In this document: piece by piece, positions 1 through 64,000 of the stretch | Layout: every line of letters begins with the position of its first letter | How positions within the stretch are numbered: the first letter of the stretch is position 1 | From: Candidatus Latescibacterota bacterium | GTDB lineage: Bacteria > Latescibacterota > UBA2968 > UBA8231 | NCBI GenBank assembly: GCA_965243025.1 | Contig: CBDETY010000003.1 | Coordinates: forward strand, 4,064,001-4,128,000 | Direction of reading: 5' to 3' | Length of the DNA: 64,000 nucleotides | Made by a program: the position numbers and the translations under genes | Notes under the pieces: generated by a model | Seen by the model: the letters and a program-made list of their open reading frames with translations, nothing else | Told to the model about the DNA's origin: nothing | Database searches by the model: none

Positions 1-271
1 CGGCTCGCCGCCGGTACCCCATGCGGCACTCGTTGACGGCGATCTGCCTGAGCCAGGGAGCGAAGCGGTCGCCGGCCTCGAGGTTTCGCAGCTTCAGGAA
101 GGCCTTGATGAACGCCTCCTGAGCTGCATCCTCGGCCGCATCGAAGTCCCGCGTGCAGCTCAGGCAGAGGCCGAAAACCGCGTAGCGGTAGCGCTCCACC
201 AGGCGGGCAAAAGCCTGGACGTCTCCGCCGAGACTGGCCTCGACCAGATCCCTGTCGCTCGTCGTCGACAC
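1..271 (-). CDS. ECF-type RNA polymerase sigma factor, N-terminal part (runs off window)
   Basis: Manual translation from GTG at 271: MSTTSDRDLVEASLGGDVQAFARLVERYRYAVFGLCL..DAAEDAAQEAFIKAF..FAPWLRQIAVNECR (sigma70 region 2); purine-rich RBS-like sequence upstream. Confidence 0.85.
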   Translation of the reverse strand, partial: MSTTSDRDLVEASLGGDVQAFARLVERYRYAVFGLCLSCTRDFDAAEDAAQEAFIKAFLKLRNLEAGDRFAPWLRQIAVNECRMGYRRRA

Positions 272-546
272 GTCGGTTTTCCTGAACTCCTGAGTAAGAT
301 GCGCGAACAGCAGGGAACGTAACGCCCGAGCGTGATATAATTCTCGGGATGCTGTTCGAACGGTTTCCCCGCAGCCGGCAGCTTGCTCGAAGGGCAGATT
401 TCCCCGGCTTCGACTGAAGCCTGTATCAGCAGCCCGTTGAAAAAAAGTCCACCCTGGGTTGCGGCCGGCCGGGAACCCCCTTCCGCCGGTCCCGTTATTC
501 TGGTATCAGTCCGGCTTCGAGCTGTCGACCTCGACCAAGGCCGCAA

Positions 547-1314
547 TTGCGATTACTTCCGCTTTCACTGGTTGTCCTCTTCTCCGTCTCCCATCCCGCA
601 CCCGCCCAGCCGGGCGACAGCCTCATCGTCGGCGGCAAGCGGATGCTGCGGGCAGGGGTGAATGCCGGAAGCCTCGATTCCATGTACGCGGCCAGGGGGA
701 TGTTCGAGCGGGTCCTCGCCGATACCGGTCTGTCAGCCTGGGGCCACTACTACACCGCCCTGGCCGACCACAGCATCGTCAACTACCTGCTGGGGCGAAC
801 CGGCGACAGGGAACAGGCTTCCCGGCACCTGAAGTCCGCGGTCCATCACTTGCGGGAAGCCATCCGGCTCGATCCCCGGTCAGCCGAAGCCCACGCCCTG
901 ATGTCGAGCGCGTACGGAAGGCAGATCTCCCTGAACCCCGTCAAATGGATCTTCCTGGGCCGCAGAGTCGGCAAAGCCCTCGAAAAGGCCCGGGAGATCG
1001 CCCCGGACAACCCGCGCGTGGTGCTGTGCGCGGCCCTGAGCGATTACCACACTCCCCAGGTGTTGGGAGGAAGCAGGGAGAGGGGAATGCAGGGGTTCCG
1101 GCGGGCCGCGGAGCTGTTCGCCCTCGGAGCGCCGGCCGATCCCATCCGGCCGGAATGGGGGCACAGCCAGGCCTGGGCCTGGCTGGGGATCGCGCACAGG
1201 GACAGGGGTGAAACAGAGCTGGCGCGCGCGGCCTTTGAAAGGGCCCTGGAGATCAACCCCGAGTTCGGCTGGGTCAGGAACGGGTTGCTTTACGAGCTGG
1301 ATATAGGGAAGTAG
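547..1314 (+). CDS. Exported TPR-repeat protein
   Basis: Signal peptide; TPR-like helices (AIRLDPRSAEAHA, AWAWLGIAH..ARAAFERALEINP). Confidence 0.75.
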   Translation: MRLLPLSLVVLFSVSHPAPAQPGDSLIVGGKRMLRAGVNAGSLDSMYAARGMFERVLADTGLSAWGHYYTALADHSIVNYLLGRTGDREQASRHLKSAVHHLREAIRLDPRSAEAHALMSSAYGRQISLNPVKWIFLGRRVGKALEKAREIAPDNPRVVLCAALSDYHTPQVLGGSRERGMQGFRRAAELFALGAPADPIRPEWGHSQAWAWLGIAHRDRGETELARAAFERALEINPEFGWVRNGLLYELDIGK

Positions 1315-1429
1315 CCCCGGCGCGTGGTGCCGGGAGACCTGCGACCGCCCGGTCACGCAGATGAAACCCGTGCAAGAACAATCCGCAACTGGCGCCGGCG
1401 ATTGTCGCCATGAGCGCCCTCGTGCGCGC

Positions 1430-3988
1430 TCAGACGCCCGAATCGTCCAGCCCGGCCGCCTCGAGCATGGCGCGAACCTCCTCCACCGTCCTGCCCATCA
1501 CCGGAAGTTCCCAGCCCAGGCCGTCCCCGTTCGGAGTGAACCCCCCGCCGTCAACGTCGACCCAGATCGGATTGGTGTAGGCTACCGGCTTCATTCCGGC
1601 CTGCCAGCTGCTGCCGTATCCGACGGAGAGGTCGTGGCTTTCCCCGGTCGCCACCACGATGAGGTGGCTGTCCCTGCTGAGAGGAACGTCGATGTCGCGT
1701 TGGAACTTCACCACCCCGTCGTCGAACCAGTCGGGGTGGGACTGTCTGGTGAAGTTGACGTCCTCCCGCTGTCTGCCGTTTACCAGGACCTGGACGCGGT
1801 CGATGTCGATCCAGTCGGTGCACTGAACCTTCACCCGCAGGGTGACGGATCCCTGGGCCCGCGCGCTTCCCCCCGGCAGCACGCCGTCTCCGGTCGCCGC
1901 GGTGAGGAACGGACCGTTGGTGATCAGGACCCGTCCCGCCTTGGCGTTGCGCACGATCTCCTTCCAGTCGACGCCTGCCGGCCGGTCGCTGCTGCTGGTT
2001 ACGTAGCTCCGCCAGCCTCCGACGCCGTTTCCGTGCACCTTATGGGCGTCGGATACCGAGATGGCCGTGTAGCGGTGGCCGCGGTTGAGCAGCTGCAGCC
2101 AGATGAACTCGCGCCGGTGGCGCACCTGCTCCTCGCCGTTGCGCTCCCGGATTCGCCACGGCGAGCGCGCGAGTATCTCCTCGCCCCAGGCCTCGGCCCC
2201 GTCGATCAGCTCGGCCAACCCCCGGTAGCCGCCGTCCTCGCGGCCGTCCCGGTCGCGGTCGACGAAATCGAGGGAAATGTCGGGGTGGTTGAGATGCACC
2301 CAGCGTTCCGGCATGAGATCGGTCCAGTGGCGCTGGAAATCGCGCAGCACGATGGCGTTGACCCGGGGGTCGAACTGCCATTCGGGGGCGCCCCCGTCCT
2401 GGCCGTACGGGTCGGGCTCGTAGGGAAAGGCGTTCAGGTGGGCGCCCCGGCCCGTCAGCTCGATACCGGGAATGGTCACCAGCTCGTCCGCGAGACCCAG
2501 CTCCTCGATGAACGGCTGCCAGTCGAAAAGCCGGTTGTGCTCGGTCGTCGGCGCGAACTCGATCTGCTCGGCCGCCAGGTTGATCACGCGGTCCCGGGAA
2601 TGGGTCACGTTGTCTCCGCTCGGCGTCGAGTGATTGTGGAAATCGGTGCTGATCCAGCCCCGCGTATCGACGAGGCGGCGCAGCTTCGCTTTCACGAGTT
2701 CGGTCCGGCCGGGGCGCAGGCTCACCTCTTTCGCCAGGTGGGAAAACTCGATGCCGCGCGTCACCACCACCCGGTAGTCTCCCGGGGCGACCGGCACTTC
2801 GAACCGGCCGCTTTCGGAGTGATACTGATCGAGGCAGCCGTGCGCGCGCGTGGCCGGTCCGAGATCGGGGGAGGCGGTCCCGTCGATGCCGATGAACTGC
2901 ACCTTGCAGGGAATGCCCTCGCCGCTGCCGTCGCGAACGTCGAAAGCGATGACCGAGGCCCGGTCCATTTCGAGACCGAGCGACCGCGTGTCGCCCGCCC
3001 CGAGCTCCAGGGATTCCGAGACCGCGGAACGCCCCATATCGCTTGCCGAGACCTGGTAGGACCCGGGCGGCAGCTGCAGGCGGAACGTTCCGCCGGCGTC
3101 CGGATAGGCGGTCAGCGTGTCGCCCGCGCCGGTGATCTCGACCCGCGCCGAGGGAACCGGCTCTCCCCGCGGACCGGTGACCGATCCCGTTACCGAGCCG
3201 GTGGCTCCCTGACGCCCGGCCACCAGCCCGAAAGCTTCCGCGGGCGAGCCACCCACGGCGAGGAAGCGCTCGAAGGAGACCTCTTCCCCGGGCTGCAGCT
3301 CGAGCGTATCCGGTGGAGATTCCCCGATCCAGCCGAATGCGTACCCCACCTTGTCGGCCGGGTCGATGGCGTCGGCGACGGTGTTTCCCCCCGCCTTGCG
3401 AACGTCGGCCAGCCAGTGAATGCGGTCGGCAGTGGCAACCCTGTGAGTGGAATCGGCCTGATTGCGGAACGCCGTCTCGATGAGCAGCCCCTGCCATCCG
3501 TCCCGAAGCCGGAAGAGATGGCGCTTGTACAACCCGCGGTTTCCCGCCGCGGAAACAACGGTTTCGATACTCGCCCCGTCCGCCGACCCTGCGAGGATGC
3601 GGACGTGGCTGACGCCACCCTCCTGGTTCGAGGGAGCAAACAGGGTGAGCTGGTCGTTGCCCGACCCCCGCAGCGCCAGGTCGTACACGCAGCCCGGGGT
3701 AATCGCATTCCAGTTCGTTCCAAAGTTCGCCTTGCGCTTGGGCAGATCGCCCGAGATGGTCGCCTCTATCAAGTCGTTGCGCAGCACGAAATCGCCGCGG
3801 ATCCCGTCCGCCTCCTTGCCGCCGGGAAGCTCCTCCGTGTTGGCCTCGCCGATCTCGAAAGCCTCGGTGAGAGCAGCCGCGGGGCGGACGAAGAGAAGGG
3901 ATGGCAGCAGGATCAGCACCGCGGCGGGAAGGCATGCCTGGTGCGCGATGATCCGGAGCAAGGGTTTCCAGAAATGGAGTGCGGGCAT
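1430..3988 (-). CDS. CehA/McbA-like PHP-domain metallohydrolase with carboxypeptidase-regulatory-like domains
   Basis: GWISTDFHNHS, TTEHN, HLNHP and SDAH metal motifs; C-terminal AYTNPIWVD; start codon uncertain. Confidence 0.75.
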   Translation of the reverse strand: MPALHFWKPLLRIIAHQACLPAAVLILLPSLLFVRPAAALTEAFEIGEANTEELPGGKEADGIRGDFVLRNDLIEATISGDLPKRKANFGTNWNAITPGCVYDLALRGSGNDQLTLFAPSNQEGGVSHVRILAGSADGASIETVVSAAGNRGLYKRHLFRLRDGWQGLLIETAFRNQADSTHRVATADRIHWLADVRKAGGNTVADAIDPADKVGYAFGWIGESPPDTLELQPGEEVSFERFLAVGGSPAEAFGLVAGRQGATGSVTGSVTGPRGEPVPSARVEITGAGDTLTAYPDAGGTFRLQLPPGSYQVSASDMGRSAVSESLELGAGDTRSLGLEMDRASVIAFDVRDGSGEGIPCKVQFIGIDGTASPDLGPATRAHGCLDQYHSESGRFEVPVAPGDYRVVVTRGIEFSHLAKEVSLRPGRTELVKAKLRRLVDTRGWISTDFHNHSTPSGDNVTHSRDRVINLAAEQIEFAPTTEHNRLFDWQPFIEELGLADELVTIPGIELTGRGAHLNAFPYEPDPYGQDGGAPEWQFDPRVNAIVLRDFQRHWTDLMPERWVHLNHPDISLDFVDRDRDGREDGGYRGLAELIDGAEAWGEEILARSPWRIRERNGEEQVRHRREFIWLQLLNRGHRYTAISVSDAHKVHGNGVGGWRSYVTSSSDRPAGVDWKEIVRNAKAGRVLITNGPFLTAATGDGVLPGGSARAQGSVTLRVKVQCTDWIDIDRVQVLVNGRQREDVNFTRQSHPDWFDDGVVKFQRDIDVPLSRDSHLIVVATGESHDLSVGYGSSWQAGMKPVAYTNPIWVDVDGGGFTPNGDGLGWELPVMGRTVEEVRAMLEAAGLDDSGV

Positions 3989-4266
3989 GGTCGGCCTCGT
4001 AATCGGGGTGGATGTGCGTTGGTGCAGTTGATGGTCGGAAGCGGCCTGCACCATGGCAAGCGGAAAACAATCTCGAAGAATCCCGGCATCCCCTGCCGCC
4101 TGATGGTGGCGGAACGCCCCTGGCGGTTCCACCCCAGAGGCAGTTACTCGCGCATCATGCCGCGCTCATGAGAAGCAGGCCTGGGAGAATCCATTGCCGG
4201 TGGTTTGTGATTACTATATTTCCGGAAGAAGTGAATGAAAAAAGCAAATTTTACAGGATAAGAATC

Positions 4267-4491
4267 ATGACTATTCTGACAGATCGTATCACCGTAAATC
4301 CAAAGCAGTGCGGGGGGCGACCCTGTATTCGAGGTATGCGGATTCGCGTCACGGATGTGCTGGATTTACTCGCCCACGACGCGACCATCGAACAGATCCT
4401 GGCTGAACATCCCGACCTTGAATCCGAGGATATCCGCGCCTGTCTTCGCTTCGCCAGTGAGCGGCTCAACCATCCCGTAATTGCTGCATGA
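4267..4491 (+). CDS. DUF433 antitoxin-like protein
   Basis: RITVNPKQCGGRPCIRGMRIRV..LESEDIRACLRFA motif. Confidence 0.9.
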   Translation: MTILTDRITVNPKQCGGRPCIRGMRIRVTDVLDLLAHDATIEQILAEHPDLESEDIRACLRFASERLNHPVIAA

Positions 4492-4829
4492 CCCTTTGGC
4501 TCGACGCTCACATTTCCCCGAGACTCGTCCCCTGGATTCGCGATTCCTCAGGCATGGATGTTATCCATGTGCGCGACCTGGGTCTCAGGGAGGCTGAGGA
4601 TCTCGATGTTTTCAATTCAGCGCGGGAAGCTGACGCGATTGTGATAACCAAGGATCGGGACTTTGTCGAGCTGTTGGGACGTCTGGGATCACCCCCGAAA
4701 GTAATCTGGATTACCTGCGGAAATACTTCTAATGCACGGTTGACCACGATCTTGTCGAAAACCCTTCCGGATGCACTGGAGTTGGTAACCAAGGGGGAGA
4801 TTCTGGTTGAAATCCGCGAGGCGGGTTGA
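4488..4829 (+). CDS. DUF5615 PIN-like toxin
   Basis: LWLDAHIS, ITKDRDF, PPKVIWITCGN; ATGA overlap with DUF433 gene. Confidence 0.85.
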   Translation: MTLWLDAHISPRLVPWIRDSSGMDVIHVRDLGLREAEDLDVFNSAREADAIVITKDRDFVELLGRLGSPPKVIWITCGNTSNARLTTILSKTLPDALELVTKGEILVEIREAG

Positions 4830-4915
4830 CCGAGAGATTTGTTGAGCCCCGTAATCATGCCGCTGGCGAGATCAGCAGACTGTCCGCGTCGCGAAGGCAC
4901 ATAATCTGACCCTGC

Positions 4916-6031
4916 ATGAATCTCTTTGCAGGAGACGATTGTGTCGTTCTACGAGATACGGCGCGCCCGAGCATAGGCGTGTTCCCGTCCATCTTTCGCC
5001 ACTCCGCGACTGCGGCCCTGGCGCTGGCGGCGTTCGCCTGCGGGGAGCTGCCGACCGAGCCGCCGGCTCCGGCGCCCCCCGGATCGTTCACCGCTCTCCA
5101 CGTCGAGGGGAACCGCATCGTCGACGCCAACGGCGCCGACAGGATCCTGCGGGGGGTGGCCGTCGTCGATCCGCTGGTCGGCCGCGCTTCCCGCTACGGC
5201 CCCAACCCCAGCGAGCGGGAGATCGAAACCCTGGCGGTCGAGTGGAACGCCGGCATCGTCCGCGTGCCGATGCATCCCGACCTGATGTTACACAATCCCG
5301 ATTACCTGCGGGATCACGTCGATCCACTGGTCGAGTGGGCGGGGGAACGGGAGCTCTACCTGCTGCTGGGGTACCACGCCCACGGCAACCCGCTGACCGG
5401 AGAGGTCGAGGATACCCCCTGGGGCTCTACCCCGCCCTGGAACGGCAACCCCTACAACCCCGACCTCGGGCTGGCGCTCGCCTTCAATGCCGAGATCGCC
5501 GCCCGCTACCGCGACAGGCCGTGGGTCCTCTACAGCGTCTTCAACGAGCCGGCCTACATCTCCTGGAGGGACTGGCGCCCGGTGGCCGAACAGCTCGTCG
5601 ACGCGGTGCGGGACCACCACCCCGAGGCCCTGATCCTGGTCTCCGGCGTCGACTTCGCCAGCGAGCTGGACGGCGCGCTCTCCGACCCGGTGCGCCGCGA
5701 CGGCATCGTCTACGAGATCCACCCCTACCCCTGGGTCGGAGAGTCCTGGAAGAGGGTGGTCTCCGAGCTGTCGGCGACCTTTCCGGTGTTTCTCGGGGAA
5801 TGGGGATTCGGCGCCGGACACCCGGCGAACATGCGCAGGTACGGGGAGGCCCTGGTCCGCTACTGCGAGGAGCTTGGGCTCGGCTGGACCGCCTGGATCT
5901 GGGACCACTCCTGGACCCCGAGCATGTTCACCTCCTGGAGACGCACCAGGCTCACCCCTTTCGGGGCCCTGGTGAAGCGGGCCCTGGCGCCCGCAGAACC
6001 GCTGTCATTCCACTCCGGCGGGGACGGTTAG
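4916..6031 (+). CDS. Glycoside hydrolase family 5 (cellulase-like) lipoprotein
   Basis: LHVEGNRIVD..LRGV, FNEP acid/base, YEIHPY, FLGEWG nucleophile, GWTAW; lipobox-like LAAFAC; start uncertain. Confidence 0.85.
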   Translation: MNLFAGDDCVVLRDTARPSIGVFPSIFRHSATAALALAAFACGELPTEPPAPAPPGSFTALHVEGNRIVDANGADRILRGVAVVDPLVGRASRYGPNPSEREIETLAVEWNAGIVRVPMHPDLMLHNPDYLRDHVDPLVEWAGERELYLLLGYHAHGNPLTGEVEDTPWGSTPPWNGNPYNPDLGLALAFNAEIAARYRDRPWVLYSVFNEPAYISWRDWRPVAEQLVDAVRDHHPEALILVSGVDFASELDGALSDPVRRDGIVYEIHPYPWVGESWKRVVSELSATFPVFLGEWGFGAGHPANMRRYGEALVRYCEELGLGWTAWIWDHSWTPSMFTSWRRTRLTPFGALVKRALAPAEPLSFHSGGDG

Positions 6032-6565
6032 CTTTCTCAGGACAATCGCGTGGCCTCCGAACAACTGGTTGGGCGCGGAGGAGGACAGGAAGGAGAGCAG
6101 GGTGTCGGAGGGGCTCGCCAGGACCACTTCCGTCTCTCCTGATTCCTTCTTTACCTGTCCGCGCAGCTGCCCGGCGGCGATGGCGCGCTCGAACTCCTCG
6201 GTCGGCTCAAGGAGGAGGACCAGATCCCCGTTGGTTGCGAAGTCGTAGTTCAGCAACTCCCAGAAAGGAATTTCGTCGTCATCGAACCCCAGGCTCGCGT
6301 AACGGCCCTCTCCCGCGTGGGCGACGACGAACTCGCCGCGGCTGACGCGGAACTCGCCATTCTTCCATTCCAAAATTGCCATCCGGCCGACGTTGTCTTC
6401 GCCGAACTTCAGGTGGATGATGTCGTCCTCGAAGAGCCACGCCCCTTCGAGCCGGTCCTTGTCGAGCGCCTCGGGACGGTCCGTCACCGGGTGCTCCGTC
6501 TTCACCGACGAGCAGCCCGCGGCTGCCACGGCCAGGATCGCCAGCCAACGGCTTTTTGCGGTCAT
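6005..6565 (-). CDS. Hypothetical lipoprotein
   Basis: MTAKSRWLAILAVAAAGC lipobox; GGGAG RBS. Confidence 0.65.
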   Translation of the reverse strand: MTAKSRWLAILAVAAAGCSSVKTEHPVTDRPEALDKDRLEGAWLFEDDIIHLKFGEDNVGRMAILEWKNGEFRVSRGEFVVAHAGEGRYASLGFDDDEIPFWELLNYDFATNGDLVLLLEPTEEFERAIAAGQLRGQVKKESGETEVVLASPSDTLLSFLSSSAPNQLFGGHAIVLRKLTVPAGVE

Positions 6566-6770
6566 GTCACTCCCTCCCGTTTTTGCGATATTGTGCCCTG
6601 TCAGCCCGCTGAAAGAGTCCAAACCGGGCCGCGGCCGGCCCTGACGTTCGAAATACGGCGTCCGGGTTCGACCGCCATGAACCCGGCCTCCTCCCCAGAC
6701 TTTCAACCGGCCATTTCGAGACGTTCGAGTTCGCCTCGAGTTCAATAAACAGACCAGGGTGCACCCCCGC

Positions 6771-7556
6771 ATGAGCTGGAAAATCGAAACCACCGTCAGC
6801 GACGAGCAGGTCCGCTTCTACCGGGAAAACGGCTACCTGACCTTCGGGCGCATCTTCACCGAGCCGGAGCTGGATGAGCTGCGCGACTACGTCGGCGGAA
6901 TGATCGCCGCCCTGCCGCCGGAGCGGCGGCCCGAAAGCCTCGACGTCCCCCACTTCGAGCACCCGTTCCTGTTTCGATACCTCACCCACCCGCGGGTGCT
7001 CGACGTCATCGAGCGCTTCATCGGGCCCGACATCGTGCTCTGGTCCAGCCATTTCATCAGCAAGCGCCGCGACGACGGCCTCGCCGTGCCCTGGCACCAG
7101 GACGGCGTCTACTGGGGGGACCGGCTGCAGCCGATGAAGGTGATCACCATGTGGCTGGCGGTCGACGAGTCCCGCGTCGAGAACGGCTGCATGCGCGTCG
7201 TGGCCGGCAGTCACCGCCGCCGCGGGCTGGCCTACGAGGAGATTCGCGAGGAAGGGTACCTGTTCGGGAGGGAGGTAGCCGGCGGGGAGGTCGACGAAGC
7301 CGACGTCGTCGACCTGGAGCTGCGGCAGGGGGAGAGCCACTTCCACGACGCCTTCACCCTGCACGCCTCCAATGCCAACCGCTCCGCGGAAAGGCGTTGC
7401 GGATACACCATGCGCTACTTCCCCGCCGGCGTGCGCCACCACCATCCACCCGGCAACGCCCGGAACCACTACATATACCTGGTGCGGGGAGAGGACCGTT
7501 CCGGCGGTCACAACCAGTACGCCCCGGTGCCGGCAATCGAAGAGAGGACAGCATGA
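6771..7556 (+). CDS. Phytanoyl-CoA dioxygenase (PhyH) family protein
   Basis: FYRENGYL, PWHQD, ENGCMRVVAGSH, TLHAS..N.S..RR. Confidence 0.9.
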   Translation: MSWKIETTVSDEQVRFYRENGYLTFGRIFTEPELDELRDYVGGMIAALPPERRPESLDVPHFEHPFLFRYLTHPRVLDVIERFIGPDIVLWSSHFISKRRDDGLAVPWHQDGVYWGDRLQPMKVITMWLAVDESRVENGCMRVVAGSHRRRGLAYEEIREEGYLFGREVAGGEVDEADVVDLELRQGESHFHDAFTLHASNANRSAERRCGYTMRYFPAGVRHHHPPGNARNHYIYLVRGEDRSGGHNQYAPVPAIEERTA

Positions 7557-8395
7557 GCGAGGACCCGCTGCGCATTCTCGTCGTCGTCGCCCACCCGCAC
7601 GACTTCACCCACTGCGCCGCCACCTGCGGCATTCACGCCGCCCGCGGCGACTCGGTCACCGTGGTCACCGTCACCAGCGGCGCCCAGACCCACAACGAGC
7701 GGCTCCACGACGAGCTGATGAAACCGGAGGCGGAGCGCGATTCGGAGGTGGTCGGCCAGAGCCCGGAGGAGTACGCCGAGGTCAAGGCGGCCGAGGTCCG
7801 GCGCGTCTGCGCGCTCTTCGGGGTCACCGACGTGCGCATCATGCAGTGGCCGCAGCCGTTCCGCATCGAGAACTGCCCCGGGGTCGTCGTCGACCTGAGA
7901 CAGGTCTTCTACGACGTGCGCCCGCACGTCCTGCTCACCCAGAAGCCCTACTACAACGCGCGCAACGGCATGGCCCTCATGTCCCGCGACGACCACAACG
8001 AAACCGCGATCGCCGTCCTCGAGGCGCGCGGCCTCGCCTCGATGCCCAACTACCAGACCCGGCAAAGGCCCCACACGACCGCGGCGACCTACTACCTCGG
8101 CGTCTACTTCACCCGCGAGGAGATCGACTTCTACGTCGACATCACCGAATGGCGCGACAAGCGCATCGAGGCGGAGGTGATGTTCGAGAGCCAGGGCCAG
8201 TTCGAGGAGTTCGCCCGCAAGCGGGTGGAGATCGGGGCGGGAAGCGCCGGCTGGCACGCCCACGTCGGCTACGCCGAAGCCTTCGTCCGCGCCGAGGCCG
8301 AGGTGCTGTCGGAGCTGCGCGTTCCCGAGATGGCGCTCCGCCGGGCGGAAGAACCGCGCGAAACCGGGCTGCGGCGCATGGCCGGGCTGCCGTGA
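7553..8395 (+). CDS. PIG-L/LmbE family deacetylase
   Basis: LVVVAHPHD, DDH, YVDIT, YAEAF motifs. Confidence 0.8.
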   Translation: MSEDPLRILVVVAHPHDFTHCAATCGIHAARGDSVTVVTVTSGAQTHNERLHDELMKPEAERDSEVVGQSPEEYAEVKAAEVRRVCALFGVTDVRIMQWPQPFRIENCPGVVVDLRQVFYDVRPHVLLTQKPYYNARNGMALMSRDDHNETAIAVLEARGLASMPNYQTRQRPHTTAATYYLGVYFTREEIDFYVDITEWRDKRIEAEVMFESQGQFEEFARKRVEIGAGSAGWHAHVGYAEAFVRAEAEVLSELRVPEMALRRAEEPRETGLRRMAGLP

Positions 8396-8619
8396 TGAGG
8401 CTGATCCAGCGCCTGGAATTCCGGAAACTTCAAGCCTTCCGTTGAACGCACGTCGGGCGGGATCCTTCGACCCCCCTCACCGGTCTGAACAGCTGCGGCA
8501 GGACCGCGGGAATCCAGGCGGTCGGGAGCAAGGCCCGAAGAACGGGAACGGGGTGACGGGAGCCGGGCCCGGAGATCTCCGCTCCGTTCCCCGGGGGAAC
8601 CTTCAGTGAGGAGGCGAAC

Positions 8620-9981
8620 ATGACAGACAGCAGGAAATCCAATCCGGAGCTCGCGAGGTTCATGGAGGGCCTGGAGGTCCGCAACCCGGGAGAGGTGGAG
8701 TTCCACCAGGCGGTCCGCGAGGTCGCAGAGACGCTGATCCCCTACATCGACCGCCACCCCGTCTACCGGAAGTACCGCATCCTCGAGCGCATGACGGAGC
8801 CGGACCGGATCGTCTCCTTCCGCGTCTCCTGGCAAGACGACGCCGGCGAGATCCGCGTCAACCGCGGCTACCGCGTGCAGATGAACAACGCCATCGGCCC
8901 GTACAAGGGCGGGCTGCGCTTCTCGCACACCGTGACCCCGAGCGTCCTCAAGTTCCTCGCCTTCGAGCAGACCTTCAAGAACAGCCTGACCGGCCTGCCG
9001 ATGGGGGCCGGCAAGGGGGGCGCCAACTTCAATCCCAAGGGGAAGTCCGACGAAGAGGTGATGCGCTTCTGCCAGGCCTTCATGTCCGAGCTTTACCGCC
9101 ACGTCGGTTCCCACGTCGACGTTCCCGCCGGCGACATCGGCGTCGGGGCGCGCGAGATCGGCTTCATGTTCGGCCAGTACAAGCGCATCACCGGGGCCTT
9201 CGAGGGGGTGCTCACCGGCAAGGGGCTCGAGTTCGGGGGCAGCCTGATCCGCAGCGAGGCGACCGGGTTCGGGGCGGTGCTGTTCCTGTCGCACATGCTC
9301 GCCGAGGCCGGCGAGGGGATCGAGGGGCTGCGCGCCAACATCTCCGGTTCGGGCAACGTCTCGCTGCACGCCGCCGAGAAGCTGATCCAGTTCGGGGGGA
9401 AGGTGCAGACGCTGTCCGACACGGGGGGCTTCGTGCACGACGCGGACGGCATCGACGAGGAGAAGCTCGCCTTCCTCAAGGAGCTCAAGGAGGTCCGCCG
9501 CGGGCGCATCTCGGAGTACGCCGAGGCCTACCCGGGGGTCGCCTACCACGAGGGGGCCAGGCCCTGGGGCGTCCCGTGCGACGCCGCCCTTCCGTGCGCC
9601 ACCCAGAACGAGCTGTCGGCCGAGGATGCCGGGGCGCTGATCGGCAACGGCGCGCGCGCCGTCTGCGAGGGGGCCAACATGCCGAGCGAGTCGGAGGCGG
9701 TCGAGCTGTTCCGCGAGGCAGGGGTGCTGTTCGGTCCGGGGAAGGCGGCCAACGCCGGCGGCGTCGCCGTCTCCGGTCTCGAGATGAGCCAGAACTCCGC
9801 CCGCCTCTCGTGGACCCTCGAGGACATGGAGCGGCAGCTCGAGCAGATCATGGCCGACATCCACGGCCGCTGCGCCGGGCACGGCCGCGGCGACGACGGA
9901 CGCATCGACTACCTCGCCGGGGCCAACATCGCGGGCTTCCGCAAGGTCGCCGACGCCATGCTCGCCTTCGGCATCGTCTGA
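8620..9981 (+). CDS. gdhA: NADP-specific glutamate dehydrogenase
   Basis: GPYKGGLRF, LKFLAFEQTFKNSLTGLPMGAGKGG, DVPAGDIGVG, GKAANAGGVA. Confidence 0.97.
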   Translation: MTDSRKSNPELARFMEGLEVRNPGEVEFHQAVREVAETLIPYIDRHPVYRKYRILERMTEPDRIVSFRVSWQDDAGEIRVNRGYRVQMNNAIGPYKGGLRFSHTVTPSVLKFLAFEQTFKNSLTGLPMGAGKGGANFNPKGKSDEEVMRFCQAFMSELYRHVGSHVDVPAGDIGVGAREIGFMFGQYKRITGAFEGVLTGKGLEFGGSLIRSEATGFGAVLFLSHMLAEAGEGIEGLRANISGSGNVSLHAAEKLIQFGGKVQTLSDTGGFVHDADGIDEEKLAFLKELKEVRRGRISEYAEAYPGVAYHEGARPWGVPCDAALPCATQNELSAEDAGALIGNGARAVCEGANMPSESEAVELFREAGVLFGPGKAANAGGVAVSGLEMSQNSARLSWTLEDMERQLEQIMADIHGRCAGHGRGDDGRIDYLAGANIAGFRKVADAMLAFGIV

Positions 9982-10088
9982 GACTGGTTTGCCAGCCGGA
10001 TCCCCGGGGTTGCCGACGCGCGGGCATACCGCGCAACATATGCCAGACCCGCCCGGGCAAGCATGCCCGGCCAGAAAAAGGAGATGAC

Positions 10089-11117
10089 ATGGCCGACGAC
10101 ACGTTGCGGGCCGCGGTAATCGGAGGCGGACTCGGCGGCTCCCACGCCTACGCCTACGCCCGTTCCCCCCGGTACGACCTTGTCGCAATCTGCGACATCG
10201 ACCCCGGGGTCATGCCGCGGTTCTACGAGCGGGCCGAGATCCCCGCGGGCAGCATCGCCGAGTACACCGACTACCGCCTCATGCTGGAGCGGGAAAACCT
10301 CGACGTGGTCAGCGTCGCCACTCCCGACCACCTGCACGCCGACGCCACCTGCGACGCCTCGGAGGCCGGCGTCAGGGGGATCTTCTGCGAGAAACCAATT
10401 GCCACCACCCTGGAGGACGCCGACCGCATGATCGCCGCGGTGGAGGGGAACAGCACCTGCATGTCCGTCGACCACACCCGCCGCTGGATGCCCCGCTACC
10501 GGGAAATGCGCCAGGCGGTGCGCGACGGCGCGGTGGGAACCCTGACCCGCATCGTCGCCCACATGGGAGGGCCGCGGTCAATGCTCTTCCGCAACGGCAC
10601 CCACATCGTGGACGCGGTCTGCTACTATGCCGAGGCCGAGCCGGTCTGGGTGATCGCCGCCCACGAACAGGGCTTCGAGGAGTACGGCGTCGTGTACGAC
10701 GGCAAGGGGGGACGGGATCCGCAGTACGACCCGGGCTCGACTCTGGTCATCGAGTTCGCCAACGGCGTCCGCGCCCTGGTCAACAGCGCCAAGCTGACGC
10801 CGCAGTTCTCCGAGTACGACCTGATGGGGCCGGACGGACGCATCGTTGTCAGCGACCAGCACTGCCAGGTCTGGACCACCTCCGAGTCCCAGGGAAACCT
10901 TATCCCGGTCTCCTCCGACACCAGCCCCTCCTACCGGACACCCTTCGGCACCGCGCTCATTCCCCCGGTAGAGGAGCTCGCCGAGATGATCGCCGGGAGG
11001 GCCGAGAGCAGCTCGCCCCCGCGTCGGGCGCGCGACACCCTGGAAATCATGCTCGCCGCCCTGCGGTCCCAGGCACGGGGCAACGCGAGAATCGACCTGC
11101 CCCTCCGGAGGGAATGA
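10089..11117 (+). CDS. Gfo/Idh/MocA oxidoreductase
   Basis: AAVIGGG, DVVSVATPDHLH, IFCEKP; start reassigned to ATG 10089 after AGGAG. Confidence 0.9.
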   Translation: MADDTLRAAVIGGGLGGSHAYAYARSPRYDLVAICDIDPGVMPRFYERAEIPAGSIAEYTDYRLMLERENLDVVSVATPDHLHADATCDASEAGVRGIFCEKPIATTLEDADRMIAAVEGNSTCMSVDHTRRWMPRYREMRQAVRDGAVGTLTRIVAHMGGPRSMLFRNGTHIVDAVCYYAEAEPVWVIAAHEQGFEEYGVVYDGKGGRDPQYDPGSTLVIEFANGVRALVNSAKLTPQFSEYDLMGPDGRIVVSDQHCQVWTTSESQGNLIPVSSDTSPSYRTPFGTALIPPVEELAEMIAGRAESSSPPRRARDTLEIMLAALRSQARGNARIDLPLRRE

Positions 11118-11917
11118 CCATGGCCCTGACCCCTGAACAGAAGACCCATTTCGAGGAACAGGGCTACCTGCCCTTCGGCCGCGTCCTCTCCGACGGAGAG
11201 CTGAGCGCCCTGCGCCGGCGCAGCGAGGAGATAGCCCGGGGAGAAGCCGGCCACGTACCGGAGCGCTACGTCCAGCTGGAAGCCGCTTTCCGCCAGGGGG
11301 AGGGAGACGGCGTCGACCGCCTCGACCGGGTGCGCAAGATGACCCACCTGTGCTACTTCGACCCCCTGTTCGAAGCGGCCGCCCGCAGGGAGGCGATCGT
11401 CGACGTCATCGAGGAGCTGATGGGGCCCGACATCAAGCTCTACTGCGACCAGCTGATGATGAAGGCCCGCTACCACGGCACGGTCACCGACTGGCACCAG
11501 GACTCGGTGGCCTGGCCCCAGTTCGCGCCCCAGGACCACGTCTCCTGCTGGGTGGCCCTCGACGACGCCACGGTGGCCAACGGCTGCATGACCGTGCTGC
11601 CGGGAAGCCACAAGTGGGGGCCGATCACCCGCGAGCGGAAAGCCCGTTTCCTCGCCGATCCCCTGCTTCCCGAACCGGTGCCGGTGGAACTGCCGGCCGG
11701 CTCCTGCCTGTTCCACCACGGCCTCAACTTCCACCGCACCGGCGCCAACACCACTCCGGACCGGCGGCGCGGCCTGGCCCTGCACTACATCCGTTCCGAG
11801 ACCATGTACCTCGGCGCCGCAAGTGAGGACAACCGCATGTTGATGGAGTGCGAGAAGCCGCCGGGGGAGTTCCGCTTCATGCTGATCCGGGGGCGGGAGT
11901 TCGAGGGCCGGGTTTAG
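11114..11917 (+). CDS. PhyH family dioxygenase
   Basis: FEEQGYL, DWHQD, NGCMTVLPGSH, HRTGANTT..RR. Confidence 0.9.
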   Translation: MTMALTPEQKTHFEEQGYLPFGRVLSDGELSALRRRSEEIARGEAGHVPERYVQLEAAFRQGEGDGVDRLDRVRKMTHLCYFDPLFEAAARREAIVDVIEELMGPDIKLYCDQLMMKARYHGTVTDWHQDSVAWPQFAPQDHVSCWVALDDATVANGCMTVLPGSHKWGPITRERKARFLADPLLPEPVPVELPAGSCLFHHGLNFHRTGANTTPDRRRGLALHYIRSETMYLGAASEDNRMLMECEKPPGEFRFMLIRGREFEGRV

Positions 11918-12007
11918 TCAGGAATGGCTTGGAAGGGAAAGGCTGCGGCCTGGATGGCTGAATCAGATAACCATTGTTTTTCTACAGCACCCGAGGAGAT
12001 AACCAGA

Positions 12008-12247
12008 ATGGGAGCCAGATCCCATATCGCCAGATGGGGCGCCAGCCTGGCCGTGCGCATCCCCAAGCCAGTCGCGGAGCAGTGGGGCGTACAGGAAGGC
12101 TCCGCCATCGAGATGATCTCGCAGGGCGACCAGGTCGTGATGCGCAAGAAGGCCTATGACCTGGATGACATGGTGGACCGGGTGACGGAGGGCAATCTCC
12201 ATCCCGGGGCCGACACCGGCCCGGCCCGGGGCAACGAGGCTTGGTAA
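12008..12247 (+). CDS. AbrB/MazE-family antitoxin (orphan)
   Basis: IARWGASLAVRIPK, YDLDDMVDRVT..NLH, C-terminal GNEAW. Confidence 0.85.
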   Translation: MGARSHIARWGASLAVRIPKPVAEQWGVQEGSAIEMISQGDQVVMRKKAYDLDDMVDRVTEGNLHPGADTGPARGNEAW

Positions 12248-12278
12248 TTTTTCCCGATCTGATCCAACAGGTTCAAGA

Positions 12279-13511
12279 ATGAAAACATCGGACTTCCTCG
12301 TTGTCGGCGGCGGCATCTGGGGGCTTAGCACCGCCTATCACCTCGCCGCCCGCGGCGCCGGCAGCGTGCGCCTGCTGGAGCGCAACGCCGAACTCGCCGA
12401 CGAGACCACCCCGAGGGCCGCCGGCCTCGTCGGGCAGATCCGCTCCTCTCCGACCATGTGCGCGGCCATCCGCTACGCCCTCGACCTGCTCGAAGGTTTC
12501 GCCGCCGAGACCGGACACGACCCCGGCCTGCGCCGGCCCGGAAGCCTGTTGGTGGCCCTCACCGAAGAGCGCATGGAGGCGTACCGGAGGCTGATAGACC
12601 TCGCCGGCAGAACCGGGGTGCGGGCGTCGCTGACCGGCCGCGGCGAGATGAAGCGGATGTGCCCGGAGATGGAGGTCGAGCGGCTGGAAGGGGGCCTTTT
12701 CGTCGAGGGGGACGGGTACGTCGACGCGCGCCAGTGCGCCCTCGCCTACGCCGCCGCGGCGAGGGAGAAGGGCGTCGAAATCGAATGCGGGGTCGAGGTG
12801 GACGGCTTCACCTTTCAAGACGGCAGCGCGTGCGGCGTCAGCACCGGCAGCGGGCCAAGGGCCGCCGGGCGGGTGATCGTCACCTGCGGCCCCTGGACCG
12901 GGAGAATCGCCCGCATCGCAGGCCTCGAGCTGCCGATGCAGACGATCCGCCACCAGCGGGCCCGCACCGTGCCGGTCGGCGGCATCCCTGAGGATCACCC
13001 AACGGTCCGCGTCACCGACGCCAGCTGCTACCTGCGCCCCGACCAGGGCGGGTACCTCTTCGGCTTCTTCGAGCCCGAGCCCCACCTCGTTGACCTGGAC
13101 GAGCTCCCCGCCGGCTTCCGCAGCAGCGACGTCGCCGAGCCGCGGGAGACCATTGCCGAGGCCCGGCGCCGGCTGATTCCCTGCTTTCCGGTGCTCGCCG
13201 GCCTCGAGATTGCCGAGTACCGCCAGGGAATCACCAGCTTCGCCCCGGACGGCCGCTACCTCATCGGGCCGGTTCCGGGAGTCGAGGGGCTGATCGTCGC
13301 CTCGGGTTGCGCCGCGGTCGGCATCGCCGGGTCGGCCGCGGTCGGCCGCTGGCTCGCCGAGTGGGCAACCGGCGGCGAGCCCGGCGAGGAGCTGGAGGAG
13401 TTCGGGCTGCTCCGGTTCGGGGAACAGGCCGGGGACCGCGGCTGGGTGCGCGAGCGGAGCCGGGAGTTCTACGCCGGCTACTACAGCATCGAGTCCATGG
13501 AGGGCGGCTGA
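12279..13511 (+). CDS. FAD-dependent oxidoreductase (DAO / dimethylglycine dehydrogenase N-domain-like)
   Basis: VVGGGIWGLSTAYHLA, TTPRAAG, SFAPDGRYLIG. Confidence 0.85.
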   Translation: MKTSDFLVVGGGIWGLSTAYHLAARGAGSVRLLERNAELADETTPRAAGLVGQIRSSPTMCAAIRYALDLLEGFAAETGHDPGLRRPGSLLVALTEERMEAYRRLIDLAGRTGVRASLTGRGEMKRMCPEMEVERLEGGLFVEGDGYVDARQCALAYAAAAREKGVEIECGVEVDGFTFQDGSACGVSTGSGPRAAGRVIVTCGPWTGRIARIAGLELPMQTIRHQRARTVPVGGIPEDHPTVRVTDASCYLRPDQGGYLFGFFEPEPHLVDLDELPAGFRSSDVAEPRETIAEARRRLIPCFPVLAGLEIAEYRQGITSFAPDGRYLIGPVPGVEGLIVASGCAAVGIAGSAAVGRWLAEWATGGEPGEELEEFGLLRFGEQAGDRGWVRERSREFYAGYYSIESMEGG

Positions 13512-13550
13512 TCGGCCTTCGAGAAAACATGAGACAGGACGACAGAATAC

Positions 13551-14600
13551 ATGAGTGACGTGCGGATCGAAGAGGGGCGGCTGCAGGAGTTTGCGACGCG
13601 GATATTCACCGCCCTGGGAATGCCGGACGCCGACGCCGCGCTCGAGGCCGAGGTGCTCGTGTGGAGCAACATGCGCGGCGTCGACTCGCACGGCGTGCAG
13701 CTCGTCGAGGCGTACATCGACTGGGTCGACAAGGGGTACGTGCGGCCGCGGCCGAACGTGCGGATCGAGAAGGAGACCCCGGCGATCCTGCTGATGGAGG
13801 CCGACCACGCCTTCGGGCCGGTCGTCACCGTGCCGGCGATGAACAAGGCGATCGCCAAGGCCCGTGACGTCGGCATCGGCTGGGGCCTCATCCGCAACAC
13901 CCGCCACCAAGGATGCATGGCCTACTACACCCACCTGGCGGCCGCGCAGGGAATGGTCGGCATCGCCGTGGTGACAAGCTGCCCGGCCAACATGGCGCCC
14001 CCGGGGGCGAAGACGGGAGGCACCCACAACAGCCCGATCGCCATCGCCGCCCCGGGGCGCAACCGCGTGCCGATCAGCCTCGACATGGCGACCAGCGTCG
14101 TCGCCCAGGGCAAGATCGGCGTGGCCCTCGACAAGGGACTGGCGATTCCCGACGACTGGGCCCTCGACGAGGACGGCAACGTCACCACCGACCCGGCAAA
14201 AGCGGAGTTCGTGCGCCCCGCCGCGGGCTACAAGGGGTACGGCCTGGCGCTGCTGTTCGAGTGCATGTCGAGCCTGATGTCCGGCAACCCGCTGCTGACG
14301 ACGTGGCTGCACGGCGGGGACGTCGGCTGGGGCACGCAGAACAGCTTCGTCGCCGCCCTCGACATCGCCACCTTCACCGACCTCGACGCCTTTCGCGACG
14401 ACGTCGACCAGCTCGCCGAAACCATGGCCGGACTGCCGACCCACGAGGGGGCCGGTCCGCTGAAGGTCCCCGGCGACCTCGAGCAGGAAGCGTTCGAAGA
14501 GAGATCGGCGCGCGGCATTCCGCTGCCGGCCGGAACGGTGGCCAAGCTGCAGGCCGCGGCCTCCCGCTTCGGACTCGACCTGCCTTCCGAGCTGGCCTGA
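13551..14600 (+). CDS. Ldh_2 family oxidoreductase (malate/lactate/ureidoglycolate/sulfolactate dehydrogenase-like)
   Basis: RGVDSHG, LDMATS, GYKGYGLAL. Confidence 0.9.
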   Translation: MSDVRIEEGRLQEFATRIFTALGMPDADAALEAEVLVWSNMRGVDSHGVQLVEAYIDWVDKGYVRPRPNVRIEKETPAILLMEADHAFGPVVTVPAMNKAIAKARDVGIGWGLIRNTRHQGCMAYYTHLAAAQGMVGIAVVTSCPANMAPPGAKTGGTHNSPIAIAAPGRNRVPISLDMATSVVAQGKIGVALDKGLAIPDDWALDEDGNVTTDPAKAEFVRPAAGYKGYGLALLFECMSSLMSGNPLLTTWLHGGDVGWGTQNSFVAALDIATFTDLDAFRDDVDQLAETMAGLPTHEGAGPLKVPGDLEQEAFEERSARGIPLPAGTVAKLQAAASRFGLDLPSELA

Positions 14601-14620
14601 AACCGAAACAGGAGAACAGC

Positions 14621-15421
14621 ATGCGACTCAAGGACAGGAACGCCATCGTCACCGGCGCCGGGGGCGGCATGGGCCTAGGCATATCGAAATGCCTGACGCG
14701 CGAAGGGGCCGCCATCGTTGCCACCGACATCGACGGCGGCAGGGCGCAGGCCACCGCCGACCAGCTCGGGAGCGAGGGGGCAACCGCAATCGCCATCGCC
14801 GCGGACATAACCGATGAATCCGCCTGCCGGGACCTCGTCTCACAGGCGATCGAGCGCCTCGGCGCCATCGACATCCTCGTCAACAACGCCGGCCACTTCG
14901 GCACCATCGTCGGCGCCCCGTTCACCAACTTCACCGGCGAGGAGTGGGACAGCAACTACGACGTGCACGTCAAGGGCCCCTTCTTCCTCTGCAAGGCGAT
15001 CGCCCCGCACATGATCGAGCGGCGCTACGGCAAGATCGTCAACATCTCTTCCGCCGCCGCCAGACGCGACCCGACCTTCCTGCCGACCTACGCGGCGGCC
15101 AAGAACGCCATGCTCAGCCTGACGCGGCTGACCGCCAAGGACCTGGGACCGCACAACATCACCGTAAACGCCGTGTGCCCCGGGTTCGTGTGGACAAACT
15201 TCTGGCACACCCTGGCCCCGAAGATCGCCGAGGTCGATCCCGCCTATGCCGGCAAGACCCCCCGCGAGGTGTTCGACCTGTTCATCGCCAACTCGACGCC
15301 GATGCAGCGCGAGCAGTCCCCGGAGGACATCGGCAACATGGTCGCCTTCCTCGCCTCGGACGAGGCGCGCAACGTCACCGGCCAGACCATAAACGTCAGC
15401 GGCGGAATGGTCCTGGACTGA
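14621..15421 (+). CDS. Short-chain dehydrogenase/reductase
   Basis: TGAGGGMG, LVNNAG, YAAAK, VNAVCPG. Confidence 0.92.
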   Translation: MRLKDRNAIVTGAGGGMGLGISKCLTREGAAIVATDIDGGRAQATADQLGSEGATAIAIAADITDESACRDLVSQAIERLGAIDILVNNAGHFGTIVGAPFTNFTGEEWDSNYDVHVKGPFFLCKAIAPHMIERRYGKIVNISSAAARRDPTFLPTYAAAKNAMLSLTRLTAKDLGPHNITVNAVCPGFVWTNFWHTLAPKIAEVDPAYAGKTPREVFDLFIANSTPMQREQSPEDIGNMVAFLASDEARNVTGQTINVSGGMVLD

Positions 15422-15545
15422 AAGCCCGGCTCAGTCCGGCTGCTGGGTCTGGAACGGCCGCGGTCATGTGCCGAGTCCCGGGATAAAACAGTCGGCCGCA
15501 ATCCCGGAAGGCCCTTCCCTGACCGTAACCGGAATCGGTCGAAGG

Positions 15546-16277
15546 TCAGAAGTGGTTCCGCATCAGGTGCGTGATCTCATTGGCGCGGCAGTAAAACCTG
15601 GCAGTTTCCGCATCCTCCGACCGGCAGAGACGGCGGGGAAAGATGGTGTGGTTGGCCATCGCCGGCTGTGAACTTCGCCCGATCCAGCAGTGGACGGAAC
15701 GACGCTCCTCTGCGGTCTTCCTGAAATTCAACGCGTGGAGAATCGCCCCGTTGCACAGGATTGCGGTGCCCGGTTCTCCGGTTATGTGGACCGCCGAATC
15801 CAAGTCATAATCCTCGATGGGTGGGAACTCCCGACCTTGTGAGCTTCCGGGGATCACGCTGAAGCAATGAGTATCGTCCCCTACCCGCGTCAGGTAGATG
15901 ACCAGATGCAGCAGGTAGGTGTAGCAGGGAGGCGACATCGGCCTGGTCCCGTCCCGGTGCCATTCGCACTGTGACGGGCCGTCCGGATTCGGCGGCCGGA
16001 TAACGACCTCATGCTGGTCGGCGCAAAGGTCCGCCCCCATGATTCCTTCCATCAAGGGAACCAACCCCGGCGGTCGCATGGTCACGTCGAACTCCGGACG
16101 GGACAACAACACGAGACTGTTGCGCACACCGGGGTAATGCCCGCGACGCCACAGCCGCCGGTTCTCCCTCAGGTCCGCGTCGATGGCGGCGTTGATTTCG
16201 CCGACTTCCTCGAGGCTGAGCGAGTCCGGGATTACGCAGTACCCGTCCCGAGCGTAGTCGGCCAGCTGGTTTTTCAT
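15546..16277 (-). CDS. PhyH family dioxygenase
   Basis: YARDGYCVI, WHRD, FSVIPGS, ILHA. Confidence 0.8.
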   Translation of the reverse strand: MKNQLADYARDGYCVIPDSLSLEEVGEINAAIDADLRENRRLWRRGHYPGVRNSLVLLSRPEFDVTMRPPGLVPLMEGIMGADLCADQHEVVIRPPNPDGPSQCEWHRDGTRPMSPPCYTYLLHLVIYLTRVGDDTHCFSVIPGSSQGREFPPIEDYDLDSAVHITGEPGTAILCNGAILHALNFRKTAEERRSVHCWIGRSSQPAMANHTIFPRRLCRSEDAETARFYCRANEITHLMRNHF

Positions 16278-16300
16278 GGTTCACCGATGTGAAGGGGGGT

Positions 16301-17054
16301 TCATCCGCCTCGGACGGCATCAGGCGTGAATGCCAAAAGGATGGTGTCGGAGAACATCCGCCAAACCACGGCAACCTCGTCAAATCCGGCCCGGTCCATC
16401 GTCCTGATCAGGTCCTCGGAGGCATGGCCGTATTCAACGTCCTTTCCGGCGGCCTTCATCTTTCGCTTGAAATCCATCCGGGCGTCGATCTCCGCCCGGG
16501 TAGCTTCCCCGGAAGCGATTGCCCGTTGGAAGTGAAGCTGACGGAAGCGGGACGACTGCATGCGGACCTTCTCTCCCGGAGCGGGTCCCATGCTCATCGC
16601 GTCGAACAGGATGAAACAGCCACCGGGACTCAGCGCGCCAGCGATCCTTGCAAACAGCGCCGGGAGATCGTCCGGATTCACGTGGTGAATGGCTTTGGCG
16701 GAAATTGCAAGGTCACACCCCGGGATTTCACAGTTGACCATGTCGGCTTCCCCCCCCACCACCCGGCGCGAATGCATCTCGAGCTTCTTTCTCCGCGAGA
16801 GAAAGCATCTCCGGTTCGCTGTCCATACAGGTCCCGGTGGCGTTCGGGAACCGTTCCAGCACACGTGCGGTCGGTTCCGCCGTACCGCATCCAAGTTCCA
16901 CGAACTTGAAGGTATCGTTCGGATCAAAGGGGATGAGATCCACCATCATCTCCAGACCCTTGCTGTAGGGCGGGCTCAGAATGGGTTGAAGCCGATCATA
17001 CGACTCCGCGACAGCTGCGAAATACTCGCCACTTACAGTTGGCTGAAAATCCAT
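16301..17054 (-). pseudogene. Class I SAM methyltransferase, frameshifted
   Basis: VELGCGT motif I in ORF 16728-17054; continuation (CDLAISAKAIHH..LSPGGCF) in ORF 16301-16927; shift near 16790. Confidence 0.75.
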
Positions 17055-17109
17055 GTTCCATTCTTTCCGGCGGACGCTTTCCGATCACCAGGGATTCCTG
17101 AGTCGTGGT

Positions 17110-17694
17110 TCATGCGGTGCCCGGACAGCTCTTTTGGGTTGAACCCTGCGTTCTGTCCCGCTCCAGAGTGTCGAGGAACCTGGCCACATCGCCATTGGAC
17201 TGCAGGATCACGACCCTCTTTTCGTTCATCACCCCTTCCAGCAGCTGCAATACGCCCGGCAAACGCGTCTTCGGGTAGTCCCAGATCCACTCGAGGAATT
17301 CGCGATCCGGCAGCTTCTCGATGCAGCCAGGATGCAGGTCCGGACGACTGCGTCCCCTGCCTTTGAACCCCCGCTTGAACACCCGGTACAAACAGGTGAA
17401 CCGAGACAGGGCCATCAGGATTACCGTGTCGCTGGCGGCTATCCGTTCCTTCATGGTGCCGCCGTAGTTGCCGTCCATTATCCAGGACTCGCGAGCGAGA
17501 AGTTCCCGATGCCGGCGTTGCCATTCCTCCGGCGGGGGCCTTTCCCAGTCGGGTCCCCAGAAAACGGAATCGAGGTGGATGACCGGCAGATTCAGCAGGG
17601 ATCCCAGTTCGACGGCCAGGGTAGACTTTCCCGCACCGCCGCAGCCGATAATCGAGACCTTTCGCATTTGATAGCCGGAACGCTCTGAGTCCAT
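17110..17694 (-). CDS. P-loop kinase, topology-modulation (FlaR)-like
   Basis: IIGCGGAGKST, IHLD, WIMDGNY, EFLEWIW. Confidence 0.85.
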   Translation of the reverse strand: MDSERSGYQMRKVSIIGCGGAGKSTLAVELGSLLNLPVIHLDSVFWGPDWERPPPEEWQRRHRELLARESWIMDGNYGGTMKERIAASDTVILMALSRFTCLYRVFKRGFKGRGRSRPDLHPGCIEKLPDREFLEWIWDYPKTRLPGVLQLLEGVMNEKRVVILQSNGDVARFLDTLERDRTQGSTQKSCPGTA

Positions 17695-17786
17695 GCCGGA
17701 GAGCTCTCTCCCGCCTACCGAATCGGCATCATCTTGCGGCTCCTGGCCCGGTCATTGTGGCAGCGACCGTCCAGCGCCTGGCCATG

Positions 17787-18482
17787 TCATGGCGCCTTCC
17801 CTGCGATCGAACGGATCGCCGAAGGCAGGGACTCCAGGTCCGTAATAGTGGCATCCGGGAGCTCATCCGGAACCCGCGGCTCGAGGGCGGCGTACCTGCC
17901 CTGCCGGAACCATACGGTCCGGAGCCCCAGCCTTTTTGCCGGGATGATATCGTTGTCCAGGCGGTCGCCGATCATGACCGCTTCCGAGGGGGAACATCCG
18001 GCGCGTTCGAGGATTGTGCGGAAGAAAGCTTCGTCAGGTTTCTTGATCCCCAGACTTCCCGACACCTCCCTGTGGCGGAACCAGCGCAACACCCCCAGTT
18101 CGTCCAGGTTCTCCGTGATCCTCGCCGGGGCGTTGCCGGCCAGCGCAAGCGTGTACTCTTTGGCCAGCTGTTCGAGGACCGCCGCGATTCCGGGATGCAA
18201 CCTGAACCCGAGAGCCCAGATTTCCGGATAGTGTGACCGCACTTTCCTGGTGATCTCGTTGAACAGGCGCACGTCGGGCCTGGCATAATGCCAGGTTATG
18301 GCGTGCATGGGACTCGGGACGAACTGCCGCATTTTTTCGTGATCGAGCTGCCGGTATTCTTCCGTCGACAGCTCGAAGCCAAATCTGGCAAGAGCAGCTC
18401 GATGCGCCTCCTGCAGGACTTCCTGGTGCCCCGGGGTGTCCAGAATGGTCTCCCCGACATCGAACAGCAGCAAAGAAATCAT
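17787..18482 (-). CDS. HAD-family hydrolase
   Basis: LFDVGET, KKPD, MIGDRLDNDI. Confidence 0.9.
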   Translation of the reverse strand: MISLLLFDVGETILDTPGHQEVLQEAHRAALARFGFELSTEEYRQLDHEKMRQFVPSPMHAITWHYARPDVRLFNEITRKVRSHYPEIWALGFRLHPGIAAVLEQLAKEYTLALAGNAPARITENLDELGVLRWFRHREVSGSLGIKKPDEAFFRTILERAGCSPSEAVMIGDRLDNDIIPAKRLGLRTVWFRQGRYAALEPRVPDELPDATITDLESLPSAIRSIAGKAP

Positions 18483-19330
18483 CGCACTTTCCGGTTGATT
18501 TTCGGCAAGTGTCCCCGGCGGGCAAGCAGGACAACCGTACCACCGCCATTCTCCCTGCGCTCTTCCCAGATCAATTCAGATGACAGAAATCCCGCCTCCC
18601 GCAAAACAGCGGTGTGCTCCTCGAGGCTGAGGGTGACGTCGTAGTTCCAACCTGACCGGTCTCCATCGGGCAGCTTTGAAACGTAGTCGTGGAAAACATG
18701 ATCGTCTTCAAACCGGTCGCCCGGATGGGCAGATTGATCCCCTTCGACAAGAAACCCGTTTGGCTTCAGGGCTCGAAGAATCCTGGTATAGACCACTTTT
18801 CGATTCGGCGGCGGAAGGTGGTGAAGAGCGAGTATGGAGATAGCATAATCGAAGGCTTGTTCACCCATGTCGATGTCAAGACAGTTCCCGTGAATCAGGG
18901 AAATCTGATCCATATGGTTTGAAAACTTCCGCTGCAGGCGTTCAAGCATTCCCCTGGCTATATCAATACCGGTGACATGGGCATGTGGCGCCCTTTTGAA
19001 GAGATATGGCAGCGCCAGTCCAGTTCCACATCCGACATCCAGCACCTTCAGTTTTTCTTTGGTTTCCGGAATTTGACCAAGGACCGCTTCATAGAACGGA
19101 TCAACCTCTTCGGGAATCCCGAATTTCTCATCCCAGACTTCCGCAGTTGCGCTGAAAAACTCTTCGAGATGCTGCATTCCTCCATCGAGCATCCAATCCG
19201 GCAGGACGGCGTTCTCCGGTATGGGGGCCCTGGTCACCCTTCCGGCGATTTCTTCGAACCTCTGATTGACTCTTTCTCTGTCTGTAACTTCTTCAACCAC
19301 GTGCTTTCTCTTTGTTAATACTTTGCCCAA
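18479..19330 (-). CDS. Class I SAM methyltransferase
   Basis: VLDVGCGTG, TGIDI, LALHH, LKPNG. Confidence 0.85.
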   Translation of the reverse strand: MGKVLTKRKHVVEEVTDRERVNQRFEEIAGRVTRAPIPENAVLPDWMLDGGMQHLEEFFSATAEVWDEKFGIPEEVDPFYEAVLGQIPETKEKLKVLDVGCGTGLALPYLFKRAPHAHVTGIDIARGMLERLQRKFSNHMDQISLIHGNCLDIDMGEQAFDYAISILALHHLPPPNRKVVYTRILRALKPNGFLVEGDQSAHPGDRFEDDHVFHDYVSKLPDGDRSGWNYDVTLSLEEHTAVLREAGFLSSELIWEERRENGGGTVVLLARRGHLPKINRKVR

Positions 19331-19396
19331 TCTCTTTTAGGCAACCTCCTGGCGGCTTCCGGAGGGCGATGCCACTCGGCGAAACGTCGTGGATGG

Positions 19397-20245
19397 CTAC
19401 TCTACATCCGTGTCGGTCGTGAAACCGGTACGGGCGGTTGCGACATCAATATCGGGACGGCATGCCTCAACGAGGCCGAAGATCTCGAGAACGATTGTTT
19501 CCAGCTCCTTTATGGCGTCAACGGATCCGTTCTGAAAAACGGACTGCCACCTGCCCGGGATGTTGGGTGGCGCCGCCTCCAGTCGGGACAGAAGGAGCGG
19601 GACCCGCTTGTACTCGCTCGGCTGATACATCCGGTTGAGGCCGTGGAGCAGGCCGAGGATGGAGTTTCCCACGCCGCTCATCGCCTCCAACAGATACAGG
19701 TGATCCTCCCGATTCCGGGCGTAGATCTCCGGGATCCAAAGAGGGTCCATGGAAAGGTTCTCCTCGAGCACGTTTCGCTGCAGTCCGTCGGGGTACCTGG
19801 AGATCTTCGACTTCCATTTTTCGATAACCCCGGTGTCATGCAATGAAAGGGACTCGAGCAATCCTCCCAGGAGGCCTTGCTTTTCGCGATCGGTGTCGTG
19901 GCGGCACATGACATCTTCGATTGCAGACTCATAACTGCTTACGCGTACGTGTTCGATATCGACCCGATGCCCCGCGGCCCGAAAGCAGTCCCTCAAAATC
20001 CCCCGATCCAGCTTGTTGTCATGTTGTTTCCACCCTTCCCCCTGAAGTCCAGCGACGACTTCGGACCGAAAACGTTCGCTCGGGTAGTCATGGCAGAAAA
20101 CGAAAAGGTCGAGATCGGAACTTGGATCGGCAATGCCCCGCGCTACCGACCCGCCAAGGACTACTCCGGCCACCTCGGGCAGTTCAGTGTAGCACTTGGC
20201 GATCTGCGCACCGACCTTCACCCCGCTCTCGGACTCAGGGGTCAT
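19397..20245 (-). CDS. Nucleotidyltransferase-domain protein (DUF4037-like)
   Basis: LGGSVARGIADPSSDLD motif. Confidence 0.75.
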   Translation of the reverse strand: MTPESESGVKVGAQIAKCYTELPEVAGVVLGGSVARGIADPSSDLDLFVFCHDYPSERFRSEVVAGLQGEGWKQHDNKLDRGILRDCFRAAGHRVDIEHVRVSSYESAIEDVMCRHDTDREKQGLLGGLLESLSLHDTGVIEKWKSKISRYPDGLQRNVLEENLSMDPLWIPEIYARNREDHLYLLEAMSGVGNSILGLLHGLNRMYQPSEYKRVPLLLSRLEAAPPNIPGRWQSVFQNGSVDAIKELETIVLEIFGLVEACRPDIDVATARTGFTTDTDVE

Positions 20246-20777
20246 GGCTGTGCTTTTCCGACTGGTCGGGGTTCACCGCTTCGTCCCAGGGAATCGAGTT
20301 CGTTTCCACTGCCCGCCGGACACTGCCAAGCCAGACGGGCCAGTACCAGGAAGTACTTCCCCCGCCGGGAAGCAGCCTCTTGTCAATTGGAGGTCTCTCC
20401 TCGTGTTCGGCCCGACTTTTCAGGTACGGCTCGAGCTCGGAGTACGGAATCCATGCGTACGGACCTCTTTCAAGATAGGATTCATTGTCGTTTGGGAGCG
20501 GATGGTTGGTCACAAGTTGTGCGGGAACAAAGGGAACTTCCGCGAAGAACAAGGCAAAGCCATTGTCTATCACTGGCTCCTGGTCCCTGATCGTGGCGAG
20601 CAGATCATCCCGCAGGAAGTAGCCTCTTGTCTCTTCCTCCGTTTCTCTGGCCGCTGTTTCAGCCGCGCTCTCCCCATCATACGGACTTCCTCCGTAACCG
20701 GCCCAACCTCTGTCCTTTTCCCGGTGATCCGCGAGAAGCAGAAATACCTCATCTCCGGCTTTGAAGTAGAGCACCAT
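20235..20777 (-). CDS. NUDIX-domain protein
   Basis: GG...GESAAETAARETEEET Nudix box. Confidence 0.7.
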   Translation of the reverse strand: MVLYFKAGDEVFLLLADHREKDRGWAGYGGSPYDGESAAETAARETEEETRGYFLRDDLLATIRDQEPVIDNGFALFFAEVPFVPAQLVTNHPLPNDNESYLERGPYAWIPYSELEPYLKSRAEHEERPPIDKRLLPGGGSTSWYWPVWLGSVRRAVETNSIPWDEAVNPDQSEKHSHDP

Positions 20778-20890
20778 CCCTGCCGGACTCTAGCCTGGAC
20801 TGCGAAACGTGAACCGACAACAACTAGGCATACGACGAAGAGTTTTCCGAACAATTTCCCTTTCTCCTATTCTCCTGGTATCAACCCATC

Positions 20891-22101
20891 TCACCTCTTT
20901 GCCTTGTACCGGCCTCCCATCTTGCTGGGCTGAATCAATCCATATGCCAGTGCGTTGACGTAAAGTTGGTTGGAATAACAGGGAGCATTCGAAATAAATC
21001 TCGGTACCCCTGAAATCGCTATCAATCGACCATCCAATTGCAAGCCAGCAAGGGGCGAAACCCCGGGACAGATTGAAGAACGGTCTCTGTATTCAGTAAT
21101 ATCGAAATAGGAGTGGAACAGGGGATGTCCCAATTCAACGGATACCATCTCAACCCGCGTACCAACCCTGCGCTCCAACTCCTGCTGAAGGTGTGAATAC
21201 TGCCCTCCTTTCAGAATGACGAACCCGCCTTCCCTCAGGTAACCCACCATAACATCGGTGGATCCCACATCGATGTGCTCCATATGCAGAAGGGGATACT
21301 TGCGAATGACCTGAAAGGGCAGCTTTCTCCGTTCGAAAAACAGGGGAAATCCATGGATGGGGTCGGGCACGGGTTCCCCTTTGAGGGGGATCCACTTCTT
21401 TGCCGCAGGCCCAGATGGTACCAATGGATCCGGTTCTCAAAAGGAGGCCAGGAGGGCAACAACTTTCCCCGCTCGATCATATCCAAGGCCTCTGCCAATT
21501 CCCTGCCACCACTCCCCCTGTAGCAAGGAATGTGCAGATATGCCTTCTTCAGTTTTCCGGTGACCGGATCGATCAGGACGACTGTTCGCTCCCGGGCTTC
21601 CGCAGCCAGCCCTACCAGGTCCAGGGCAACAGGCAACTCGGTCACATGCTCGAGAAGGCTCAGGCGCGCATCCAGCGTATCTCCTTCGCCTGCACTTCGC
21701 CTCCACTCCTTTTTCGCAAGTATGATTCCCTCGTCCAGCTGGGGGATTTCCAATTCAGGCAGAGGGGCCACTTCGTCCCTCCCCGGATCCATTTCCAGGT
21801 CGGACAGATCCTGCTCCGCGCGCAAGCGCTCAAGCAACTGATGCGGCACGGGAATCGGAGGACGAGGTTTCAGGCGTTCGATCTCCATCTTGCGAACAGG
21901 CACCCGGACCCTGAAAACCCGTTTCTCGAATTCCTCGGGAATCAGTAAATAAGCCAACCAGACCCCCAGTCCGTGCAGCAAGGTAGATGCCAGGAGAGCA
22001 ATGGTTGCCCGTCGATGTCCTGCGGACCTTGTCACCTTGGTAAGCGAACCCCGCGCTCTCGGGGATCCAATGTTTTGTTTACCTGAGATCAGGCAGCCCA
22101 A
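20891..22101 (-). pseudogene. DUF4159-like protein split across two frames
   Basis: C-part YLREGGF..HPLFHSYFDI..LAGLQLDGRL..VNALAYGL; N-part with TM helix in overlapping frame. Confidence 0.55.
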
Positions 22102-22126
22102 AAACTACCCGGAAGCCTTCAGGCCC

Positions 22127-22573
22127 TCACTTCCCCAAGTTGGCCAGCCTCTCGTTCAGCTCCCAGAGGGCCACCCGATTGCTGTCCCATGTAAGGAGGG
22201 ACACGGCTTTGTCGTAAGGCACCCACCTGACCTCGTCGTGTTCGAAGGACAGTACCAACTCCCGGTCCCCTACATCGACGGCGAACGAATGCTCGGGCAC
22301 AACGAACAGATCTTCCGGCCAGTGTTCGGTCCCCGAAAATGCTGTCCTTGGAACCGAAGCAACCGAATCCAGCTGAACGAACGCCAAGTCACCCGGTATG
22401 GACGCCTCTTCTTCCGCCTCCCGCCGGGCAGCCTGCATTGCGTCTTCCTGGTCCTCAACGCCGCCGGCGATGAACTGCCACATCTCCTCGTCCGAACGGT
22501 GAAACACCGCAAATTCGGGGTCAGATCCCATGCGGAATGGAATCACCAGCACTTGAAGCGGTTTTCTCGGCAT
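22127..22573 (-). CDS. NUDIX pyrophosphatase (NudB-like)
   Basis: WQFIAGGVE..AARREAEEE, LSFEH, WDSNRVALWEL. Confidence 0.9.
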   Translation of the reverse strand: MPRKPLQVLVIPFRMGSDPEFAVFHRSDEEMWQFIAGGVEDQEDAMQAARREAEEEASIPGDLAFVQLDSVASVPRTAFSGTEHWPEDLFVVPEHSFAVDVGDRELVLSFEHDEVRWVPYDKAVSLLTWDSNRVALWELNERLANLGK

Positions 22574-22592
22574 ATTCCTCGTTTCCCCGCGT

Positions 22593-23375
22593 TCACGCCA
22601 TCTCCGCCACCATCCACTGCATGGGGCGCCGCCGCATGACCCGGCTGAACGGGAGGTTCCCCGGTTCTGCGAGGAAGCAGAGAATCTCACCCGACGTGGA
22701 TGGCCGCATCACTGCCACATGGAGGCCGTCGGCCCAGGTGCACGGCCATTTCGGGGCGCCTATCGCAACGAGGTCGCAGTTGGACTGCACATGGCCGTCG
22801 CGGATGAGCGGCTGCATTGTCGTAACAAACGAGATGTGCGCTGGCCCGTCAGTGGTATCCCCGGCCAAACCGAACAGTTGCCGGACTCCTGCCTGGACGG
22901 AGTGCCCCAGCCGGACATGCTCTTTCAGTTCCTCCAGATCGCCGCGTACGGGATTGCCGTCGGCATCGTGTTCGTAGACCGTTCGCCAGCGGTCGCAGAC
23001 AAACCACCGGTATATCCCGTACGGATAGGCCTGGCTCTCATCCAGGCGCACATCGCCCGGCATCCACTTCACGTGTGAAAAGCTCCCGGACTCGTCGTAT
23101 TTGAAGATGCTGATGTATGGCTGCTCTATGTCCTTGCCGCGGTGCACATAGCTGTGGTGGTGGCTCATGAGTCCTGCGAACGCGCCATCCTCACCGGCAT
23201 AAGTCTGCTGGAAATACAGGGTTTCCTCGTACAGGTCCGTGGTCATGTAAAGCCGGAGATCCGCGCCACGGCGTACCGCTGCCGCCAACCCGGAAACCGA
23301 ACCATGGGACGGGGTCAGGTCCGTCTGCTGTTCAAGGGCAAGCGTCCAGCAGTGACCCATAAGTGCGCCCTCCAT
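22593..23375 (-). CDS. Hypothetical protein
   Basis: 260-aa ORF with plausible composition, co-oriented with the array. Confidence 0.6.
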   Translation of the reverse strand: MEGALMGHCWTLALEQQTDLTPSHGSVSGLAAAVRRGADLRLYMTTDLYEETLYFQQTYAGEDGAFAGLMSHHHSYVHRGKDIEQPYISIFKYDESGSFSHVKWMPGDVRLDESQAYPYGIYRWFVCDRWRTVYEHDADGNPVRGDLEELKEHVRLGHSVQAGVRQLFGLAGDTTDGPAHISFVTTMQPLIRDGHVQSNCDLVAIGAPKWPCTWADGLHVAVMRPSTSGEILCFLAEPGNLPFSRVMRRRPMQWMVAEMA

Positions 23376-23448
23376 TCGCGGCGGCGTGCCTGACTATACC
23401 AGGCCCATGCGGTATGTACACGTCTATCGGGGATATTCCGAAACAATG

Positions 23449-24003
23449 TCAAACGCTGGTCTTGGCCCAACGAGTGCTCGAGTTGTTTTCGACCGTGTCT
23501 TTCTGACACAGGTCGTGAGCGACAGCGTTCCATCGTCTGAATGCGCATTCCCCGCCGGTCTCCAGCGTGAAATGCACGAACACCGGGCCACGCAGCTTTT
23601 CCAGGCAACTTCTGGCCTGTTCAACTCCTTCACGCAGCGGGGGATGGTGCACCCGGCGCCAGCCATTGATGTAGTATGCCGTCCACAGATAGTCGGACAC
23701 TATCGTGATGCTCTCACCCGGCCGGCAATTCTCCAGACCCAGCAGGACACCGTCCAGTTCGGCAACCGCGCTGTTCGACCGTGATCCGCGCCGCCCCGCT
23801 ATCCGGTGCTCTTCGATTCCCGGACGCACAACGACAGCGGAAAACCTCCCGTCTCCGCCTCCATCCGTGAAGACCCAGGTTCGGCCCGAATCCGTTGACC
23901 ATTTCCGGCGCAGGGTGATCGGCCAGATTTCACGTTCGCGGTTGAAGGTGGCCAACCGGGTTGTCTGCACCCTGAGCGGGAATCTGTGGTCGGCCTGTCT
24001 CAC
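23449..24003 (-). CDS. RNase H (type 1)-like domain protein; start uncertain
   Basis: VFTDGG, AELDGV, IVSD, WNAVAH.L pattern. Confidence 0.55.
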   Translation of the reverse strand: MRQADHRFPLRVQTTRLATFNREREIWPITLRRKWSTDSGRTWVFTDGGGDGRFSAVVVRPGIEEHRIAGRRGSRSNSAVAELDGVLLGLENCRPGESITIVSDYLWTAYYINGWRRVHHPPLREGVEQARSCLEKLRGPVFVHFTLETGGECAFRRWNAVAHDLCQKDTVENNSSTRWAKTSV

Positions 24004-24099
24004 GTTGGGAAGCTTCAGGACTGGCGCTTACGTTTCGGGTTTTGAACCTGCCAAGCGCACTCAGGACAGGATGGCGGCATCGATGCCCAGTGCAGCGCC

Positions 24100-25461
24100 C
24101 TACGGCATTGCAGCTATCTCGGACACCTCGAACGCAACCTCGGAATCGTGCGCGTACAGCAGCACCCGGTCGCCGCACTGTTCCGGACAACGATCGATGA
24201 GCGTCCTGCGGCCGTCGATGCAAACGTCAACGATGTCGTCCCTGAGAACTACCTCCAGGGAGAAGGGGCGGTCCAGCCCATCGACCCCAAAAATCCACTG
24301 ATCGTTCAGGCTGGCGACCCGGTCACAGGGTGAGAAGCGCAGGTCGTACCCGGAGTCGAACGTCTCACCCGCCCTGAGACGAAGCCCGAAATCATGGGAG
24401 GCGGCCCGAGGAAGAACGCGGATTGCCAGCCGCGCGTTGTGCGGAATGCCTGGGCACCTGGCCGCTGCCAGGCCTTGCCGGGCTGCCGCGTGGACCCTGC
24501 GTCCCTCAACTCTCGTATCGGCATCGAGCGCGGACAGTTTCAGAGCGGACAACGGCTCACCGCCGGGGGTCAACTCGCCCGGAAACTTCGCACCAAGGGT
24601 GCCGTCGTCATGTTGGATCAGTTCCCGGAAAACGGCGTTGCCTCCCCACTGGAACGGTCCATCGTCCCGGTTGTTCTCGCGTGTGCCGATCCAGGCAACG
24701 CCAAGGCGTCTGCCTTCCCCGAACGGCGCTGTCTTCATTACCCGTGCCGCATCTCCGTCAATGGCGTCGACCTGCGGCCGAAGCCAGGGTCCGAACGGCT
24801 CTCGCGACATTCTGTAGCGGGCGACGCCGCGGTTGCTGAAAAGGAGATAGTACCAACCGTTCCAGAAGAAATAGTCCGGACATTCGGGCGCCCCCGGCAG
24901 ACCCGGGACGATGAACGGCTTCCTGTTCTCCCAGTGTTTCAAGTCGGGTGAGACCAGGTGGGCAAGGCACCCGCCGCGATCGATGATGGGCCAGTCTTCC
25001 AGCCACGCGGTAACGAGCATGTGGAACAGCCCCTCACTGCGATCCTGGAAGACGAACGGGTCACGGTAATGGACCGGGTCGTAGCCGGGAGGCGGCGAAG
25101 CGAAGGGGTTGGGTTCGGCCTTCTCGAAGCGGACGCCGTCGTGACTGGCGGCAAGACCCAGGTGCTGCGTCCGGTCGCGCATTCGCGTCGCGTAGAATCC
25201 GTAGTATGTCCCCTCGTGGAAGAACACCGAACCGGTGCAGATGGAACCTTCACGTTCCTCGGTGATCGGGATGGCGAGCGGATGGTGGTCCCAGTGAACG
25301 AGGTCCGTCGTGCTGGCCTGTGCCCACTGATGGCCTCCCAACCCGCCGAGCGCCCCGTGGTGGCCTTCGTCCAGAAGGTAGAAGAGCCGGAAGACACCAT
25401 CGTGGCAGAAGGGCATGCAGTCGCCGACGAAGAAGTCGCCGTCAGGTGTGAAGTATTGCAT
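24100..25461 (-). CDS. Glycoside hydrolase family 32-like protein
   Basis: GDCMP, STTDLVHW, CTGS, YRDP and PECPD motifs. Confidence 0.85.
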   Translation of the reverse strand: MQYFTPDGDFFVGDCMPFCHDGVFRLFYLLDEGHHGALGGLGGHQWAQASTTDLVHWDHHPLAIPITEEREGSICTGSVFFHEGTYYGFYATRMRDRTQHLGLAASHDGVRFEKAEPNPFASPPPGYDPVHYRDPFVFQDRSEGLFHMLVTAWLEDWPIIDRGGCLAHLVSPDLKHWENRKPFIVPGLPGAPECPDYFFWNGWYYLLFSNRGVARYRMSREPFGPWLRPQVDAIDGDAARVMKTAPFGEGRRLGVAWIGTRENNRDDGPFQWGGNAVFRELIQHDDGTLGAKFPGELTPGGEPLSALKLSALDADTRVEGRRVHAAARQGLAAARCPGIPHNARLAIRVLPRAASHDFGLRLRAGETFDSGYDLRFSPCDRVASLNDQWIFGVDGLDRPFSLEVVLRDDIVDVCIDGRRTLIDRCPEQCGDRVLLYAHDSEVAFEVSEIAAMP

Positions 25462-25579
25462 GGTTCTTGTCCATCCATCAGGAGGACCGGCCCAGCGTAA
25501 AACGACGGAGAGCTAACCCTTGCCCGCAAAACCGTGGTTTTCAGGGCGAGGTCCGCGCCAGGTCCGTATTGTTGCTCCC

Positions 25580-25921
25580 TCAGTCCCCGCCAATACCGAT
25601 GTGGTTCCCATCCGGATCATGGAGGACGAAGTCGGTCATTTCGAATTTTTCGCGAAAGGCGATGTCATCTGCGAATTCAACACCTCTTGCGGACAACTCC
25701 TCATGGATTCCCCTGACATCATCTACCCAGATGTAGCAGCTTCCTGTCCCGGCCGGCCGTCGCTGCGAAGCAAGCTGCAAGCCTATTCTGACGGCGCCGC
25801 GTCGAACCAGGGCAAAAACGGGGTGATTCTGGAAACCGACACTGAACGCCAGCTTGTCCCGATAGAACCCGACAGCTTTCTCCACATCCGATACCGGAAG
25901 TGTGGGCGCAATCTCTTTCAT
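25580..25921 (-). CDS. VOC/glyoxalase family protein
   Basis: PTLPVSDVEKAVGFY, DPDGNHI. Confidence 0.85.
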   Translation of the reverse strand: MKEIAPTLPVSDVEKAVGFYRDKLAFSVGFQNHPVFALVRRGAVRIGLQLASQRRPAGTGSCYIWVDDVRGIHEELSARGVEFADDIAFREKFEMTDFVLHDPDGNHIGIGGD

Positions 25922-26000
25922 TCTGGAACCCCTTGTGAACGTTGGGTTTTGCAGCTACACGGTGATGGACAGCTTCTCCGTTGGTCATGGAGTCAAAACC

Positions 26001-26762
26001 CTACCCTGTCCTCAGAAGCTTCCTGGCGGATTCAGGCCAGTCTCGCTTGAGCTCGGGGGCTATCGGAAATCGCTCGTGCGCATGAGGGAACACCCGCACG
26101 TAGCAAATGTCGAGCATCGGACGAATGGTGTCGCTTCTGTTCGGCGTACGAGCGTGCCACAGCCGCATGTCACGCAACAGCAGGGAGCCCATGGGCATGG
26201 TCGCCTGCAACGATGGAAGGTGTCTCCCCCGCTCTCCGAGATGCCTTACATCCGATGGAGGGTTGTCCAGGATAAGGTGTGAACCGGGCCAGATCCTGGT
26301 GGCTCCATTTTCCAGGCTGAAATCGATCAACGGAATGTCAACGTACACACCTGAGACTGGAAGAACGCACGACAGTTCGGGAAACAGGTGGTCTCCATCT
26401 CGGTGAGGGTCGCGTTCAGCTTGTTCACCGGCGCTGTCCGGTGGAGAGGCGTGAATCAATACCAGAGCCAAAGCGGTCTTCTTGCCCATCGCGGCTTCCA
26501 GCACCTGAAGAGCGAAGGGGTTGGCGAGAAGCTCATGCCGGAGAAATGGCATTTCCATGGGCGACCGGATCTCCCGGCCCCTGCCATTCTCGATTGCCTC
26601 GAAAAAGGCGGATTGCACTTCCTCGACAATCTCGAGAGGCACGGCGTTCTCGAGGATGACGACGCCAGCTTCGCGCAGATGCCGGAGAGCGAGTTTCCCG
26701 GTCGATTCACACATGCTTTCCGAAACTCGCTCCTGATCAGTGATCTTGATGCGCATCTTCAA
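26001..26762 (-). CDS. PhyH family dioxygenase
   Basis: PHRD, ENGATRIWPGSH, RLWHA.TPN.S...RPML. Confidence 0.85.
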   Translation of the reverse strand: MKMRIKITDQERVSESMCESTGKLALRHLREAGVVILENAVPLEIVEEVQSAFFEAIENGRGREIRSPMEMPFLRHELLANPFALQVLEAAMGKKTALALVLIHASPPDSAGEQAERDPHRDGDHLFPELSCVLPVSGVYVDIPLIDFSLENGATRIWPGSHLILDNPPSDVRHLGERGRHLPSLQATMPMGSLLLRDMRLWHARTPNRSDTIRPMLDICYVRVFPHAHERFPIAPELKRDWPESARKLLRTG

Positions 26763-27534
26763 ACATCCTGAGAGTATGTCCCTGGTCAGTAATTCCAGGT
26801 AACGATGTTCTGCAGAATTCGCCGACTGCCTTCAGCTCTCCAACGATTGGCATGCTGTTTCGAAGCCTCTCCTCGGCATTCAGAAACACCTCGGGGAGGT
26901 CATTTCGGACAACCTCGCGTGTTCCGTTGTCCCCCTCCACCCTGAACCCCTGGAGACTCAGTAATCCGGGATCCACCTCCGAACAGATCAATAACTCATG
27001 ATGTCCCTGCATCGGGAGCAGATGATCCAGGCGAATCTTCAAGTTGTCGCGAAATGAAAGGCTGGTCGCCCAGTATGCTTCGGACGAAACCGGTTCCATC
27101 TTTTCCCTGAAGTAGGCTTTTCTCTCCTCCGTATCGAAGTACCCTGCCTCCTCCGGGCAGTACACCATATCTGAAAACTGGACGCAGGCTGTCCAGGTCC
27201 GTTCAGTGATATGGTCTGTGGCCTCAATGCCGAGGGTCACGCCATTGACTTTGCCATTCACAATTCCGCCAGAGCCTCCTTGCCTGGCGCGGTTCATGAA
27301 ACCGAAAATGCACCGTCTCGGATCCACCCAGTCTGGAATGGATTTGGGCCGGTACCGGTAGTGAGAATTGTAGATGGTTTCATGACCATCTCTTGCCCTG
27401 CTGAATTTGGGAATGAGCCCTTTCTGGAAAATACGGGCGAGGTTTTCAAGCTGACTTCCGTGGTAGATCAACCCGGTTTCATCAAAGTCAGGCAGAAGCC
27501 AGTTCATTTCTTCCCATGTCATGACACCCGGCAT
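26737..27534 (-). CDS. Hypothetical protein, possible ADP-ribosyltransferase-like fold
   Basis: IYHGSQLENLARIFQKGLIP; GGAGG RBS before ATG 27534. Confidence 0.5.
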   Translation of the reverse strand: MPGVMTWEEMNWLLPDFDETGLIYHGSQLENLARIFQKGLIPKFSRARDGHETIYNSHYRYRPKSIPDWVDPRRCIFGFMNRARQGGSGGIVNGKVNGVTLGIEATDHITERTWTACVQFSDMVYCPEEAGYFDTEERKAYFREKMEPVSSEAYWATSLSFRDNLKIRLDHLLPMQGHHELLICSEVDPGLLSLQGFRVEGDNGTREVVRNDLPEVFLNAEERLRNSMPIVGELKAVGEFCRTSLPGITDQGHTLRMFEDAHQDH

Positions 27535-27556
27535 ATGGTCGCCTCCCTCACCGAAG

Positions 27557-28444
27557 TCACAGGAATCTGTCGAGGACTGCCCGCAGCCGGTCGTGAGGAA
27601 CGCCCCCTTGACCTTCCACCATCGCCAGGTAGAACGGCAGGCGCCATAATTCGCGCCGCTCGGTAAAACCTTCATCGATCGGCAGCACGCCGGTGTATGC
27701 GGAAAACAACCCCTCTGGCACGGGCTGAAAATAATCGACGAAGGCCAGGTCCAGCTCGGGGTGGCCGAAATGGACATTCGGGTCTACGAAAACAGGCCCC
27801 TGGCGGGTACTGAGGATGTTGTTCTGGTGTGCGTCTCCGTGCAAAAGGGAGGGGTCGACAGAAGGACCCCGGATTGAATCGAGGCGATCCCTCAGCCGCC
27901 CGACTTCCTTCGCAAGATCAACTGTCAGGTGTCCTTTATCCAGGCCGTACGCAATCTTCGGTTCGATCCAACGTTCCCAGAAGAAGGTATCCCAACTGTC
28001 GAGCGGTCGATTGTCCTGCCGGAAATCGCCCCAGTAGCTATCCCCGTCGAAACCGAATCGGCGCCCTTTCACAGAGTGGATTCGGGCCAGGGACCGCCCC
28101 GCTTCCTCCCACCCTTTCTCCGAGCGTTCGATGACATCTACAGCTTTCAGCACCAACAGCCTTCCATGGGGTATCGTCAGGCAGTCGACGACCTCGGGAG
28201 TCAGGACACCGGCCATTTCAGAAATTGCCGACAACCCTGCAGCTTCGCAGCGGAACAGCTCGGCGGCGCAAGGGCCAACTCCGAGTTTTGCAAAGACTCC
28301 GAACTCTCCGTCCGACAGGACGGCGGCTGGGTGAGAAGACCTCCCGGCCTGGTCCTGAACCTCGCTGACGTGCCACTCCCTGCCCAGATAGCGGCTGACG
28401 CTGGCTTCGATCAGGGCTCGATGATCGAGTAGCCTTCTCTGCAT
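27557..28444 (-). CDS. Fructosamine kinase family protein
   Basis: EAAGL, PSLLHGD, VFVDP..FGHPELDLA. Confidence 0.9.
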   Translation of the reverse strand: MQRRLLDHRALIEASVSRYLGREWHVSEVQDQAGRSSHPAAVLSDGEFGVFAKLGVGPCAAELFRCEAAGLSAISEMAGVLTPEVVDCLTIPHGRLLVLKAVDVIERSEKGWEEAGRSLARIHSVKGRRFGFDGDSYWGDFRQDNRPLDSWDTFFWERWIEPKIAYGLDKGHLTVDLAKEVGRLRDRLDSIRGPSVDPSLLHGDAHQNNILSTRQGPVFVDPNVHFGHPELDLAFVDYFQPVPEGLFSAYTGVLPIDEGFTERRELWRLPFYLAMVEGQGGVPHDRLRAVLDRFL

Positions 28445-28612
28445 GCTGTTGTCAGCCGGGCAGGCATCGTGGTTCCCAGGCCTGGCCTCATGCCCTCAAT
28501 GATTGCAGGAACTCTGACTCGCGGGCAAGATGTTCCCTCCAACCCCAGGTCATGATGCGAATTATCTTCAGGATCTTCGAGCATGACCTGGCCTGTTGTC
28601 ATCTTGCCGGTC

Positions 28613-29446
28613 TCACTCGACTGGATGCTCGGAGAGCTCCTCGATCACACCCGAGAGATAGCTGTTTGTGTGGGGGGCGTCCGAGTCGTAAAGCCAGCTG
28701 TTCTTCTCAAATCCGTACTGCTTAAAGTCCTGGCGATACAATTCATAAACGGAATCCGCGAGTTCCCGGTCATAGGCGAGAGGATGGTGCACGGGGAGCG
28801 TCACATTTCGCCTGACGGAAACCCTCCTGGTGACCTCCTGCGGTGCGTTGAAACGCTGGAGAATCCCCCGAAATTCGTCGACGAAGTAGAAAAACCATTT
28901 TATGGAATCATAGTTGATGAGGTCGTGCGCCAGGATTTTGGACTGCAGATTGAAATGACCATCGCCACCGACTCGATCCCAATGGGAAACCAGGTAGCGC
29001 ACGAAGTCTCTGAACGCGGGAATTGCCTTCCAGCCCTGGGGATGGATCGGGTAGTCGTATGCCGCCTTGATTTCCTCCTGTAACCAGCCGTATTCGTCTC
29101 CCCAGATCCCGACTTTGGACTTGTAGGCCGACAGGAGACGGTCATAGGGATTTCTGACAAACGCAAAGCGGAACCATTCCGGGGAGGTCAGCATCTCCAC
29201 GTTCTCATCCACGGTGAAGTCACTCAGGTGCAGGCCTCGATCGTGAATGTCTCCGAGATCCTCGGGATCTGGCTTGCCTTCCAACTGGTTCAACAGAAGT
29301 TTGATGGTCGAGCAAGCCACCTTCGGTACAGTCATGCAGATATACTTGTGCTTGACAGACACCCACGAGTGATACGAAAAGCTCTGGTGGAGGTCGGTCT
29401 CACGTGCTTCTGAAATTTGGGCTGCCAGTGCTTCAGTGTCAGTCAT
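28613..29446 (-). CDS. Sulfotransferase family 2 protein
   Basis: VPKVACSTIK, FAFVRNPYDRLLSAY, YRQDF. Confidence 0.88.
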   Translation of the reverse strand: MTDTEALAAQISEARETDLHQSFSYHSWVSVKHKYICMTVPKVACSTIKLLLNQLEGKPDPEDLGDIHDRGLHLSDFTVDENVEMLTSPEWFRFAFVRNPYDRLLSAYKSKVGIWGDEYGWLQEEIKAAYDYPIHPQGWKAIPAFRDFVRYLVSHWDRVGGDGHFNLQSKILAHDLINYDSIKWFFYFVDEFRGILQRFNAPQEVTRRVSVRRNVTLPVHHPLAYDRELADSVYELYRQDFKQYGFEKNSWLYDSDAPHTNSYLSGVIEELSEHPVE

Positions 29447-29715
29447 TCCGGCACCATGGGGATACGATAGACTTGGAAACCACCGCTCTGCGTGGGTATA
29501 TCTCTATCTATTCTGAGAGACGCGCCGAAACATTGTCAACCAAATTTTCCCAAGTTGCCTTGACCTCCTCACAACTCACGATCCCGCACATGCGGGTTGG
29601 CGCAGCCCGGAGGCCAAGCGACGGGGGACGAATCGGGAGATATACGATATGGGATTCCGGCTGTTCAGCCGTCCTCCGTGGTGGTGCAGATGAAAGGTTG
29701 ATACCTGGAGTTTGG

Positions 29716-30624
29716 TTAGCCAAGGGTGATCCTCAATACTGGACACTTCCGGCGAGCTCCGCGGGGAAGGGTTCCGATGGCATCGACTTTCGTTCCCATC
29801 TGTTCGAACTGCCTGCGAATCTCATCGCACATGTCCATGGAAATCAGCAGTATCAGCCGTCCGGTGTTCTTCAAGACCCGTAACAGCTCAGGCAACGAGT
29901 CCATGACCGCCTGACGGCAGGAGTTCCGAAAGGGAGGTTCCGTTACGATCAGATCGAAATGGCCGCTCGGTGCTGGCAGGTTTCTGGCATCGGCAAGGAC
30001 GTACGATTTCGGGAAGTTCACGGAGAGGCCGGGAAACAGGCTGTCATCGATATCGGACACGATGACCGTGAGTCCACGACGTCTCCCCTCGAGAGCAAGC
30101 CCGCCAAACCCGGCAAACGGATCCAGGACGACATCCGATGGCTTTGGATCAGCGACGTTGAAAAGAAACCGGGCATCCAGGGCAGACACGGCTCGATGCC
30201 AGTTGTGTCCTGACACGACCCGCCTGTCTCCATTCTGAAAGATCTCGAACTGCCGGTTGCTCGGGGCATACGCCAGCAGCGCCTCCTTGTCCTGAACGTA
30301 AACTTCTGTCTGATGCACCTTGTAGTCACCAATCCGAATCCAGCCAAGAAGCCACCGTCCGCTCGGAACGGCAGAGATCTCCCCTCCACGAAAGGGTTCG
30401 AAATGCTGGCCGAGGATTGCTTCAGTAAACCCGAGGTCGCTTGCCAGTGCCGCCACCCGATCGGGAATGAGCGGAAGCTGGATCGACATCCGATGCCGCG
30501 ACGGCCGGTCCTTCTTCAGTTCGAGACCAAACCGTTGGTAGACAGCCAGGAATTCCGTCTTCGCCAACTCATACGGAATGCCGATTCCTCCACGGCTGGT
30601 CCGGAAGTAAATCTCGTACCGCAT
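29716..30624 (-). CDS. SAM methyltransferase (Trm11/N6-like)
   Basis: VLDPFAGFG, SDID, DLIVTEPPF. Confidence 0.75.
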   Translation of the reverse strand: MRYEIYFRTSRGGIGIPYELAKTEFLAVYQRFGLELKKDRPSRHRMSIQLPLIPDRVAALASDLGFTEAILGQHFEPFRGGEISAVPSGRWLLGWIRIGDYKVHQTEVYVQDKEALLAYAPSNRQFEIFQNGDRRVVSGHNWHRAVSALDARFLFNVADPKPSDVVLDPFAGFGGLALEGRRRGLTVIVSDIDDSLFPGLSVNFPKSYVLADARNLPAPSGHFDLIVTEPPFRNSCRQAVMDSLPELLRVLKNTGRLILLISMDMCDEIRRQFEQMGTKVDAIGTLPRGARRKCPVLRITLG

Positions 30625-30647
30625 CTCGCCTCAGACCCGGACAGGCG

Positions 30648-31436
30648 TCAATGCCCGGTTCTGGTAATTCGTTGTGTAATGACAATCCGGGGCGCACTGC
30701 CGCAGTTCGGAGCCGCGGCATGGAAGATCCAGGGGTGCATGAGTATGACATCTCCGGCTTCGCCGGTGAACTCGACTGCCTTCACTGAAACCCCGTCAAA
30801 TCCGACCCCATTTCGCAGGTAGCGTTCCTCGCGGTCGACAGTGGGGTCGCGAGACCACAGGTCTCTCAGGCTGGGCACCGCCTTGTCAACGGCTTTCCGG
30901 ATGTCCCCGGAACGGCCTTCTCCGATAAGCTCCGGGTACTTGGCGAGGCGACGGACAAGCCGGTGCGACCCCGACAAAGCAACAGTTGCGCCCCCCTTGG
31001 GGACGAGCGGCTCCAGAATGGCGAAAACCTGAATACCGGGAATCTCGCCAGCTCCTGGCCAAACAGCGCAACCAGCCAGATCCAAATGCCACGATTTGTC
31101 AGGTAGAGACCAGGGACCTTTCGAAGGAAAGGAAATCAGAACGGATCCCCAAGGAACCGGCTTTTCCCAGCAGCCCGGCCCAAGCAGATCGTCTATCGCA
31201 TCCTGGACTGCGGGACTGCAAGTGGGGCCGAAAATTCCGGACCGGGCAAGTTTATTGATTCCCTTGGGGTTCATCGCGGGCCAGGTCTTGGGATCACCGC
31301 GGAGTGCCCCGCACCGCTGTTTCAGGTCCTCCCAAATCCGGGCAAGCACCAGTTCAACGTCTCCTTCTGGTACCGCCCCGCGAAGACGCAGAAAACCAAG
31401 ATGGTCAAATTGGGATCTCTCGGTCGGCGTCAACAT
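30648..31436 (-). CDS. PhyH family dioxygenase
   Basis: FDHLGFL, WHLD, GSH, GDVILMHPWIFHA. Confidence 0.85.
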   Translation of the reverse strand: MLTPTERSQFDHLGFLRLRGAVPEGDVELVLARIWEDLKQRCGALRGDPKTWPAMNPKGINKLARSGIFGPTCSPAVQDAIDDLLGPGCWEKPVPWGSVLISFPSKGPWSLPDKSWHLDLAGCAVWPGAGEIPGIQVFAILEPLVPKGGATVALSGSHRLVRRLAKYPELIGEGRSGDIRKAVDKAVPSLRDLWSRDPTVDREERYLRNGVGFDGVSVKAVEFTGEAGDVILMHPWIFHAAAPNCGSAPRIVITQRITRTGH

Positions 31437-31594
31437 TGCTGTCTTCGGTTCGTAGGCTTTCAGTGACGATCCACAACACCGGCTCTGACGGTCCGCGTTG
31501 GGAGGCCGAATGAAGCGCCGGGAAACGTAGAGTCGGCTATGCGATCCTTCGAGCGTACAGCACAGCGTCCCCGTTTGTTTTCACGCCGAAGGCC

Positions 31595-32752
31595 CTACTG
31601 CTTCCACCCCAGGTAATGTCCCTCGGTCTTGTCGCTGACCACTATCCTTACGTCGGGACGTTCCCGCACCTCGGGACGCAAACTCGTTCCCAGGCCGGGA
31701 CCTTCGGGGGCCAGCAGATACCCGTCCTGTATGTTTGGGTTCGTCGTCACAAACTCCCCGTACCAGCCTTCGTAATACTCGCGAATCGTCTCCATCAGCA
31801 TCGCGTTGGGCACGTTCATGCAGATATGGGCGCACGCAAACACGTTTACAGGCCCCGTGCAATCGTGGGGGCATACCGGAAGCTGATAAGTCTCCCCCAG
31901 AATCGAGATCTTCTTCGTCTCCGATATGCCGCCCGTCCAGATGAGATCGGGCATCAGAATTTCCACGGCGCCCTTCTCGATAAATTCCCGGAACTGGTAG
32001 CGCGTCACCAACCTCTCGGCGAGACAGACCGGGAACTTCGCTTCTCTCACCAGAGCCAGGTGCGCGTCAACATTGCGCGGCGAAAGCATCTCCTCAAGCC
32101 AGAGGATGTTGTACGGCTCCAAAGCCTTCGCTACCCTGATAGCGTTGTGAAGACTCCAGAATCCGTGCCCGTCAATGGCAATGCTCATGCTGTTGCCAAC
32201 AGCCTCGTGAATTCTGCGTACGGGTTCTATCATGGCCTCGATCTCTTCGTCAGAGACGTAGTACCCATCGCCTTCATGCGCATCGGGGAACGCGCCGAGC
32301 TTCATGTGCTTGATCCCGCGATCGAGAAGGTCTGTCGCATGAGACACGGGATCTTCCCGAAAACCAGGACCCCCGCCAGTATTGTATACGCGGATTCTGT
32401 CCCGGCAGGCACCCCCGAGCATTTCATATACAGGCCTGCCCGACGCTTGGCCCGCGATGTCCCAGAGCGCGATGTCTATCGCGGATATTGCCCGAGTCTC
32501 CGCGCCGCCATATCCCCAGTGGTCGGCAAGGCGGAACATATTGTGCCAGTGGTTCTCGATATTCAAGGGGTTGCGTCCTATCAGCATTGGGGCGAACAAC
32601 TCATGCACCGCCCCCTCCACTGCCATCGACCCGTACCAAGTCTCGCCAAGTCCAACATGACCTTCGTCTGTATAAATCTGGACCCAGATCCCGCAACCAT
32701 ACCTCTCCCTTCGGTTTGCCACCCGGATCGTTTCTACCTCTGTTATCTTCAT
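31595..32752 (-). CDS. Mandelate racemase/muconate lactonizing enzyme family
   Basis: AISAIDIALWDI.G, WLEE, GGISETKKI, PHDC. Confidence 0.92.
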   Translation of the reverse strand: MKITEVETIRVANRRERYGCGIWVQIYTDEGHVGLGETWYGSMAVEGAVHELFAPMLIGRNPLNIENHWHNMFRLADHWGYGGAETRAISAIDIALWDIAGQASGRPVYEMLGGACRDRIRVYNTGGGPGFREDPVSHATDLLDRGIKHMKLGAFPDAHEGDGYYVSDEEIEAMIEPVRRIHEAVGNSMSIAIDGHGFWSLHNAIRVAKALEPYNILWLEEMLSPRNVDAHLALVREAKFPVCLAERLVTRYQFREFIEKGAVEILMPDLIWTGGISETKKISILGETYQLPVCPHDCTGPVNVFACAHICMNVPNAMLMETIREYYEGWYGEFVTTNPNIQDGYLLAPEGPGLGTSLRPEVRERPDVRIVVSDKTEGHYLGWKQ

Positions 32753-33128
32753 TTCTTTCCCTTATTCTTTCACGTGGAAAAAAGGCTCTGGAGAATATCC
32801 TTGAATTTGCTGTCGCGAAAGGCGGCCCAGAGAAAACCGGTATTTCCGGGGAATGGCATCCGGGAGCAACGTTTTCGCGGCGGCTTAGGGCTTGCATCCA
32901 AGGTCGGCAAGTTGCGAGTCAATATGAGCGACACCTTTCCATTCGACCTGAGCGTAGTGGTAAACATGGGTGAAGTGAAACCGCTCGATCAAATACGTCA
33001 CTCGATTGTTGGTTCTTCCATTCTCGCACCACGGCATCTCTTTCAAGCCCCCCAGGATTCCGCGGAGGCATCTCACGTGACTTTCGAGAAGAGTTACGTT
33101 GTCACCTCGATCAAGACCCTCCTCTACT

Positions 33129-33158
33129 TTGACATCATTCACCCGATAGGCTTAGACT
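33129..33158 (+). promoter_or_regulatory. Putative sigma70 promoter for the only plus-strand gene in the array
   Basis: TTGACA (33129-33134), 18-nt spacer, TAGACT (33153-33158). Confidence 0.5.
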
Positions 33159-33287
33159 TCCCATCAAGTGCCTCCAGGGAGGCCCTCGGTCCGCGGTAAG
33201 GGTCCCAGACCCACCCTCCTCTCTGAAATGCAGACCTTCTTTCTGCCTGGCTTCGCGGACAACAGGCGTTTCTGAAAGAGGGTTGTC

Positions 33288-33992
33288 ATGTCTCCAGTTC
33301 TACCTCGCAATCCGCATCTCCAACCCATCAGACGCCTCGCCAAGGGGTTGCTGGGTGCGCACCAGGAGCAGACCGAAGCTGCCGGCGAACGTATTGCCGA
33401 ACACCACCCTCGGTTTTCCGGAAAAACCTCGGGGCAAGCGCTTTCCGAAGAATTCTCGCTTCAGGACGCACAGCTGGTCGTGGCGAGAGAGCACGGCCGG
33501 GCCAACTGGTCTCAGCTGGTTGGCGTGGTCGAACTGATGCGCGGAGTCCATGGGGTCTTCGTAGAGGGAAGACACGTTCATCTGGTCGCCAAGGATGCCG
33601 TCCAAATGGACGCTTTTGCAGGACTTTTGATCCCGCACTATGGGCCGGATCAATTTGGGCTTTTGGGACACTATTCTCCAGGAGAAAAGACCGAGTCTGC
33701 TCTGGGACGGTCCATCCACCTTATCTCTGAAAGCAGAGTTCTCGTCTCTGAGTACCACACCCTTGGCCTCGCCCACTTGCTTGAACACCGCCGCCGGCCA
33801 GACGGGCCGTTTGAAGTTGACAGGCTTCTCGCGCGTACACAAGCAATCGTTCCGAAATCTCTGTCCAGCAGCAGGCCGGTGCTGCTGGGCGTAAAAGAGC
33901 AGGAGGCCCAATCAGGTTTTGATGAAGTGCGCGAGATAAAAATACAACAGCTCTGCAGCCTCTACGGTTCGGTCAGCGAGGTGAATCTTTAG
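33288..33992 (+). CDS. Hypothetical protein with small helical N-domain like that of bacterial ankyrin-repeat proteins
   Basis: LPRNPHL..IRRLAKGLL..FSLQDAQLVVAREHG..NW..L. Confidence 0.6.
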   Translation: MSPVLPRNPHLQPIRRLAKGLLGAHQEQTEAAGERIAEHHPRFSGKTSGQALSEEFSLQDAQLVVAREHGRANWSQLVGVVELMRGVHGVFVEGRHVHLVAKDAVQMDAFAGLLIPHYGPDQFGLLGHYSPGEKTESALGRSIHLISESRVLVSEYHTLGLAHLLEHRRRPDGPFEVDRLLARTQAIVPKSLSSSRPVLLGVKEQEAQSGFDEVREIKIQQLCSLYGSVSEVNL

Positions 33993-34459
33993 AGGGCAGA
34001 CGTTGCCAAGCTGTCAGGCATCCTGCCGCGGATTTCATCGGCGACCTTTTCCAAAACGTCGACGGAAACCAGATTTCTCGGCGACGGGACACTGTAGTGA
34101 CCGGGAAAATCCGGATCCCCAAACTGACATCCCGCAAATTCCCGAGGCGCCGCGAATCGAGGAATCACGTGAAAATGGACATGCTTGTCCTGGTTCTGAA
34201 GGAAGGCGTAGTTGATATGAGAAGGCGCAAAGGCTTCTGTCAGTGCCTTTGTTGTCCGTTTCAATTCGCGATGCAAATCAAGCCACTCAGTTTCAGAAAG
34301 GTCAGGTACGGACTCCTCGTGGCGATTCAAGGTGAGAAAGCACTTCCCGAGGAGGTTCTGGTTAAGGTTGACAATCAGCTTCCAGCAAGCGCTCTCCATC
34401 ACAATTGGACCAAGTGACGGGGCGCACAGACCACATACAGCAGGGGTCTCTTCTCGCAT
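33989..34459 (-). CDS. HIT family protein
   Basis: HVHFHVIPR histidine triad. Confidence 0.88.
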   Translation of the reverse strand: MREETPAVCGLCAPSLGPIVMESACWKLIVNLNQNLLGKCFLTLNRHEESVPDLSETEWLDLHRELKRTTKALTEAFAPSHINYAFLQNQDKHVHFHVIPRFAAPREFAGCQFGDPDFPGHYSVPSPRNLVSVDVLEKVADEIRGRMPDSLATSAL

Positions 34460-34460
34460 C

Positions 34461-35045
34461 TTATTTCCCCTCCAGAAATACCTGCCTCTTCCTGTTTGCC
34501 ATTCTCGACAGTGGCAAACGGAATTTTTCCAATGACCTACGGAACCGAATCTGACGTCCCTTGTCTCGAACGCCGCCATCGCGTTTCCACCCCATCGCCT
34601 CGTAGAAGCCGATCCCGAGTTCATAACCCTCAACGGTCCAGACTACGGCTTCGTCGTAACCGTCCGCAACGAGACGACGAAACGCGAGCGAGGCCAATGT
34701 TTGCCCGATCCCGAGGCGCCAGTACGAGGGGTCAACGGCAATGGTGTCGAGTTCCCCCAATCTGGCGTCAACGGGATCCCGGCTGGGACCGATGCCGACA
34801 AAACCGACAACCCTACCCGTATGCTCTGCGACCCACCACCGGTGCGGGGCGGACTTGGCAAGATCGCCACGCCAGCGCTCCACGAGCTCCGAGGTAACGA
34901 TCCGGTCGGACTGCTCGATGAGTTCTCCGAATCCTGCATTCCAGGAATCGATATATACGAGTGTCACGACCTCGGCGTCCTCAGGAGTGGCCGGTCGGAT
35001 CGTTGGTGAAAGTTTCTGCGAACGTTTGTATTCCAATTTGCCCAT
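34461..35045 (-). CDS. GNAT acetyltransferase
   Basis: IRPATPED, AVDPSYWRLGIG, FYEAMGW. Confidence 0.85.
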   Translation of the reverse strand: MGKLEYKRSQKLSPTIRPATPEDAEVVTLVYIDSWNAGFGELIEQSDRIVTSELVERWRGDLAKSAPHRWWVAEHTGRVVGFVGIGPSRDPVDARLGELDTIAVDPSYWRLGIGQTLASLAFRRLVADGYDEAVVWTVEGYELGIGFYEAMGWKRDGGVRDKGRQIRFRRSLEKFRLPLSRMANRKRQVFLEGK

Positions 35046-35199
35046 CGTCTCATCTTTTGTCACAAAACGTTGCCTCCCCTTGCGAAGCCTCCTCAGCGAA
35101 CTGGGCCGCTGTGGCCGTCGTGCTCGAGGATCCGGTGGAAGAGCGCCGGGTTCGTTTTCAGAAGTGGCTCGAGCCTCCTGGCGTCACCGGCTTCGACGG

Positions 35200-35579
35200 A
35201 AGCTCCGTGTTCGTACTCAGGTAGCCGAGGCCGGCTCGGCGACCCCGATGCCGGCGTGGTCGTTGCCGTCGTAGAACATGAGCGTCGGCCCCTCGTGGTG
35301 AATGAGTCGATCGACCCTTCAGGGGCGGAGATCGATCAGCGGATCGTCGCCGACCATCGTCCAGGTCATCGGATCGTCGAGGGACGCCTCCGCCAAGCCG
35401 ACGCGACGCAGCTTGTTTCTGTCGCTGAAGTACTGCTCGCCGTGGAAGTACATGAGGTACCGATCGTTGGTCCGGGTGATGCACGGCGCCGATGGGCGTT
35501 GGTCCCACGTGTCGGCGTCTTTGGCCGGAACGACGAGCCCCAGCTTGCGCCAGGTCTGTTCAGTCATCTCCGCCATCAC
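35200..35579 (-). pseudogene. Beta-propeller glycosidase fragment
   Basis: WRKLGLV..YLMYF.G..VGLAEA stops at 35319; tail MFYDGNDHAGIGVA in another frame; internally deleted. Confidence 0.5.
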
Positions 35580-35678
35580 GGTCCTTCACTTATTGGCAGC
35601 GCAGGCATCACCATTCCATCGGTGCTCCCGTCCGGTCTTGCTTCTGCTGTTACTTGAAACCTTCTCTATTGATTCAAT

Positions 35679-36236
35679 CTATTCGAAATCAATTTCGCTA
35701 GCCGCCTTGACCTGAATGATGCCGCTCAGCTCAGCGTTTACCTCTTCAATGATTTGTGCAGCGGTAGCTCCCTCCGTTCCAAAAGTGCTGTGGACATCCC
35801 CAACGAGGATCACGTCATATTTCAGATCGGAGGCACTCAGAGAATTCGCCTTTATGCAAACTTCTGTCTGCATTCCAATGACAAAAAGCCTCCCTATCTC
35901 CCTGCATTGAAGTTGCACGTGCAGATCGGTGTTTGCGAAGGCGCTTGGTTCAAACTTCTGAACAACGAGATCGCCGTCTTGGGGGCGAAGAGACGGATGT
36001 ATCTCCCAACCGAAAGTACCGGGCTCATCCGGCTCTCCCTTCTCCCCGTTATTCTGCAAGTAGACTACGAGAATGCCATAGTCTCGCGCCCTCCGAATCA
36101 GTTTCTCCAACTGTTTGAGAAGCCTCTCTCCCTTGTAAATTGGAAAGGACTCATCAAACATGTTGACCTGAGCATCGACAACAAGTAAGGCAGTATTCAA
36201 GCTCATGGAGTCAGATTTCGTTTCCGATTCCGCCAA
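35679..36236 (-). CDS. Isochorismatase/cysteine hydrolase
   Basis: ALLVVDAQ, K..PSAF..TDL, GMQTEVCI, D.HST. Confidence 0.9.
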   Translation of the reverse strand: MAESETKSDSMSLNTALLVVDAQVNMFDESFPIYKGERLLKQLEKLIRRARDYGILVVYLQNNGEKGEPDEPGTFGWEIHPSLRPQDGDLVVQKFEPSAFANTDLHVQLQCREIGRLFVIGMQTEVCIKANSLSASDLKYDVILVGDVHSTFGTEGATAAQIIEEVNAELSGIIQVKAASEIDFE

Positions 36237-36326
36237 ATCGGATTCCTGAAAGGCGAGGCCCCAAATACGCCGCAGGGTACCGCACGGCTAAATTGCCGTG
36301 GCGAACCTGCTGCAAGACACAATTGG

Positions 36327-36833
36327 CTAACCTTCCTCGGTGAAATCCGATGAGAGAGCTCCCAGGAATCCAATGCCTTTGTGCGGATCTCTGTATTGAG
36401 TCAATTCGTGATGTCCGATCATGAAGCCCTGAGACTCCCAGAACGTCAGGGCGCTGGGGTTGTCGCGGCGTACATTCAGGTCAATCCGATCAACACCCAA
36501 GCCGTCGGTGATTTCAGTTACCGCTCGTACCAGGAAGGACCCAATGCCCTTCCGGCGCTGCGTTGGGACAACGTAGAAGTCACTGATTTTCGCACTTGTT
36601 CCACAAATTGAAAATGAAACGAATCCAACGGGGGATCCTTCGCTGAGGCACCAGAAAACCCTTGGTTCCGGACTGGAAAGGGGAAACCGATCTGCGAAAT
36701 ACGCATCGCGACGATCCGACCACCGTACTGTATCTGCAGTTGGCATCGTCTCCGACCAGTAGGCATCAACTAGTGGCCAAAACCTGTCCTCATCGGAAGC
36801 AAGCACCTGCTCGAACCCAAGGCGAACAGTCAA
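36327..36833 (-). CDS. GNAT acetyltransferase
   Basis: FYVVPTQRRKGIG, N..AL.FW...GF. Confidence 0.85.
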   Translation of the reverse strand: MTVRLGFEQVLASDEDRFWPLVDAYWSETMPTADTVRWSDRRDAYFADRFPLSSPEPRVFWCLSEGSPVGFVSFSICGTSAKISDFYVVPTQRRKGIGSFLVRAVTEITDGLGVDRIDLNVRRDNPSALTFWESQGFMIGHHELTQYRDPHKGIGFLGALSSDFTEEG

Positions 36834-36865
36834 ACTGTGTTTCCTCTCACATGAGGCCCCATGCC

Positions 36866-36941
36866 AGCTAACGTTTTCTCGCCCTTGAATCGCGAAGCGG
36901 TCTGGCGAAGATCCGAATGGGGCAAGGTCATGGTGTTAATC
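36866..36941. repeat. attC-like site
   Basis: AGCTAACGTT ... ATCGCGAAGCGGT ... GGCGAAG ... GTTAATC. Confidence 0.7.
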
Positions 36942-36989
36942 ATGTGTTGGAGCACTGGGCGGTCAGGTGGGAATCCTCGTCGCCGATCA

Positions 36990-37412
36990 TCAATCATTCC
37001 CCTGGCGCGTACTCCGATAGCCAGTTCCCGGGTAACGCCCAGCCAAATCGGCACTCTCCGTGTCTGAAAGCATTTCCGTGTCGGCCAGAGGAACTTCTTC
37101 AACAAGCTGCACCTTGAGTACTCTCATAGTCTTCCAGTGGGTGCGATCGGTACCCTGTCGTTCTTCGAGGTCCTGATCGTCGAGAGGTTCTGCGACAACG
37201 TAAAGAAATCCAGGGATCTTCCCATCGTGGCGAACCGCCGTGAAGTCGTCGTCAGAGACAGTTATGCGAGTTGGCCTGTGCGAAAAGGCTCTTGCGAGCT
37301 CCCTGAACGGAGTAACCCAGCTACCGGGCAGAAGAGTATCCAGTTCTTCGGGCGACCCGTGAAACCAGGGTCTATGTCTTGATGCGTCCCAAACGCTCAT
37401 GGGCTGGGTCAT
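36990..37412 (-). CDS. Hypothetical protein (WFHGS motif, possibly ART-like)
   Basis: WFHGSPEEL..GSWVTP..LARAFS, GFLYVV. Confidence 0.6.
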   Translation of the reverse strand: MTQPMSVWDASRHRPWFHGSPEELDTLLPGSWVTPFRELARAFSHRPTRITVSDDDFTAVRHDGKIPGFLYVVAEPLDDQDLEERQGTDRTHWKTMRVLKVQLVEEVPLADTEMLSDTESADLAGRYPGTGYRSTRQGND

Positions 37413-37604
37413 GACTCCTTCATCGCCCCAAATTCACCTGACCTTCTACGAATTGCGGACCTGCGAAGCAGGTTGCCGAAGGACAAGGCGCCCCCTGGGC
37501 GATGCACAAGCCGATCAGTCATCGGCTGAGGGCTTCTATCAAGACTCTTTACCCCACCCGAACAGGACACGGGCTTTTTTCGCCGCGTGGAGTCATTCTC
37601 ATAA

Positions 37605-38309
37605 TCATGTCAGGTGATAATCCACACCATACTGGATCAAGCCTAAGCGTCGAGCCAATCCCTGGGAAGCCAGATTTTCCCACGATGTACTGTAAAGCGG
37701 GACGAGGTCAAGTTCACGCACTGCAAGGGCCCACGCAGCGACAGCTGATACAGCGTAACCCCGCTGGCGGTAGATCTCCAGCGTATCAACTCCTGCCTCA
37801 TGCGCCCTCCATGATGAGCGGACACTTTGGCAAATCGACACGGCTTGGGAATCCTGGACAACCGCCAACCAGGGCCATCCACTATCCAATTCCGGCACCA
37901 TCTTGGCAAAGTTCCCCCTCAGAAGCCCTGCGTTTTCGACTGATAGCCGAACAACATTTGCTGGCGGATCGAGGCAATCCGGAAAGCGGTAAGCGGGCCC
38001 TCCCCACACCCGTTCAACCGGGGCATGGCCATGGAGGATGTCCTGGAATTGGCTGTGACCTCTTGGGAATTTCCGGGAATCCATAAGCACCGGCTCGGCG
38101 GCGGCAGCTTCCTTCAGGGAAGTAACCAAATTTTCAGGAAGGTCATTTCGGAATAGGCATATCGAACCTTCCCTGGTTCGCCCGAAGAAGAAACGGGGAG
38201 CTGGACCAGGATCCCCACCAGGATCGTTTATCCCTCGAAGACGCCCATTTCCTTCAGACGTGAACAGCGCCTCAACGTGTATTTCCATCAGTTCCCTATC
38301 TGACACCAT
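37605..38309 (-). CDS. GNAT acetyltransferase (GNAT_2-like)
   Basis: EAGVDT..YRQRGYA, LYSTSWENLASQ.LA.RLG. Confidence 0.88.
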   Translation of the reverse strand: MVSDRELMEIHVEALFTSEGNGRLRGINDPGGDPGPAPRFFFGRTREGSICLFRNDLPENLVTSLKEAAAAEPVLMDSRKFPRGHSQFQDILHGHAPVERVWGGPAYRFPDCLDPPANVVRLSVENAGLLRGNFAKMVPELDSGWPWLAVVQDSQAVSICQSVRSSWRAHEAGVDTLEIYRQRGYAVSAVAAWALAVRELDLVPLYSTSWENLASQGLARRLGLIQYGVDYHLT

Positions 38310-38338
38310 GCTCCATTACCGATCCAGTCATCCATACC

Positions 38339-38423
38339 GCCCAACGTTTTCGCCGTGTCCGAACCGCCACAGCAGTTGCGCCAAGGTGCGACAGCCCTAA
38401 ACCCGGGCAGGACAGTGTTATGT
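38339..38423. repeat. attC-like site
   Basis: GCCCAACGTT...GTGTCCG / CGGGCAG...GTTATGT; stop codon of adjacent gene lies in the box. Confidence 0.8.
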
Positions 38424-39146
38424 GCTGTGGGCAAATCTCTTTGCAAACTCCCTCAAGATATCTTTGAGCAATTCTTCATTCCCAACCCAAATCTGATGAT
38501 CGGCGGTCTCAAGAAACTCCATCTGTGCGTTCGGCAACAGCTGAGCAATTTGCTCGACCGGCCAACTCGGCCTGATATCCTGTTTGCCATAAACGAAAAG
38601 TGCAGGTACGGTCAATGATGCCAGGTCCCGAAACAGCGTTGGGTGTTTGATATATTCTTTCCAAGACCTGCCGACCTGCGTGTTCATCTCCATATTTGGG
38701 GGATATGCCAGCTCTGGTGGTGCCTCAAGCCCCTGATCGCGCCGCTCGCTGTAAATTCGGTGCCAGTCCCGGTCGTTGTGTACCCGACCTCCTGAAAGAC
38801 AAATGAAGCCATGCACATGCTCGGAAAATCGCATCGAATAGGCCAACGACAAGTCCGCCCCAAATGAGTGACCAACCATGATCCACCGATCGACACCATA
38901 GTGATGTCGAATGGCGTGCAAGTCCTCAAGGCAGGTTTCAAGTGTATACGTCCTCATCTTGTCAGACCGGCCACATCCTCTGTGATCGAAGCGAATCACT
39001 TTGCACAGATCATCGAGCATTCCTGCGAGGGGTCCAAGATAGTCGCAGCAGCCAGAACCACCACTGCACAGCACCAACGGCACACCTCTCCCCTGCGCTA
39101 TTGTCCACAGGCGGAAATCTCCAACTTCAACGAACGACTCAGTCAT
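38418..39146 (-). CDS. Alpha/beta hydrolase
   Basis: FDHRGCGRS, GHSFG, YGKQD, ADHQIW. Confidence 0.88.
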   Translation of the reverse strand: MTESFVEVGDFRLWTIAQGRGVPLVLCSGGSGCCDYLGPLAGMLDDLCKVIRFDHRGCGRSDKMRTYTLETCLEDLHAIRHHYGVDRWIMVGHSFGADLSLAYSMRFSEHVHGFICLSGGRVHNDRDWHRIYSERRDQGLEAPPELAYPPNMEMNTQVGRSWKEYIKHPTLFRDLASLTVPALFVYGKQDIRPSWPVEQIAQLLPNAQMEFLETADHQIWVGNEELLKDILREFAKRFAHST

Positions 39147-39255
39147 TTTGGGGAAACACCTAAATGTCCATTGCAAATACGTCTCTCGAATTCCCGAACC
39201 TCGCAGCGGTGGGCTTAAGCGCTCTTGTCGTCCTCCGAAGGCGGGACTTGCGGAA

Positions 39256-39789
39256 TTAGCGTATCCGACTCACAACGAGCGAATCCAACTTGGATGAACA
39301 CCCCGCACCACCCTCATCGTGCCACACGCGTACTACAAGGTTGTCCTTTAAATGTACCCTTGACTGTTCGCCAGATCTCCCTCGAAGGAGAGTTGCAGCG
39401 CGCTCGGCTGCCTGGGAATCGGAGAATCTGAGTCCAAATATCCCTGCTTCTCCCTCACCGTGGTAAACGGAAAACAGAAACTCCTCCAATTCCGCCAAGA
39501 GTTCTCTCATTGCACTGGACGTCGAACCCTCACCTTCATCCTCGGAGCCTTGATGGCGATGGTGTTGATGAGGGGCCAGCAGCATCCCACCGAAACACTT
39601 CAGATATTCCCGGTCAGAGGTTACAAAGGGATTGCCTGGCGCCCCGCATGGTAACTCCGCGTCAGACGGTACGGCAGCCAATTCACACTCCTGTAAATCG
39701 TCACTCCCAAAAGTCAGCTCGGCTAACTGCATGGGAGAAGAACAGCTTAGGGTTCCACTTGCTATGGCAACCAAGGCTGGAATCTTCAT
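39256..39789 (-). CDS. Hypothetical lipoprotein
   Basis: MKIPALVAIASGTLSC lipobox-like N-terminus. Confidence 0.6.
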   Translation of the reverse strand: MKIPALVAIASGTLSCSSPMQLAELTFGSDDLQECELAAVPSDAELPCGAPGNPFVTSDREYLKCFGGMLLAPHQHHRHQGSEDEGEGSTSSAMRELLAELEEFLFSVYHGEGEAGIFGLRFSDSQAAERAATLLRGRSGEQSRVHLKDNLVVRVWHDEGGAGCSSKLDSLVVSRIR

Positions 39790-39795
39790 GTCCTA

Positions 39796-39861
39796 GTCCG
39801 AACCGCGAATGCAGTGGTGCGAGGGGCGGCAGCGCCGGAGCCGGGTACGGAGGTGTTACCT
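39796..39861. repeat. attC-like site, left end lost
   Basis: GTCCGAACCGCG...CCGGGTAC..GTTACCT. Confidence 0.6.
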
Positions 39862-40035
39862 GCCCGTGGCAGTCTTGATGCCGCGTCGCATTCTCGCGAC
39901 AAAAGCCCAGGGAATTTCCCTGAACTGCGACTTGCCCAGCTCACGTTCCTGCTGTGGCTCGAATACGGGCCCGGCAATACCATCCAGAACCAGACCGGAC
40001 TCGGCGCAGCGCAAAACCCCGAGTTGAGCCGTGAC

Positions 40036-40479
40036 CTACGTCCCCAGCTCTTTGAACAGGAAAAGCTCCCCCAGGTCGTCCTCAAACGGAAAACCTGCCA
40101 GAAACCCGCACTCAGAAAACCCCATGTGTCTATGCCATGTCTGCGGCTGGAACTCATCTACAACACACGAACTCAACAGGAACCTGTGGCCTCGGCGCAA
40201 CAGATTATCTTCTACGAACGCCAACATAGCCTTCCCAACACCTTTTCGCTGGTGCTCACGCAATACGTTGATCAGGCTGACAAATGCGGTGCCGCCGCCA
40301 TGTCCTGGCCACAAAAAGCATAGGTGAAGCATTCCCACGAGTTCACCTTGCAACTCCGCGACGATCACTTCGTTTATGCCGGGGACCTGCTCCGCAAATC
40401 GATTCGAGTCAAATGTGGCAGTCTTTACACACCACTCGACATCCGCCTTGCTGGCAGGTCTCACCAGTATGTCTGCCAT
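40036..40479 (-). CDS. GNAT acetyltransferase
   Basis: HQRKGVG, WHRHMGFSECG. Confidence 0.85.
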   Translation of the reverse strand: MADILVRPASKADVEWCVKTATFDSNRFAEQVPGINEVIVAELQGELVGMLHLCFLWPGHGGGTAFVSLINVLREHQRKGVGKAMLAFVEDNLLRRGHRFLLSSCVVDEFQPQTWHRHMGFSECGFLAGFPFEDDLGELFLFKELGT

Positions 40480-40514
40480 GGTTCCCCGTATTTCGCAGGA
40501 CAATCGAGGCTTTC

Positions 40515-40605
40515 GCTTAACGTCTGTCGATCCACGAATCTCCAAAGCAGGTTGCTCGCAGGACCAAGGCGCGCCCGCGCCGCAGGGAGTATCGAAATGT
40601 TTCCA
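40515..40605. repeat. attC-like site (degenerate)
   Basis: GCTTAACGTC..TCGAT / ATCGA..GTTTCCA. Confidence 0.65.
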
Positions 40606-40616
40606 GGAGTAATCCC

Positions 40617-41249
40617 CTAAGCATCAATTTCGAGAATCATATCCAATGACTCTTTCCCACTACTTGTACAGAACTGTCCAACCTGCCTGAACCCGCACTT
40701 TCGATAAAAGTGAATAGCACGAGCGTTGGAGCGGAATACGCCCCCGAGAAGAATGATCCTTCGTTTTCCAAATCTTCTTGCCAATTCTGCTAATCGTGGA
40801 AACACAGCGCTTCCGATTCCCCGGCTTTGGTACTCATCCGCAAGGCAAGGAGCAAATCGGCAATCGCTTTCACGATTCAGATGGAAGTCGTAGTTCCCAA
40901 ACCGAACAACATCTTCGGCGGTAATATCGAAACTGTATTCCAAGAGTCCAATTATGCAATTAAATTGAGCAAGCACAAACCTGAGTTTGTCGTAACAGCC
41001 GATTGCGGCGCACATATCGGCGGCGCTCTCATCATACCGACATACTTCCCACGTCTCGGGCTTCAAATTCGAAAAAAACGATGCGAGAGAATCCAGATCA
41101 GCGTGTACCAATGGTCGCAGAACGAACGACAGATCAAAGCCTAACCTGATCTCTTCTGAGAATTCCTCAGGATTTCGGGAAATGTCTGAAAGAGTGAGAC
41201 TAAAAACAGAATCCTCAGAGTGGACCCGTTGTTTGTCATACATGGGCAT
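40617..41249 (-). CDS. GNAT acetyltransferase
   Basis: YQSRGIG, N.RAIHFYRKCGF. Confidence 0.85.
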   Translation of the reverse strand: MPMYDKQRVHSEDSVFSLTLSDISRNPEEFSEEIRLGFDLSFVLRPLVHADLDSLASFFSNLKPETWEVCRYDESAADMCAAIGCYDKLRFVLAQFNCIIGLLEYSFDITAEDVVRFGNYDFHLNRESDCRFAPCLADEYQSRGIGSAVFPRLAELARRFGKRRIILLGGVFRSNARAIHFYRKCGFRQVGQFCTSSGKESLDMILEIDA

Positions 41250-41252
41250 TTC

Positions 41253-41347
41253 TGATAACGTTTTATCGGTTTGGAAAGGCCTCTCCCCAAGCGGTGCCCA
41301 AGGCCAAGGCGCCATTGGCGCCGTAGCTGAAAATCGTGCTGTTATTC
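41253..41347. repeat. attC-like site of the cupin cassette type
   Basis: TGATAACGTTTTATCGGTTT...GTTATTCGATGTG; both ends resemble the site at 51282-51378. Confidence 0.75.
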
Positions 41348-41410
41348 GATGTGCTGAAGCGGCAGCCGGGTGTTATGTGACGTGGCCCCGAATGGACGAT
41401 TGGTTCCCGG

Positions 41411-42220
41411 TTATTTGTCAGCGCTCGTGTGTATTTCACAGGCCCTCATGAACCTCGGCACGTCAGCGCAGTTCGTTGACCGACAGTGCATCAGGAGTGG
41501 ATGGCCGATCATGGCGTCACCGGGCTTCCCGGTCAACTCAATGATGCGGACGGGAAATCCATTAACATCAGTCGTTTGATCCATCAACCGGCTGACGCGA
41601 GTAATGGGGTTCTCGCTTGCTTGGGTCAGTTCCATGAGCCATGGATGAGTGCTGAAGAACCTTTTCTTGATTTTCCTGCCGTTCCGGGAAAACAAGCTCT
41701 TCTCTTGCGTACGGTAGAAGTGCCTTATCAACCGATGACTCCCGTCGGCTATGTGCGTTCCACCGCCGTGAGATCGGACCTCGGTAATGAACGAGAAATT
41801 CAAAAGCCCATCAAGCTTTTCTACGTTGCGGAAGCCCGAGTTGTGCCAGTGCCAATTCCGGCTGGCGACATTCCACTGTTCATCGAGGGCTTCGGGAAAC
41901 GAGAACACAAGACTGCCCCAGTCTCGGGGTTTCTCCCAACAACCCTTTTCCAACAGCTGATCAATTGCTGATACGAATTTCGCTGATACTGCATCGCGAA
42001 ATACGCGGGTAGATCGAACCGTACGGCTCAGCCCACCTGTCTGATTACGCTCCCAGGTGGCGAGGTCGTTCCGCATGATACCATGCCGTTCCAACCAACG
42101 CCAGACAATGTCCTCCATCTGCCGGCAGTCCACTGGATCAAATGCACCGGGAAAAATGATGTAGCCATGTGTCTCGAAGTGGTCGAGGTCATCCTGTGAG
42201 AGAACTTTTTCTTCTGCCAT
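41411..42220 (-). CDS. PhyH family dioxygenase
   Basis: FETHGY, WHWH, GGT.IADGSH, GDAMIGHP.LMH. Confidence 0.8.
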   Translation of the reverse strand: MAEEKVLSQDDLDHFETHGYIIFPGAFDPVDCRQMEDIVWRWLERHGIMRNDLATWERNQTGGLSRTVRSTRVFRDAVSAKFVSAIDQLLEKGCWEKPRDWGSLVFSFPEALDEQWNVASRNWHWHNSGFRNVEKLDGLLNFSFITEVRSHGGGTHIADGSHRLIRHFYRTQEKSLFSRNGRKIKKRFFSTHPWLMELTQASENPITRVSRLMDQTTDVNGFPVRIIELTGKPGDAMIGHPLLMHCRSTNCADVPRFMRACEIHTSADK

Positions 42221-42269
42221 TATACTTGGTGGAGGCAAGATTACATCCAGCGGTAGTTATTCCATTTCA

Positions 42270-42356
42270 GGTAAACATTTCGCCGGTTTTCAAATCTGCG
42301 AATCGGGTTGCCGAAGACCATGGAGCGTACCTACGTAGCGCAATTCGCTGTTGGAC
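42270..42356. repeat. attC-like site (degenerate)
   Basis: GGTAAACATTTCGCCGGTTT..GGTTGCCGAAG..CGTAGCGCAA..GTTGGAC. Confidence 0.6.
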
Positions 42357-42382
42357 GACGTGGGGAAAAATTCGTGACAAGG

Positions 42383-42925
42383 CTAGTTCAAAAGTAGTGT
42401 GCCCGGGACTCGAAGAATCTCGCACTTTTTGAACGTACCTTTGTCGTATGTCAATCTTACCCCTTCGCAATAGTTACATGAAGGTCCCCAAGTTTCATGG
42501 TCCGCACCGGGCACGCAACGAACTGCACTGGCTTCGATAAAACCCCCATGAGAAACCAACAGTGCTCGGCCGCCTTCCTGGAGCGACCGGGCTACGTCGA
42601 GGTGGAACTCGGCCAGTTGGTCCGCCAGATTTGCCACAACGCTGCCTGGGTATTGACGGATATAAGAAGAAAAGTCCCCAAATCCTGCGTCGAAGAAAAC
42701 CTCCACATCTTGGGGCATGGAAGCGAGCAGTTCGACCTGTTGGTCGACCGCAAATCCCATGGCAATGCTGGTTTCAAATGCGCGAGGGGCGGTACTCGTG
42801 TAGACCATGTCGAATGCGGTCATCTCCTCTCCAACTCGCCTGGCAAGATTAACCCCGTCTTGAGAAAGATGCTGTCCCGGTTTCCCCCTCATTGAGTGTC
42901 GTCGATGTTCAATGAATCTCCCCAT
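42383..42925 (-). CDS. Histidine phosphatase family protein
   Basis: RRHS, TS...RAFET, LLVSHGG. Confidence 0.8.
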   Translation of the reverse strand: MGRFIEHRRHSMRGKPGQHLSQDGVNLARRVGEEMTAFDMVYTSTAPRAFETSIAMGFAVDQQVELLASMPQDVEVFFDAGFGDFSSYIRQYPGSVVANLADQLAEFHLDVARSLQEGGRALLVSHGGFIEASAVRCVPGADHETWGPSCNYCEGVRLTYDKGTFKKCEILRVPGTLLLN

Positions 42926-42936
42926 TCAGAGTTACC

Positions 42937-43344
42937 TCAGTCGGTTAAATGGTTCTCGTCCATGTCGCCTAACGTCTCCCGGTCTGCGACCCGCGCAGCC
43001 GGTTGCCGAAGGCCAACCGTGACCTTGTCGGCCTTCGCCGCCTCTCCTTGCAAACCTGGCGTATGGAGGACAAAGTGGTAATGGTCCTCGGAACAGGACA
43101 AGAACGTGTGCACCTCCCGCGGTTCGATGATGACGCCCGATTTCTCGGCAAAGTATAACTCCTCACCTTCGACAAGCATTGTGGCGTCGCCCTGCGCAAA
43201 CAGATAGATCTCGGTGGTAGTTTTATGGGAATGGGGTTCATTTATGGCGATGTTCGCATAACCGATCGAAATGTTAAGGTCTGAGTCCCAAGGCCCTACA
43301 AACCAGCCCTTGTCCATGTTTGTATCCGGCTCAATGATTCTCAC
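42937..43344 (-). CDS. Cupin protein, copy 2 (stop lost, reads into half attC)
   Basis: Near-identical to 51390-51725; HSH...TEIY, EP.EVH. Confidence 0.75.
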   Translation of the reverse strand: MRIIEPDTNMDKGWFVGPWDSDLNISIGYANIAINEPHSHKTTTEIYLFAQGDATMLVEGEELYFAEKSGVIIEPREVHTFLSCSEDHYHFVLHTPGLQGEAAKADKVTVGLRQPAARVADRETLGDMDENHLTD

Positions 43345-43373
43345 TAATTTTGCCCTCCAGCTCGTTGCATTTC

Positions 43374-43455
43374 GAATAGGTTTCGCCATGCACCAAGCGG
43401 CGAACCAGTTGGTGAAAACGCGCCAGCGCAAAAGCCGGACACGGACGTGTTATAT
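43374..43455. repeat. attC-like site
   Basis: GAATAGGTTTCGCC...CGGACAC..GTTATAT. Confidence 0.65.
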
Positions 43456-43479
43456 GTCGTGCCTCCGTCGCACCGAGGA

Positions 43480-44082
43480 TCACTTGCTCTCCTTCAGTCG
43501 ATGCAAATGGGAGGCATTGTTGTATTGGACAAGGGTCCAGATTCCGTCGGCCAGAGACCATTCCGTAATGCCTGTATTCAAAGGATCCAGCCAGACCTTG
43601 GTCCCGGTTCCTGAAAAAAGCATTTTCGTTGAGCCGACGATGAATCCGCCATGAGTCACTGCTACTACTGTCTGTCCGTTGAATCGCTCCGAGTAGGACA
43701 ACAACGTCGATCGTGCTCTGTCAAACAGCTCCTGGAAGGTTTCGGCGCCCGGAGGCGGGGAATCTCCGTACTTTGCCTGGATCCCGGAGGTGGTGAGACC
43801 CTCGGCTTGTCCCAGTCGCAGCTCACAAAGATCTGGATCCTCGGTTACGCATTGGGCCGGCAGTACATCCAACAGGATCTTTGCGGTCTGACGCGCCCGT
43901 GCAATAGTGCTGCTGAGCAGTGTTTCACAATCGGAGAATTCACCTGATTCTCGGATATGTGTCGCAAGCGCATAAACTTGCTCCCTGCCCAAGTCCGTGA
44001 GGCCCGAGCACGTGCGCTCACCGGAGTTCGTCTCGGTAAGCTGGTCCTTGCTTTGTCCGTGCCTGACGAGTACCAGTCGCAT
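43480..44082 (-). CDS. Histidine phosphatase family protein
   Basis: LVLVRHGQ, RARQTA, VAVTHGG, NTGIT. Confidence 0.9.
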   Translation of the reverse strand: MRLVLVRHGQSKDQLTETNSGERTCSGLTDLGREQVYALATHIRESGEFSDCETLLSSTIARARQTAKILLDVLPAQCVTEDPDLCELRLGQAEGLTTSGIQAKYGDSPPPGAETFQELFDRARSTLLSYSERFNGQTVVAVTHGGFIVGSTKMLFSGTGTKVWLDPLNTGITEWSLADGIWTLVQYNNASHLHRLKESK

Positions 44083-44271
44083 TGGATGCCAGTGTCCCCT
44101 CGCAGAGATAGAGATTCGAGAAAATCCGTTCCGTGAGTGGGCCCCATTCCGATTGAGAAGGCGGAAGGCGACCCTCTTAAGGATGTAGCCGACGCCGAAG
44201 GCCGCTTGGCCAAGAGTGCCGTACCTGCCTGTGCCAGTTTGAGAATCGGCATAGAACAGCGACAGCCTCCC

Positions 44272-45369
44272 TCACGGCGTCTCCAGAATCTTGAGCGCGG
44301 CCTCGATCTGCGCCACGGCGTCACGGTCGGCCTTCAACGCCTGGGCGATGAGGGAGCGGATTTCGACGCGCTGCCGGGGGGTGAAAATCTGGGGCTCGTG
44401 CTTTGTGGCAGCAACGCACAAGTCGAAGATTGAGGTGATGGATTCGACCTCTCGGTCATAGTGAGCGGCTGCTGCTTCCAGCGGTTCGGCGGCGGCCGGA
44501 TAGACACCGGCAAGCTCCCGCAAGTAGGCGGCCGCGGCTTCCCTTCGCTGTTTCAGGGTTTCTGTGTGCAGGAACGTGGCATTCAGCTTTACGTCAGATT
44601 CGAACGCTTCCTGCCAGAGCTCGTAGGCGGCGAATCCGTAGGGTTTTTTCAGGCGGTCGTGGCGAGTTCCGTTCGCGAAGGCGACGGCATTGCGGAGCGA
44701 GGTGAGGTGAAGCGCGTTGTCGTCAAGGTCTTTCCGCTCGAAGATGCCGACGCGGAACCAATCGCTCGGGTCCCCGAACCCGATGGCGTCAAAGCGGACC
44801 GGGTAGTCGAGCTTCTCGGCCGGTTGGCGGATCAGATAGGTTTGACCTCCTGGGTTGTAGCCGACGATCAGTCCCCAGCATGCGAATCGGACCTTACCCC
44901 TCTGCTCCAGGCTCAGCGGAGCCCAGACGAGGCTGGGGAGTCCGTCCTCCAGGCTGGCGACGACTGCGTCTCGTGCTTCGGCCTTGAGCGCAGGGAGATC
45001 AACGTCCGAGTTCTTGTCCGCATCATAGACTTTCGCCTGACCAAAGATGTCGAGGACGTGCATGGCCAGGCCCCAATCGAGATCGTCGTCGAAGACCTTC
45101 CCGCCCCCTTCCTGCATCCGGAAGTAGAAGGCGTATCCCGTCAGCGCTTCCAGTCGAGGGATCGACCAGCCCTGTTGCCCGAGAGCCGGCAGCAGTGCGT
45201 ACATCGCGCAGACGAGGGTGGAACGGGAATCCTTGTTCATGACCGGCATCTCGACGTCTGGCAGGACGGTTCGGGACACGGCTCCCTCCGGGGGTTCTTC
45301 TCGTTCGTGGGCGAGGATGGGCGAGAGGAGGAGGATTGAGGCGCCTATGATGGATGTCAGGGTTTTCAT
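44272..45369 (-). CDS. Exported hypothetical protein
   Basis: Signal peptide; WGLIVGY and GFAAYELW motifs; GC-rich codon usage. Confidence 0.65.
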   Translation of the reverse strand: MKTLTSIIGASILLLSPILAHEREEPPEGAVSRTVLPDVEMPVMNKDSRSTLVCAMYALLPALGQQGWSIPRLEALTGYAFYFRMQEGGGKVFDDDLDWGLAMHVLDIFGQAKVYDADKNSDVDLPALKAEARDAVVASLEDGLPSLVWAPLSLEQRGKVRFACWGLIVGYNPGGQTYLIRQPAEKLDYPVRFDAIGFGDPSDWFRVGIFERKDLDDNALHLTSLRNAVAFANGTRHDRLKKPYGFAAYELWQEAFESDVKLNATFLHTETLKQRREAAAAYLRELAGVYPAAAEPLEAAAAHYDREVESITSIFDLCVAATKHEPQIFTPRQRVEIRSLIAQALKADRDAVAQIEAALKILETP

Positions 45370-45398
45370 GGGTCTCTCTTTGTGGGCACTGCCATGGC

Positions 45399-45478
45399 AG
45401 GTAATGTTTGTGCCCCCCGCACCGCGAAGTGGTTGGGCGAAGGGCCGAATGGTTCAAAGACGGGGCACGATGTCAACC
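45399..45478. repeat. attC-like site, close homolog of 51755-51833
   Basis: Shared GGTTGGGCGAAGGGCCGAATGG core and GTGCCCC/GGGGCAC arms. Confidence 0.85.
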
Positions 45479-45546
45479 GCTGCTTTGTCCTCGGGTAACG
45501 AACGGATCGCGATTCAACCGCGACATTACTACGATTTCCCCCTTGT

Positions 45547-45631
45547 GGTTAACGTTCCCGCTGTGCACGAACTGTCGCAGGCAGTTGGGCGAAGGCCGAA
45601 TTGACCGAAACCGCACACGGGCTTGTTGTCG
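45547..45631. repeat. attC-like site
   Basis: GGTTAACGTTCCCGCTGTGC..TTGGGCGAAGG..GCACACGGG..GTTGTCG. Confidence 0.8.
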
Positions 45632-45722
45632 GCTGCCGCTTCGGGGTATTTCAGTCACGTTCGGTCCTTCAGATTACGGCGGCATCAGAGCGTACACCAT
45701 AGACCAAGTGTCTCTCCTGTTC

Positions 45723-46235
45723 TTACTCGTTCAATAGGCCGGCAGCAATGAGGGCACGATGGTGCAGCGGTAGAAAAACGTCAGATTCAAACTCCGAAAG
45801 AATTCGTTCAGGCTGAACCAGTTTGCGTGCCAGGGTTTCGTGTTCGGGAGCCCACTCATTGAGCTCGACTTTCGCCAGCCAGATGGAGCGAACCAGCACC
45901 AGCCCCTTTTCGTGTCCCCTGATGCATTCTCCGCGCGAGAACCCCAGTAGCTTTGCCTCTCTGACCTCGACGCATGCTTCCTCTCTCATCTCCCGCCGCA
46001 GGGTTTCTTCCCAAGACTCACTTCCTTCCGGTCTGCCTGCCGGGAATCCCCACGTTTCCCCATCTTGCGTAGCCAGCACAACTTCGCCGTTGCCTGTCAG
46101 GCAAATACCACCAGAACCGTGGCGTTGTCCTTCTGGCACATCGTGAGGAGGAAACCAAGTGACGCGAACATCCTGTCCACCCGTTTCTACCTGAAATGCT
46201 TCGTATTCGATAGCTGGTCTCGGTGCCTCAGACAT
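45723..46235 (-). CDS. NUDIX hydrolase
   Basis: PAGRPE..ESWEETLRREMREE. Confidence 0.85.
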   Translation of the reverse strand: MSEAPRPAIEYEAFQVETGGQDVRVTWFPPHDVPEGQRHGSGGICLTGNGEVVLATQDGETWGFPAGRPEGSESWEETLRREMREEACVEVREAKLLGFSRGECIRGHEKGLVLVRSIWLAKVELNEWAPEHETLARKLVQPERILSEFESDVFLPLHHRALIAAGLLNE

Positions 46236-46388
46236 CCCGTGCCTTTCCTCAGAAAGTGGTACTCCTCGGTCCTGTATGAAAATAGCACGGATCAAACCAG
46301 GATGTGTGAGCGTATCAGCTGACCCTGACCCAAGCTGCCGAAGCCGGCGCGGTGACAACAGGTTGTCAAGCGACAAATGAATCCCTTA

Positions 46389-47693
46389 TTACCCACCAAC
46401 CATAGAGATCTCGGTTCGGAGCACGCGAAGGCCGGCTTCCAAGATGCGGTCTGTGTCGCCTCGGTTTTCGCCCCCAAGCGTCAGATCGACCACGACATCG
46501 GGCACATAACCCGTTCGAGAGATGGGTTGGAATGCGCCCTCCTTCAGCACGCCATTCTGAATCTTCTCTCCGGTAATTTGAAACCCCAAATTCGTACCCG
46601 GCATCTGCCGCCAAAACACGCCGCCTTCCAGACCTGCCATCTTGAGACCAACCGTTCGCGCCCTACCGAGTGCGCTCAGACTGATCGCCAGCCCCTCACC
46701 CGCGCTGCCTGTCCAGGGTCCGACCAGAACCACAAGAGGATTAAGATACTGGAACGCCCCCCGGGGCTCGACGTAACTGAAGCGATATCGGCCAGAGCGG
46801 TCTTGTGTCTTTTGGTAAGCGGCCTTTGAATCAAGAAAACGACCGGCAATACGTTCAAGAACCGCCGTGTTGCCGCCGCCAACTCGCCTGAGATCGATTA
46901 TGAGACCCCCGGCCGCGCCAAGTTCCTCAAGAGTCGAATCGAAAACTCCTACTACCGAGTCATCGCCCAGAGAATCGTTGAATCTGATGTAGCCGACGCC
47001 ACCTGGGAGCCATCTGCTATCGAGTTGGGTCGCATGCTGATGACTGTAGATACGGTCGAAAGTGCCAGATTTAACCGCAAAGACAAGCTCCTGAGCTTCT
47101 CGCTGGACCCTGACCTGCCTGTCGATGCCTCGGTATCCCGCGAGAACCCTGTTCAACGCCAAATTGCGCATTCCAGATGTTATTTCTACCGCTGCTACCG
47201 GTAGTCGAGAATCTACCAGCTCTTCGATTGGCGTGTTGCCGAGGTCAATCACGATGTCGCCTGGCCGCAGGCCACTCGTGTCTGCCGCAAATCCTGCCCG
47301 TACCGCCTTGATTACTGCCCGCCCCGCCTCCCAACGAGCATGCAAATCTGATCGAGCCGGTACGATTCGCGGGGAGGTCGATGTGTTGGCCGTGAGGTGG
47401 ACGTGGTTGTCGCACAGCTCCTCCAAGACCCGTTCGACAACCGCCATGAAGGAATCAAGCGTAGCGGCAGTTTCAACCTGACGGAAGTAGTGCCCCCTGA
47501 CCTTCTGCCAATCTACGGGTACGTCCTCGAAATAGGCATACTCGTTGCTGAAGGAATCCAAAAGGAACTCGAAATCCTCGACGAAGTCAGCTTTGGAGAA
47601 CTCCTGATTTCCTTCGCTCAATCTCGGCACAGCTACCAGAAGGCCTGCGATCAAACTCCCAAGTGTCCAAATTGTGCACGAAGTCGGTCCCAC
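46389..47693 (-). CDS. S41 family peptidase
   Basis: DNH, VGYIRF, LIIDLR..GGGN, TGSAGE, PDVVV. Confidence 0.88.
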   Translation of the reverse strand: MGPTSCTIWTLGSLIAGLLVAVPRLSEGNQEFSKADFVEDFEFLLDSFSNEYAYFEDVPVDWQKVRGHYFRQVETAATLDSFMAVVERVLEELCDNHVHLTANTSTSPRIVPARSDLHARWEAGRAVIKAVRAGFAADTSGLRPGDIVIDLGNTPIEELVDSRLPVAAVEITSGMRNLALNRVLAGYRGIDRQVRVQREAQELVFAVKSGTFDRIYSHQHATQLDSRWLPGGVGYIRFNDSLGDDSVVGVFDSTLEELGAAGGLIIDLRRVGGGNTAVLERIAGRFLDSKAAYQKTQDRSGRYRFSYVEPRGAFQYLNPLVVLVGPWTGSAGEGLAISLSALGRARTVGLKMAGLEGGVFWRQMPGTNLGFQITGEKIQNGVLKEGAFQPISRTGYVPDVVVDLTLGGENRGDTDRILEAGLRVLRTEISMVGG

Positions 47694-47698
47694 TTTTT

Positions 47699-47792
47699 GC
47701 TTGATGTTTCGCCGGTTTGCGAACCTGCCGAAGCGGGCGCAGGTTGGGGCCGAGGCGCGAATGCGCCGGAGCCGCTGCCGGGCGTGTCAGGC
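47699..47792. repeat. attC-like site (degenerate)
   Basis: GTTTCGCCGGTTTGCGAAC resembles left arm of 55249 site; ends GTCAGGC. Confidence 0.65.
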
Positions 47793-47810
47793 GAAGCGGA
47801 ACTGATCGAA

Positions 47811-48563
47811 CTAGCGAAGTGCTGAAATGACGTCTGGCAGCTCTGCAAGCGAACTCACTGACAAATCAAAACGGCTTGGTTCACTATGCCCAACTTTGAC
47901 AGTCTTGAGACCGGCTTTGCGAGCTGAAGCAAGAGCAACTTCGCCATCGTCAACTACAATTACATTTGAGAGCTTCGCCCCCACGGCTTCAACAATCGCC
48001 GGATAGAACCGTTCATGGCCTTTCTGGAAGCCGATCAGATCTGACCCAAAAGGCTTTCCGATCAGGTTCCGCACTCCTAATCTGGGCAGGACGGTCTCAA
48101 TGATCCAAGCAGGATTCCCCGACGCCATGTGGATTTCAAAGTCATCGGAAAGCCTCTTTATAGCACCTGAGCTCCCCGGACAGATAGCTTCTGTATTCTC
48201 ATATAAATGTGTCAACGCCCGTTCTGCGACATCCACCCGCTCCTCAAAAGTTCGCGGTGCCTCGACCCCAACTATCCTGCAAAGCTCGACTATCCACTGG
48301 GCGTTGAGGCGGTCCCACCATCGAGCAAGATTTAAGCGACGCAGACCTCGGTCTTCTTTGTACTCCACAGATGCCTGCTTCCACACCTCTAACCAGACTT
48401 TTCGCTGATACAGAGCCCAGGCATGGCGATTGCCACCAAGCAGGGGAGTAAATGCGGACCCGGCCAATCGGGCAGACTCCGAGTCCCACTGTTCCTCATC
48501 CAGGATCACGCCGTCAAGGTCGAGGAGCAAGAAGTTGCGATTGGCCGGAGACATTGAGATCAT
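47811..48563 (-). CDS. HAD-family hydrolase
   Basis: LLDLDGVI, ASG, VVDD. Confidence 0.8.
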   Translation of the reverse strand: MISMSPANRNFLLLDLDGVILDEEQWDSESARLAGSAFTPLLGGNRHAWALYQRKVWLEVWKQASVEYKEDRGLRRLNLARWWDRLNAQWIVELCRIVGVEAPRTFEERVDVAERALTHLYENTEAICPGSSGAIKRLSDDFEIHMASGNPAWIIETVLPRLGVRNLIGKPFGSDLIGFQKGHERFYPAIVEAVGAKLSNVIVVDDGEVALASARKAGLKTVKVGHSEPSRFDLSVSSLAELPDVISALR

Positions 48564-48617
48564 CAGGAGAGTTTGAATGGATGGCCGACCAGTTGGGCAA
48601 GAGTGCTCTCTGGCACG

Positions 48618-49439
48618 TCACTCTCCATCAGCGTTCGATGGCGACCGATGTTGGGCAAACAGCCAGCCCAGCAACCCTGGGGTATCGAACGCCAGGGGCC
48701 AGACCACATGGCCCGCTTCCGAAAATTCCGTGTATCTCGGGGCACTTCCCACTTCTTGCAGGGCCTTGATCATTGCGCGGGAGTTCGCGACGCGATAGCC
48801 GGTGTCCTTTGCGCCTTGGAAGGACCAGACCGGCACATGCGAAAGAGTAGCCGCCTGTTCGGGCAAGCCCTTCCCACACACTGGAATGGCCGCGGCAAAG
48901 GCGTTGGGCCGTGCAGCCATCAGCTCCCACGTACCTCCGCCCCCCATTGACTGACCCGTCACATAGACACGATCTGGATCGACCGGGAATTCGCTCAGCA
49001 CTTGATCAATGAGACCGAGTACGCGTCCACCCACCCCTTCTGACACGCGCCAGCTCGTCTCTGGGGGGCACTGGGGGACGAGAAGAAAACTGGGATAGGC
49101 CGTGCGGTTGGCCTCAGTGGCGAGAATCTGGGCCGCCCAGCAACCCCGGATCTGTTGCACATTGTCCATGCCCCGGCCTCCGGATCCCGACAGGCAGACA
49201 ACCAGAGGATATGATCTTTGGGGGACGTGATCCAGGGGCTTTAGGAGCCGGTAGAGCAGGGAATCACCCGAGGCAGTACGGTAAGTACGAGGTTCGAATT
49301 GTTGGGCTAATTCGGCAGCGTATTCGCCCCCGGCCTTGTGGCGTTCTTCAGCGGATGGTCCATCGGATGCCCTACCTGAGTGCACGTGCCCGAAGACCAG
49401 GGGCACCGCCAAGATCCCGAGGACATATTTGTTTGTCAT
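48618..49439 (-). CDS. Exported esterase/peptidase (alpha/beta hydrolase)
   Basis: YPLVV.L.G.G.RG, RVYVTGQSMGG, GAKD, GH.VW. Confidence 0.85.
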   Translation of the reverse strand: MTNKYVLGILAVPLVFGHVHSGRASDGPSAEERHKAGGEYAAELAQQFEPRTYRTASGDSLLYRLLKPLDHVPQRSYPLVVCLSGSGGRGMDNVQQIRGCWAAQILATEANRTAYPSFLLVPQCPPETSWRVSEGVGGRVLGLIDQVLSEFPVDPDRVYVTGQSMGGGGTWELMAARPNAFAAAIPVCGKGLPEQAATLSHVPVWSFQGAKDTGYRVANSRAMIKALQEVGSAPRYTEFSEAGHVVWPLAFDTPGLLGWLFAQHRSPSNADGE

Positions 49440-49531
49440 AAGGGATTACAGGACAGTAGCGGGAACTGCAGTGTCTTAATCGTGAGCATTGCACAGTCAA
49501 TCTGAATAGACAGGCTCATTCTTTGCCATGT

Positions 49532-49619
49532 CTATATAGTTCTCGCCGTGCTCAAGCTGACGTAGCCAGTTACGGCGAAGGCGTCTCCGCGCCGTAGCCG
49601 GGCACCGTACGCGTTATAT
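49532..49619. repeat. attC-like site, left box degenerate
   Basis: TCTCGCCGTGCTC..GGCGAAGGCG..CGTAGCCGGGCAC..GTTATAT. Confidence 0.65.
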
Positions 49620-49704
49620 GAAGGCGATGATTTACCCTCTATGTTTCAAGGGCGACCCTTAAGAGAATTCGACCTAACCTCCATCGAATTCTCTGAGATC
49701 GAGT

Positions 49705-50502
49705 CTATTGCTCCCCTTCCTCCCGCTTTAGCATATAGACTGTGAACTCTCCGATTAATCGAAACCCGATATGTGTGGCCAATCGTTCAGATACTGTGTT
49801 TCCTGGCCATGTATGCCAAGTTGGTTCCAATCTTGCGGCGAGACAACCCTCAATGTATGCGGCAGTTACTTGCGTGGCATATCCCTTGCGGCGGAATGGC
49901 TCGCCCGTCCTCAGTTGAGGATCCGCCCAACCTGCGCCGACGAGAGCTGTGAAGCAAAAACTGGCAAGGTTATCCCCCTCAAAGAGGCCGTAGCCCAGAC
50001 CCTCTCTACAGAAATGCTCTACTGAGTCGAAATACCAGAGAATCCCCGACTCCGAATCTTGATCAATTAAGTCGGCAAGTGACTCATTGATGCGCTCTAT
50101 CCTACAACCGGGCGCCAGTTTCGTCGGGGTAGACATCTTTTTGTATGAGTTTTCGTCGAACCGGTAGGATAACATCTGGTATGGCTCGGACGAATCTCTC
50201 ATGAATGTCCTCAGGCGATCCTGCCAATATCCAGCCGTCCCACATAGGTGAAGCACGTCATTGTCGATCTTATCAAACAGTTCTCGCTCCAATTCATCTG
50301 AGAAGGACTCATTTTCACCTCCCACATAGGAGTATCCTGTGGAATGACAGACGACCGTAGCGCGGGGTGCTATTGCGTCGTCAACGAAAATCCTACCGAT
50401 CTGCTTCTGCTCGATCACGCTGTGTGGTAGCGAAGGCCACATTTCGATTCCCTCAAACAGAGGAGCAACCCGCTGAAAATTAGCCGGGGTGAGTTCGATC
50501 AA
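49705..50502 (-). CDS. GNAT acetyltransferase (GNAT_2-like)
   Basis: GLGYG, FRRKGYA, P.W...N..S..LA..IGF. Confidence 0.85.
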   Translation of the reverse strand: MIELTPANFQRVAPLFEGIEMWPSLPHSVIEQKQIGRIFVDDAIAPRATVVCHSTGYSYVGGENESFSDELERELFDKIDNDVLHLCGTAGYWQDRLRTFMRDSSEPYQMLSYRFDENSYKKMSTPTKLAPGCRIERINESLADLIDQDSESGILWYFDSVEHFCREGLGYGLFEGDNLASFCFTALVGAGWADPQLRTGEPFRRKGYATQVTAAYIEGCLAARLEPTWHTWPGNTVSERLATHIGFRLIGEFTVYMLKREEGEQ

Positions 50503-50575
50503 TTTTTTTGCCCGTTAGGGTCAAGGAGGGTAAACGCCGCAGCGGGAATGGACGTGTCAGCAAACCGTTTCAGAT

Positions 50576-51250
50576 TCACCCAATGATAAGCGAATTGGGG
50601 GAAGATGCCGGGAGACCTGCGTCGAACCGCCGATAACCAAACCTCTCAAAGGTCTCTGATTCGTACGCCCAGACAACCTTCTCCTCGTCTTCATTGAAAT
50701 GGTCAAAGAACGTCCCCGGCGGCCGGATTCCTCGCTCAAGTGCACGTGGGTACTCCGGCGCGTCGTCGCTGACGAATGGCAACTCTTTGAGGCACTGCGG
50801 AAGACGCTCGTATAATAGCACCTGTGTTACACCTGCGGCCTTGCAATAATACCACTGATTCATCACACTCTCTGGGCAATCGCCACCCCCAAGTTGTGTC
50901 CCGTCCTTCTCAAGCGTGTAGCCCCGAATCCGTTCCTCCAGGGACTCCGGGTGCTCCTTCGGAAGCTCGACTTGCTCTCTCAGACTTTCGTGTGGCTCAC
51001 GGTCTCCCAAGCTTTCGTATTTCCCTTTTCCCCCCCAAGGAATAGCGAACGCTCCACTCGTGTGCCGGTCATAGGGATTCCGAACGATGGTGAAGATCAG
51101 GTAACCTCTAGCCTCTTCCGGAACGACCATGTCGTGGTGCCCCCCCACGGTTTGCCCCTGGTAGTGAGTGCAGAGCCAACGAATCATCGACTTCGAACTG
51201 GTCCTGGGGATGCCGATGTAGGCATATCTGAGGAAATGAGAAAGGACCAT
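50576..51250 (-). CDS. Sulfotransferase-like protein
   Basis: IPRTSSKS, FTIVRNPYDR, FERFGY. Confidence 0.7.
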   Translation of the reverse strand: MVLSHFLRYAYIGIPRTSSKSMIRWLCTHYQGQTVGGHHDMVVPEEARGYLIFTIVRNPYDRHTSGAFAIPWGGKGKYESLGDREPHESLREQVELPKEHPESLEERIRGYTLEKDGTQLGGGDCPESVMNQWYYCKAAGVTQVLLYERLPQCLKELPFVSDDAPEYPRALERGIRPPGTFFDHFNEDEEKVVWAYESETFERFGYRRFDAGLPASSPNSLIIG

Positions 51251-51281
51251 ATATCGCCTCCACTGCCAATGCTTGAATGTC

Positions 51282-51378
51282 TGCTGCCGTTTATCGGTTT
51301 GCGGACCCCGAGTTTGGCGAGGGGTTGCCGAAGGCCAAAGCCCCAAAAGCCCCGCAGAGCAGCACCGTGATGTTATTC
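51282..51378. repeat. attC-like site
   Basis: CGTTTATCGGTTTGCGG..GGTTGCCGAAGGCC..CCGCAG..GTTATTC. Confidence 0.75.
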
Positions 51379-51389
51379 GATGTGATCAA

Positions 51390-51725
51390 TCACGCAACCC
51401 TGACTTTGTCGTTAACCGCTGCCTCTCCCTGCAAACCTGGCGTATGGATGACAAAGTGGTAATGGTCCTCGGAACAATACAAGAACGTGTGCACCTCTCC
51501 AGGTTCGATGATGACGCCAGATTTCTCGGCAAAGCTAAACTCCTCGCCATCGACAAGCATCGTGATGTGGCCGTGCGCAAACAAATAGATTTCGGTGGTA
51601 GACCTGTGATAATGGGGTTCGTTTATGGCGGTGTTTGCATATCCGATTGAAATGTTCAGATCTGAGTCCCAAGGTCCAACAAACCAGCCCTTTTCCATTT
51701 TATTATCCGGCTCAATGATTCTCAC
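51390..51725 (-). CDS. Cupin protein, copy 1
   Basis: HYH...TEIY and EPGEVH cupin motifs. Confidence 0.8.
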   Translation of the reverse strand: MRIIEPDNKMEKGWFVGPWDSDLNISIGYANTAINEPHYHRSTTEIYLFAHGHITMLVDGEEFSFAEKSGVIIEPGEVHTFLYCSEDHYHFVIHTPGLQGEAAVNDKVRVA

Positions 51726-51754
51726 TTGCTTTGGCCTCCAGCTCGTTGCATTTC

Positions 51755-51833
51755 GAATAACGTTTCAGTGCCCCGCATCGCGAAGCGGTTGGGCGAAGGG
51801 CCGAATGGCCCAAGCCGGGGCACCATGTTAGAG
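51755..51833. repeat. attC-like site
   Basis: GAATAACGTTTCA GTGCCCCG ... CGGGGCAC CAT GTTAGAG; TAA of adjacent gene inside the box. Confidence 0.9.
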
Positions 51834-52406
51834 GACGTGGCTTCCCTCAACGCTCGCTGGAAATCGTCTATCGGACTCGTTCGCATGAGATGCAAGCCAG
51901 GCCTTCTTTGTCAGTAAGAACTGACGTGCTGCTTCCCCCTTGAACTTGGAACTATTGTAGACAAACCCTTCAGTCTCCTGAAAGCCGTTTTTTTCGAGGA
52001 CACGGGCTGATCCAGGATTTCGCCTTAAGCAGGCGGAGCGAACGGTTTCCATTCCGAGCTCGAGGAAGGCATACCGTAGTGCCAAAGAAACGGCCTTGGT
52101 TGTAATTCCCTTTCCCCAGTAGGCCGAGGCAATGGCGTAATCGCATTGGATGCTACCGCTCTCCAAATCACTTCCCCCTAATTCAACGACTCCTATCATC
52201 TCTCCGTCGGCAACGATGGCAAAGAAGAAACCCGCTCCGTTTCGGCGGGCATCAACGGCCTGTTCCACAAACCTTGCAGCGCCATCCTCTGGATAGGGCT
52301 CGGGAATCGTAGTGGTTCGTGCTACCCGCTCATCAGAGGCGTAACGTTGGACCGCCGGTTCGTCGCCAATCCGCAGTGGCCGGATTGTAACCTTTAGTTC
52401 TGTCAT
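51828..52406 (-). CDS. GNAT N-acetyltransferase (RimJ/RimL type)
   Basis: IPEPYP, YWGKGIT, NPGSARVLEKNGF. Confidence 0.9.
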   Translation of the reverse strand: MTELKVTIRPLRIGDEPAVQRYASDERVARTTTIPEPYPEDGAARFVEQAVDARRNGAGFFFAIVADGEMIGVVELGGSDLESGSIQCDYAIASAYWGKGITTKAVSLALRYAFLELGMETVRSACLRRNPGSARVLEKNGFQETEGFVYNSSKFKGEAARQFLLTKKAWLASHANESDRRFPASVEGSHVL

Positions 52407-53143
52407 CGTCTCCTTCCCATGTCCTCTAACTGATTGCCATTCACGAAGCCGCGTAGCGGCTGTCGAGGGATCTTACACTGGGCCTCAAGGTGGCGAAGAT
52501 CGTCCTGATCCAGACTGCAATCGTTGCTGTGGACGTACGAATCCAGATCCATTAGAATCAATCGATGAAAACGAGCATCCAGTGCTCTCAATCCCCACTC
52601 TCCGGCCTCTATCTTGGTGCAGAGACGGCGTTCCGCCAAGGTAAATGCAACGCGGCAAAACATCAGCGCAGGATTCTTGAAGTGGGTCCGTATCTGCGGA
52701 ACAACGTGCCGAATGCACTGCCGCAGTAAAGGCCACGGAACGCGTTTCAGAATCCTGTTGTGAGGTGTACCGAGAAGATCCCTCCCTGATTCAAAAATAT
52801 CTTGCCTCAACAAGAGAAAATCTTTGCTACCATCAGGCTTGAGGACAATTGTATTGTTCATCTTGAGAAGGAAATCAACAGGAGTGGGGAAAACGTCGGC
52901 GTTGATATGGTCTATCGTTGCTGCTGTTATGTCGTAAGACAGAGACTGTGATTTTACGTGTTCCAGGAGATGCACCCTTTTCTCCGACGGAGTGGGACGC
53001 TTCGTGACAAGAAGAAGGTCAACATCACTCGTCTCAGGATTGCCAGACTCCCGAGCGCGTGAGCCACCCATCCAAACCGATTCCAGTTCTCCTTCGTAAA
53101 TCTCACCGAGTCCCTCCACAAAGCCATCTATTGCACTTCTCAT
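52403..53143 (-). CDS. Nucleotidyltransferase resembling aminoglycoside adenylyltransferase (DUF4111) family; C-terminus altered
   Basis: GGS....G...SDVDLL, L.FCR......LCTK.EAG.W; final codons derive from a half attC. Confidence 0.7.
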   Translation of the reverse strand: MRSAIDGFVEGLGEIYEGELESVWMGGSRARESGNPETSDVDLLLVTKRPTPSEKRVHLLEHVKSQSLSYDITAATIDHINADVFPTPVDFLLKMNNTIVLKPDGSKDFLLLRQDIFESGRDLLGTPHNRILKRVPWPLLRQCIRHVVPQIRTHFKNPALMFCRVAFTLAERRLCTKIEAGEWGLRALDARFHRLILMDLDSYVHSNDCSLDQDDLRHLEAQCKIPRQPLRGFVNGNQLEDMGRRR

Positions 53144-53257
53144 GGCAAGAATTACCGGGGAGAAATGAATCGGGCTCCTGTCCGACCTCTATCTAACATC
53201 GAGGAAGCATATCCTGGAGTGATGTCAATATGGCCAGCTTCACTTATATGCGATGAC

Positions 53258-53339
53258 ACCTAACGTTTCAGTGCCGCCGAACCGCGCAGCGGTTGGGCGA
53301 AGGGGCTCTTGTCCCGAAGCCGGGGGCACGGTGTTACAT
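53258..53339. repeat. attC-like site
   Basis: ACCTAACGTTTCA GTGCCGCCG .. ACCGCGCAGCGGT TGGGCGAAG .. CGGGGGCAC GGT GTTACAT. Confidence 0.9.
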
Positions 53340-53376
53340 GAAGTGCGCTGATACCCTGCGATATCGGATCCGATGC

Positions 53377-53958
53377 TTAACCGCTTCCTATGCCTGAAAC
53401 AACGACGCAAACAGCACTGGCAGTGTCGATATGGGTCAGATAGTAGTCTTCCGCTGCCCTCCATCTCCGAATCCATTCGTCTGTGTTTTCACCTCGCTTG
53501 ACCAGCCTATCCAAACATTCGGCCTTGGGAGTGTCGACGAAAATGGAGAAGCCATAGAAGTTCCTCAATTCCGGCCGATAAGAATAGACCCCATCGATCA
53601 GTATGATGCCCTCAGCCGGTTGGTCAATCCACTCCGCCAGCTGGTTGATCCCCCAATCATAGCGCTGGTAGCGAGTTCGATCTCCACCCGATAAAGGTTT
53701 AAGGAGTTCACTTCGCATCCTTACCCAATCAAAATACCTCATGTAACCATCTTCAGGCGTTAGAGCCCTTCTCTCAGACTCCCCCATTGGAGTATAGAAG
53801 TCATCCCCGTGAACGATTGAGATGAGATTACATGTCTCGCTTAGTTTCCTGGCGATGGTTGACTTTCCAGCTCCGCCGGGACCATCGAGTGCGACTACGA
53901 GAAGGCTATTCGAGCCCAATTCCGAGACAAGCCGCGATGAGAGAACATTAACGTCCAT
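53377..53958 (-). CDS. Uridine kinase-like P-loop protein
   Basis: VALDGPGGAGKST, HGDDFY, YQRYDW, LIDGVYS. Confidence 0.88.
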   Translation of the reverse strand: MDVNVLSSRLVSELGSNSLLVVALDGPGGAGKSTIARKLSETCNLISIVHGDDFYTPMGESERRALTPEDGYMRYFDWVRMRSELLKPLSGGDRTRYQRYDWGINQLAEWIDQPAEGIILIDGVYSYRPELRNFYGFSIFVDTPKAECLDRLVKRGENTDEWIRRWRAAEDYYLTHIDTASAVCVVVSGIGSG

Positions 53959-53998
53959 GTCGTGTCAGCGTCTATTGCAGATGTCGATCAAGCATTTC

Positions 53999-54083
53999 AT
54001 ATATCGTTCCGGGCGGGCTGCGAACCCGCGCAGCGGGTTGGTGCGAAGGCCAATGGCCGGTCCGCAGCCCGGCGTAGTATGCG
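53999..54083. repeat. attC-like site with ATC core
   Basis: ATATATCGTT..CGGGCTGCG / CGCAGCCCG perfect arms; internal CCCGCGCAGCGGG hairpin. Confidence 0.8.
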
Positions 54084-54108
54084 GCGTTTCTCACGCCCTT
54101 TTTACCCC

Positions 54109-54474
54109 TCAACGAATACTTGAGGCACAATCCAAAAAGGTCTCTGCATCCAAATCGAAACTGGGAGTATGGAGGAGGAGTAGAGTCGCGTCTTCATCGG
54201 ATGAATTCTCGTATGAAAAACTTTGACCTTGCTGGACGAGACAAAAGTCGGCGCCTTCGAGCCGATACTCCTTCCCCTCTATCGTGAAGAGGACTATTCC
54301 ATTCAAAACGTAGTAGTACTTGTCAGAGCGCTCCGACCTTGCCTTCCGATGACCTCTGCCAGGACCAACTTTTATTTTGGCAAGCGAGGAACTGATATTC
54401 ACACCTGAGGTGTAGTCGAATATCTGAAGGCCTTCGAATTCAATCGGAGCTACCGCCGAAGAGTTCACTACCAT
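54109..54474 (-). CDS. Cupin domain protein
   Basis: YYYVLNG...F.IEG..Y.L..ADF. Confidence 0.75.
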   Translation of the reverse strand: MVVNSSAVAPIEFEGLQIFDYTSGVNISSSLAKIKVGPGRGHRKARSERSDKYYYVLNGIVLFTIEGKEYRLEGADFCLVQQGQSFSYENSSDEDATLLLLHTPSFDLDAETFLDCASSIR

Positions 54475-54540
54475 TTGTGGGTCCTTGATGGCACTGGGGT
54501 TGGAATTTCAGAAGTCCTTAGAGGACGTAAATTAAATGCC

Positions 54541-54630
54541 GTATAACGTCTCACAATTCACGGAGTCGCGAATGCGACTTGCCGCAGCCCCAGCGCCGAG
54601 AGGCGCGTAGCGGGAATTGCTGTGTTATAT
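54541..54630. repeat. attC-like site
   Basis: GTATAACGTCTCA CAATTCACG ... CGGGAATTG CTGT GTTATAT. Confidence 0.88.
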
Positions 54631-54643
54631 GAAGTGGAGGACA

Positions 54644-55219
54644 TCACTTGCGTTCAGCCATTCGATCGAAGGCATTCGGACGGCTTCGGGTGTTCCAAGC
54701 ATCGACTACAGCTGCTGCGATAGCTTCGCTCGGCTGCGTCGAGTCGACCTCCAGATCGTACTCGATGAAACTGTGAACTATGTGAAAGTCCGCTCTGGCT
54801 TCTCCAGGTCCCCGGTCTCCTCTGGTGCGCTCCCTTCGCTCTAGCTCTGAGAGCGGACAGTGCACCCCGACGACGAAAACATCAAAAGCGGAAAGAAGAT
54901 CTAACAAATCTGACAACCACTCCTCGGTCTCGACTATGTGGTCAACGATGAGATTGTTGCCTGCACCGGCCAAAACCGGAAGACAACGGTGAAACCCATC
55001 GAATACCGCTGGCCGCATGGCTGGCCAATCGAGTTCACGATTGAGTATTCGGGACCATGGCAGAGCGTTGGAATCACGCAGATGGTCAAACGAAAAATGC
55101 CAAAAAGGAACTTCCAAGGTTTGCTGGAGGAGACGTGCGAGCGTCGACTTTCCTGCACTTGATGCGCCGTTTATGAGAATGATCTTGCCCTGGTCTCGAT
55201 CGTTATCCAAGTGTATCAA
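54644..55219 (-). CDS. Chloramphenicol phosphotransferase-like (CPT) kinase
   Basis: IILINGASSAGKST, GNNLIVD, VGVHCP..ELERRE..RGDR, YDLEVDS. Confidence 0.88.
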   Translation of the reverse strand: MIHLDNDRDQGKIILINGASSAGKSTLARLLQQTLEVPFWHFSFDHLRDSNALPWSRILNRELDWPAMRPAVFDGFHRCLPVLAGAGNNLIVDHIVETEEWLSDLLDLLSAFDVFVVGVHCPLSELERRERTRGDRGPGEARADFHIVHSFIEYDLEVDSTQPSEAIAAAVVDAWNTRSRPNAFDRMAERK

Positions 55220-55248
55220 GAATCCTGTTCAGCTTTTTAACTCATGTC

Positions 55249-55347
55249 ATATAACGTTACGCCGGTTTGCGAACGCCGAGTCAGTCGAGGCGTTGCCGAA
55301 GGCCAAGACGCCCGAAGGGCGGCGCAGCGCAAAACGTGCTGATATTT
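55249..55347. repeat. attC-like site with GAT right box
   Basis: ATATAACGTTACGCC GGTTTGCG ... CGCAAAAC GTGCT GATATTT. Confidence 0.85.
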
Positions 55348-55374
55348 GACGTGGGCAAGGTCTATAGATTGCTG

Positions 55375-56163
55375 TCAAAAAAGAATTTCGCCCCGCAGAT
55401 AGGTTACTGCCTGACCTCCGATCTCGACGCGATCTCCGCGGTCTTCACAATGCAAAACGCCACCACGCTCTGATACTTGCTTCGCCGTCATCCTATGTTT
55501 GTTTAGGCGAGTCGACCAATAAGGAATCAACGTGGTATGGGCTGAACCCGTCACTGGATCCTCGGGTATCCCCGATTGCGGAGCGAAAAATCGCGAAACG
55601 AAATCCACCTCATTCCCCGGGGCTGATACGATTATTCCGCGGGATTGAACTTGCTTGATGCGGGCAAAGTCAGGAGATAGGTTGCTAACTTCCCTCTCTG
55701 AATCGAGAATGGCGAGAAAATCAGCGCCACCTCGATAGAGTTCCAATGGTTCCCTGCCGAGCCCCTCGCAAAGATCACTTGGACAATTGTCTACCGCGGA
55801 AAACTGATCAGTTGGAAAGTCGAGCCAGATACGACCCTTTGACTGTCGCACGCGAAGGGGCCCAGACCGGGAATCGAATACAAGACTCTCTTGATTGTCC
55901 TGTTGTTCGAACAGGACATGGGCGGCGGCCAGGGTCGCGTGGCCACAAAGATCGACTTCAATCGTAGGCGTAAACCAACGAATGGAGATCGGGTCGGAGT
56001 TGCGGAATACGAAGGCAGTCTCGGCAAGGTTGTTCTCTGCGGCAATGTGCTGCATTGTGGTTTCTGGAAGTAAATCATCGCAAAGAACGATAGCAGCCGG
56101 ATTTCCTGAGAATGGCTGTTCGGAAAATGCATCGACTTGGTAAATTGGGAGTTGCATCACCAA
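55375..56163 (-). CDS. PhzF family epimerase/isomerase (first cassette)
   Basis: QVDAF..GNPAA, NLAETAF, EVDLCGHATLA, EDPVTGSAH. Confidence 0.93.
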   Translation of the reverse strand: MVMQLPIYQVDAFSEQPFSGNPAAIVLCDDLLPETTMQHIAAENNLAETAFVFRNSDPISIRWFTPTIEVDLCGHATLAAAHVLFEQQDNQESLVFDSRSGPLRVRQSKGRIWLDFPTDQFSAVDNCPSDLCEGLGREPLELYRGGADFLAILDSEREVSNLSPDFARIKQVQSRGIIVSAPGNEVDFVSRFFAPQSGIPEDPVTGSAHTTLIPYWSTRLNKHRMTAKQVSERGGVLHCEDRGDRVEIGGQAVTYLRGEILF

Positions 56164-56182
56164 TCCACTTCTCTTGCCCTAT

Positions 56183-56258
56183 GTCATATATCTGATTGCA
56201 TCCGAACAAATGGTTCGGATAATGATCACTGGATGGTACTTACCTGAAACGATGGTAC
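56183..56258. other. Candidate attI-like primary site
   Basis: GTCATATATC complements first cassette's far box; IR ATCCGAAC-N5-GTTCGGAT; direct repeat GATGGTAC twice. Confidence 0.55.
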
Positions 56259-56410
56259 GTGTGGGTGTGAACATTCGCAACCATTTCTTCCGTTCGCTGG
56301 GGTCGGCCTAACTCGTTGCGACTGTGACACATAGCCCGATCTCCGATCCCTGGTGCGACTGGCACGGTTTTCTCTACGGCAGGGCTGACTTCCCACTTGG
56401 AGAAACCCGA

Positions 56411-56905
56411 ATGCGGCGCTATCGGAGACACCGCGACCTGTCCGGCGACGAAGTCGCCATCCTCAACCGGTTCGAGTCCGAGCTGAAGCTGAGGGGGTAC
56501 GCGAGGAAAACGCAGAAGTCCTACATGGGTTGCGGCCGGCGATTCCTTCAGTGGAAACGGGACTTCCGCGGCGAACGGCAGAACCAGGTGCGATCAAGCG
56601 TACAGGCCGTCGACGTGGCTGTTTCCCGGTGCCCGGGAAGGACGGCATCCACCGAACGATCGGTACAGAAAGTGTTCTCCAAGGCGGTCGCCGCCGCGGG
56701 AATCCGCAAGCGGGTGACCGTGCACACCCTGAAACACAGCTTTGCGACGCACCTGCTCGAAGGCGGGACAGATCTGCGCTTCACCCAGGAACTCCTCGGC
56801 CACAGGAGCTCGAAAACGACGGAGATCTACACCCACGTGCAGCGGAAGGACCTGGTGCGGATCGAGAGTCCGCTCGACACCCTGCTGGGCTCCGCCCGGT
56901 CCTGA
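56411..56905 (+). pseudogene. Tyrosine recombinase (integron-positioned), internally deleted
   Basis: N-term [14 protein letters not shown] (SAM-like); C-term [40 protein letters not shown]; Box I absent; only 164 aa. Confidence 0.9.
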
Positions 56906-56909
56906 TCGG

Positions 56910-57788
56910 CTAACCGTCCTTCCGTTCGACGCGGACCGTGCCGTCCTCATCCACCCGCAGGTACACCTCGTCCCCCGGGGCGGAGCAGGGGCCGAACATC
57001 ACCGCCCGCTGCTCGTCGTTCATGCCGTCGACGACCTCCTCAGGCCAGTAGCGCTCGGGCCGAAAGCCCCCGCGCGAAACCCCTCTCCGGGTGGCGGTGC
57101 GGCCGGCGTACTTGAACAGGATGGAGCGCCGCTCGTGGTCGGCGTTCCACCGCAGGGTGCCGTGAGTCTGGGCCCCGTCCATGAAGAACAGCACGTCCCC
57201 CGCCCCGGCCTCCGGCTGCTCGACGACGCCCATGTCGTCGTCGCACGACCGCACTCCCGCCGGCATCGGCTCGCGCGACTTGTGACTGCCGGGAACGCAG
57301 GCGAAGCCGCCGTCCCCGGCGCTCGCGTCCGCCAGGAACCAGGAGACGGTCACCCCCTGGCAGCGGGACTCGCCGGCCTGGTGGTGGTAGCCGACGTACG
57401 GCCGGTGGGGTTCGCCGGCCCCGTGCATCACCAGACCCTCCGTTCCTTTGACGCCGCCGATGAAGTGGGGGCCGTGGTCGAACCGGAACCCGGGCCCGCA
57501 CATGGCGTTGAGCCGGGCAACGACCTGCGGGTGGGCGAGCATCTCACGGAACGGATCGCAGTGCGGCTTCTCCAGGGTCAGCAGGACCATGTCGGTCTCA
57601 ATCGCCAGCCGCTGCGAGCCGGCCAGGGCCCGCGACTGCCCGGCGGAATCCATCCCGGGATCGAGGGGGTGGTTCTGCAGGCAGAAGTCGACCGCTTCGT
57701 TGGCCCTTCGCAGCTCTTCCGGGCCGAGGACGCCCTTGACGATCAGGTACCCCGTCAGGTCCCAGAAATACCGCTCCCGATCATCCAT
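56910..57788 (-). CDS. PhyH family dioxygenase
   Basis: YFWDLTGYL, FRFDHG, GGFACVPGSHKS, HGTLRW. Confidence 0.85.
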   Translation of the reverse strand: MDDRERYFWDLTGYLIVKGVLGPEELRRANEAVDFCLQNHPLDPGMDSAGQSRALAGSQRLAIETDMVLLTLEKPHCDPFREMLAHPQVVARLNAMCGPGFRFDHGPHFIGGVKGTEGLVMHGAGEPHRPYVGYHHQAGESRCQGVTVSWFLADASAGDGGFACVPGSHKSREPMPAGVRSCDDDMGVVEQPEAGAGDVLFFMDGAQTHGTLRWNADHERRSILFKYAGRTATRRGVSRGGFRPERYWPEEVVDGMNDEQRAVMFGPCSAPGDEVYLRVDEDGTVRVERKDG

Positions 57789-57964
57789 GCCGGCCTCCTG
57801 TGCGGAAACGGACCGCCCCAGCCGGGCCTGGGAGCAGGAATCGGGGGAAGAAACCGCCCCCCGATAAGGTCACCCGGATGGAAGCGCGATCGCCACCCGC
57901 GAATGAACCTGCCCGGGAAGCGTCTCCCTGGGGCGCCGGGATTGGTGCGAGCCGGGACACGGTC

Positions 57965-58846
57965 TCACCTGTGTCCGGAGACGGAAACCGTGCGCCCGTC
58001 CGACTGGAGGACCGGCAGCTTCCCGCCGGTGTGGACGCCGGGGCCGAACAGCACCGCCTGCTGCTCGGGGGTCAGCTCCTCCGTCCACTCGCCGTAGCGC
58101 TCCCGGGGCGTGAAGAAGGGCCCGACGCTGCGCGCCGCCCCCCGCGAGGCGTACTTGTAGAGGACGGACCGCCGCTCTCCGGGGCCGCGCCAGGGCAGGG
58201 TGCCGTGGGTGGCGGTCTCGGCGAAGAAGAGCACGTCCCCCGCCCGCATCTGCGGCTGCACGACCAGCCCCATGTCGTCCTCTGCCGAGCGCACCTCCGC
58301 GGGGGTTGGCTCCCGCGACTTGTGGCTTCCCGGGACGATGGCGAAACCGCCGGCGCCGGCTTCGACGTCGGTGAGCTGCCAAGCGACGGTGACGCCGCGG
58401 CAGTAGATGCGGCCGTTCTGGTGGTGATACCAGGTCGCCGCAGCGAACGGCTCTCCGGCCCCGTGGAGGGCGTGCCCCTCGGTGCCGGGGGCGGCGGCGA
58501 TCAGGGTGGGTCCGTGGTCGAGGCGGAAGCCGCGGCCGCTGATCTCGTTCAGCCGCGACACCACCACGGGGTGGACGAGCAGCCTGCGGAACGGCTCGCG
58601 CCAGGGCGCCGGCCACCCGAGCATTCCGGTGAGCTCGCGCCGGCCGCGGTTGCCCCGGAGCGCCTGCGAGCCGCGGGCGAGGCCGCCTCCCTCGACGGAG
58701 CGCTCCGTAATCTGCCCGGCGAAGCGGTCGATGGCGGCGTTGCACCCGGCTGTCTCCTCCGCGGTCAGGACATCCCGCACCACGAGGTACCCCCGCAGGT
58801 CGAAGTAGTACTTCTCCTCGGCGGTCATCCGGCAGCGGTCGCTCAT
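57965..58846 (-). CDS. PhyH family dioxygenase (tandem paralog of 56910-57788)
   Basis: YFDLRGYL, FRLDHG, GGFAIVPGSHKS, HGTLPW. Confidence 0.85.
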   Translation of the reverse strand: MSDRCRMTAEEKYYFDLRGYLVVRDVLTAEETAGCNAAIDRFAGQITERSVEGGGLARGSQALRGNRGRRELTGMLGWPAPWREPFRRLLVHPVVVSRLNEISGRGFRLDHGPTLIAAAPGTEGHALHGAGEPFAAATWYHHQNGRIYCRGVTVAWQLTDVEAGAGGFAIVPGSHKSREPTPAEVRSAEDDMGLVVQPQMRAGDVLFFAETATHGTLPWRGPGERRSVLYKYASRGAARSVGPFFTPRERYGEWTEELTPEQQAVLFGPGVHTGGKLPVLQSDGRTVSVSGHR

Positions 58847-58889
58847 GCCGTCGCTTCCGCGGCGCCCCCCGCCATCGAGCTCAACCCGA

Positions 58890-60527
58890 TCACGGGAGCG
58901 ACCTCGGAATCTCCTCTTCTTCCTTCGTCATCACCTCGATCACCGCCGGCCGGCCCTCGCGGTTGGCGGCGATGCCGCGGCGCAGGGCGGCCCCGACCTC
59001 TTCCGGGTCGTCGACCCGTTCCGCGTACGCCCCGAGCGCCGCGCTGACCGCGGCGTAGTCTCCCCCCAGGCGGTTGCTGCCCCAGCGTTCCGTCGCCAGC
59101 GGCATGTGCTCGTGGTAGTGGGTCATCACGCCGTTGTTCAGCACCACCGTGAGGATCGGTATCCCGGCGCGGGCCGCGGTCTCGATGTCGAGGCCGGCCA
59201 TGCCGAAGGCGGCGTCCCCCATGACGTTGACGACCTGCTTGTCCGGGGCCGCGAGCTTGGCCCCGAGGGCGAGGCCGAGGCCGTACCCGAGCTGCGTCGA
59301 CTTGCCCCAGCCCATGTAGCTGCGCGGCGTCGTCGACTGCCAGAAGGGGGCGAGCTGATCGCGGGGAAACCCGGAGTCGTGGGTGATGATGGTATTGGCG
59401 ACGTCGACCGCCGAGGCGATCTCGGTGAAGACGCGGTAGGGGCTGACCGGCACCTCGTTCGAGGTCAGGCGCGGTTTCCACTCCGCCATGAAGCCCGCCT
59501 GAATGCGGGCGATCTCCCCGGCGACCCCGAAGGAATCCCGCCCCTGCTCGCCGAACTGCCGCTTCGCTTCCTCGATCGCCTGCAGCAGGACCAGCCGGGC
59601 GTCGCCCACGGCGCCGTAGCTGACGGCATGGTACTTGTTGACGTCCTCGAGGCAGTTGGTGATCTGCGCCAGCACCGGCCCTTCGGGTATCGCCGCGTTG
59701 AGATTGGCCGGGGTGAAGCTGGTGCCGACCCCGAGGATGAAGTCCGCGTTCGCGAGAAAACGGCCGGCCATGTCGGTTCCGGAGCTGCCGTAGTACCCCA
59801 GCGACAGGGGGTGGTCCTCGGGAAAGCCGCTCTTGCCGGCCAGCGTCATCATCACCGGCACCGCGGCCAGCTCGGCGAAACGGGCCAGCTCCTCGCTGGC
59901 CTCCGCCCAGAGCACGCCGTGGCCGGCGATGATCATCGGCCGCTCCGCCTTGCCCAGGGCGGCCACCAGGTCGCGCACGTCCTCGGAAGCCGCGGCGGAC
60001 CTGAGCCTGGCGACCGGGGTGTACTCCAGCTCGCCCGGGAACTCCTCGAGGCCGACGTCGCGCAGGATCTCGAGCAGCACCGGCGCGGGGCGGCCGTTCT
60101 TGAGCAGGGTGAAGGCGCGGCGCATCAGCTCGGGAACCCGGGTGACGAGGTTGATCTCGGCCGCCCACTTGGTGATCAGCCGGTAGTTCTCCACCGACTC
60201 GAAGTGGGGGTGCACCTGGGTCCGCTGCCGCGACTGCCCCCCCGGCAGCAGCAGGATCGGGATCGAGTCGGCGAAGGCCTGGGCGACGCCGCCGAGGGCG
60301 TTCTCCGCGCCCGGTCCCGTCTGCATGGTGAAGACGCCGAAACGGGACTGGTTCAAAGTGCGGCTGTACCCGTCCGCCATGTTGACGCCGGTGCGCTCGT
60401 GGCGGCAGATGATCGGCCGGATCTCTTCCTCGACGAGCGCATCGATCAGCGGCTGTTCCGGAAACGCCGCGGCCCAGTCGACTCCCTCGGCCCTGAGGAT
60501 TCTTGCGATTGCGCGGTTGCCGTTCAC
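58890..60527 (-). CDS. Thiamine diphosphate-dependent enzyme (acetolactate synthase-like family)
   Basis: RHERTGVNMADGY, GPGAEN, GDAAFGM..VLNN; GTG start overlaps symporter stop. Confidence 0.9.
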   Translation of the reverse strand: MNGNRAIARILRAEGVDWAAAFPEQPLIDALVEEEIRPIICRHERTGVNMADGYSRTLNQSRFGVFTMQTGPGAENALGGVAQAFADSIPILLLPGGQSRQRTQVHPHFESVENYRLITKWAAEINLVTRVPELMRRAFTLLKNGRPAPVLLEILRDVGLEEFPGELEYTPVARLRSAAASEDVRDLVAALGKAERPMIIAGHGVLWAEASEELARFAELAAVPVMMTLAGKSGFPEDHPLSLGYYGSSGTDMAGRFLANADFILGVGTSFTPANLNAAIPEGPVLAQITNCLEDVNKYHAVSYGAVGDARLVLLQAIEEAKRQFGEQGRDSFGVAGEIARIQAGFMAEWKPRLTSNEVPVSPYRVFTEIASAVDVANTIITHDSGFPRDQLAPFWQSTTPRSYMGWGKSTQLGYGLGLALGAKLAAPDKQVVNVMGDAAFGMAGLDIETAARAGIPILTVVLNNGVMTHYHEHMPLATERWGSNRLGGDYAAVSAALGAYAERVDDPEEVGAALRRGIAANREGRPAVIEVMTKEEEEIPRSLP

Positions 60528-62422
60528 TGTCGTCCTCCCGTGCGGAAGTAGGTGTCGGTGATTGCGTCCGGTGGCGGAGGCGTCGCGCGGGCGACGAGCC
60601 AGGTGCCGGCGAAGGATACGGCGAGCCCGGCGAGGATCGGATCGAGGTTGAATATACGGACCGGCTGGAAGAAGCTGCCGTTGACGAAGATGCCGGCCGC
60701 GTACATCGCCAGGTGGGCGGCGAACCCGGCGGCCATGCCGGCGGCGCACCCCTGGACGTTGGCGCGCGGCCAGTAGAGGGCGAACACGGTCGGGCCGAGG
60801 AAACAGGCGGCCAGGCCGCTGCCGGTGTAGACGATGATATCCTGCAGGAACTGCGGCGGATCGACCGCCCCGGCCATCGCCGCGACCCCGACCAGCAGGG
60901 TGACGAGATAGCTGAGGGCCCGGATGCGGCCCTGCCCGACCCCGGGGTTGACGTTGCGCTGGTACACGTCCCGCACCAGGGCGGAGGAGATCATCAGCAG
61001 GAAGCTGTCGACCGTCGACATCACCGCGGCGAACGGGGCCGCTACCAGCAGTCCGCCGAGCCAGGCGACGCCGGCGTTCTCGGTCAGGTAGATGGCGACC
61101 GCCGGCATGATGCGGTCCGACTCGGTCTCCATCCCCGGCAGCAGGATGCGGGCGCAGCAGAAGATGATGACCAGGGGGAAGTAGATCATCGAGTAGTAGA
61201 AGGCGACGGTGACTATCGAGCGCATCAGCGTCCGCGAGCTGCGGAAGGCCATCAGCCGCACGTAGTGGGCGGGCTGCCCGGTGCCGGCGATCGCCCACAT
61301 GAAGAAGAAGGAGAACGCCAGGCTCAGCGGCAGGAAGCCGTCCGCCGAGCTGCGGCTGGGGCCGGGTCCGGAGACGTAGACTCCCGGCTGTCCGGCGCCG
61401 TGCGCGTAGGGCTCGAGGTCGAGGCCGGAGAGCAGGAGGTCGCTTTCCACGAGGCCGAGATCGGCGCTGAGGCGGGCGATCTCGCCGGGGGCGGTCACCT
61501 CGAGCAGGGAGACTTCGACCGGTTCTCCCGGGGCGGCGTCGACCGCCCGGGTGACGCGGAACAGCTCGGGTCCGCCCGAACCTTGCTCGCGGTAGATCCA
61601 GTGGCCGGAGGGGATGCGGGCGGCCTGCCGCGGCTCGGGCAGCTGCAGGGTGGCGGTGCCGATGCGCGGCGGCGTCATCTCCGCCAGCGACCGCGTCGCC
61701 TGCCGCAGGCCCCCGACCTCCCCGAGGGTCAGCGGCAGCATGATCATGACCCCTGCCACCATCGCCGCTCCCTGCAGCACGTCGGTCCAGACGACGGCGT
61801 GAAAGCCGCCGTACGTGGTGTAGAGGATGACGACGAGACCGAAGGCGGCCAGGCAGACCATGTACCCCGGATCGACGGAGCCGCCCCAGGCGCTGGCCGC
61901 CGGCGCCGCGCCGCGGGCGAGGTCCTGAAAGGCCGGCACGTCGGCGAGCAGAGTCTGGAGAATCAGGCTCCCCGCCTTGAACTGGGCGACGAGGTTGAAG
62001 GCCATGAAGAAGACGATGAGACCGGTCGCCAGCAGGCCGAAGCCGGGGCTGGCGAAGCGGTCGCGGAAGACGTCGGGGACGGTGATGGCCCCGGAGATGC
62101 GCGCCACCTGGTTCAGGCGCTTGCCGATCAGGCCCATCATGCAGATCGGCACCACCATGTAGCTGCCGATCCACAGCGCCAGGATCCAGCCGTGGGTGTA
62201 GATCTTGGAGGGGAACCCGGTGAAGCTGCCCCCCGAGGAGCTGGTCGCCGCGAAGGTCAGGGCGAAGGCCCAGACTCCGAGGCTGCGGCTGCCGAGGAAG
62301 TACTCGCCGAGGAAGCTGCGGTTCCTCAGCAGGCGGTTGGCCAGCGCCGCGAGGAAGAGGACGCCGCCGATGTAGACGAGGAACGTCCACAGGGCGGCGT
62401 TGGAACCGCCGGCGCCGGTCAA
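60524..62422 (-). CDS. Sodium:solute symporter (PanF-like)
   Basis: EYFLGSRSLG, GGFHAVVWTD.LQ, AAVMSTVDS, multiple TM helices. Confidence 0.9.
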   Translation of the reverse strand: MTGAGGSNAALWTFLVYIGGVLFLAALANRLLRNRSFLGEYFLGSRSLGVWAFALTFAATSSSGGSFTGFPSKIYTHGWILALWIGSYMVVPICMMGLIGKRLNQVARISGAITVPDVFRDRFASPGFGLLATGLIVFFMAFNLVAQFKAGSLILQTLLADVPAFQDLARGAAPAASAWGGSVDPGYMVCLAAFGLVVILYTTYGGFHAVVWTDVLQGAAMVAGVMIMLPLTLGEVGGLRQATRSLAEMTPPRIGTATLQLPEPRQAARIPSGHWIYREQGSGGPELFRVTRAVDAAPGEPVEVSLLEVTAPGEIARLSADLGLVESDLLLSGLDLEPYAHGAGQPGVYVSGPGPSRSSADGFLPLSLAFSFFFMWAIAGTGQPAHYVRLMAFRSSRTLMRSIVTVAFYYSMIYFPLVIIFCCARILLPGMETESDRIMPAVAIYLTENAGVAWLGGLLVAAPFAAVMSTVDSFLLMISSALVRDVYQRNVNPGVGQGRIRALSYLVTLLVGVAAMAGAVDPPQFLQDIIVYTGSGLAACFLGPTVFALYWPRANVQGCAAGMAAGFAAHLAMYAAGIFVNGSFFQPVRIFNLDPILAGLAVSFAGTWLVARATPPPPDAITDTYFRTGGRQ

Positions 62423-62721
62423 CTCCCCTGCTCCGGGCCGGCCGCGGACGCTTCGAGCGGGTCGTCCTCCATGAACCGGAAGCAGAACCAGACGGTGAAG
62501 GCGTTGGCGAGGATCCAGGGCGCGCCGATGCCCCAGAAGGCCCAGGAGGGAATGCCGAACATCGTGGCCGGCTCCCCGCCGGCGCCGTACCCGGTCAGGT
62601 AGCAGAAGGGAACGGCCCAGGCGAGCGCGGCGAGCCAGACCGCGAAGATCACCAGGGCCTCGCGGCGGGCGTGCAGGAAGACCGGGTCCCAGCCGCTGCG
62701 TTTGTCGGATTCGTCAGGCAT
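62419..62721 (-). CDS. DUF997/YhdT-like small membrane protein
   Basis: ARREA, GIPSWAFWG, FMEDDPL; directly upstream of the symporter. Confidence 0.8.
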   Translation of the reverse strand: MPDESDKRSGWDPVFLHARREALVIFAVWLAALAWAVPFCYLTGYGAGGEPATMFGIPSWAFWGIGAPWILANAFTVWFCFRFMEDDPLEASAAGPEQGS

Positions 62722-62952
62722 CACCGCGGGGCCTCCATCTATCGGGGATCCGCCGTAGGGCCGCGGGAAAATCGCCTTGATGGAAGGACCGGACAATCGG
62801 CGCCGGGATGGAGGCGGGCGCACAGCAGCGCCGCGGCCGTCTCCCCCCGGCAGGATGGAGCGGCGGTCCCGCCGGGCGGGATGCGCGCCGGGCGCCAGGG
62901 CTCCGGCATCCCGGAACGGGGGCCGTACCCGTGGGGGATGACGGCAGGGTAA

Positions 62953-64000
62953 TCAGCCCGTGGGGCCGCCTGCCCCGAGGCTCTCGACCAGGCGCTCGCG
63001 GATACTCTCCATCAGCTGGTAGCTGACGATCTTCTGGCCCTTGCCGTCGACGACGTAGAAGGCGTCCCTGGCGCGGTCGGCGACCGTTGTGATGATGGCG
63101 GTGTGGACGTCGAGATCGAACTCCGCCAGCAGGCTGGTGATGGCGTAGAGCACACCGACGCCGTTCTGGACGTCGGTGTCGACGACGGTGAACTCCTCGG
63201 AGACCTGGTTCTCGAAATCGATCACCGGGGTGCGCACCGGGAGGTTGCGGCGGCGGCGGAGCCAGTTCTCGCTGTACTGCCGGAACAGATCCTCGACGTC
63301 GCTGATGCCGGCGATCACCTCCTGCAGCTGCGCGGCCACCCGGTCCCGCTTCCAGTCCGGCAGCTCCGCGGTGCCGTCGACGTCGGTCACCTGGAAGACG
63401 TCGAGGGCGACGCCGTCGTCGCGGGTGTTCACCCCGGCCCGGAGGATGTCGATGTCGTGCACGGACAGCACCCCGCAGATCTTCGCCAGCAGGTGGGGCT
63501 GGTCGCGGGCGCAGACCAGCACCTCGGTGTGGCTGGGGTGGTCGACGAAGCCGGCGGCGATCCCCTGTTTGCCTTCTTCGGCGAGGAAGGCGTCGACCGC
63601 CTCGAGGTGGCGCTCGATCTCGCCGCGGCCGTACGCGGACAGGTAGCGGCCGGGGAGCGCTTCGACGTGCGCCTGGAAGGCCTTGACCTTCGAGGCGGGC
63701 CAGGAGCCGGCGATCTCCTTGAGATGGCGGTCGAGGGCCTGGCGGGCGTACTGCCGGTCCTCGAGGGTCTTCAGCCCCGACTCGAGCTGCTCCAGGGTCT
63801 TGCGGTAGAGCTCCCGGAGCAGGGCGCCGTGCCAGTCGTTCCAGGCGTCGCTGGCGACCGCGGACAGGTCGGCGTAGGAAAGCAGGTAGAGGGCGTTCAG
63901 CCAGTCGGGGTTGGCGAACCTGTCGGCGAACTCGGCGATCATGCGGTTGTCGTCGAGGTCGCGCCGCTGCGAGATCAGGACCATCTCCTGGTGGTTCTCG
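62953..64000 (-). CDS. glnD: [Protein-PII] uridylyltransferase, C-terminal part
   Basis: SQRRDL.D, LYLLSYAD, WNDW...LL.ELY, two ACT domains, RARDAFYV. Confidence 0.92.
   Translation of the reverse strand, partial: ENHQEMVLISQRRDLDDNRMIAEFADRFANPDWLNALYLLSYADLSAVASDAWNDWHGALLRELYRKTLEQLESGLKTLEDRQYARQALDRHLKEIAGSWPASKVKAFQAHVEALPGRYLSAYGRGEIERHLEAVDAFLAEEGKQGIAAGFVDHPSHTEVLVCARDQPHLLAKICGVLSVHDIDILRAGVNTRDDGVALDVFQVTDVDGTAELPDWKRDRVAAQLQEVIAGISDVEDLFRQYSENWLRRRRNLPVRTPVIDFENQVSEEFTVVDTDVQNGVGVLYAITSLLAEFDLDVHTAIITTVADRARDAFYVVDGKGQKIVSYQLMESIRERLVESLGAGGPTG

Follow-up and report, generated by a model that had tools for sequence, protein, structure and literature searches.

The 64,000-nt stretch of a Candidatus Latescibacterota bacterium analyzed here (hereafter, the window) carries a locus that is probably an integron variant, most likely one served by a domain-less relative of the integron integrase IntI and by now fossilised in this genome. 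The sedentary chromosomal platform comprises a recombinase gene, an attI-like site upstream of it and a divergent array of promoter-less single-gene cassettes. The recombinase would act at G|TT on folded attC sites, joining them either to attI or to one another, and circular cassettes would thereby be inserted at the array head or excised. Intact copies of the recombinase persist in related genomes and are devoid of the extra domain that is regarded as the defining and enabling feature of integron integrases; current integron-finding tools would therefore probably call the locus integrase-less.

Low-GC block and cassette array

A composition scan of the window revealed a GC content of 0.52-0.62 at ca. 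16-57 kb versus 0.66-0.72 in the flanks, in agreement with the drop in GC reported by the initial annotation. The low-GC block (ca. 15.1-56.2 kb) is flanked by conserved DNA; the right chromosomal flank (56,910-64,000) is syntenic with genomes G011 and G012, with 90-94% identity. A covariance model, R1, built from 10 spacers of the window was used to scan the whole window with filters switched off. Seventeen sites with E<0.05 were retrieved, every one of them on the minus strand between positions 36,866 and 55,347, and one extra weak site (E 0.95) brings the number of attC-like sites to 18. The strongest match outside the block, at 9,921-9,993 on the plus strand, had an E value of 0.093. Since R1 detected no attC-like site at 15.5-36.8 kb (the sole match there, at 24,568-24,618, had an E value of 0.53), the demonstrable array spans ca. 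19.4 kb and contains ca. 18 cassettes. The array had been put at ca. 41 kb with about 50 unrelated single genes on one strand. The genes of the block are indeed unrelated single genes, most of them on the minus strand; the length and the cassette number have to be reduced, recognisable sites being confined to the proximal 19 kb.

The cassettes are described here from the array head; all features are on the minus strand, and bit scores of sites are those of R1. The first cassette gene is PhzF-like (55,375-56,163; PF02567, E 5e-61) and site 1 (55,249-55,347; 62.3 bits, E 3e-15) lies next to it. The cassette of site 2 (54,541-54,630; 56.6 bits) carries a chloramphenicol-phosphotransferase-like gene (54,644-55,219; PF07931, E 2e-46), that of site 3 (53,999-54,082; 17.8 bits, E 0.032), whose R' box is degenerate (GAT), a cupin gene, and that of site 4 (53,258-53,339; 72.8 bits) a P-loop kinase gene. 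Site 5 (51,755-51,833; 71.8 bits) ends a two-gene cassette coding for an AadA_C-containing nucleotidyltransferase and a GNAT protein. Site 6 (51,282-51,378; 22.9 bits, E 0.001) has lost R', and its cupin cassette has a duplicate at 43,014-43,313 (repeat D1, 85% identity). Site 7 (49,534-49,619; 19.3 bits, E 0.012), with a degenerate R', is followed by site 8 (47,699-47,792; 34.9 bits), site 9 (45,547-45,631; 62.4 bits) and site 10 (45,399-45,478; 63.9 bits), which comes only 68 nt after site 9, so that its cassette is without an ORF. The weak site 11 (43,374-43,455; 12.7 bits, E 0.95) has ATATAAC as R''. The remaining sites are 12 (42,967-43,033; 30.5 bits), 13 (42,270-42,356; 52.6 bits), 14 (41,253-41,347; 42.2 bits), 15 (40,515-40,605; 17.8 bits, E 0.031), 16 (38,339-38,423; 60.6 bits), 17 (37,436-37,524; 32.1 bits) and 18, the last detectable one (36,866-36,941; 66.3 bits). 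The TAA stop codon of the hydrolase gene upstream of site 16 (38,420-38,418) lies within the R'' box of that site, and a second TAA (51,830-51,828) within R'' of site 5; the placement of stop codons inside the boxes at 38,418 and 51,828 was thus noted correctly. Each R box is kept in 9 of the 18 sites, i.e., about half have decayed.

Beyond site 18, the distal part of the low-GC block (15,058-36,865, minus strand) contains cassette-like single genes without detectable attC. Its cargo includes genes for GNAT, isochorismatase, three PhyH, methyltransferases, sulfotransferase, GH32, HAD and other proteins. The segment at 18.0-27.5 kb is kept in both other genomes of the genus, where it lies beyond those genomes' arrays.

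Canonical attC sites are bounded by an inverse core box with the consensus RYYYAAC and a core box with the consensus GTTRRRY. R1-type sites of the window and of related genomes are imperfect palindromes of 63-103 nt with TAAC...GTTA R boxes, TAAC being present in 78 and GTTA in 77 of 90 sites. In 44 of 78 adjacent pairs, the R'' box of a site is complementary to the R' box of the preceding site at all three positions; complementarity averages 2.23 for such neighbours, versus 1.16 for the two boxes of one site and 0.94 for pairs drawn at random. As judged from a crude alignment, the spacers are asymmetric: the 5' spacer typically measures 1 nt and the 3' spacer 5 nt, and 61 of 90 sites show a difference of +2 to +4 nt. 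At attC sites beside canonical IntIs of sister genera (nine sites only), the spacers measure ca. 2 and 3 nt, and two bases bulge out. In addition, the R1-type R box is 3 bp longer and is followed by a conserved C.A mismatch and then by 2 further bp. The sites had been described as departing from canonical attC; this appears to hold for spacer geometry and the extended R box and fails for the TAAC/GTTA boxes, which are those of attC. The window sites are recognisably attC-like and less aberrant than first claimed.

The recombinase and its intact homologs

The recombinase ORF at the array head is divergent, as described initially, and points away from the array. It is a pseudogene of an IntI-related tyrosine recombinase without the IntI domain (56,411-56,905, plus strand), as judged by Pfam, TIGR02249 and homolog alignment. 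The remnant retains codons 1-62 and ca. 209-293 of intact homologs, with 18 out-of-frame codons between them; relative to the G011 gene, it has lost 386 bp (nt 186-571) and, further on, a single base pair (nt 626) by deletion. It matches PF13495 (positions 1-33 of 85), the PF00589 catalytic domain (positions 106-170 of 172, E 9.5e-19) and only positions 238-315 of TIGR02249 (103.7 bits, cut-off 265). In its HxxR motif, Arg is changed to Lys (HTLKHSF in place of HTLRHSF). The gene is thus dead in the genome of the window and, as an inactive remnant, does not serve the array now. In a second array elsewhere in the same chromosome, only a stump of the recombinase gene is left. The deletions in the enzyme gene, the decay of R boxes and the stump at the second array indicate that the platform is a fossil in this genome. 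The recombinase of the window had been said to lack IntI hallmarks, which is primarily a consequence of the deletions; however, the intact homologs lack them too.

Intact homologs in related genomes are 293-312 amino acids long. Their closest family is TIGR02249 and their closest solved relative by sequence is VchIntIA (PDB 2A3V); a Foldseek search with the predicted fold (model pLDDT modest, 71) also retrieved IntI as the nearest structure (VchIntIA 2A3V, E 2e-16). Nevertheless, the scores of the homologs are not those of an ordinary IntI: ten of them gave 181-246.8 bits against TIGR02249, all under the 265-bit cut-off, and matched the model in two stretches, skipping model positions ca. 180-237. 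In an alignment to VchIntIA (IntI4), 19 residues of the homologs stand against 61 of VchIntIA, and the insert of ca. 41 amino acids is present in 12 of 12 canonical IntIs of the phylum and absent from the short recombinases. Identity with XerC or XerD was considered and rejected, since all ten homologs scored 131.7-183.2 bits with TIGR02224 and TIGR02225 (cut-offs 329.6 and 335.15) and the IntI model outscored every Xer model in all ten cases. With the archaeal XerA model NF040815 (XerA_Arch, titled 'site-specific tyrosine recombinase/integron integrase'; cut-off 220 bits), one homolog, P0009, scored 223.5 bits and the other nine 164-215.7 bits. The clade therefore appears to be the nearest relative of integron integrases, minus the extra (I2/patch III) domain.

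Three copies are intact and retain the presumed catalytic set of tyrosine recombinases, namely Arg, Lys, the HxxR motif, His and Tyr. The short recombinase gene is under long-term purifying selection, with dN/dS ratios of 0.07-0.21 at dS values reaching 1.48; the ratio is 0.39 between G011 and G012, whose copies are almost identical. Six of nine clade copies in eight genomes are broken. In the literature, the additional domain (reportedly that studied by Messier and Roy in 2001) is described as a requirement for IntI activity. In Cury et al. 2016 (PMC4889954), domain-less recombinases near attC are judged not to be IntI, and only four intermediate recombinases are mentioned, each with fewer than three attC sites.

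The attI-like head and cassette exchange

Directly upstream of the recombinase gene lies an attI-like head module (56,164-56,410, minus strand), conserved among eight aligned heads, and the gene and the array diverge across it. The head terminates in a 32-nt motif (56,223-56,192) with the palindrome ATCCGAAC/GTTCGGAT, a perfect inverted repeat of 8-9 bp with a 5-nt spacer. The aligned heads are conserved through ...CAG and diverge immediately after G|TTA, 10 nt past the palindrome, at a sequence matching the attC R' box. The cassette junction of the window is G(56,192)|A(56,191); GAT rather than G|TTA is found at the junction in G000, in G012 and in the second G000 array. A search for a Pc promoter gave no match to the σ70 consensus, which is not valid for all lineages, at 56,100-56,480. 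There are many attI-like heads per genome, and most are orphans.

The flanks of G011 and G012 are 94-96% identical, yet the two genomes differ in entire cassettes, and these differences fall exactly at attI and attC. In contigs from public runs (X10-X12), attI is joined to the third G011 cassette, and in X10 and X11 the end of cassette 2 is joined to the start of cassette 1 inside the shared GTTA. Cassettes are thus discrete units exchanged at G|TT. We infer that the short enzyme, and not another, catalyzes this exchange; its substrate would be folded single-stranded attC.

Association of arrays with short recombinases

A search of 14 stretches from relatives (280 kb) with R1 retrieved 81 sites confined to nine stretches (5 sites in G011, 8 in G015, 5 in G013, 41 in G014, 13 in G010, 4 in G012 and 5 at a partial second copy in G015). 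Of the seven loci with close homologs, six had their first site upstream of the gene, on the opposite strand, 0.7-1.4 kb from the gene start. R1 found no matches in 20 kb downstream of the G011 gene or in five other downstream stretches (50 kb in total). Homologs of the recombinase are thus associated with such arrays, though the seven loci are kin and may therefore reflect one ancestral arrangement. The initial proposal that a non-IntI recombinase serves the array is upheld as far as this association goes and fails for the window as it is now, where the gene is broken. Neither of the two outcomes named at the outset as refuting it, ordinary IntI scores of intact homologs or a lack of association between homologs and arrays, was obtained.

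Recombinases of a second clade (51-54% identical) also stand at the head of R1-type sites, here in a co-directional layout, at three of three loci examined. In an Ignavibacteriota MAG (L011), a short recombinase heads at least nine attC-like sites, with complementarity in seven of eight adjacent R''/R' pairs; no canonical IntI was found in the four distant genomes of this kind examined. A stricter scan of 80 distant relatives revealed no overall attC enrichment: two or more one-strand sites occurred only in L011 (10) and L077 (3), and the remaining loci with sites had single ones.

One could suppose instead that the integron is an ordinary one, its canonical intI having been lost or working from another place, that the short recombinase is a mere bystander or has replaced it to serve a different function, and that the arrays are canonical-IntI relics. 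Canonical IntI is present in 17 of 168 genomes of the phylum, and nine genomes with proteins over the cut-off belong to the same family. R1-type sites occur in G006 (40) and G007 (10), both of which encode a canonical IntI at another locus and also have a clade-B copy or remnant; many arrays and heads are without a recombinase, and the decay of the window's own sites would also suit relics. We nevertheless regard this explanation as rather unlikely. No canonical IntI was found in the eight genomes carrying clade A, which are 84-96% complete with 3-12% contamination, so that the gene could be absent from the assemblies. Five canonical intI genes have no R1-type site within 13-20 kb upstream, and their neighbouring sites are of another geometry, while the G006 array is headed by a short-recombinase remnant and not by the canonical gene. 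Purifying selection on the short gene, the conserved attI adjoining it with divergence exactly at G|TT, and the recent cassette turnover in G011/G012 and the public contigs also argue for the short recombinase.

Less probable still, in our opinion, is that XerC/D or an unrecognised host enzyme moves the cassettes and the short recombinase acts only on the double-stranded head palindrome (e.g., as a resolvase or in array-level rearrangement). The perfect inverted repeat of the head presumably resembles the double-stranded core site of a Xer-type enzyme. Moreover, in genus g12, where 17 of 31 genomes have R1-type sites and 16 of 31 the head motif, genomes that keep heads and arrays have only Xer-like recombinases, and among five checked of the 17 site-bearing genomes no clade A or B gene was found except for one 36-aa remnant. 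That remnant, however, fits loss of the short gene rather than independence from it, the heads diverge not at the palindrome but 10 nt past it, at a G|TTA like that of the attC R' box, and the nearest relatives of the short recombinase by both sequence and fold are IntIs.

The idea that there are no cassettes, only a genomic island in which REP-like palindromic repeats are interspersed, might be suggested by single R1-type elements scattered in several genomes, but is highly improbable and already contradicted: complementarity joins the two ends of the same cassette and not the boxes within a site, all sites lie on the same strand in the same orientation, close relatives differ by entire cassettes with the breakpoints at sites, and one contig is joined within the shared GTTA.

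Comparison with known systems

The locus shares much with sedentary chromosomal integrons such as that of Vibrio cholerae (VchIntIA, 2A3V): a divergent integrase gene with an adjoining attI, promoter-less cassettes on one strand, imperfect palindromes with TAAC/GTTA R boxes, G|TT crossover, complementary cassette ends, stop codons inside R'', lineage-specific attC and a cargo of small modifying enzymes. It differs in the short recombinase, which has no IntI domain of ca. 41 amino acids and scores below the TIGR02249 cut-off, apparently in spacers of 1/5 nt versus ca. 2/3 nt plus two bulges at canonical IntIs (nine sites), in the extended R box and in the many orphan attI-like heads. XerC/XerD and archaeal XerA (TIGR02224, TIGR02225, NF040815; PDB 4A8E, 5HXY) are likewise ca. 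290 amino acids long, without the insert, and consist of a SAM-like N-terminal domain and a catalytic domain; unlike the short recombinases with their cassette-array context, they act at a single dif site.

In Xanthomonas-type chromosomal integrons (reportedly treated in bioRxiv 10.1101/2025.06.18.660453), intI has decayed and the ancestral enzyme was, unlike here, a canonical IntI. They are similar to our locus in being fossil arrays at a fixed chromosomal site whose integrase gene was inactivated independently in different lineages. According to Cury et al. 2016 (PMC4889954), an IntI call by IntegronFinder needs the intI_Cterm profile, and the program would therefore probably label the locus as a CALIN (at least two attC, no IntI nearby); unlike a CALIN as presented there, it has a conserved IntI-related gene and attI at its head. 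Finally, the co-directional integrase layout described in 2016 is also seen in the second short clade (G007, G010:C1 and the G006 remnant) and in L011, whose recombinases, unlike those of co-directional integrons, are without the IntI domain.

An array of cassettes in the low-G+C block

The window lies at G000:C3:4,064,001-4,128,000 of a 6.8 Mb genome (G000) assembled in three contigs. The lower G+C content and the one-strand gene layout of the initial annotation are confirmed: a stretch of ~16-57 kb has a G+C content of 52-62% versus 66-72% in the flanks, and most of its long ORFs are carried by the minus strand. In minus-strand reading, the intergenic spacers of this block are imperfect palindromes that start with ...TAAC and finish with GTTA.... 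Stop codons within the boxes, also noted earlier, are located in R'', the box on the TAAC side (TAA at 38,420-38,418 and 51,830-51,828).

Several ways of finding such sites were tried and abandoned. A pairing scanner anchored at AAC/GTT, which disallowed an unpaired spacer, returned one false site only, and choosing R'' automatically by folding energy gave wrong boxes. RNAalifold run on a MAFFT alignment yielded only 4 pairs, so the structure of the covariance model used here (R1), built from ten clear window spacers, was set by hand. Since that structure consists only of the R-box pairs and one inner hairpin, R1 is largely a sequence model for this lineage, unable to detect attC sites generally.

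When both strands of the 64 kb were searched with R1 with filters off, 24 matches were obtained at E<=10. Seventeen had E<0.05, and every one of these was on the minus strand within 36,866-55,347. A weaker minus-strand site at 43,374-43,455 (E 0.95) has a good R'' box. The top match beyond the block (9,921-9,993, plus strand) had an E-value of 0.093, and 15.5-36.8 kb contained a single match, with E 0.53. Thus, an integron-like array is present, as initially proposed, but because R1 sites are confined to 36,866-55,347, the part that can be demonstrated is ~19.4 kb with ~18 cassettes and not ~41 kb. The distal 21 kb carries cargo of the same kind as the array (GNATs, PhyH dioxygenases, methyltransferases, sulfotransferase, HAD hydrolases and others), and this region, which has no recognisable sites, may consist of old cassettes whose sites have eroded. 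An Rfam search of the window produced no match. A scan of 56,100-56,480 for the sigma-70 promoter consensus, which does not hold for all lineages, found nothing either.

Several features of the cassette content were seen along the way. One pair of attC sites is separated by 68 nt that contain no gene (45,478-45,547), and a cupin cassette is present in two copies (43,014-43,313 and 51,395-51,694) that are 85% identical. Dioxygenase genes of the PhyH type were seen repeatedly, not only in the array and the distal block but also beside the recombinase gene, in the conserved flank (15,546-16,277; 26,001-26,762; 30,648-31,436; 41,411-42,238, a weak match; and 56,910-57,788). Some predicted products resemble drug-modifying enzymes: a chloramphenicol-phosphotransferase-like protein (54,644-55,219), a nucleotidyltransferase whose C-terminal domain is of the AadA type, paired with a GNAT (52,403-53,143 and 51,828-52,406), and further acetyltransferases encoded by several GNAT genes among the cassettes.

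A recombinase related to IntI but shorter

In the ORF at 56,324-56,905, Pfam matches are limited to positions 1-33 of PF13495 and to the final third of PF00589. Among curated families, TIGR02249 (integron integrase) fits it best, over positions 238-315 only, with 103.7 bits against a cut-off of 265. In a DNA alignment with the homologous gene of a relative, G011, the window gene is missing 386 bp (codons 63-190) and one more base, and alignment to close homologs reveals that the arginine of HxxR has been replaced by lysine. The window gene is a pseudogene. The IntI hallmarks that the initial annotation found missing are absent from the window copy foremost because it is broken by deletion, and the intact homologs lack them too.

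A search of the family's 76 species genomes turned up close homologs (76-94% identity; clade A) in 8 genomes of 5 genera and, at 7 loci, a second short clade, clade B (51-54% identity). The nearest named relatives of the recombinase, at <=52% identity, are from Thermodesulfobacterium, Gemmatimonadota and Firmicutes MAGs. The intact homologs are 293-314 aa long. Their best model is again TIGR02249, aligned in two stretches that skip model positions ~180-237; they do not score as ordinary IntI, reaching 181-247 bits, under the cut-off of 265, and the XerC and XerD models score them far lower. The best match among solved structures is VchIntIA (2A3V), likewise in two stretches, with 19 residues versus 61 in IntI4; at that place, 12 canonical IntIs of the same phylum have ~41 additional residues. 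In a predicted model of the homolog P0001 (pLDDT 71, from a shallow alignment), residues 194-210 contain no helix, and a fold search with this model placed 2A3V first (E 2e-16), with archaeal XerA structures behind. As judged from these alignments, clade A is IntI-like minus the IntI-specific domain. Canonical IntIs of the phylum score lower against P0001 (149-182 bits) than clade B does (267-307 bits), and clade A therefore did not arise from the family's IntI by a recent deletion.

An intact gene with all catalytic residues is present in G011, G013 and G015. The other copies are broken in different ways, by one in-frame TAA in G014 and by frameshifts in G010 and G012, and those of G009 and the second copy of G015 are partial. 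Pairwise comparisons gave dN/dS values of 0.07-0.21 at dS of up to 1.48; the near-identical pair G011/G012 gave 0.39. The low dN/dS values and the variety of breaks indicate that the clade-A gene worked through most of its past and that its loss was recent and happened more than once.

No protein in the eight clade-A genomes (G000 and G009 to G015) reaches the TIGR02249 cut-off. Canonical IntI over the cut-off was found in 17 of 168 phylum genomes, nine of them in other genera of the same family, and R1 searches covering 13-20 kb of upstream DNA at five canonical intI genes gave no match; the few sites that a generic scanner located near canonical intI have spacers of ~2 and 3 nt and two bulged bases. 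At one locus (L119, G117:C1:2,492,064-2,496,008), a gene for a short-type recombinase (249.6 bits versus P0001) lies within ~300 bp after a canonical intI.

Arrays accompany the close homologs

The proposed co-location of the recombinase with arrays was borne out by R1 searches of the DNA upstream of each close homolog located on a long contig. In a total of 280 kb, 81 matches were retrieved: 41 in G014, 13 in G010, 8 in G015, 5 each in G011 and G013, 4 in G012, and 5 at the partial second G015 copy, where they are 12-19 kb distant from the gene. At each of the remaining six loci, 0.7-1.4 kb separate the start codon from the first site, which is on the opposite strand. R1 gave no match downstream of the G011 gene, in five further downstream stretches (50 kb in total), in two stretches 20-40 kb out or upstream of two clade-B genes. 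Since the genomes are kin and the right flank is syntenic within a genus, the close-homolog loci are not seven independent events. A conserved, selected, domain-less relative of IntI heads arrays of up to 41 or more sites in genomes without canonical IntI.

In G000 itself the sites have decayed too, with TAAC kept in 9 of the 18 in the window and GTTA in 9 of 18. Genome-wide, R1 found 25 matches in G000 at E<=0.01: the window accounts for 13, and the others are at C3:3.06-3.09 Mb (8), 3.03 Mb (1) and 5.72 Mb (3). The group of eight (C3:3,063,778-3,086,793; loci L136 and L137) is entirely on the minus strand and comes with a separate attI-like head (L136 13,398-13,429) and ~150 nt of the 5' end of a recombinase gene. 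The group of three (C3:5,715,866-5,716,789; L138) is also entirely on the minus strand, with no head motif in the 16 kb around it.

An attI-like head

Eight heads, i.e., the modules between recombinase gene and first cassette, were aligned, from seven genomes and from the second G000 array. They share ~190 bp running from the start codon to a 32-nt motif, which includes a palindrome (ATCCGAAC/GTTCGGAT) and terminates in CAG. Directly past G|TTA, the eight sequences diverge completely, and such divergence is what an attI-cassette junction would be expected to show. The suggestion that the head palindrome is a LexA box was unsupported: the head has GAAC-N5-GTTC, versus CTGAAC-N4-ATTCAG-like palindromes upstream of recA and lexA. 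G000 has two recA genes (loci L153, L154 and L155 cover this set), and the CTGAAC-N4-ATTCAG-like palindromes found upstream of one recA and of lexA are likely SOS boxes.

Signature and turnover of the cassettes

Ninety sites from the window and its relatives were compared. TAAC is present in 78 of the 90 and GTTA in 77, so the degree to which the sites were initially said to depart from attC needs correction. Conservation reaches past the 7-nt boxes: C is found at -1 in 86/90 sites and at -4 in 75/90, G at +8 in 84/90 and A at +11 in 79/90. At 28 of the 90 sites, +11 begins an ATG; in many cassettes, the gene thus begins at a constant distance from the crossover, too short to fit a ribosome-binding site of its own. 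The outer three bases of R'' are complementary to those of R' (the GTTA-side box) of the preceding site, which is the start of the same cassette, at all three positions in 44 of 78 adjacent pairs. Mean complementarity (of 3) is 2.23 for adjacent boxes, 1.16 within a site and 0.94 in random pairs, and it extends six positions further (3.59 of 6 versus 2.59 in random pairs), in the stretch that holds the near-invariant C, G and A. This matching of cassette ends is the footprint of circular cassettes recombined within GTT.

Array content differs between close relatives. The flanks of G011 and G012 are 94-96% identical, their recombinase genes have a dS of 0.036, and the head is common to both arrays. 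The cassette that comes first in G012 stands fourth in G011 (99% identity), and other site-bounded segments were found in only one of the two. Two window cassettes recur in G011, nearer to the G011 head, and one cassette has a counterpart of 93.6% identity in G014, a genome from a different genus.

We also compared contigs from public sequencing runs with the G011 array, leaving out joints with sides of 20-32 letters between attC copies and parts without cover. Three runs (X10, X11 and X12) each have a contig in which the head continues into cassette 3 of G011, at the same distance of 28 letters from the junction G; X10 and X11 also have one in which cassette 2 runs at its end into the beginning of cassette 1, with four letters common at the joint. 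The three runs come from two studies, distinct from the study of the best-matching runs (X7-X9). An attI x attC exchange would be expected to yield these two joints, and a different order of the array would explain them equally well; in these contigs, the third cassette is a diverged allele, and contigs cannot reveal circles. The arrays bear the molecular signature of cassette exchange.

Sites and heads without clade A, and clade B

R1-type sites at E<=1e-5 were found in 29 of 76 family genomes. Seven of the eight clade-A genomes have 10-51 each, and such sites are also present in G006 (40), in G007 (10) and in 17 of the 31 genomes of one genus, g12. A BLAST-type search with the 251-nt head was too insensitive and missed known heads, and a degenerate 32-nt pattern was used instead. 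With <=2 mismatches, it gave 70 matches in 23 of 76 genomes, often several in one genome, compared with 3 for the reversed control; 16 of the 31 g12 genomes had the motif. The attI-like head module is thus a dispersed repeat, most copies of which have no recombinase gene.

Some head copies are in tandem, a few kb apart; one locus, L139, has three in 10 kb, with no R1-type site within 20 kb of them. Among the orphan heads examined, five (L141-L145) have one R1-type site each on the expected side, and L140, in genome G049, has one such site between its two heads. At L140, the 5' half of an attC was also seen directly upstream of a head. None of the examined orphan heads has a recombinase gene, and their homology to the main head stops 110-200 nt upstream. 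In five g12 genomes, no clade A or B gene was found apart from a single 36-aa remnant in G042, the best matches being Xer-like at 42% identity. Loss of the recombinase gene, as in G000, accounts for part of the arrays and heads that lack it, but not for the multiplicity of heads.

Clade B adjoins arrays too, with the gene upstream of R1-type sites and co-directional with them, at L146 (G007) and L147 (G010:C1). At L149 (G006:C2), a clade-B remnant (17,157-17,995) heads a 30-kb array.

Relatives beyond the family

The best 80 relatives in named genomes, at <=52% identity, were taken as a distant set. Generic TAAC...GTTA scanners showed no overall enrichment at these 80 loci (129 real versus 306 in reversed controls), and neither did a stricter version (34 versus 41). 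Since generic scanners recover only 1-2 of the 17 window sites, absence by this measure is uninformative. Just downstream of the distant genes, a slight and weak excess was seen (0.33 versus 0.13 sites per kb).

In an Ignavibacteriota MAG (L011), at least 9 sites of ~124 nt directly follow a short recombinase gene (11,119-20,175); they have the layout TAAC-A-stem...stem-4/5-nt-GTTA, and adjacent R''/R' are complementary in 7 of 8 pairs. Three such sites (12,414-15,003) lie directly downstream of a short IntI-like recombinase in a Bacteroidetes MAG (L077), and one or two were seen at a locus in Spirochaetota (L031) and at one in Flavobacteriales (L063). All four genomes lack a canonical IntI that passes the cut-off.

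When a tree was rooted with two Xer sequences, canonical IntIs grouped together with support of 100, and the short forms together with IntI are separate from the Xer sequences. The best tree places IntIs among the short forms. The AU test did not reject the short forms as one clade (p 0.35), and canonical IntI may therefore be either nested among them or sister to them.

Relation to known integrons

The idea of a distinct integron-like system served by a non-canonical recombinase stands; three points have been corrected, namely how far the array extends, the condition of the recombinase gene in G000 and how aberrant the sites are. We consider it probable that the domain-less enzyme is the cassette integrase. 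If it is active, attC recombination would not require the extra domain, living intermediates would make it possible to test whether integrons originated from Xer-like enzymes, and surveys of integrons and cassette pools would undercount whole lineages. The cassette gene pool here includes genes predicted to resemble those of drug-modifying enzymes.

Three studies define IntI by its extra domain and search for it in that way (Cury et al. 2016; Ghaly et al. 2021; Ghaly et al. 2022). Cury et al. 2016 looked at 50 domain-less recombinases next to attC sites, of which four were intermediate in the tree, each with fewer than three sites, and judged enzymes of this kind not to be IntI. Our full-text literature search, of incomplete coverage, retrieved no description of an integron headed by a domain-less integrase. 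A broader reading, which we offer tentatively and hold to be somewhat less probable than its opposite, is that cassettes can be captured through folded attC sites without the IntI domain and that a short IntI-like family runs integron-type systems in several phyla; the examples behind it are the two clades in this high-GC lineage, the Ignavibacteriota MAG and the Bacteroidetes MAG. Were it true, integrons would be older and broader than their domain-based definition, some "integrase-less" CALINs would have an integrase that the tools discard, and canonical IntI would be a branch within the short family or its sister.

Follow-up and report, generated by a model that had tools for sequence, protein, structure and literature searches.

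An integron cassette consists of an open reading frame (ORF) and a downstream attC site; crossover takes place in the R′ box (G/TT, top strand), and the flanks of the circular form are complementary. Recombination uses only the folded bottom strand of attC and is resolved by replication. The integrase has an IntI-specific additional domain (I2 helix) around patch III, and attI adjoins its divergently transcribed gene. The attC site carries the inverted core boxes R″/R′ (RYYYAAC / GTTRRRY), and on each arm its central spacer leaves five to six bases unpaired. Clusters of attC sites lacking an integron integrase are termed CALINs in the IntegronFinder definition. The dif-type core is short and double-stranded, with two arms of about 11 bp around a central region of 6–8 bp.

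On the R″–L″ arm of the attC bottom strand, the accessible portions of PMC5027507 and PMC2727003 describe two to three extrahelical bases, including a G in L″ and a T 6–8 nt further, with a 6-bp stem between them. The I2 insertion is held to have turned a Xer-like enzyme into an integrase handling folded attC, and no intermediates between Xer-like enzymes and IntI are known according to the available part of PMC7790495. Detection tools, as described in excerpts of PMC8352920 and 10.1101/2022.02.06.479319, define integrons by this insertion, so arrays served by an enzyme without it would be labelled integrase-less. A literature search found no paper describing an integron-like array with an insert-less integrase. 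The sites described here are probably attC analogues of an integron-like gene-capture system, whose recombinase would be the closest kin of integron integrases but without their specific insertion, the I2 helix or 'additional domain'.

attC-Like Sites of the Array

The window, a stretch of 64,000 nt from a Candidatus Latescibacterota bacterium (contig CBDETY010000003.1), contains approximately 21 attC-like sites between positions 36868 and 55348, all on the plus strand and interleaved with cassette ORFs on the minus strand. The sites open with TAAC and a 6–7 nt spacer; the outer stem then encloses a GNA-capped hairpin, a GA-rich linker and a second hairpin, and is followed by a 3–4 nt spacer and GTTA. 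A first-pass annotation had placed attC-like sites in this region and taken the plus strand for the bottom strand of the cassettes. The orientation of the ORFs agrees with the latter, and the former is confirmed by an nhmmer sequence profile from 11 hand-picked sites, which matched the plus strand only (36865–55349), and by R2, a covariance model built on relatives' sites and used to scan the entire window with filters off. All 16 R2 matches at E ≤ 0.12 lie on the plus strand at 36868–55348, and the only two others in the window, at 78–138 and 349–432, have E-values of 0.39 and 0.75. Rfam gave no match anywhere in the window. The sites are as follows:

36868–36942, +, attC-like site with TAAC/GTTA boxes intact and stems eroded (R2 52.0 bits; weak fold, −5.5 kcal/mol)
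37432–37520, +, degenerate attC-like site, TGAC for TAAC, without GTTA (nhmmer 37440–37501, E 1.8e-4; sequence reading)
38341–38424, +, attC-like site, CAAC/GTTA (R2 39.2 bits)
39176–39268, +, possible eroded site remnant, on weak evidence (R1 8.1 bits, E 8.2; sequence reading)
39785–39862, +, attC-like site, 5′ box mutated to TCAT (R2 31.1 bits)
40517–40606, +, attC-like site, TAAC/GTTT (R2 20.0 bits; nhmmer 46.8 bits)
41255–41348, +, attC-like site (R2 27.1 bits)
41349–41378, +, 3′ fragment of another site, directly after the preceding one (boundary comparison)
42274–42350, +, eroded site, AAAC ... GTTG (nhmmer E 0.009; sequence reading)
42969–43034, +, 5′ half of a site, truncated at about 43013 (R2 15.7 bits; repeat D1 begins at 43014)
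43376–43456, +, attC-like site, eroded in its 5′ part (R2 22.7 bits)
45401–45479, +, attC-like site, boxes mutated to TAAT/GTCA (R2 58.2 bits)
45549–45632, +, attC-like site, TAAC/GTTG (R2 41.3 bits)
47701–47793, +, attC-like site, boxes mutated to TGAT/GTCA (R2 51.0 bits)
49534–49620, +, attC-like site, 5′ box mutated to TATA (R2 31.6 bits)
51288–51381, +, attC-like site, 5′ end disrupted by GAAT and an insertion (nhmmer 48.7 bits; no R2 match at E ≤ 1)
51757–51834, +, best-preserved site type: TAAC, 6 nt, 8-bp stem, GAA-loop hairpin, linker, hairpin 2, stem, 3 nt, GTTA (R2 81.0 bits; fold −18.4 versus −17.6 kcal/mol); marks the left end of a cassette common to locus L031
52426–52500, +, 5′ box (TCTAAC, 52425–52430) and GCCGC-GTA-GCGGC hairpin of a site (sequence reading); overlaps the 3′ end of the AadA-like ORF, and L031 homology ends just past its TAAC
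53260–53340, +, attC-like site, well preserved (R2 90.1 bits)
54001–54083, +, attC-like site, boxes mutated to TATC/AGTA (R2 33.3 bits)
54543–54631, +, attC-like site, boxes intact (R2 41.6 bits)
55251–55348, +, attC-like site nearest the platform, TAAC/GATA (R2 15.4 bits; nhmmer 48.3 bits)

Predicted Fold and Geometry

A structural alignment, which the first-pass annotation had proposed as a check, was made on 77 sites, 12 from the window and 65 from relatives (11 related loci), and its compensatory changes support the fold. Changes on both sides are seen in 19 of the 21 modelled pairs, with 89.8% of cells paired. The alignments behind these counts had been fitted to the model, which biases them towards the structure; none of 500 shuffles reached the observed values, and slid controls reached at most 49.9% paired. 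The inverted core boxes pair as well (94.8% of R-box pairs paired). The predicted fold, which this covariation supports, comprises a short R box, a lopsided internal loop, a stem of 8–11 bp, often with one bulged 3′ base, and a conserved three-way junction with the GNA-capped hairpin, beginning about 9 bp above the loop.

Sequence elements picked out in the initial reading recur across the 77 sites. The AACGTY start is reflected in a 5′ spacer beginning GTT or GTC in 72 sites, the loops of the first hairpin include GAA (22 sites), GAAT (9), GCA (7), GTA (4) and GGA (2), and the linkers are conserved, the commonest being TTGCCGAAG (10 sites), TTGGGCGAA (8) and TTGCGCGAA (8). Besides structure, recent common ancestry or the binding of a protein could account for the conserved sequence of the linker and hairpin 1. 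The branched form and GNA hairpin highlighted at the outset are indeed present, but a branched end and a bottom-strand GAA loop are already described for canonical attC in the accessible part of PMC2727003. The longer left spacer also proved general: spacer pairs of 6/3 (26 sites), 7/4 (18), 6/4 (13) and 7/3 (9) make up 66 of the 77, with 6–7 nt on the 5′ side versus 3–4 nt on the 3′ side in place of the canonical 5–6 nt per arm. The 5′ arm is longer overall by 3–4 nt in 61 of 77 sites and, with its 6–7 nt spacer, is presumably the cleaved arm.

Two extrahelical bases 6 bp apart were not found, nor was a second bulge, in a crude test for which 44 of the 77 sites were evaluable and 33 were not. 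In 20 of these 44 sites the stem could be extended by 2 bp if one base bulges from the 3′ arm (CG/CG in 14, CA/TG in 4 and GC/GC in 2), and in one site with a 5′ bulge. The earlier remark that outer stems show no obvious extrahelical base is true of most window sites; across the family, the possible 3′ bulge means that the sites are not wholly free of such bases. The suspected departure from canonical attC geometry stands, there being neither two bulges 6 bp apart nor 5–6 nt spacers on each arm. As a control, the blaGES-1 attC of a class 3 integron was folded with the same script, which returned spacers of 6/5 and, on the 3′ arm, two bulges of 1 nt separated by 6 bp. No R2 match was obtained in the blaGES-1 attC record or in the canonical-IntI loci.

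Folding of both strands, likewise proposed beforehand, gave the site strand as the more stable in 62 of 77 sites, with a mean gain of 1.25 kcal/mol. The energy gap between the two strands is small. The trinucleotide GAA occurs 216 times in the sites versus 70 for TTC, exceeding it in 67 of 77, and the arrangement TAACGT...GTGTTA, present in 47 of 77, permits two G·T pairs on this strand only. It is plausible that strand choice would rely on determinants other than those of the IntI type.

Cassettes and Crossover

The cassette genes are as follows, each identified from the ORF list and a Pfam scan:

36990–56163, −, approximately 23 cassette ORFs
52403–53143, −, AadA-like nucleotidyltransferase
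54644–55219, −, CPT-like ORF
55375–56163, −, PhzF-like ORF

Their products include GNAT acetyltransferases, cupins, hydrolases, histidine phosphatases, NUDIX and HAD proteins, an S41 peptidase and a P-loop kinase. Complementarity between the 4 nt preceding TAAC in site k+1 and the 4 nt following GTTA in site k averages 3.03 of 4 positions and is perfect in 29 of 61 cases; as controls, the two flanks of one site average 1.95 and randomly paired flanks 1.81. Where six shared cassettes were compared, the right end is the next site's TAAC box in all six, and the left end is a TAAC box, site included, in three. Cassettes are units of ORF and site in which crossover takes place at the 5′ end of the site strand, within the TAAC box; as in integrons, that strand corresponds to the cassette's bottom strand. 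Genomes G056 and G012, from different families, have four common cassettes at 92–98% identity in changed order, and their recombinase genes are 74% identical. Relatives have a complete platform, with cassettes reshuffled and common to different bacterial families. Intergenic structured repeats with no role in recombination, such as REP-like elements or terminators, would share with these sites the form of GC-rich hairpins downstream of ORFs, however the cassette boundaries at TAAC boxes, the complementary flanks across ORFs and the identical cassettes in different order among genomes contradict this explanation and leave it scarcely credible.

The attI-Like Platform and Its Recombinase

Two features adjoin the array:

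56187–56221, +, attI-like site, mutated (motif once per platform in 8/8 loci)
56324–56905, +, IntI-related recombinase pseudogene (tblastn; blastn; Pfam; TIGR02249)

In relatives, a conserved attI-like TAAC-N6-palindrome lies 214 nt upstream of the recombinase start codon, and homology between platforms stops exactly at its TAAC. The window copy reads TATATC where relatives have TAAC, followed by TGATTG and the palindrome CATCCGAAC-N5-GTTCGGATA; the attI-like site contains a 9-bp inverted repeat. The pseudogene keeps only residues ~9–70 and 210–289 of an intact relative (tblastn) and matches only SAM_4 positions 1–33, Phage_integrase 106–170 and TIGR02249 238–315. The window array is a dead, eroding copy: its recombinase gene has lost 388 nt between 56595 and 56598 (blastn versus L029, 16007–16406 and 16795–17088), its attI-like core is mutated, and both core boxes (TAAC and GTTA) are intact in 5 of 12 sites versus 54 of 65 in relatives. 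All statements on activity therefore rest on the relatives.

The first-pass annotation had envisaged a recombinase without the IntI-specific insertion, which describes the intact relatives but not the window gene, itself a pseudogene with an internal deletion. Compared with canonical IntI of the same bacterial family, the intact proteins lack 25 + 6 + 10 = 41 aa and keep R144, K169, H234, R237, H260 and Y269 (alignment A5). VchIntIA residues 179–237 have only a 17-aa counterpart in the short recombinase, whose structure model passes from helix H180-193 to H211-225 with none between them. Among solved structures, VchIntIA 2a3v gives the best match by sequence (158.9 bits, two stretches) and likewise by fold (E 1.1e-15), with XerA second by both measures. 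Short recombinases score 206–241 bits against TIGR02249 in two-stretch matches, under the cut-off of 265; for the two close-group proteins scanned, this model (231–241 bits) exceeds those of XerA (214–216) and XerD (179–181), and more distant members score as highly with the XerA model as with that for integrons. Four of the eight close-group genes are intact, the others being broken by one deletion, one stop codon and two frameshifts. A quick tree joins a well-supported IntI clade and the insertion-less enzymes in an unresolved fork, far from XerD.

All 51 R1 matches fall in 11 loci beside a short recombinase, with none in four canonical-IntI loci. All 12 genomes in which R2 sites number 10 or more have a short-type gene or remnant; these genomes are kin rather than independent samples, and their counts are lower bounds from 76 candidates scored in each. 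G025 and G030 have two-part TIGR02249 matches and no R2 site among the 76 candidates scored per genome. Canonical TAAC/GTTA cores, cassette organisation and crossover position, together with canonical IntI genes in 11 of 61 genomes of the same bacterial family, would suit divergent ordinary attC sites on which canonical IntI acts in trans, the adjoining short recombinase being unrelated. However, nine of those 11 genomes have no R2 site among the 76 candidates scored in each, and the remaining two possess a short-type gene or remnant as well; seven relatives with a close-group gene have arrays and no canonical IntI above the cut-off; and in eight loci the short gene keeps one orientation and a constant distance relative to both the attI-like site and the array. 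With the canonical extrahelical pattern and 5–6 nt spacers also missing, action in trans is very unlikely.

It is also conceivable that the sites recombine as double-stranded DNA by a Xer-like two-strand exchange (dif/pdif-like), the hairpins being incidental or serving, for example, termination. The recombinase lacks I2, held in the available portion of PMC7790495 to underlie single-strand attC processing, its distant members match the XerA model as well as the integron model, the attI-like site has its inverted repeat, and sequence blocks within the sites are conserved. Set against this, three helices keep structure over sequence, with compensatory changes in most pairs, several features are strongly strand-asymmetric, and crossover takes place at one extremity of an 80-nt palindrome, with no 28–30 bp two-arm core around it; cassette boundaries are ends of such palindromes, only AACGTT being palindromic at the crossover. 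The xxxxTAAC / GTTAyyyy complementarity, selected across the whole site, makes sense only if the ends pair. Double-strand exchange is accordingly considered unlikely.

Proposed Mechanism and Significance

Under the favoured reading of the sites as attC analogues, the GA-rich site strand would fold as single-stranded DNA and serve as substrate, and the strand would be identified by spacer asymmetry, bulge and junction order, which may replace the two extrahelical bases read by IntI through I2. Indirect signs of recombination through the folded bottom strand are the strand asymmetries and the position of the crossover in the 5′ box of the site strand. The shortness of the 3′ spacer may, in addition, prevent a second strand exchange. 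Hairpin cassette recombination could then proceed without I2, the two extrahelical bases giving way in this lineage to one bulge, a fixed three-way junction and a lopsided spacer (about 5–7 nt on the cleaved arm, 1–4 opposite), which would mark the strand and block second exchange; this tentative model may well prove wrong. If true, insertion-less enzymes would belong to the stock from which IntI arose, the 'missing intermediates'. Complete platforms, intact recombinases in half of the close group, recent shuffling and measurable site geometry make this a testable case for strand choice and one-strand exchange without I2, and supply a concrete enzyme and site set. Cassette genes may move unseen more widely, including resistance-like acetyltransferases, nucleotidyltransferases and phosphotransferases.

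Comparison with Known Systems

With Xer systems (XerC/D and archaeal XerA; dif and pdif modules), this recombinase shares a plain catalytic domain without I2. Unlike their 28-bp two-arm cores, the sites here are folded palindromes of ~80 nt with crossover at one end, and each module is a one-ORF cassette within a long array. Like CALINs, the window array and further arrays of the same genome (3.03–3.07 Mb and 5.716 Mb) lack a functional integrase in their vicinity; unlike in CALINs, the cognate recombinase family can be named, although the IntI-specific profile of such tools would reject it, as judged from excerpts of PMC8352920 and 10.1101/2022.02.06.479319.

Integrons, above all sedentary chromosomal ones such as the Vibrio cholerae array with VchIntIA, share with this system a tyrosine recombinase divergent from a one-ORF cassette array and next to the insertion site, cassettes ending in an imperfect palindrome with ...TAAC / GTTA... 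cores, crossover in the core adjoining the next cassette, complementary circular-form flanks, and a more stable bottom strand with a GAA-type loop; branched terminal structures occur in VCR sites too, according to the accessible part of PMC2727003. Integrons differ in the 41-aa IntI-specific segment of the integrase, in having 5–6 nt spacers on each arm rather than 6–7/3–4 nt, and in an extrahelical pair 6 bp apart, whereas the sites here have no more than a single bulge, located 2 bp above the loop, a conserved three-way junction ~9 bp above it, and a partner attI-like site with a 9-bp inverted repeat.

Detection and genomic setting of the sites

Branched attC-like sites had been placed on the + strand of the window by the first-pass annotation, and this observation is confirmed. 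A sequence profile of 11 sites has matches only on the + strand within 36865-55349, and a scan of the window with covariance model R1, built from two window sites, gives the same picture. Model R2, built from 36 sites, mostly those of relatives, and run without filters across the full 64 kb, returned 16 matches at E ≤ 0.12, every one on the + strand within 36868-55348, the only remaining matches having E values of 0.39 and 0.75; the total reaches about 21 sites when weaker remnants recognised by eye are included. No Rfam family matches the window. From 11 sites aligned with plain MAFFT, RNAalifold derived no useful consensus, and a hand-written structure and covariance models were adopted in place of such a consensus.

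The G+C content drops from 0.62-0.72 in the flanks to 0.52-0.61 in window ~16-56 kb. Nearly all of the longest ORFs listed between 36.9 and 56.2 kb lie on the minus strand, and the window ORFs are separated by imperfect palindromes of 75-100 nt that read alike on the + strand. Pfam matches of the cassette ORFs comprise GNAT acetyltransferases, cupins, alpha/beta and HAD hydrolases, histidine phosphatases, NUDIX, an S41 peptidase, an AadA-like nucleotidyltransferase, a chloramphenicol-phosphotransferase-like kinase and a PhzF-like protein, which is cargo typical of cassettes. The AadA-like, the chloramphenicol-phosphotransferase-like and several GNAT ORFs may be called resistance-like by family only:

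52403-53143: AadA-like nucleotidyltransferase (Pfam)
54644-55219: chloramphenicol-phosphotransferase-like kinase (Pfam)

Left of the array, window 16000-36800 is also low in G+C (0.56-0.61), and parts of it are syntenic at 84-90% with regions past the arrays of two same-genus genomes. The filter-free R2 scan of the whole window detected no sites between 16 and 36.8 kb. This region may represent either an earlier section of the array that has eroded completely or an island of its own.

Anatomy and predicted fold

Structure counts refer to 77 sites, drawn from the window and 11 related loci. Read from the 5' end on the site strand, xxxxTAAC is followed by a pyrimidine-rich spacer of 6-7 nt and an outer stem of 8-9 bp, which runs directly into hairpin 1. 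A GA-rich linker leads to hairpin 2; past some 5 unpaired bases (GAAGC) the outer stem is completed by its second arm, and the site closes with a spacer of 3-4 nt and GTTAyyyy. The AACGTY start described previously holds generally, the 5' spacer opening with GTT or GTC in 72/77 sites, and the 3' spacer ends in GT in 48/77. Hairpin 1 typically has the form AACCGC-GAA-GCGGTT, and the GNA-type caps attributed to it recur in the set (loops GAA in 22 sites, GAAT in 9, GCA in 7, GTA in 4 and GGA in 2; n = 77). The commonest linkers are TTGCCGAAG (10 sites), TTGGGCGAA (8) and TTGCGCGAA (8), and in predicted folds a linker of the TTGCCGAAGGCCAA class is able to form a GCC-GAA-GGC mini-hairpin of its own.

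In a structural alignment of the 77 sites, 89.8% of cells are paired, with changes on both sides in 19 of the 21 modelled pairs (301 cells), and the 36-site set gives 92.3% paired and both-side changes in 15/21 pairs, figures that lean towards structure, since each alignment had been fitted to that model and comes from related genomes. None of 500 shuffles reached the observed pairing values, and sliding the structure by 1-3 columns leaves no more than 49.9% of cells paired.

Spacer asymmetry, strand asymmetry and extrahelical bases

The left spacer had been described as the longer one, and this extends to the relatives: spacer lengths are 6/3 in 26 sites, 7/4 in 18, 6/4 in 13 and 7/3 in 9, together 66/77. 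Spacer and stem taken together, the 5' arm exceeds the 3' arm by 3 or 4 nt in 61/77 sites. The site nearest the platform of related locus L029 (14747-14833) is a natural exception to this asymmetry, its 7/7 spacers being perfectly complementary and its hairpin paired throughout from TAAC to GTTA.

The site strand is predicted to be stabler than its complement in 62/77 sites, by a mean of 1.25 kcal/mol. GAA occurs 216 times on this strand and TTC 70 times, GAA exceeding TTC in 67/77 sites. The combination TAACGT...GTGTTA, found in 47/77 sites, would give two extra G.T pairs on the site strand only.

Canonical attC sites, as described in passages of PMC5027507 and PMC2727003, carry an extrahelical G in L'' and, 6-8 nt beyond it, an extrahelical T, with a 6-bp stem between them, and spacers of five to six bases per arm. 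On folding, this pair of extrahelical bases and these spacers were absent from the 77 sites, bulges being evaluable in 44. The earlier claim of no obvious extrahelical base stands for most window sites but less so for the relatives, which often allow one bulge on the 3' side: there the two final bases of the 5' spacer frequently pair with positions 2-3 of the 3' one, bulging a single A, T or C of the 3' arm. By a crude 6-mer test, for which 44/77 sites were evaluable and the other 33 were not, a one-base 3' bulge is present in 20/44 (CG/CG in 14, CA/TG in 4, GC/GC in 2), and a 5' bulge in 1. As a stand-in for a canonical control from within the family, the blaGES-1 attC carried by a class 3 integron plasmid was put through the same folding script, which returned spacers of 6/5 and, on the bottom strand's 3' arm, a pair of single-base bulges 6 bp apart.

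R2 had no match in the class 3 integron plasmid, nor in four loci that neighbour canonical IntI genes, and a naive scan of those four loci for AAC...GTT hairpins yielded mostly noise. One example, L038 11642-11756, which neighbours a canonical IntI from the same bacterial family, has a canonical look, with single-base bulges 6 bp apart on its 3' arm.

Cassette organisation

The 4 nt preceding TAAC complement the 4 nt following the GTTA of the previous site, across the intervening ORF, at a mean of 3.03 of 4 positions, with 29/61 perfect; baselines are 1.95 for a site's own flanks and 1.81 for random pairs. Such complementarity is the classical hallmark of circular cassettes that open inside the core. 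The cassette beside the attI-like site of L029 follows the same rule (GTTAtggg ... cccaTAAC).

Homology comparison shows that the same cassettes recur in other genomes and other contexts. Window 51759-52431 matches related locus L031 at 87%, and window 44264-45407 and 41372-42285 match two cassettes lying side by side in L024. Two genomes of different families, G056 and G012, have four common cassettes at 92-98% identity in changed order; their recombinase genes share 74% identity. In 6/6 comparisons of shared cassettes, homology ends on the right at the following site's TAAC box; on the left it ends at a TAAC box, site included, in 3/6, the other three involving collapsed or eroded sites. These ends define the unit as an ORF plus its downstream site, with crossover in the site strand's 5' box. 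Tyrosine recombinases have an established cleavage polarity, and a 5'-box crossover with this usual polarity would make the + strand hairpin the substrate. The sites are cassette recombination sites.

A cupin cassette is duplicated in the window (43014-43378 and 51395-51759, 85-86% identity), and its 43-kb copy abuts a half-site, suggesting deletion through the hairpin. At the collapsed sites of L030 (~11640-11665) and L024 (near 8885), the TAAC box and spacer are almost directly joined to the (G)TTA box; the former resembles the 5' portion of the attI-like site (TAACTGCTT).

An insertion-less recombinase

The recombinase was expected to lack the IntI-specific insertion, which proved correct for the relatives, where 25+6+10 = 41 aa are missing relative to canonical IntI of the same bacterial family; the window gene is a remnant with an internal deletion. 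The window ORF matches only the first 33 positions of the Pfam SAM-like domain and positions 106-170 of the catalytic domain, and of the integron-integrase model it matches 238-315 only:

56324-56905, + strand: recombinase remnant lacking 388 nt, between 56595 and 56598, compared with a relative's intact gene

Directly past this remnant lie two PhyH-family dioxygenase paralogues (56910-57788 and 57965-58846, DNA ~70% identical), both of which also occur in L024.

ORFs of the relatives, about 290 aa long, fit the integron-integrase model over two separate parts, positions 1-180 and 235-315. In the alignment the 41-aa gap coincides with the segment carrying the IntI-specific motif, and all six catalytic residues are retained. 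VchIntIA is the best solved relative by sequence (158.9 bits), VchIntIA residues 179-237 being matched by just 17 residues of the short protein, and again the best fold match (Foldseek E 1.1e-15; model mean pLDDT 77), followed by XerA. For the two close-group proteins scanned with NCBIfam, the integron model ranks first (231-241 bits, cut-off 265), the XerA model scoring 214-216 and XerD 179-181 bits; for two more distant insertion-less members the XerA model ranks first.

A quick tree of 34 rows groups the canonical IntI proteins as a single clade with support 100. That clade meets the insertion-less proteins at an unresolved fork, and both lie at a great distance from E. coli XerD and from the Xer-like protein of the genome itself; this tree does not separate IntI as sister to the insertion-less family from IntI nested within it. 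The wider family is very large (7748/8000 scored candidates at E ≤ 1e-30), and its members, where named, are called XerD or tyrosine recombinase, and integron integrase once. Among the matches listed, relatives of the short recombinase span many phyla at identities of at most 53%. A second, remoter insertion-less group (50-56% identical) has sites of the same family downstream of the gene, and its cassettes are co-oriented with the recombinase gene, recalling the 'inverted' integron layout:

L031 16203-19505: sites of the remoter group
L032 16479-18812: sites of the remoter group
L034 89-3776: sites of the remoter group

Platform, association with the enzyme and state of the window copy

About 214 nt upstream of the gene, 8/8 close-group loci carry an attI-like site, in which TAAC is followed after 6 nt by a 9-bp inverted repeat; its arms are 5 nt apart and covary between loci. 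Platform-to-platform homology stops exactly at its TAAC, and homology ending at the insertion site is the behaviour expected of an attI.

Across 15 loci, 51/51 R1 matches come from the 11 with an adjacent short recombinase and 0 from the four canonical-IntI loci. Among 61 genomes, 12/12 of those with at least 10 R2 sites carry a short-type gene or remnant, site counts being lower bounds and related genomes not independent. Canonical IntI scores above cut-off in 11 genomes, of which 9 are without R2 sites and the other two (G010 and G023) also carry a short-type gene or remnant; none was found above cut-off in the 7 relatives with a close-group gene. Two genomes, G025 and G030, have two-part integron-integrase matches yet no R2 sites, which speaks against a simple gene-site rule.

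Close-group genes are intact in 4/8 loci (L024, L026, L027 and L029) and broken in the window (deletion), L028 (stop codon), and L025 and L030 (frameshifts). The attI-like TAAC is replaced by TATATC in the window and L025. Both core boxes are intact in 5/12 window sites vs 54/65 sites of relatives, and several window sites are halves or fragments. The recombinase gene deletion and mutated attI-like core thus mark the window array as a fossil; this copy is dead, and the biology of interest lies in the relatives. R2 detects further sites in the window's own genome (G000:C3, some at 73-87 bits):

3028993-3072730: 6 sites
5715865-5716790: 2 sites
6351877-6351998: 1 site

No intact copy of the short recombinase was found in this genome, and these are therefore orphan arrays.

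Comparison with known systems

A branched terminal structure and a bottom-strand GAA loop are already known for attC (in passages of PMC2727003). Portions of PMC7790495 regard I2 as the basis of attC processing, with intermediates lacking, and integron searches, as outlined in parts of PMC8352920 and 10.1101/2022.02.06.479319, demand the IntI-specific domain. In the full-text literature, supplementary files aside, no account was found of insertion-less integron-like systems or of branched three-way attC sites. The interpretation in the first-pass annotation, that strand choice may rely on other determinants matching a recombinase without the insertion, is partly supported overall. The system departs from integrons in three of the features that define them, namely the IntI-specific domain, the pair of extrahelical bases and symmetric 5-6 nt spacers, but is integron-like in its layout, cassette structure, core boxes and crossover.

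Follow-up and report, generated by a model that had tools for sequence, protein, structure and literature searches.

A decayed IntI-like tyrosine recombinase without the I2 helix heads a gene-cassette array in a Latescibacterota bacterium

What was the recombinase whose damaged gene stands at the head of a long row of small genes in a bacterium of the phylum Latescibacterota, and is its surviving frame still put to use? The gene lies in a stretch of 64,000 nucleotides (assembly GCA_965243025.1, contig CBDETY010000003.1, positions 4,064,001 to 4,128,000), here called the window, and the genome assembly to which it belongs comprises three contigs and is 96% complete. The open reading frame at 56411-56905 on the plus strand is a pseudogene of a tyrosine recombinase, related to the integron integrases (IntI) but devoid of their I2 helix, which most probably once served the adjoining cassette array. 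We consider it highly probable that this recombinase belonged to an integron-type platform operating without I2, that the enzyme is dead, and that its array is now frozen while the attC recombination sites erode.

The frame encodes 164 amino acids. Its C-terminal part, the last third, matches Pfam family PF00589 (Phage_integrase) with 68.7 bits, its start weakly matches PF13495 (Phage_int_SAM_4), and its best NCBIfam model is that of the integron integrases, TIGR02249, which it matches with 104.6 bits (cut-off 265). A protein-collection search returned intact relatives of 293-314 residues, with identities over the shared parts of 81-94% for P0001-P0008 and 75% for P0009. With the intact orthologue of a genome in the same genus (G103, 94% identical to P0001) and the copy of a second genus-mate (G104) as DNA references, and in alignment with intact 293-residue relatives, the remnant is seen to consist of 62 native residues, 18 out-of-frame residues and 84 further native ones. 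Codons 1-62 (56411-56595), which belong to the N-terminal SAM-like core-binding domain and cover part of it, are collinear with residues 1-62 of P0001 and G103. Directly behind them, at 56595-56596, 386 nt of the G103 and G104 orthologues are gone, so that ...EVRS (residue 62) is joined to the ...AYRPSTW region; the lost segment held the Box I arginine (GLRVGE) and the beta-hairpin lysine (GKGRKDR). The 18 codons that follow (56596-56650) are read outside the ancestral frame, which resumes at TERSVQKVF by virtue of one further nucleotide missing between 56649 and 56650 (CATC-CACC here, as against CATCTCACC). Since 386 and 1 nt add up to 387 nt, or 129 codons, a frame of 164 residues (293 - 129) survives from the original start.

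In the C-terminal part, AAA (lysine) at 56732-56734 replaces AGA, the codon for the second catalytic arginine of HxxR, and thereby turns HTLR into HTLK where the protein alignment has HTLRH in all intact relatives. The codon of the catalytic tyrosine (IYTHV; 56828-56830), aligned to the tyrosine of VchIntIA through P0001, is kept. The catalytic set of a tyrosine recombinase is incomplete in the remnant, with Arg I and Lys deleted, Arg II replaced by lysine and Tyr retained; the intact relatives, aligned to VchIntIA, have the full set of Arg I, Lys, His-x-x-Arg II, His/Trp and Tyr. Other invariant residues have been replaced along with the HxxR arginine, namely YI by FT in LRYIQELL and YC by CG in MGYCRR. 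A first-pass annotation, made from the sequence before these comparisons, had described a central region missing near 56595 together with its Box I arginine, an apparent loss of one nucleotide before TERSVQKVF, and an HxxR motif reading HTLK; G103 and the other intact relatives bear out all three.

Searches of the whole genome with P0001 (tblastn) and TIGR02249 found no intact copy that could act in trans. They yielded three loci: the remnant, an Xer-like gene at 6.50 Mb (35% identity), and a heavily decayed N-terminal scrap at C3:3073632-3073867. Next to the scrap are a region resembling attI and another array, spanning 3.029-3.087 Mb, with 10 attC sites of the same family; a further three attC sites are scattered at 5.47 and 5.72 Mb. 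When P0001 was searched in 168 genomes of the phylum, close copies (76-94% identity) were found in eight, intact in four of them (G103, G107, G105 and G040) and interrupted or truncated in the other four: the G106 copy has one TAA, those of G102 and G101 are partial, and the G104 copy is split, carries a 1-nt insertion and has Asp in place of the HxxR histidine. Canonical IntI is present in 17 of the 168 genomes and absent from this genome (G000), G103 and G104.

Were the lesions sequencing or assembly errors, the gene would really be intact, and long-read assemblies do commonly show single-base indels. The 1-nt loss, however, is not situated in a homopolymer, and neither a gap of 386 nt, nor the R-to-K change, nor the other replacements are types of error. 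In addition, independently assembled Logan contigs from runs X1 (study P1), X2 and X5 (study P2), one of which may be the genome's own source, each cover 56150-57050 with 0 differences and 0 gaps, such that all 901 bases are reproduced in two studies; the probability that the lesions are artefacts is close to negligible. At the junction, a relative from run X6 carries 146 other letters, and it has a T behind 56649, so that it keeps the base that the window has lost. Granted that the lesions are genuine, the frame might still be held open by selection and encode a non-catalytic DNA-binding or regulatory protein, as the first-pass annotation had suggested. The two lesions jointly restore the frame, neither the start codon nor the conserved upstream region is damaged, and dN/dS in the C-terminal part is 0.16. 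Yet under neutral decay the lengths of two indels will add up to a multiple of three in one case out of three, and open frames come free at this GC content: 56742-56905 is open in all three forward frames, so that openness carries no information. Such a protein would retain just 62 residues from the N-terminal domain and the final 84 from the catalytic one, linked by 18 that are unrelated, 129 residues spanning both domains having been lost, and the replacements specific to the window strike positions that are invariant among intact relatives. The scrap elsewhere in the genome and the G104 copy have decayed in different ways. Measured against G103, and on small counts, dN/dS is 0.31 in the N part as well as the 0.16 of the C part, both raised over the baseline of two intact genes (0.12 and 0.095), and substitutions look relaxed; the C-part value, being well under 1, would reflect either recent inactivation or residual constraint. 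A retained binder is thus unsupported, and we hold it to be very improbable.

Upstream of the remnant, an attI and promoter region (56164-56410) is conserved in seven genomes (alignment A4). Its conservation ends at a minus-strand core site, CAG/ATATATG (56185-56194) in the window and CAGTTATG in relatives, beyond which the aligned sequences differ between genomes. A palindrome, CCGAACAAATGGTTCGG, occupies 56202-56218 within this region; upstream of lexA and of the two recA genes no counterpart was found to the palindrome CGAAC-N5-GTTCG that adjoins attI, and hence no link to SOS control is shown. The remnant heads the array divergently, with small minus-strand genes running away from it. The first of these (55375-56163, minus strand), assigned from the ORF list and gene content, is PhzF-like, and the array that follows (36869-55332, minus strand) carries 19 recognisable attC sites and two weak ones, as judged from an attC HMM, intergenic sequence, boundary complementarity, L stems and gene content. 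This is the row of gene cassettes, some 19 kb long, that would formerly have been fed by the recombinase. Besides the PhzF-like protein, its genes encode a chloramphenicol-phosphotransferase-like kinase, cupins, several GNAT acetyltransferases, hydrolases, NUDIX proteins and others, among them a nucleotidyltransferase with a weak AadA_C match, a mix that is usual for environmental integrons. Rfam, at gathering thresholds, returned no match in the window. Over approximately 15.5-56.3 kb, where genes are small and nearly all on the minus strand, GC falls to about 55-60% from about 69% in the flanks. The distal 21 kb or so of this low-GC stretch (15500-36868, mostly minus-strand genes, delimited by composition and the attC HMM) contain no recognisable attC, no HMM match there being better than E 0.09, and represent either old, decayed cassettes or another island; parts of the window at 25.5-29.7 kb are homologous to the G103 and G104 arrays.

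The intergenic sequences, read on the minus strand, take the form xxxTAAC, spacer, L'' arm, one to three small inner hairpins, L' arm, spacer, GTTAxxx. An nhmmer profile iterated from ten hand-picked window sites counts 19 attC in the window, all on the minus strand, and 43 in seven relatives, and the tests that follow used the 55 of these 62 that are near-full profile matches. The AAC and GTT cores are both intact in 36 of the 40 sites from relatives. Perfect L stems of at least 6 bp near both cores are present in 31 of 55 sites, compared with 3.8% of 1,100 shuffles, and the L arms covary, in that unlike sites have arms that are mutually complementary (for example CGGTTTGCG, CCGTGCCCG, CAATTCACG and CGGGCTGCG). 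The commonest geometry has a spacer of 4 nt on the R'' side and one of 7 nt on the R' side; in 14 of the 55 sites the L stem is 9 bp long, perfect and free of bulged bases, and the asymmetry lies in the spacers. If cassettes enter as circles by crossover at G/TT, then the outer R'' bases must pair with the cassette's own upstream boundary and not with its own attC. We accordingly compared the three variable outer R'' bases with the bases after GTT at that boundary, and found perfect pairing in 20 of 47 neighbouring pairs, a count lowered by missed intermediate sites, as against 2 of 55 for the same site and 4.5% for random pairs (binomial p 3e-15). Cores, L boxes and circle signature, three tests that all say yes, thus mark the arrays of the window and its relatives, as far as sequence can indicate, as true integron cassettes. 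Other approaches to the sites were set aside. A first rule-based attC finder was dropped after giving 16 matches on the wrong strand and 15 on the right one; a covariance model built on three sites (R1) proved too sequence-specific (16 matches, some spurious), and the iterated nhmmer profile was used in its stead; and RNAalifold on MAFFT alignments recovered the inner hairpin alone, because attC subtypes do not align in register at the L box, so that R and L pairing was scripted.

The arrangement of gene, attI and array is shared. Comparison of the 20 kb around each of seven close copies places attC of the same family on the 5' side of the integrase gene, pointing away from it, in all seven, with three further attC on the opposite side of the gene in G040. 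The approximately 210 nt from the start codon to the first cassette are conserved in every case and end at a CAGTTA-type core. The window locus is syntenic with G103 and G104, the right flank at 90-94% identity; cassettes near attI differ from those of G103, and deeper ones are common to both and in the same order. From attI to the first shared cassette the distance is about 11 kb in the window versus less than 3 kb in G103, and the unshared, attI-proximal cassettes fit with insertion at attI, or with loss there, since the species split. One-directional attC cassettes, the circle signature, and a conserved attI at the point where array content starts to differ are together the marks of an integron platform.

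As to the type of recombinase, the best PDB relative of the intact P0001 is VchIntIA (2a3v), with 160.8 bits in two stretches, followed by archaeal XerA (129.7) and XerD (90.5). Between the two stretches, query residues 188-206 (19 residues) stand against chain residues 179-239 (61 residues). Across an alignment of 125 proteins, the loop from the GKGxKxR hairpin to HxLRH measures 59 residues in 11 of 12 close relatives (52 in one truncated row), 58-63 in 91 of 91 wider family members and 65-73 in nine of nine Xer, and 99-100 in all 12 canonical IntI of this phylum. The additional domain specific to IntI, the I2 helix of approximately 40 residues before HxxR, is therefore absent from the family by this measure. 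The IntI string that the first-pass annotation had given for this region is present in canonical IntIs (...KYPNASKEWRWQWVFP...GRHH...), and alignments and a tail pattern search confirm the short loop and the C-terminal SPLD that it had read in the remnant. The tail, SP[LIM]D after the catalytic tyrosine, occurs in at least 10 of 12 close relatives, 60 of 91 wider ones, 9 of 12 IntI and 0 of 9 Xer, by a rough pattern search in which misses are partly regex failures. Under TIGR02249, P0001 scores 233.8 and the G103 protein 223.6 bits, each split over two stretches and short of the cut-off (265), compared with 469.6 and 364.2 bits for the canonical IntI controls L123 and L132. With the XerC and XerD models (TIGR02224 and TIGR02225) P0001 reaches 177 bits each, below the cut-offs of 335 and 330 by which Xer proteins are recognised; with the XerA-type model NF040815 (cut-off 220), P0001 (213.5) and G103 (212.1) fall below, and the wider relatives L013 (249.2) and L016 (225.4) pass.

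Trees were built with FastTree from all 125 rows and with IQ-TREE (LG+G4, short search) from 57 rows, using columns occupied in 50% or more of the rows, which left the IntI insertion itself out of the trees. IntI and the short-loop family form one clade against Xer with support of 100 in both trees. Canonical IntI is a single clade (100), whose sister is a short-loop archaeal protein, L040 (92 and 98), and the close relatives of the remnant are a clade (99) inside the short-loop radiation. Forcing all short-loop rows to be the sister of IntI costs 0.41 log-likelihood units (AU p 0.49), and a sister group is for this reason not distinguishable from a grade from which IntI arose; these trees draw their IntI and Xer rows from a single phylum, are rooted on nine Xer, and include several rows of deviant composition. 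To the extent that these data can show, the first-pass description of a sister family of IntI stands, in view of the support of 100 against Xer, VchIntIA as best PDB match, TIGR02249 as best NCBIfam model, and the shared SP[LIM]D tail.

Beyond the close relatives, a scan of one genome per species returned more than 566 relatives of 43-60% identity, in Bacteroidota, Bacillota, Nitrospirota, Chlorobiota, Ignavibacteriota, Spirochaetota and several archaeal groups. At 16 such loci with long flanks, housekeeping genes lie upstream of the gene, and downstream are small, varied genes on the same strand, including ParE, PemK, GNAT, HEPN, KAP and NERD genes. Sites resembling attC lie past the 3' end of the gene in the six wider loci that were read (L013, L079, L016, L006, L029 and L071), and loci with this co-oriented layout include a Desulfitobacterium and a Nitrospirota genome; the window's clade, unlike these, has the classical divergent layout. 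A palindromic scan (AAC-stem...stem-GTT) of 80 wider loci, strand-blind, noisy and to be taken as a rough pointer, gave about 0.48 sites per kb downstream versus 0.16 upstream. A distant branch (L108 and L126), 47-48% identical to P0001, is multi-copy, with six copies in G041 and several in G042, and in L108 the integrase gene is directly followed by an IS91-family transposase gene (PF04986 and PF14319).

This last branch invites the proposal that the remnant was once an integrase of IS91-associated or phage type, which came to lie by chance next to a cassette array unconnected with it, a cluster of attC without its own integrase (CALIN). IS91 association characterises that branch and does not extend to the closest homologues, whose intact members lack the IntI insertion and which stand beside attC arrays in seven of seven cases, none with IS91 nearby; this is the comparison on which the first-pass annotation had staked its reading. 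The order of gene, attI and array, with its conserved attI region, in all seven, and the synteny of the locus with G103 and G104, speak against such an origin. Pfam searches identified an IS91 transposase by the integrase at none of the 16 wider loci and no transposase in the window, and the only Y2_Tnp matches in the genome, at 3.44 and 5.46 Mb, are more than 0.3 Mb from either array; we find such a landing scarcely credible. The question of descent is less lopsided. Short-loop proteins could be canonical IntI descendants that secondarily lost the additional domain, seeing that the internal order of the joint clade is not settled (the same AU p of 0.49) and that the root is built on only nine Xer from one phylum. 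The Xer outgroups, however, are likewise without the insertion (a loop of 65-73 residues), and canonical IntI, one clade with support of 100, sits next to or inside short-loop lineages with L040 as sister (92 and 98); by parsimony, a single gain is also to be preferred to loss in a family found in Bacteroidota, Bacillota, Nitrospirota and archaea. Secondary loss appears unlikely.

The state of the window's attC sites accords with a dead enzyme. Of 15 window sites, 8 preserve both core triplets, compared with the 36 of 40 in relatives (Fisher p 0.005), L stems of at least 6 bp are perfect in 4 of 15 versus 27 of 40, and the circle signature is present in 3 of 14 window pairs versus 17 of 33, in a contrast that involves one genome, an HMM seeded from the window, and the 55 of 62 sites counted as near-full matches. 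In G104 the integrase is broken too, yet three of four attC cores are intact. In the history that we propose, the intact enzyme of 293 residues, closest to integron integrases but without the additional domain of about 40 residues, would have excised cassettes as circles by recombination of attC with attC, and the circles would have been inserted at attI by crossover at the G/TT of the R' box. In this genome the enzyme is dead: the 386-nt deletion has taken its Box I arginine and beta-hairpin lysine, one further nucleotide is lost, and the second catalytic arginine has become lysine. With the only other copy a scrap, the array would be frozen and its attC sites eroding. We infer from sequence comparison that the cassettes were moved by the I2-less recombinase family; in principle, the arrays could also have been built by a canonical IntI that was later lost.

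Among known systems, the window most resembles sedentary chromosomal integrons such as that of Vibrio cholerae, with an integrase gene divergent from attI and a long, one-directional array of small cassettes, folded attC of the form R''-L''...L'-R' with AAC/GTT cores, crossover at G/TT, and attC that are homogeneous within a lineage. In sedentary chromosomal integrons the integrase is often a pseudogene, for example in Xanthomonas and Nitrosomonas. Unlike canonical IntI, as represented by VchIntIA, the window's family has no I2, a loop of 59 residues as opposed to 99-100, and scores under the TIGR02249 cut-off. Canonical attC also have extrahelical bases in the L box, whereas the L stem of window-type sites can be perfect, without a bulge, the asymmetry being mostly that of the spacers (4 versus 7 nt). 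The additional domain is seen as having turned an Xer-like enzyme into an integrase for folded, single-stranded attC. In passages of the literature drawn on here, it is held necessary for an integron integrase (Messier and Roy 2001, as cited in PMC9668308), its acquisition is described as the innovation of integron integrases toward single-strand recombination (PMC7790495), and IntegronFinder 2.0 uses it to tell IntI from other integrases (PMC9024848). Requiring the IntI-specific region, IntegronFinder, as those passages portray it, would probably class the window locus and its intact relatives as CALIN (Cury et al. 2016; Neron et al. 2022, PMC9024848), a category for attC clusters to which no integron integrase belongs, although a dedicated, conserved recombinase gene and attI head the window's array, unlike the CALIN described there.

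The nearest precedent is found in the rAID-1 arrays of Bacteroidales, in which an XerD-like recombinase accompanies integron-like repeats (Ross et al. 2019, 10.1101/471110). An I2-less type of integron was foreshadowed there: the wider family has many Bacteroidota loci of rAID-1 layout, and the window's array shares a low GC content with rAID-1. The rAID-1 array is however co-directional and downstream, whereas that of the window and seven of seven close relatives is divergent, on the 5' side; the rAID-1 hosts are Bacteroidales, whereas the window's host is of another phylum and has high GC; and the window's cassettes encode small-molecule-modifying enzymes and not known immunity genes. The passages cited from that paper do not place the rAID-1 recombinase relative to IntI. 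Full-text literature, a scope outside which subscription journals lie, yielded no published description of IntI-like integrases without I2 at attC arrays besides rAID-1. Archaeal integrons, in the passages of PMC9668308 that describe them, are alike in having attC arrays outside the classical host range and attI directly downstream of intI; archaeal members occur in the short-loop family as well, but the archaeal IntIs of that report are stated to carry the additional domain (Ghaly et al. 2022, PMC9668308) and the short-loop proteins are without it. Integrons are, by the passages used from PMC9024848, only occasional in Firmicutes and few in Bacteroidetes.

Taken together, these comparisons describe a recombinase family without I2 that heads arrays with every sequence hallmark of integron cassettes in many phyla, which include some regarded as poor in integrons. 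A broader proposal, which we advance tentatively and judge plausible yet short of probable, is that I2-less, IntI-like recombinases may be the working integrases of true integrons, recombining folded attC in which strand asymmetry resides in the R-L spacers and not in bulged bases; that canonical IntI may descend from their lineage, having acquired I2; that the window's clade may have adopted the divergent order of gene, attI and array independently; and that the death of all enzyme copies in this genome may have left a frozen array with eroding attC. To this family the window adds a clade of divergent layout, two dead platforms in one genome, and attC erosion, and so constitutes a natural experiment in the decay of an array after loss of its integrase. 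The value of the pseudogene lies in pointing to intact orthologues one genus-mate away. If the I2-less enzymes are active, then the census of integrons would be too low, the requirement for I2 would not be general, and living intermediates would exist in which the evolution of IntI could be tested.

The attC array headed by the decayed integrase gene is not the only one in its genome. Ten attC sites of the same family form a second array on the same contig (C3:3,029,000-3,086,800), which is adjoined by an attI-like region and by an N-terminal scrap of a second, heavily decayed integrase gene (C3:3073632-3073867), in a divergent layout like that of the window. Integrase decay also extends to relatives. 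The orthologue in the same-genus genome G104 (locus L118, 9443-10322) is inactivated by a 1-nt insertion and by replacement of the HxxR histidine with Asp, and that genome lost its integrase independently of the window copy. A further relative, on a contig from X6, a sequencing run of another study, has 146 different nucleotides where the window shows its deletion junction (56596-56598), and retains the base which the window has lost at 56649/56650; it may represent a different internal deletion within the same gene.

At the upstream boundary of the first cassette (window 56185-56194), G/AT replaces G/TT, and the R'' of that cassette's own attC (55246-55344) reads ATC, not AAC. The two changes are a compensated pair, and the variant cores are common to the window and G104 (L118 11237-11328). 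Roughly 10 nt separate the attI core from a palindrome, CCGAACAAATGGTTCGG (CGAAC-N5-GTTCG; window 56202-56218), that is kept in seven genomes; the palindrome has no counterpart upstream of lexA or recA, and could constitute a binding site for the integrase or for a regulator. Nearer the integrase, about 40-60 nt upstream of its start, a TGGCA(C/T)-N4-TTT(C/T)TCT motif (window about 56355-56375; columns 247-266 of the alignment of the attI and promoter region) is invariant in the seven genomes. This motif resembles the -24 element of a sigma-54 promoter, but lacks the -12 GC.

The window's environmental array includes two cassettes whose products are similar to resistance enzymes: a nucleotidyltransferase that matches AadA_C weakly (52403-53143) and a chloramphenicol-phosphotransferase-like protein (54644-55219). 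Further from the integrase lies a low-GC stretch of minus-strand genes (15500-36868), within which no recognisable attC sites were found. The distal arrays of the same-genus genomes G103 and G104 match parts of it, between 25.5 and 29.7 kb, at 76-88% identity. The stretch is either a separate island or a series of old cassettes with decayed attC sites.

Other layouts occur among the short-loop integrases, the IntI-like recombinases without the I2 additional domain. A distant branch of this family is multi-copy, with six copies in genome G041 (locus L108, 1483-3531; locus L126 of G042, 1441-3682). An IS91-family transposase directly follows the distant-branch gene at L108, and in G042 such a gene lies immediately 3' of canonical IntI genes in two places. 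In G040, attC sites in a single orientation flank an intact integrase gene on both sides (locus L117, 5963-8177 and 15634-19069), as though this gene, together with its attI, lay within a longer array.
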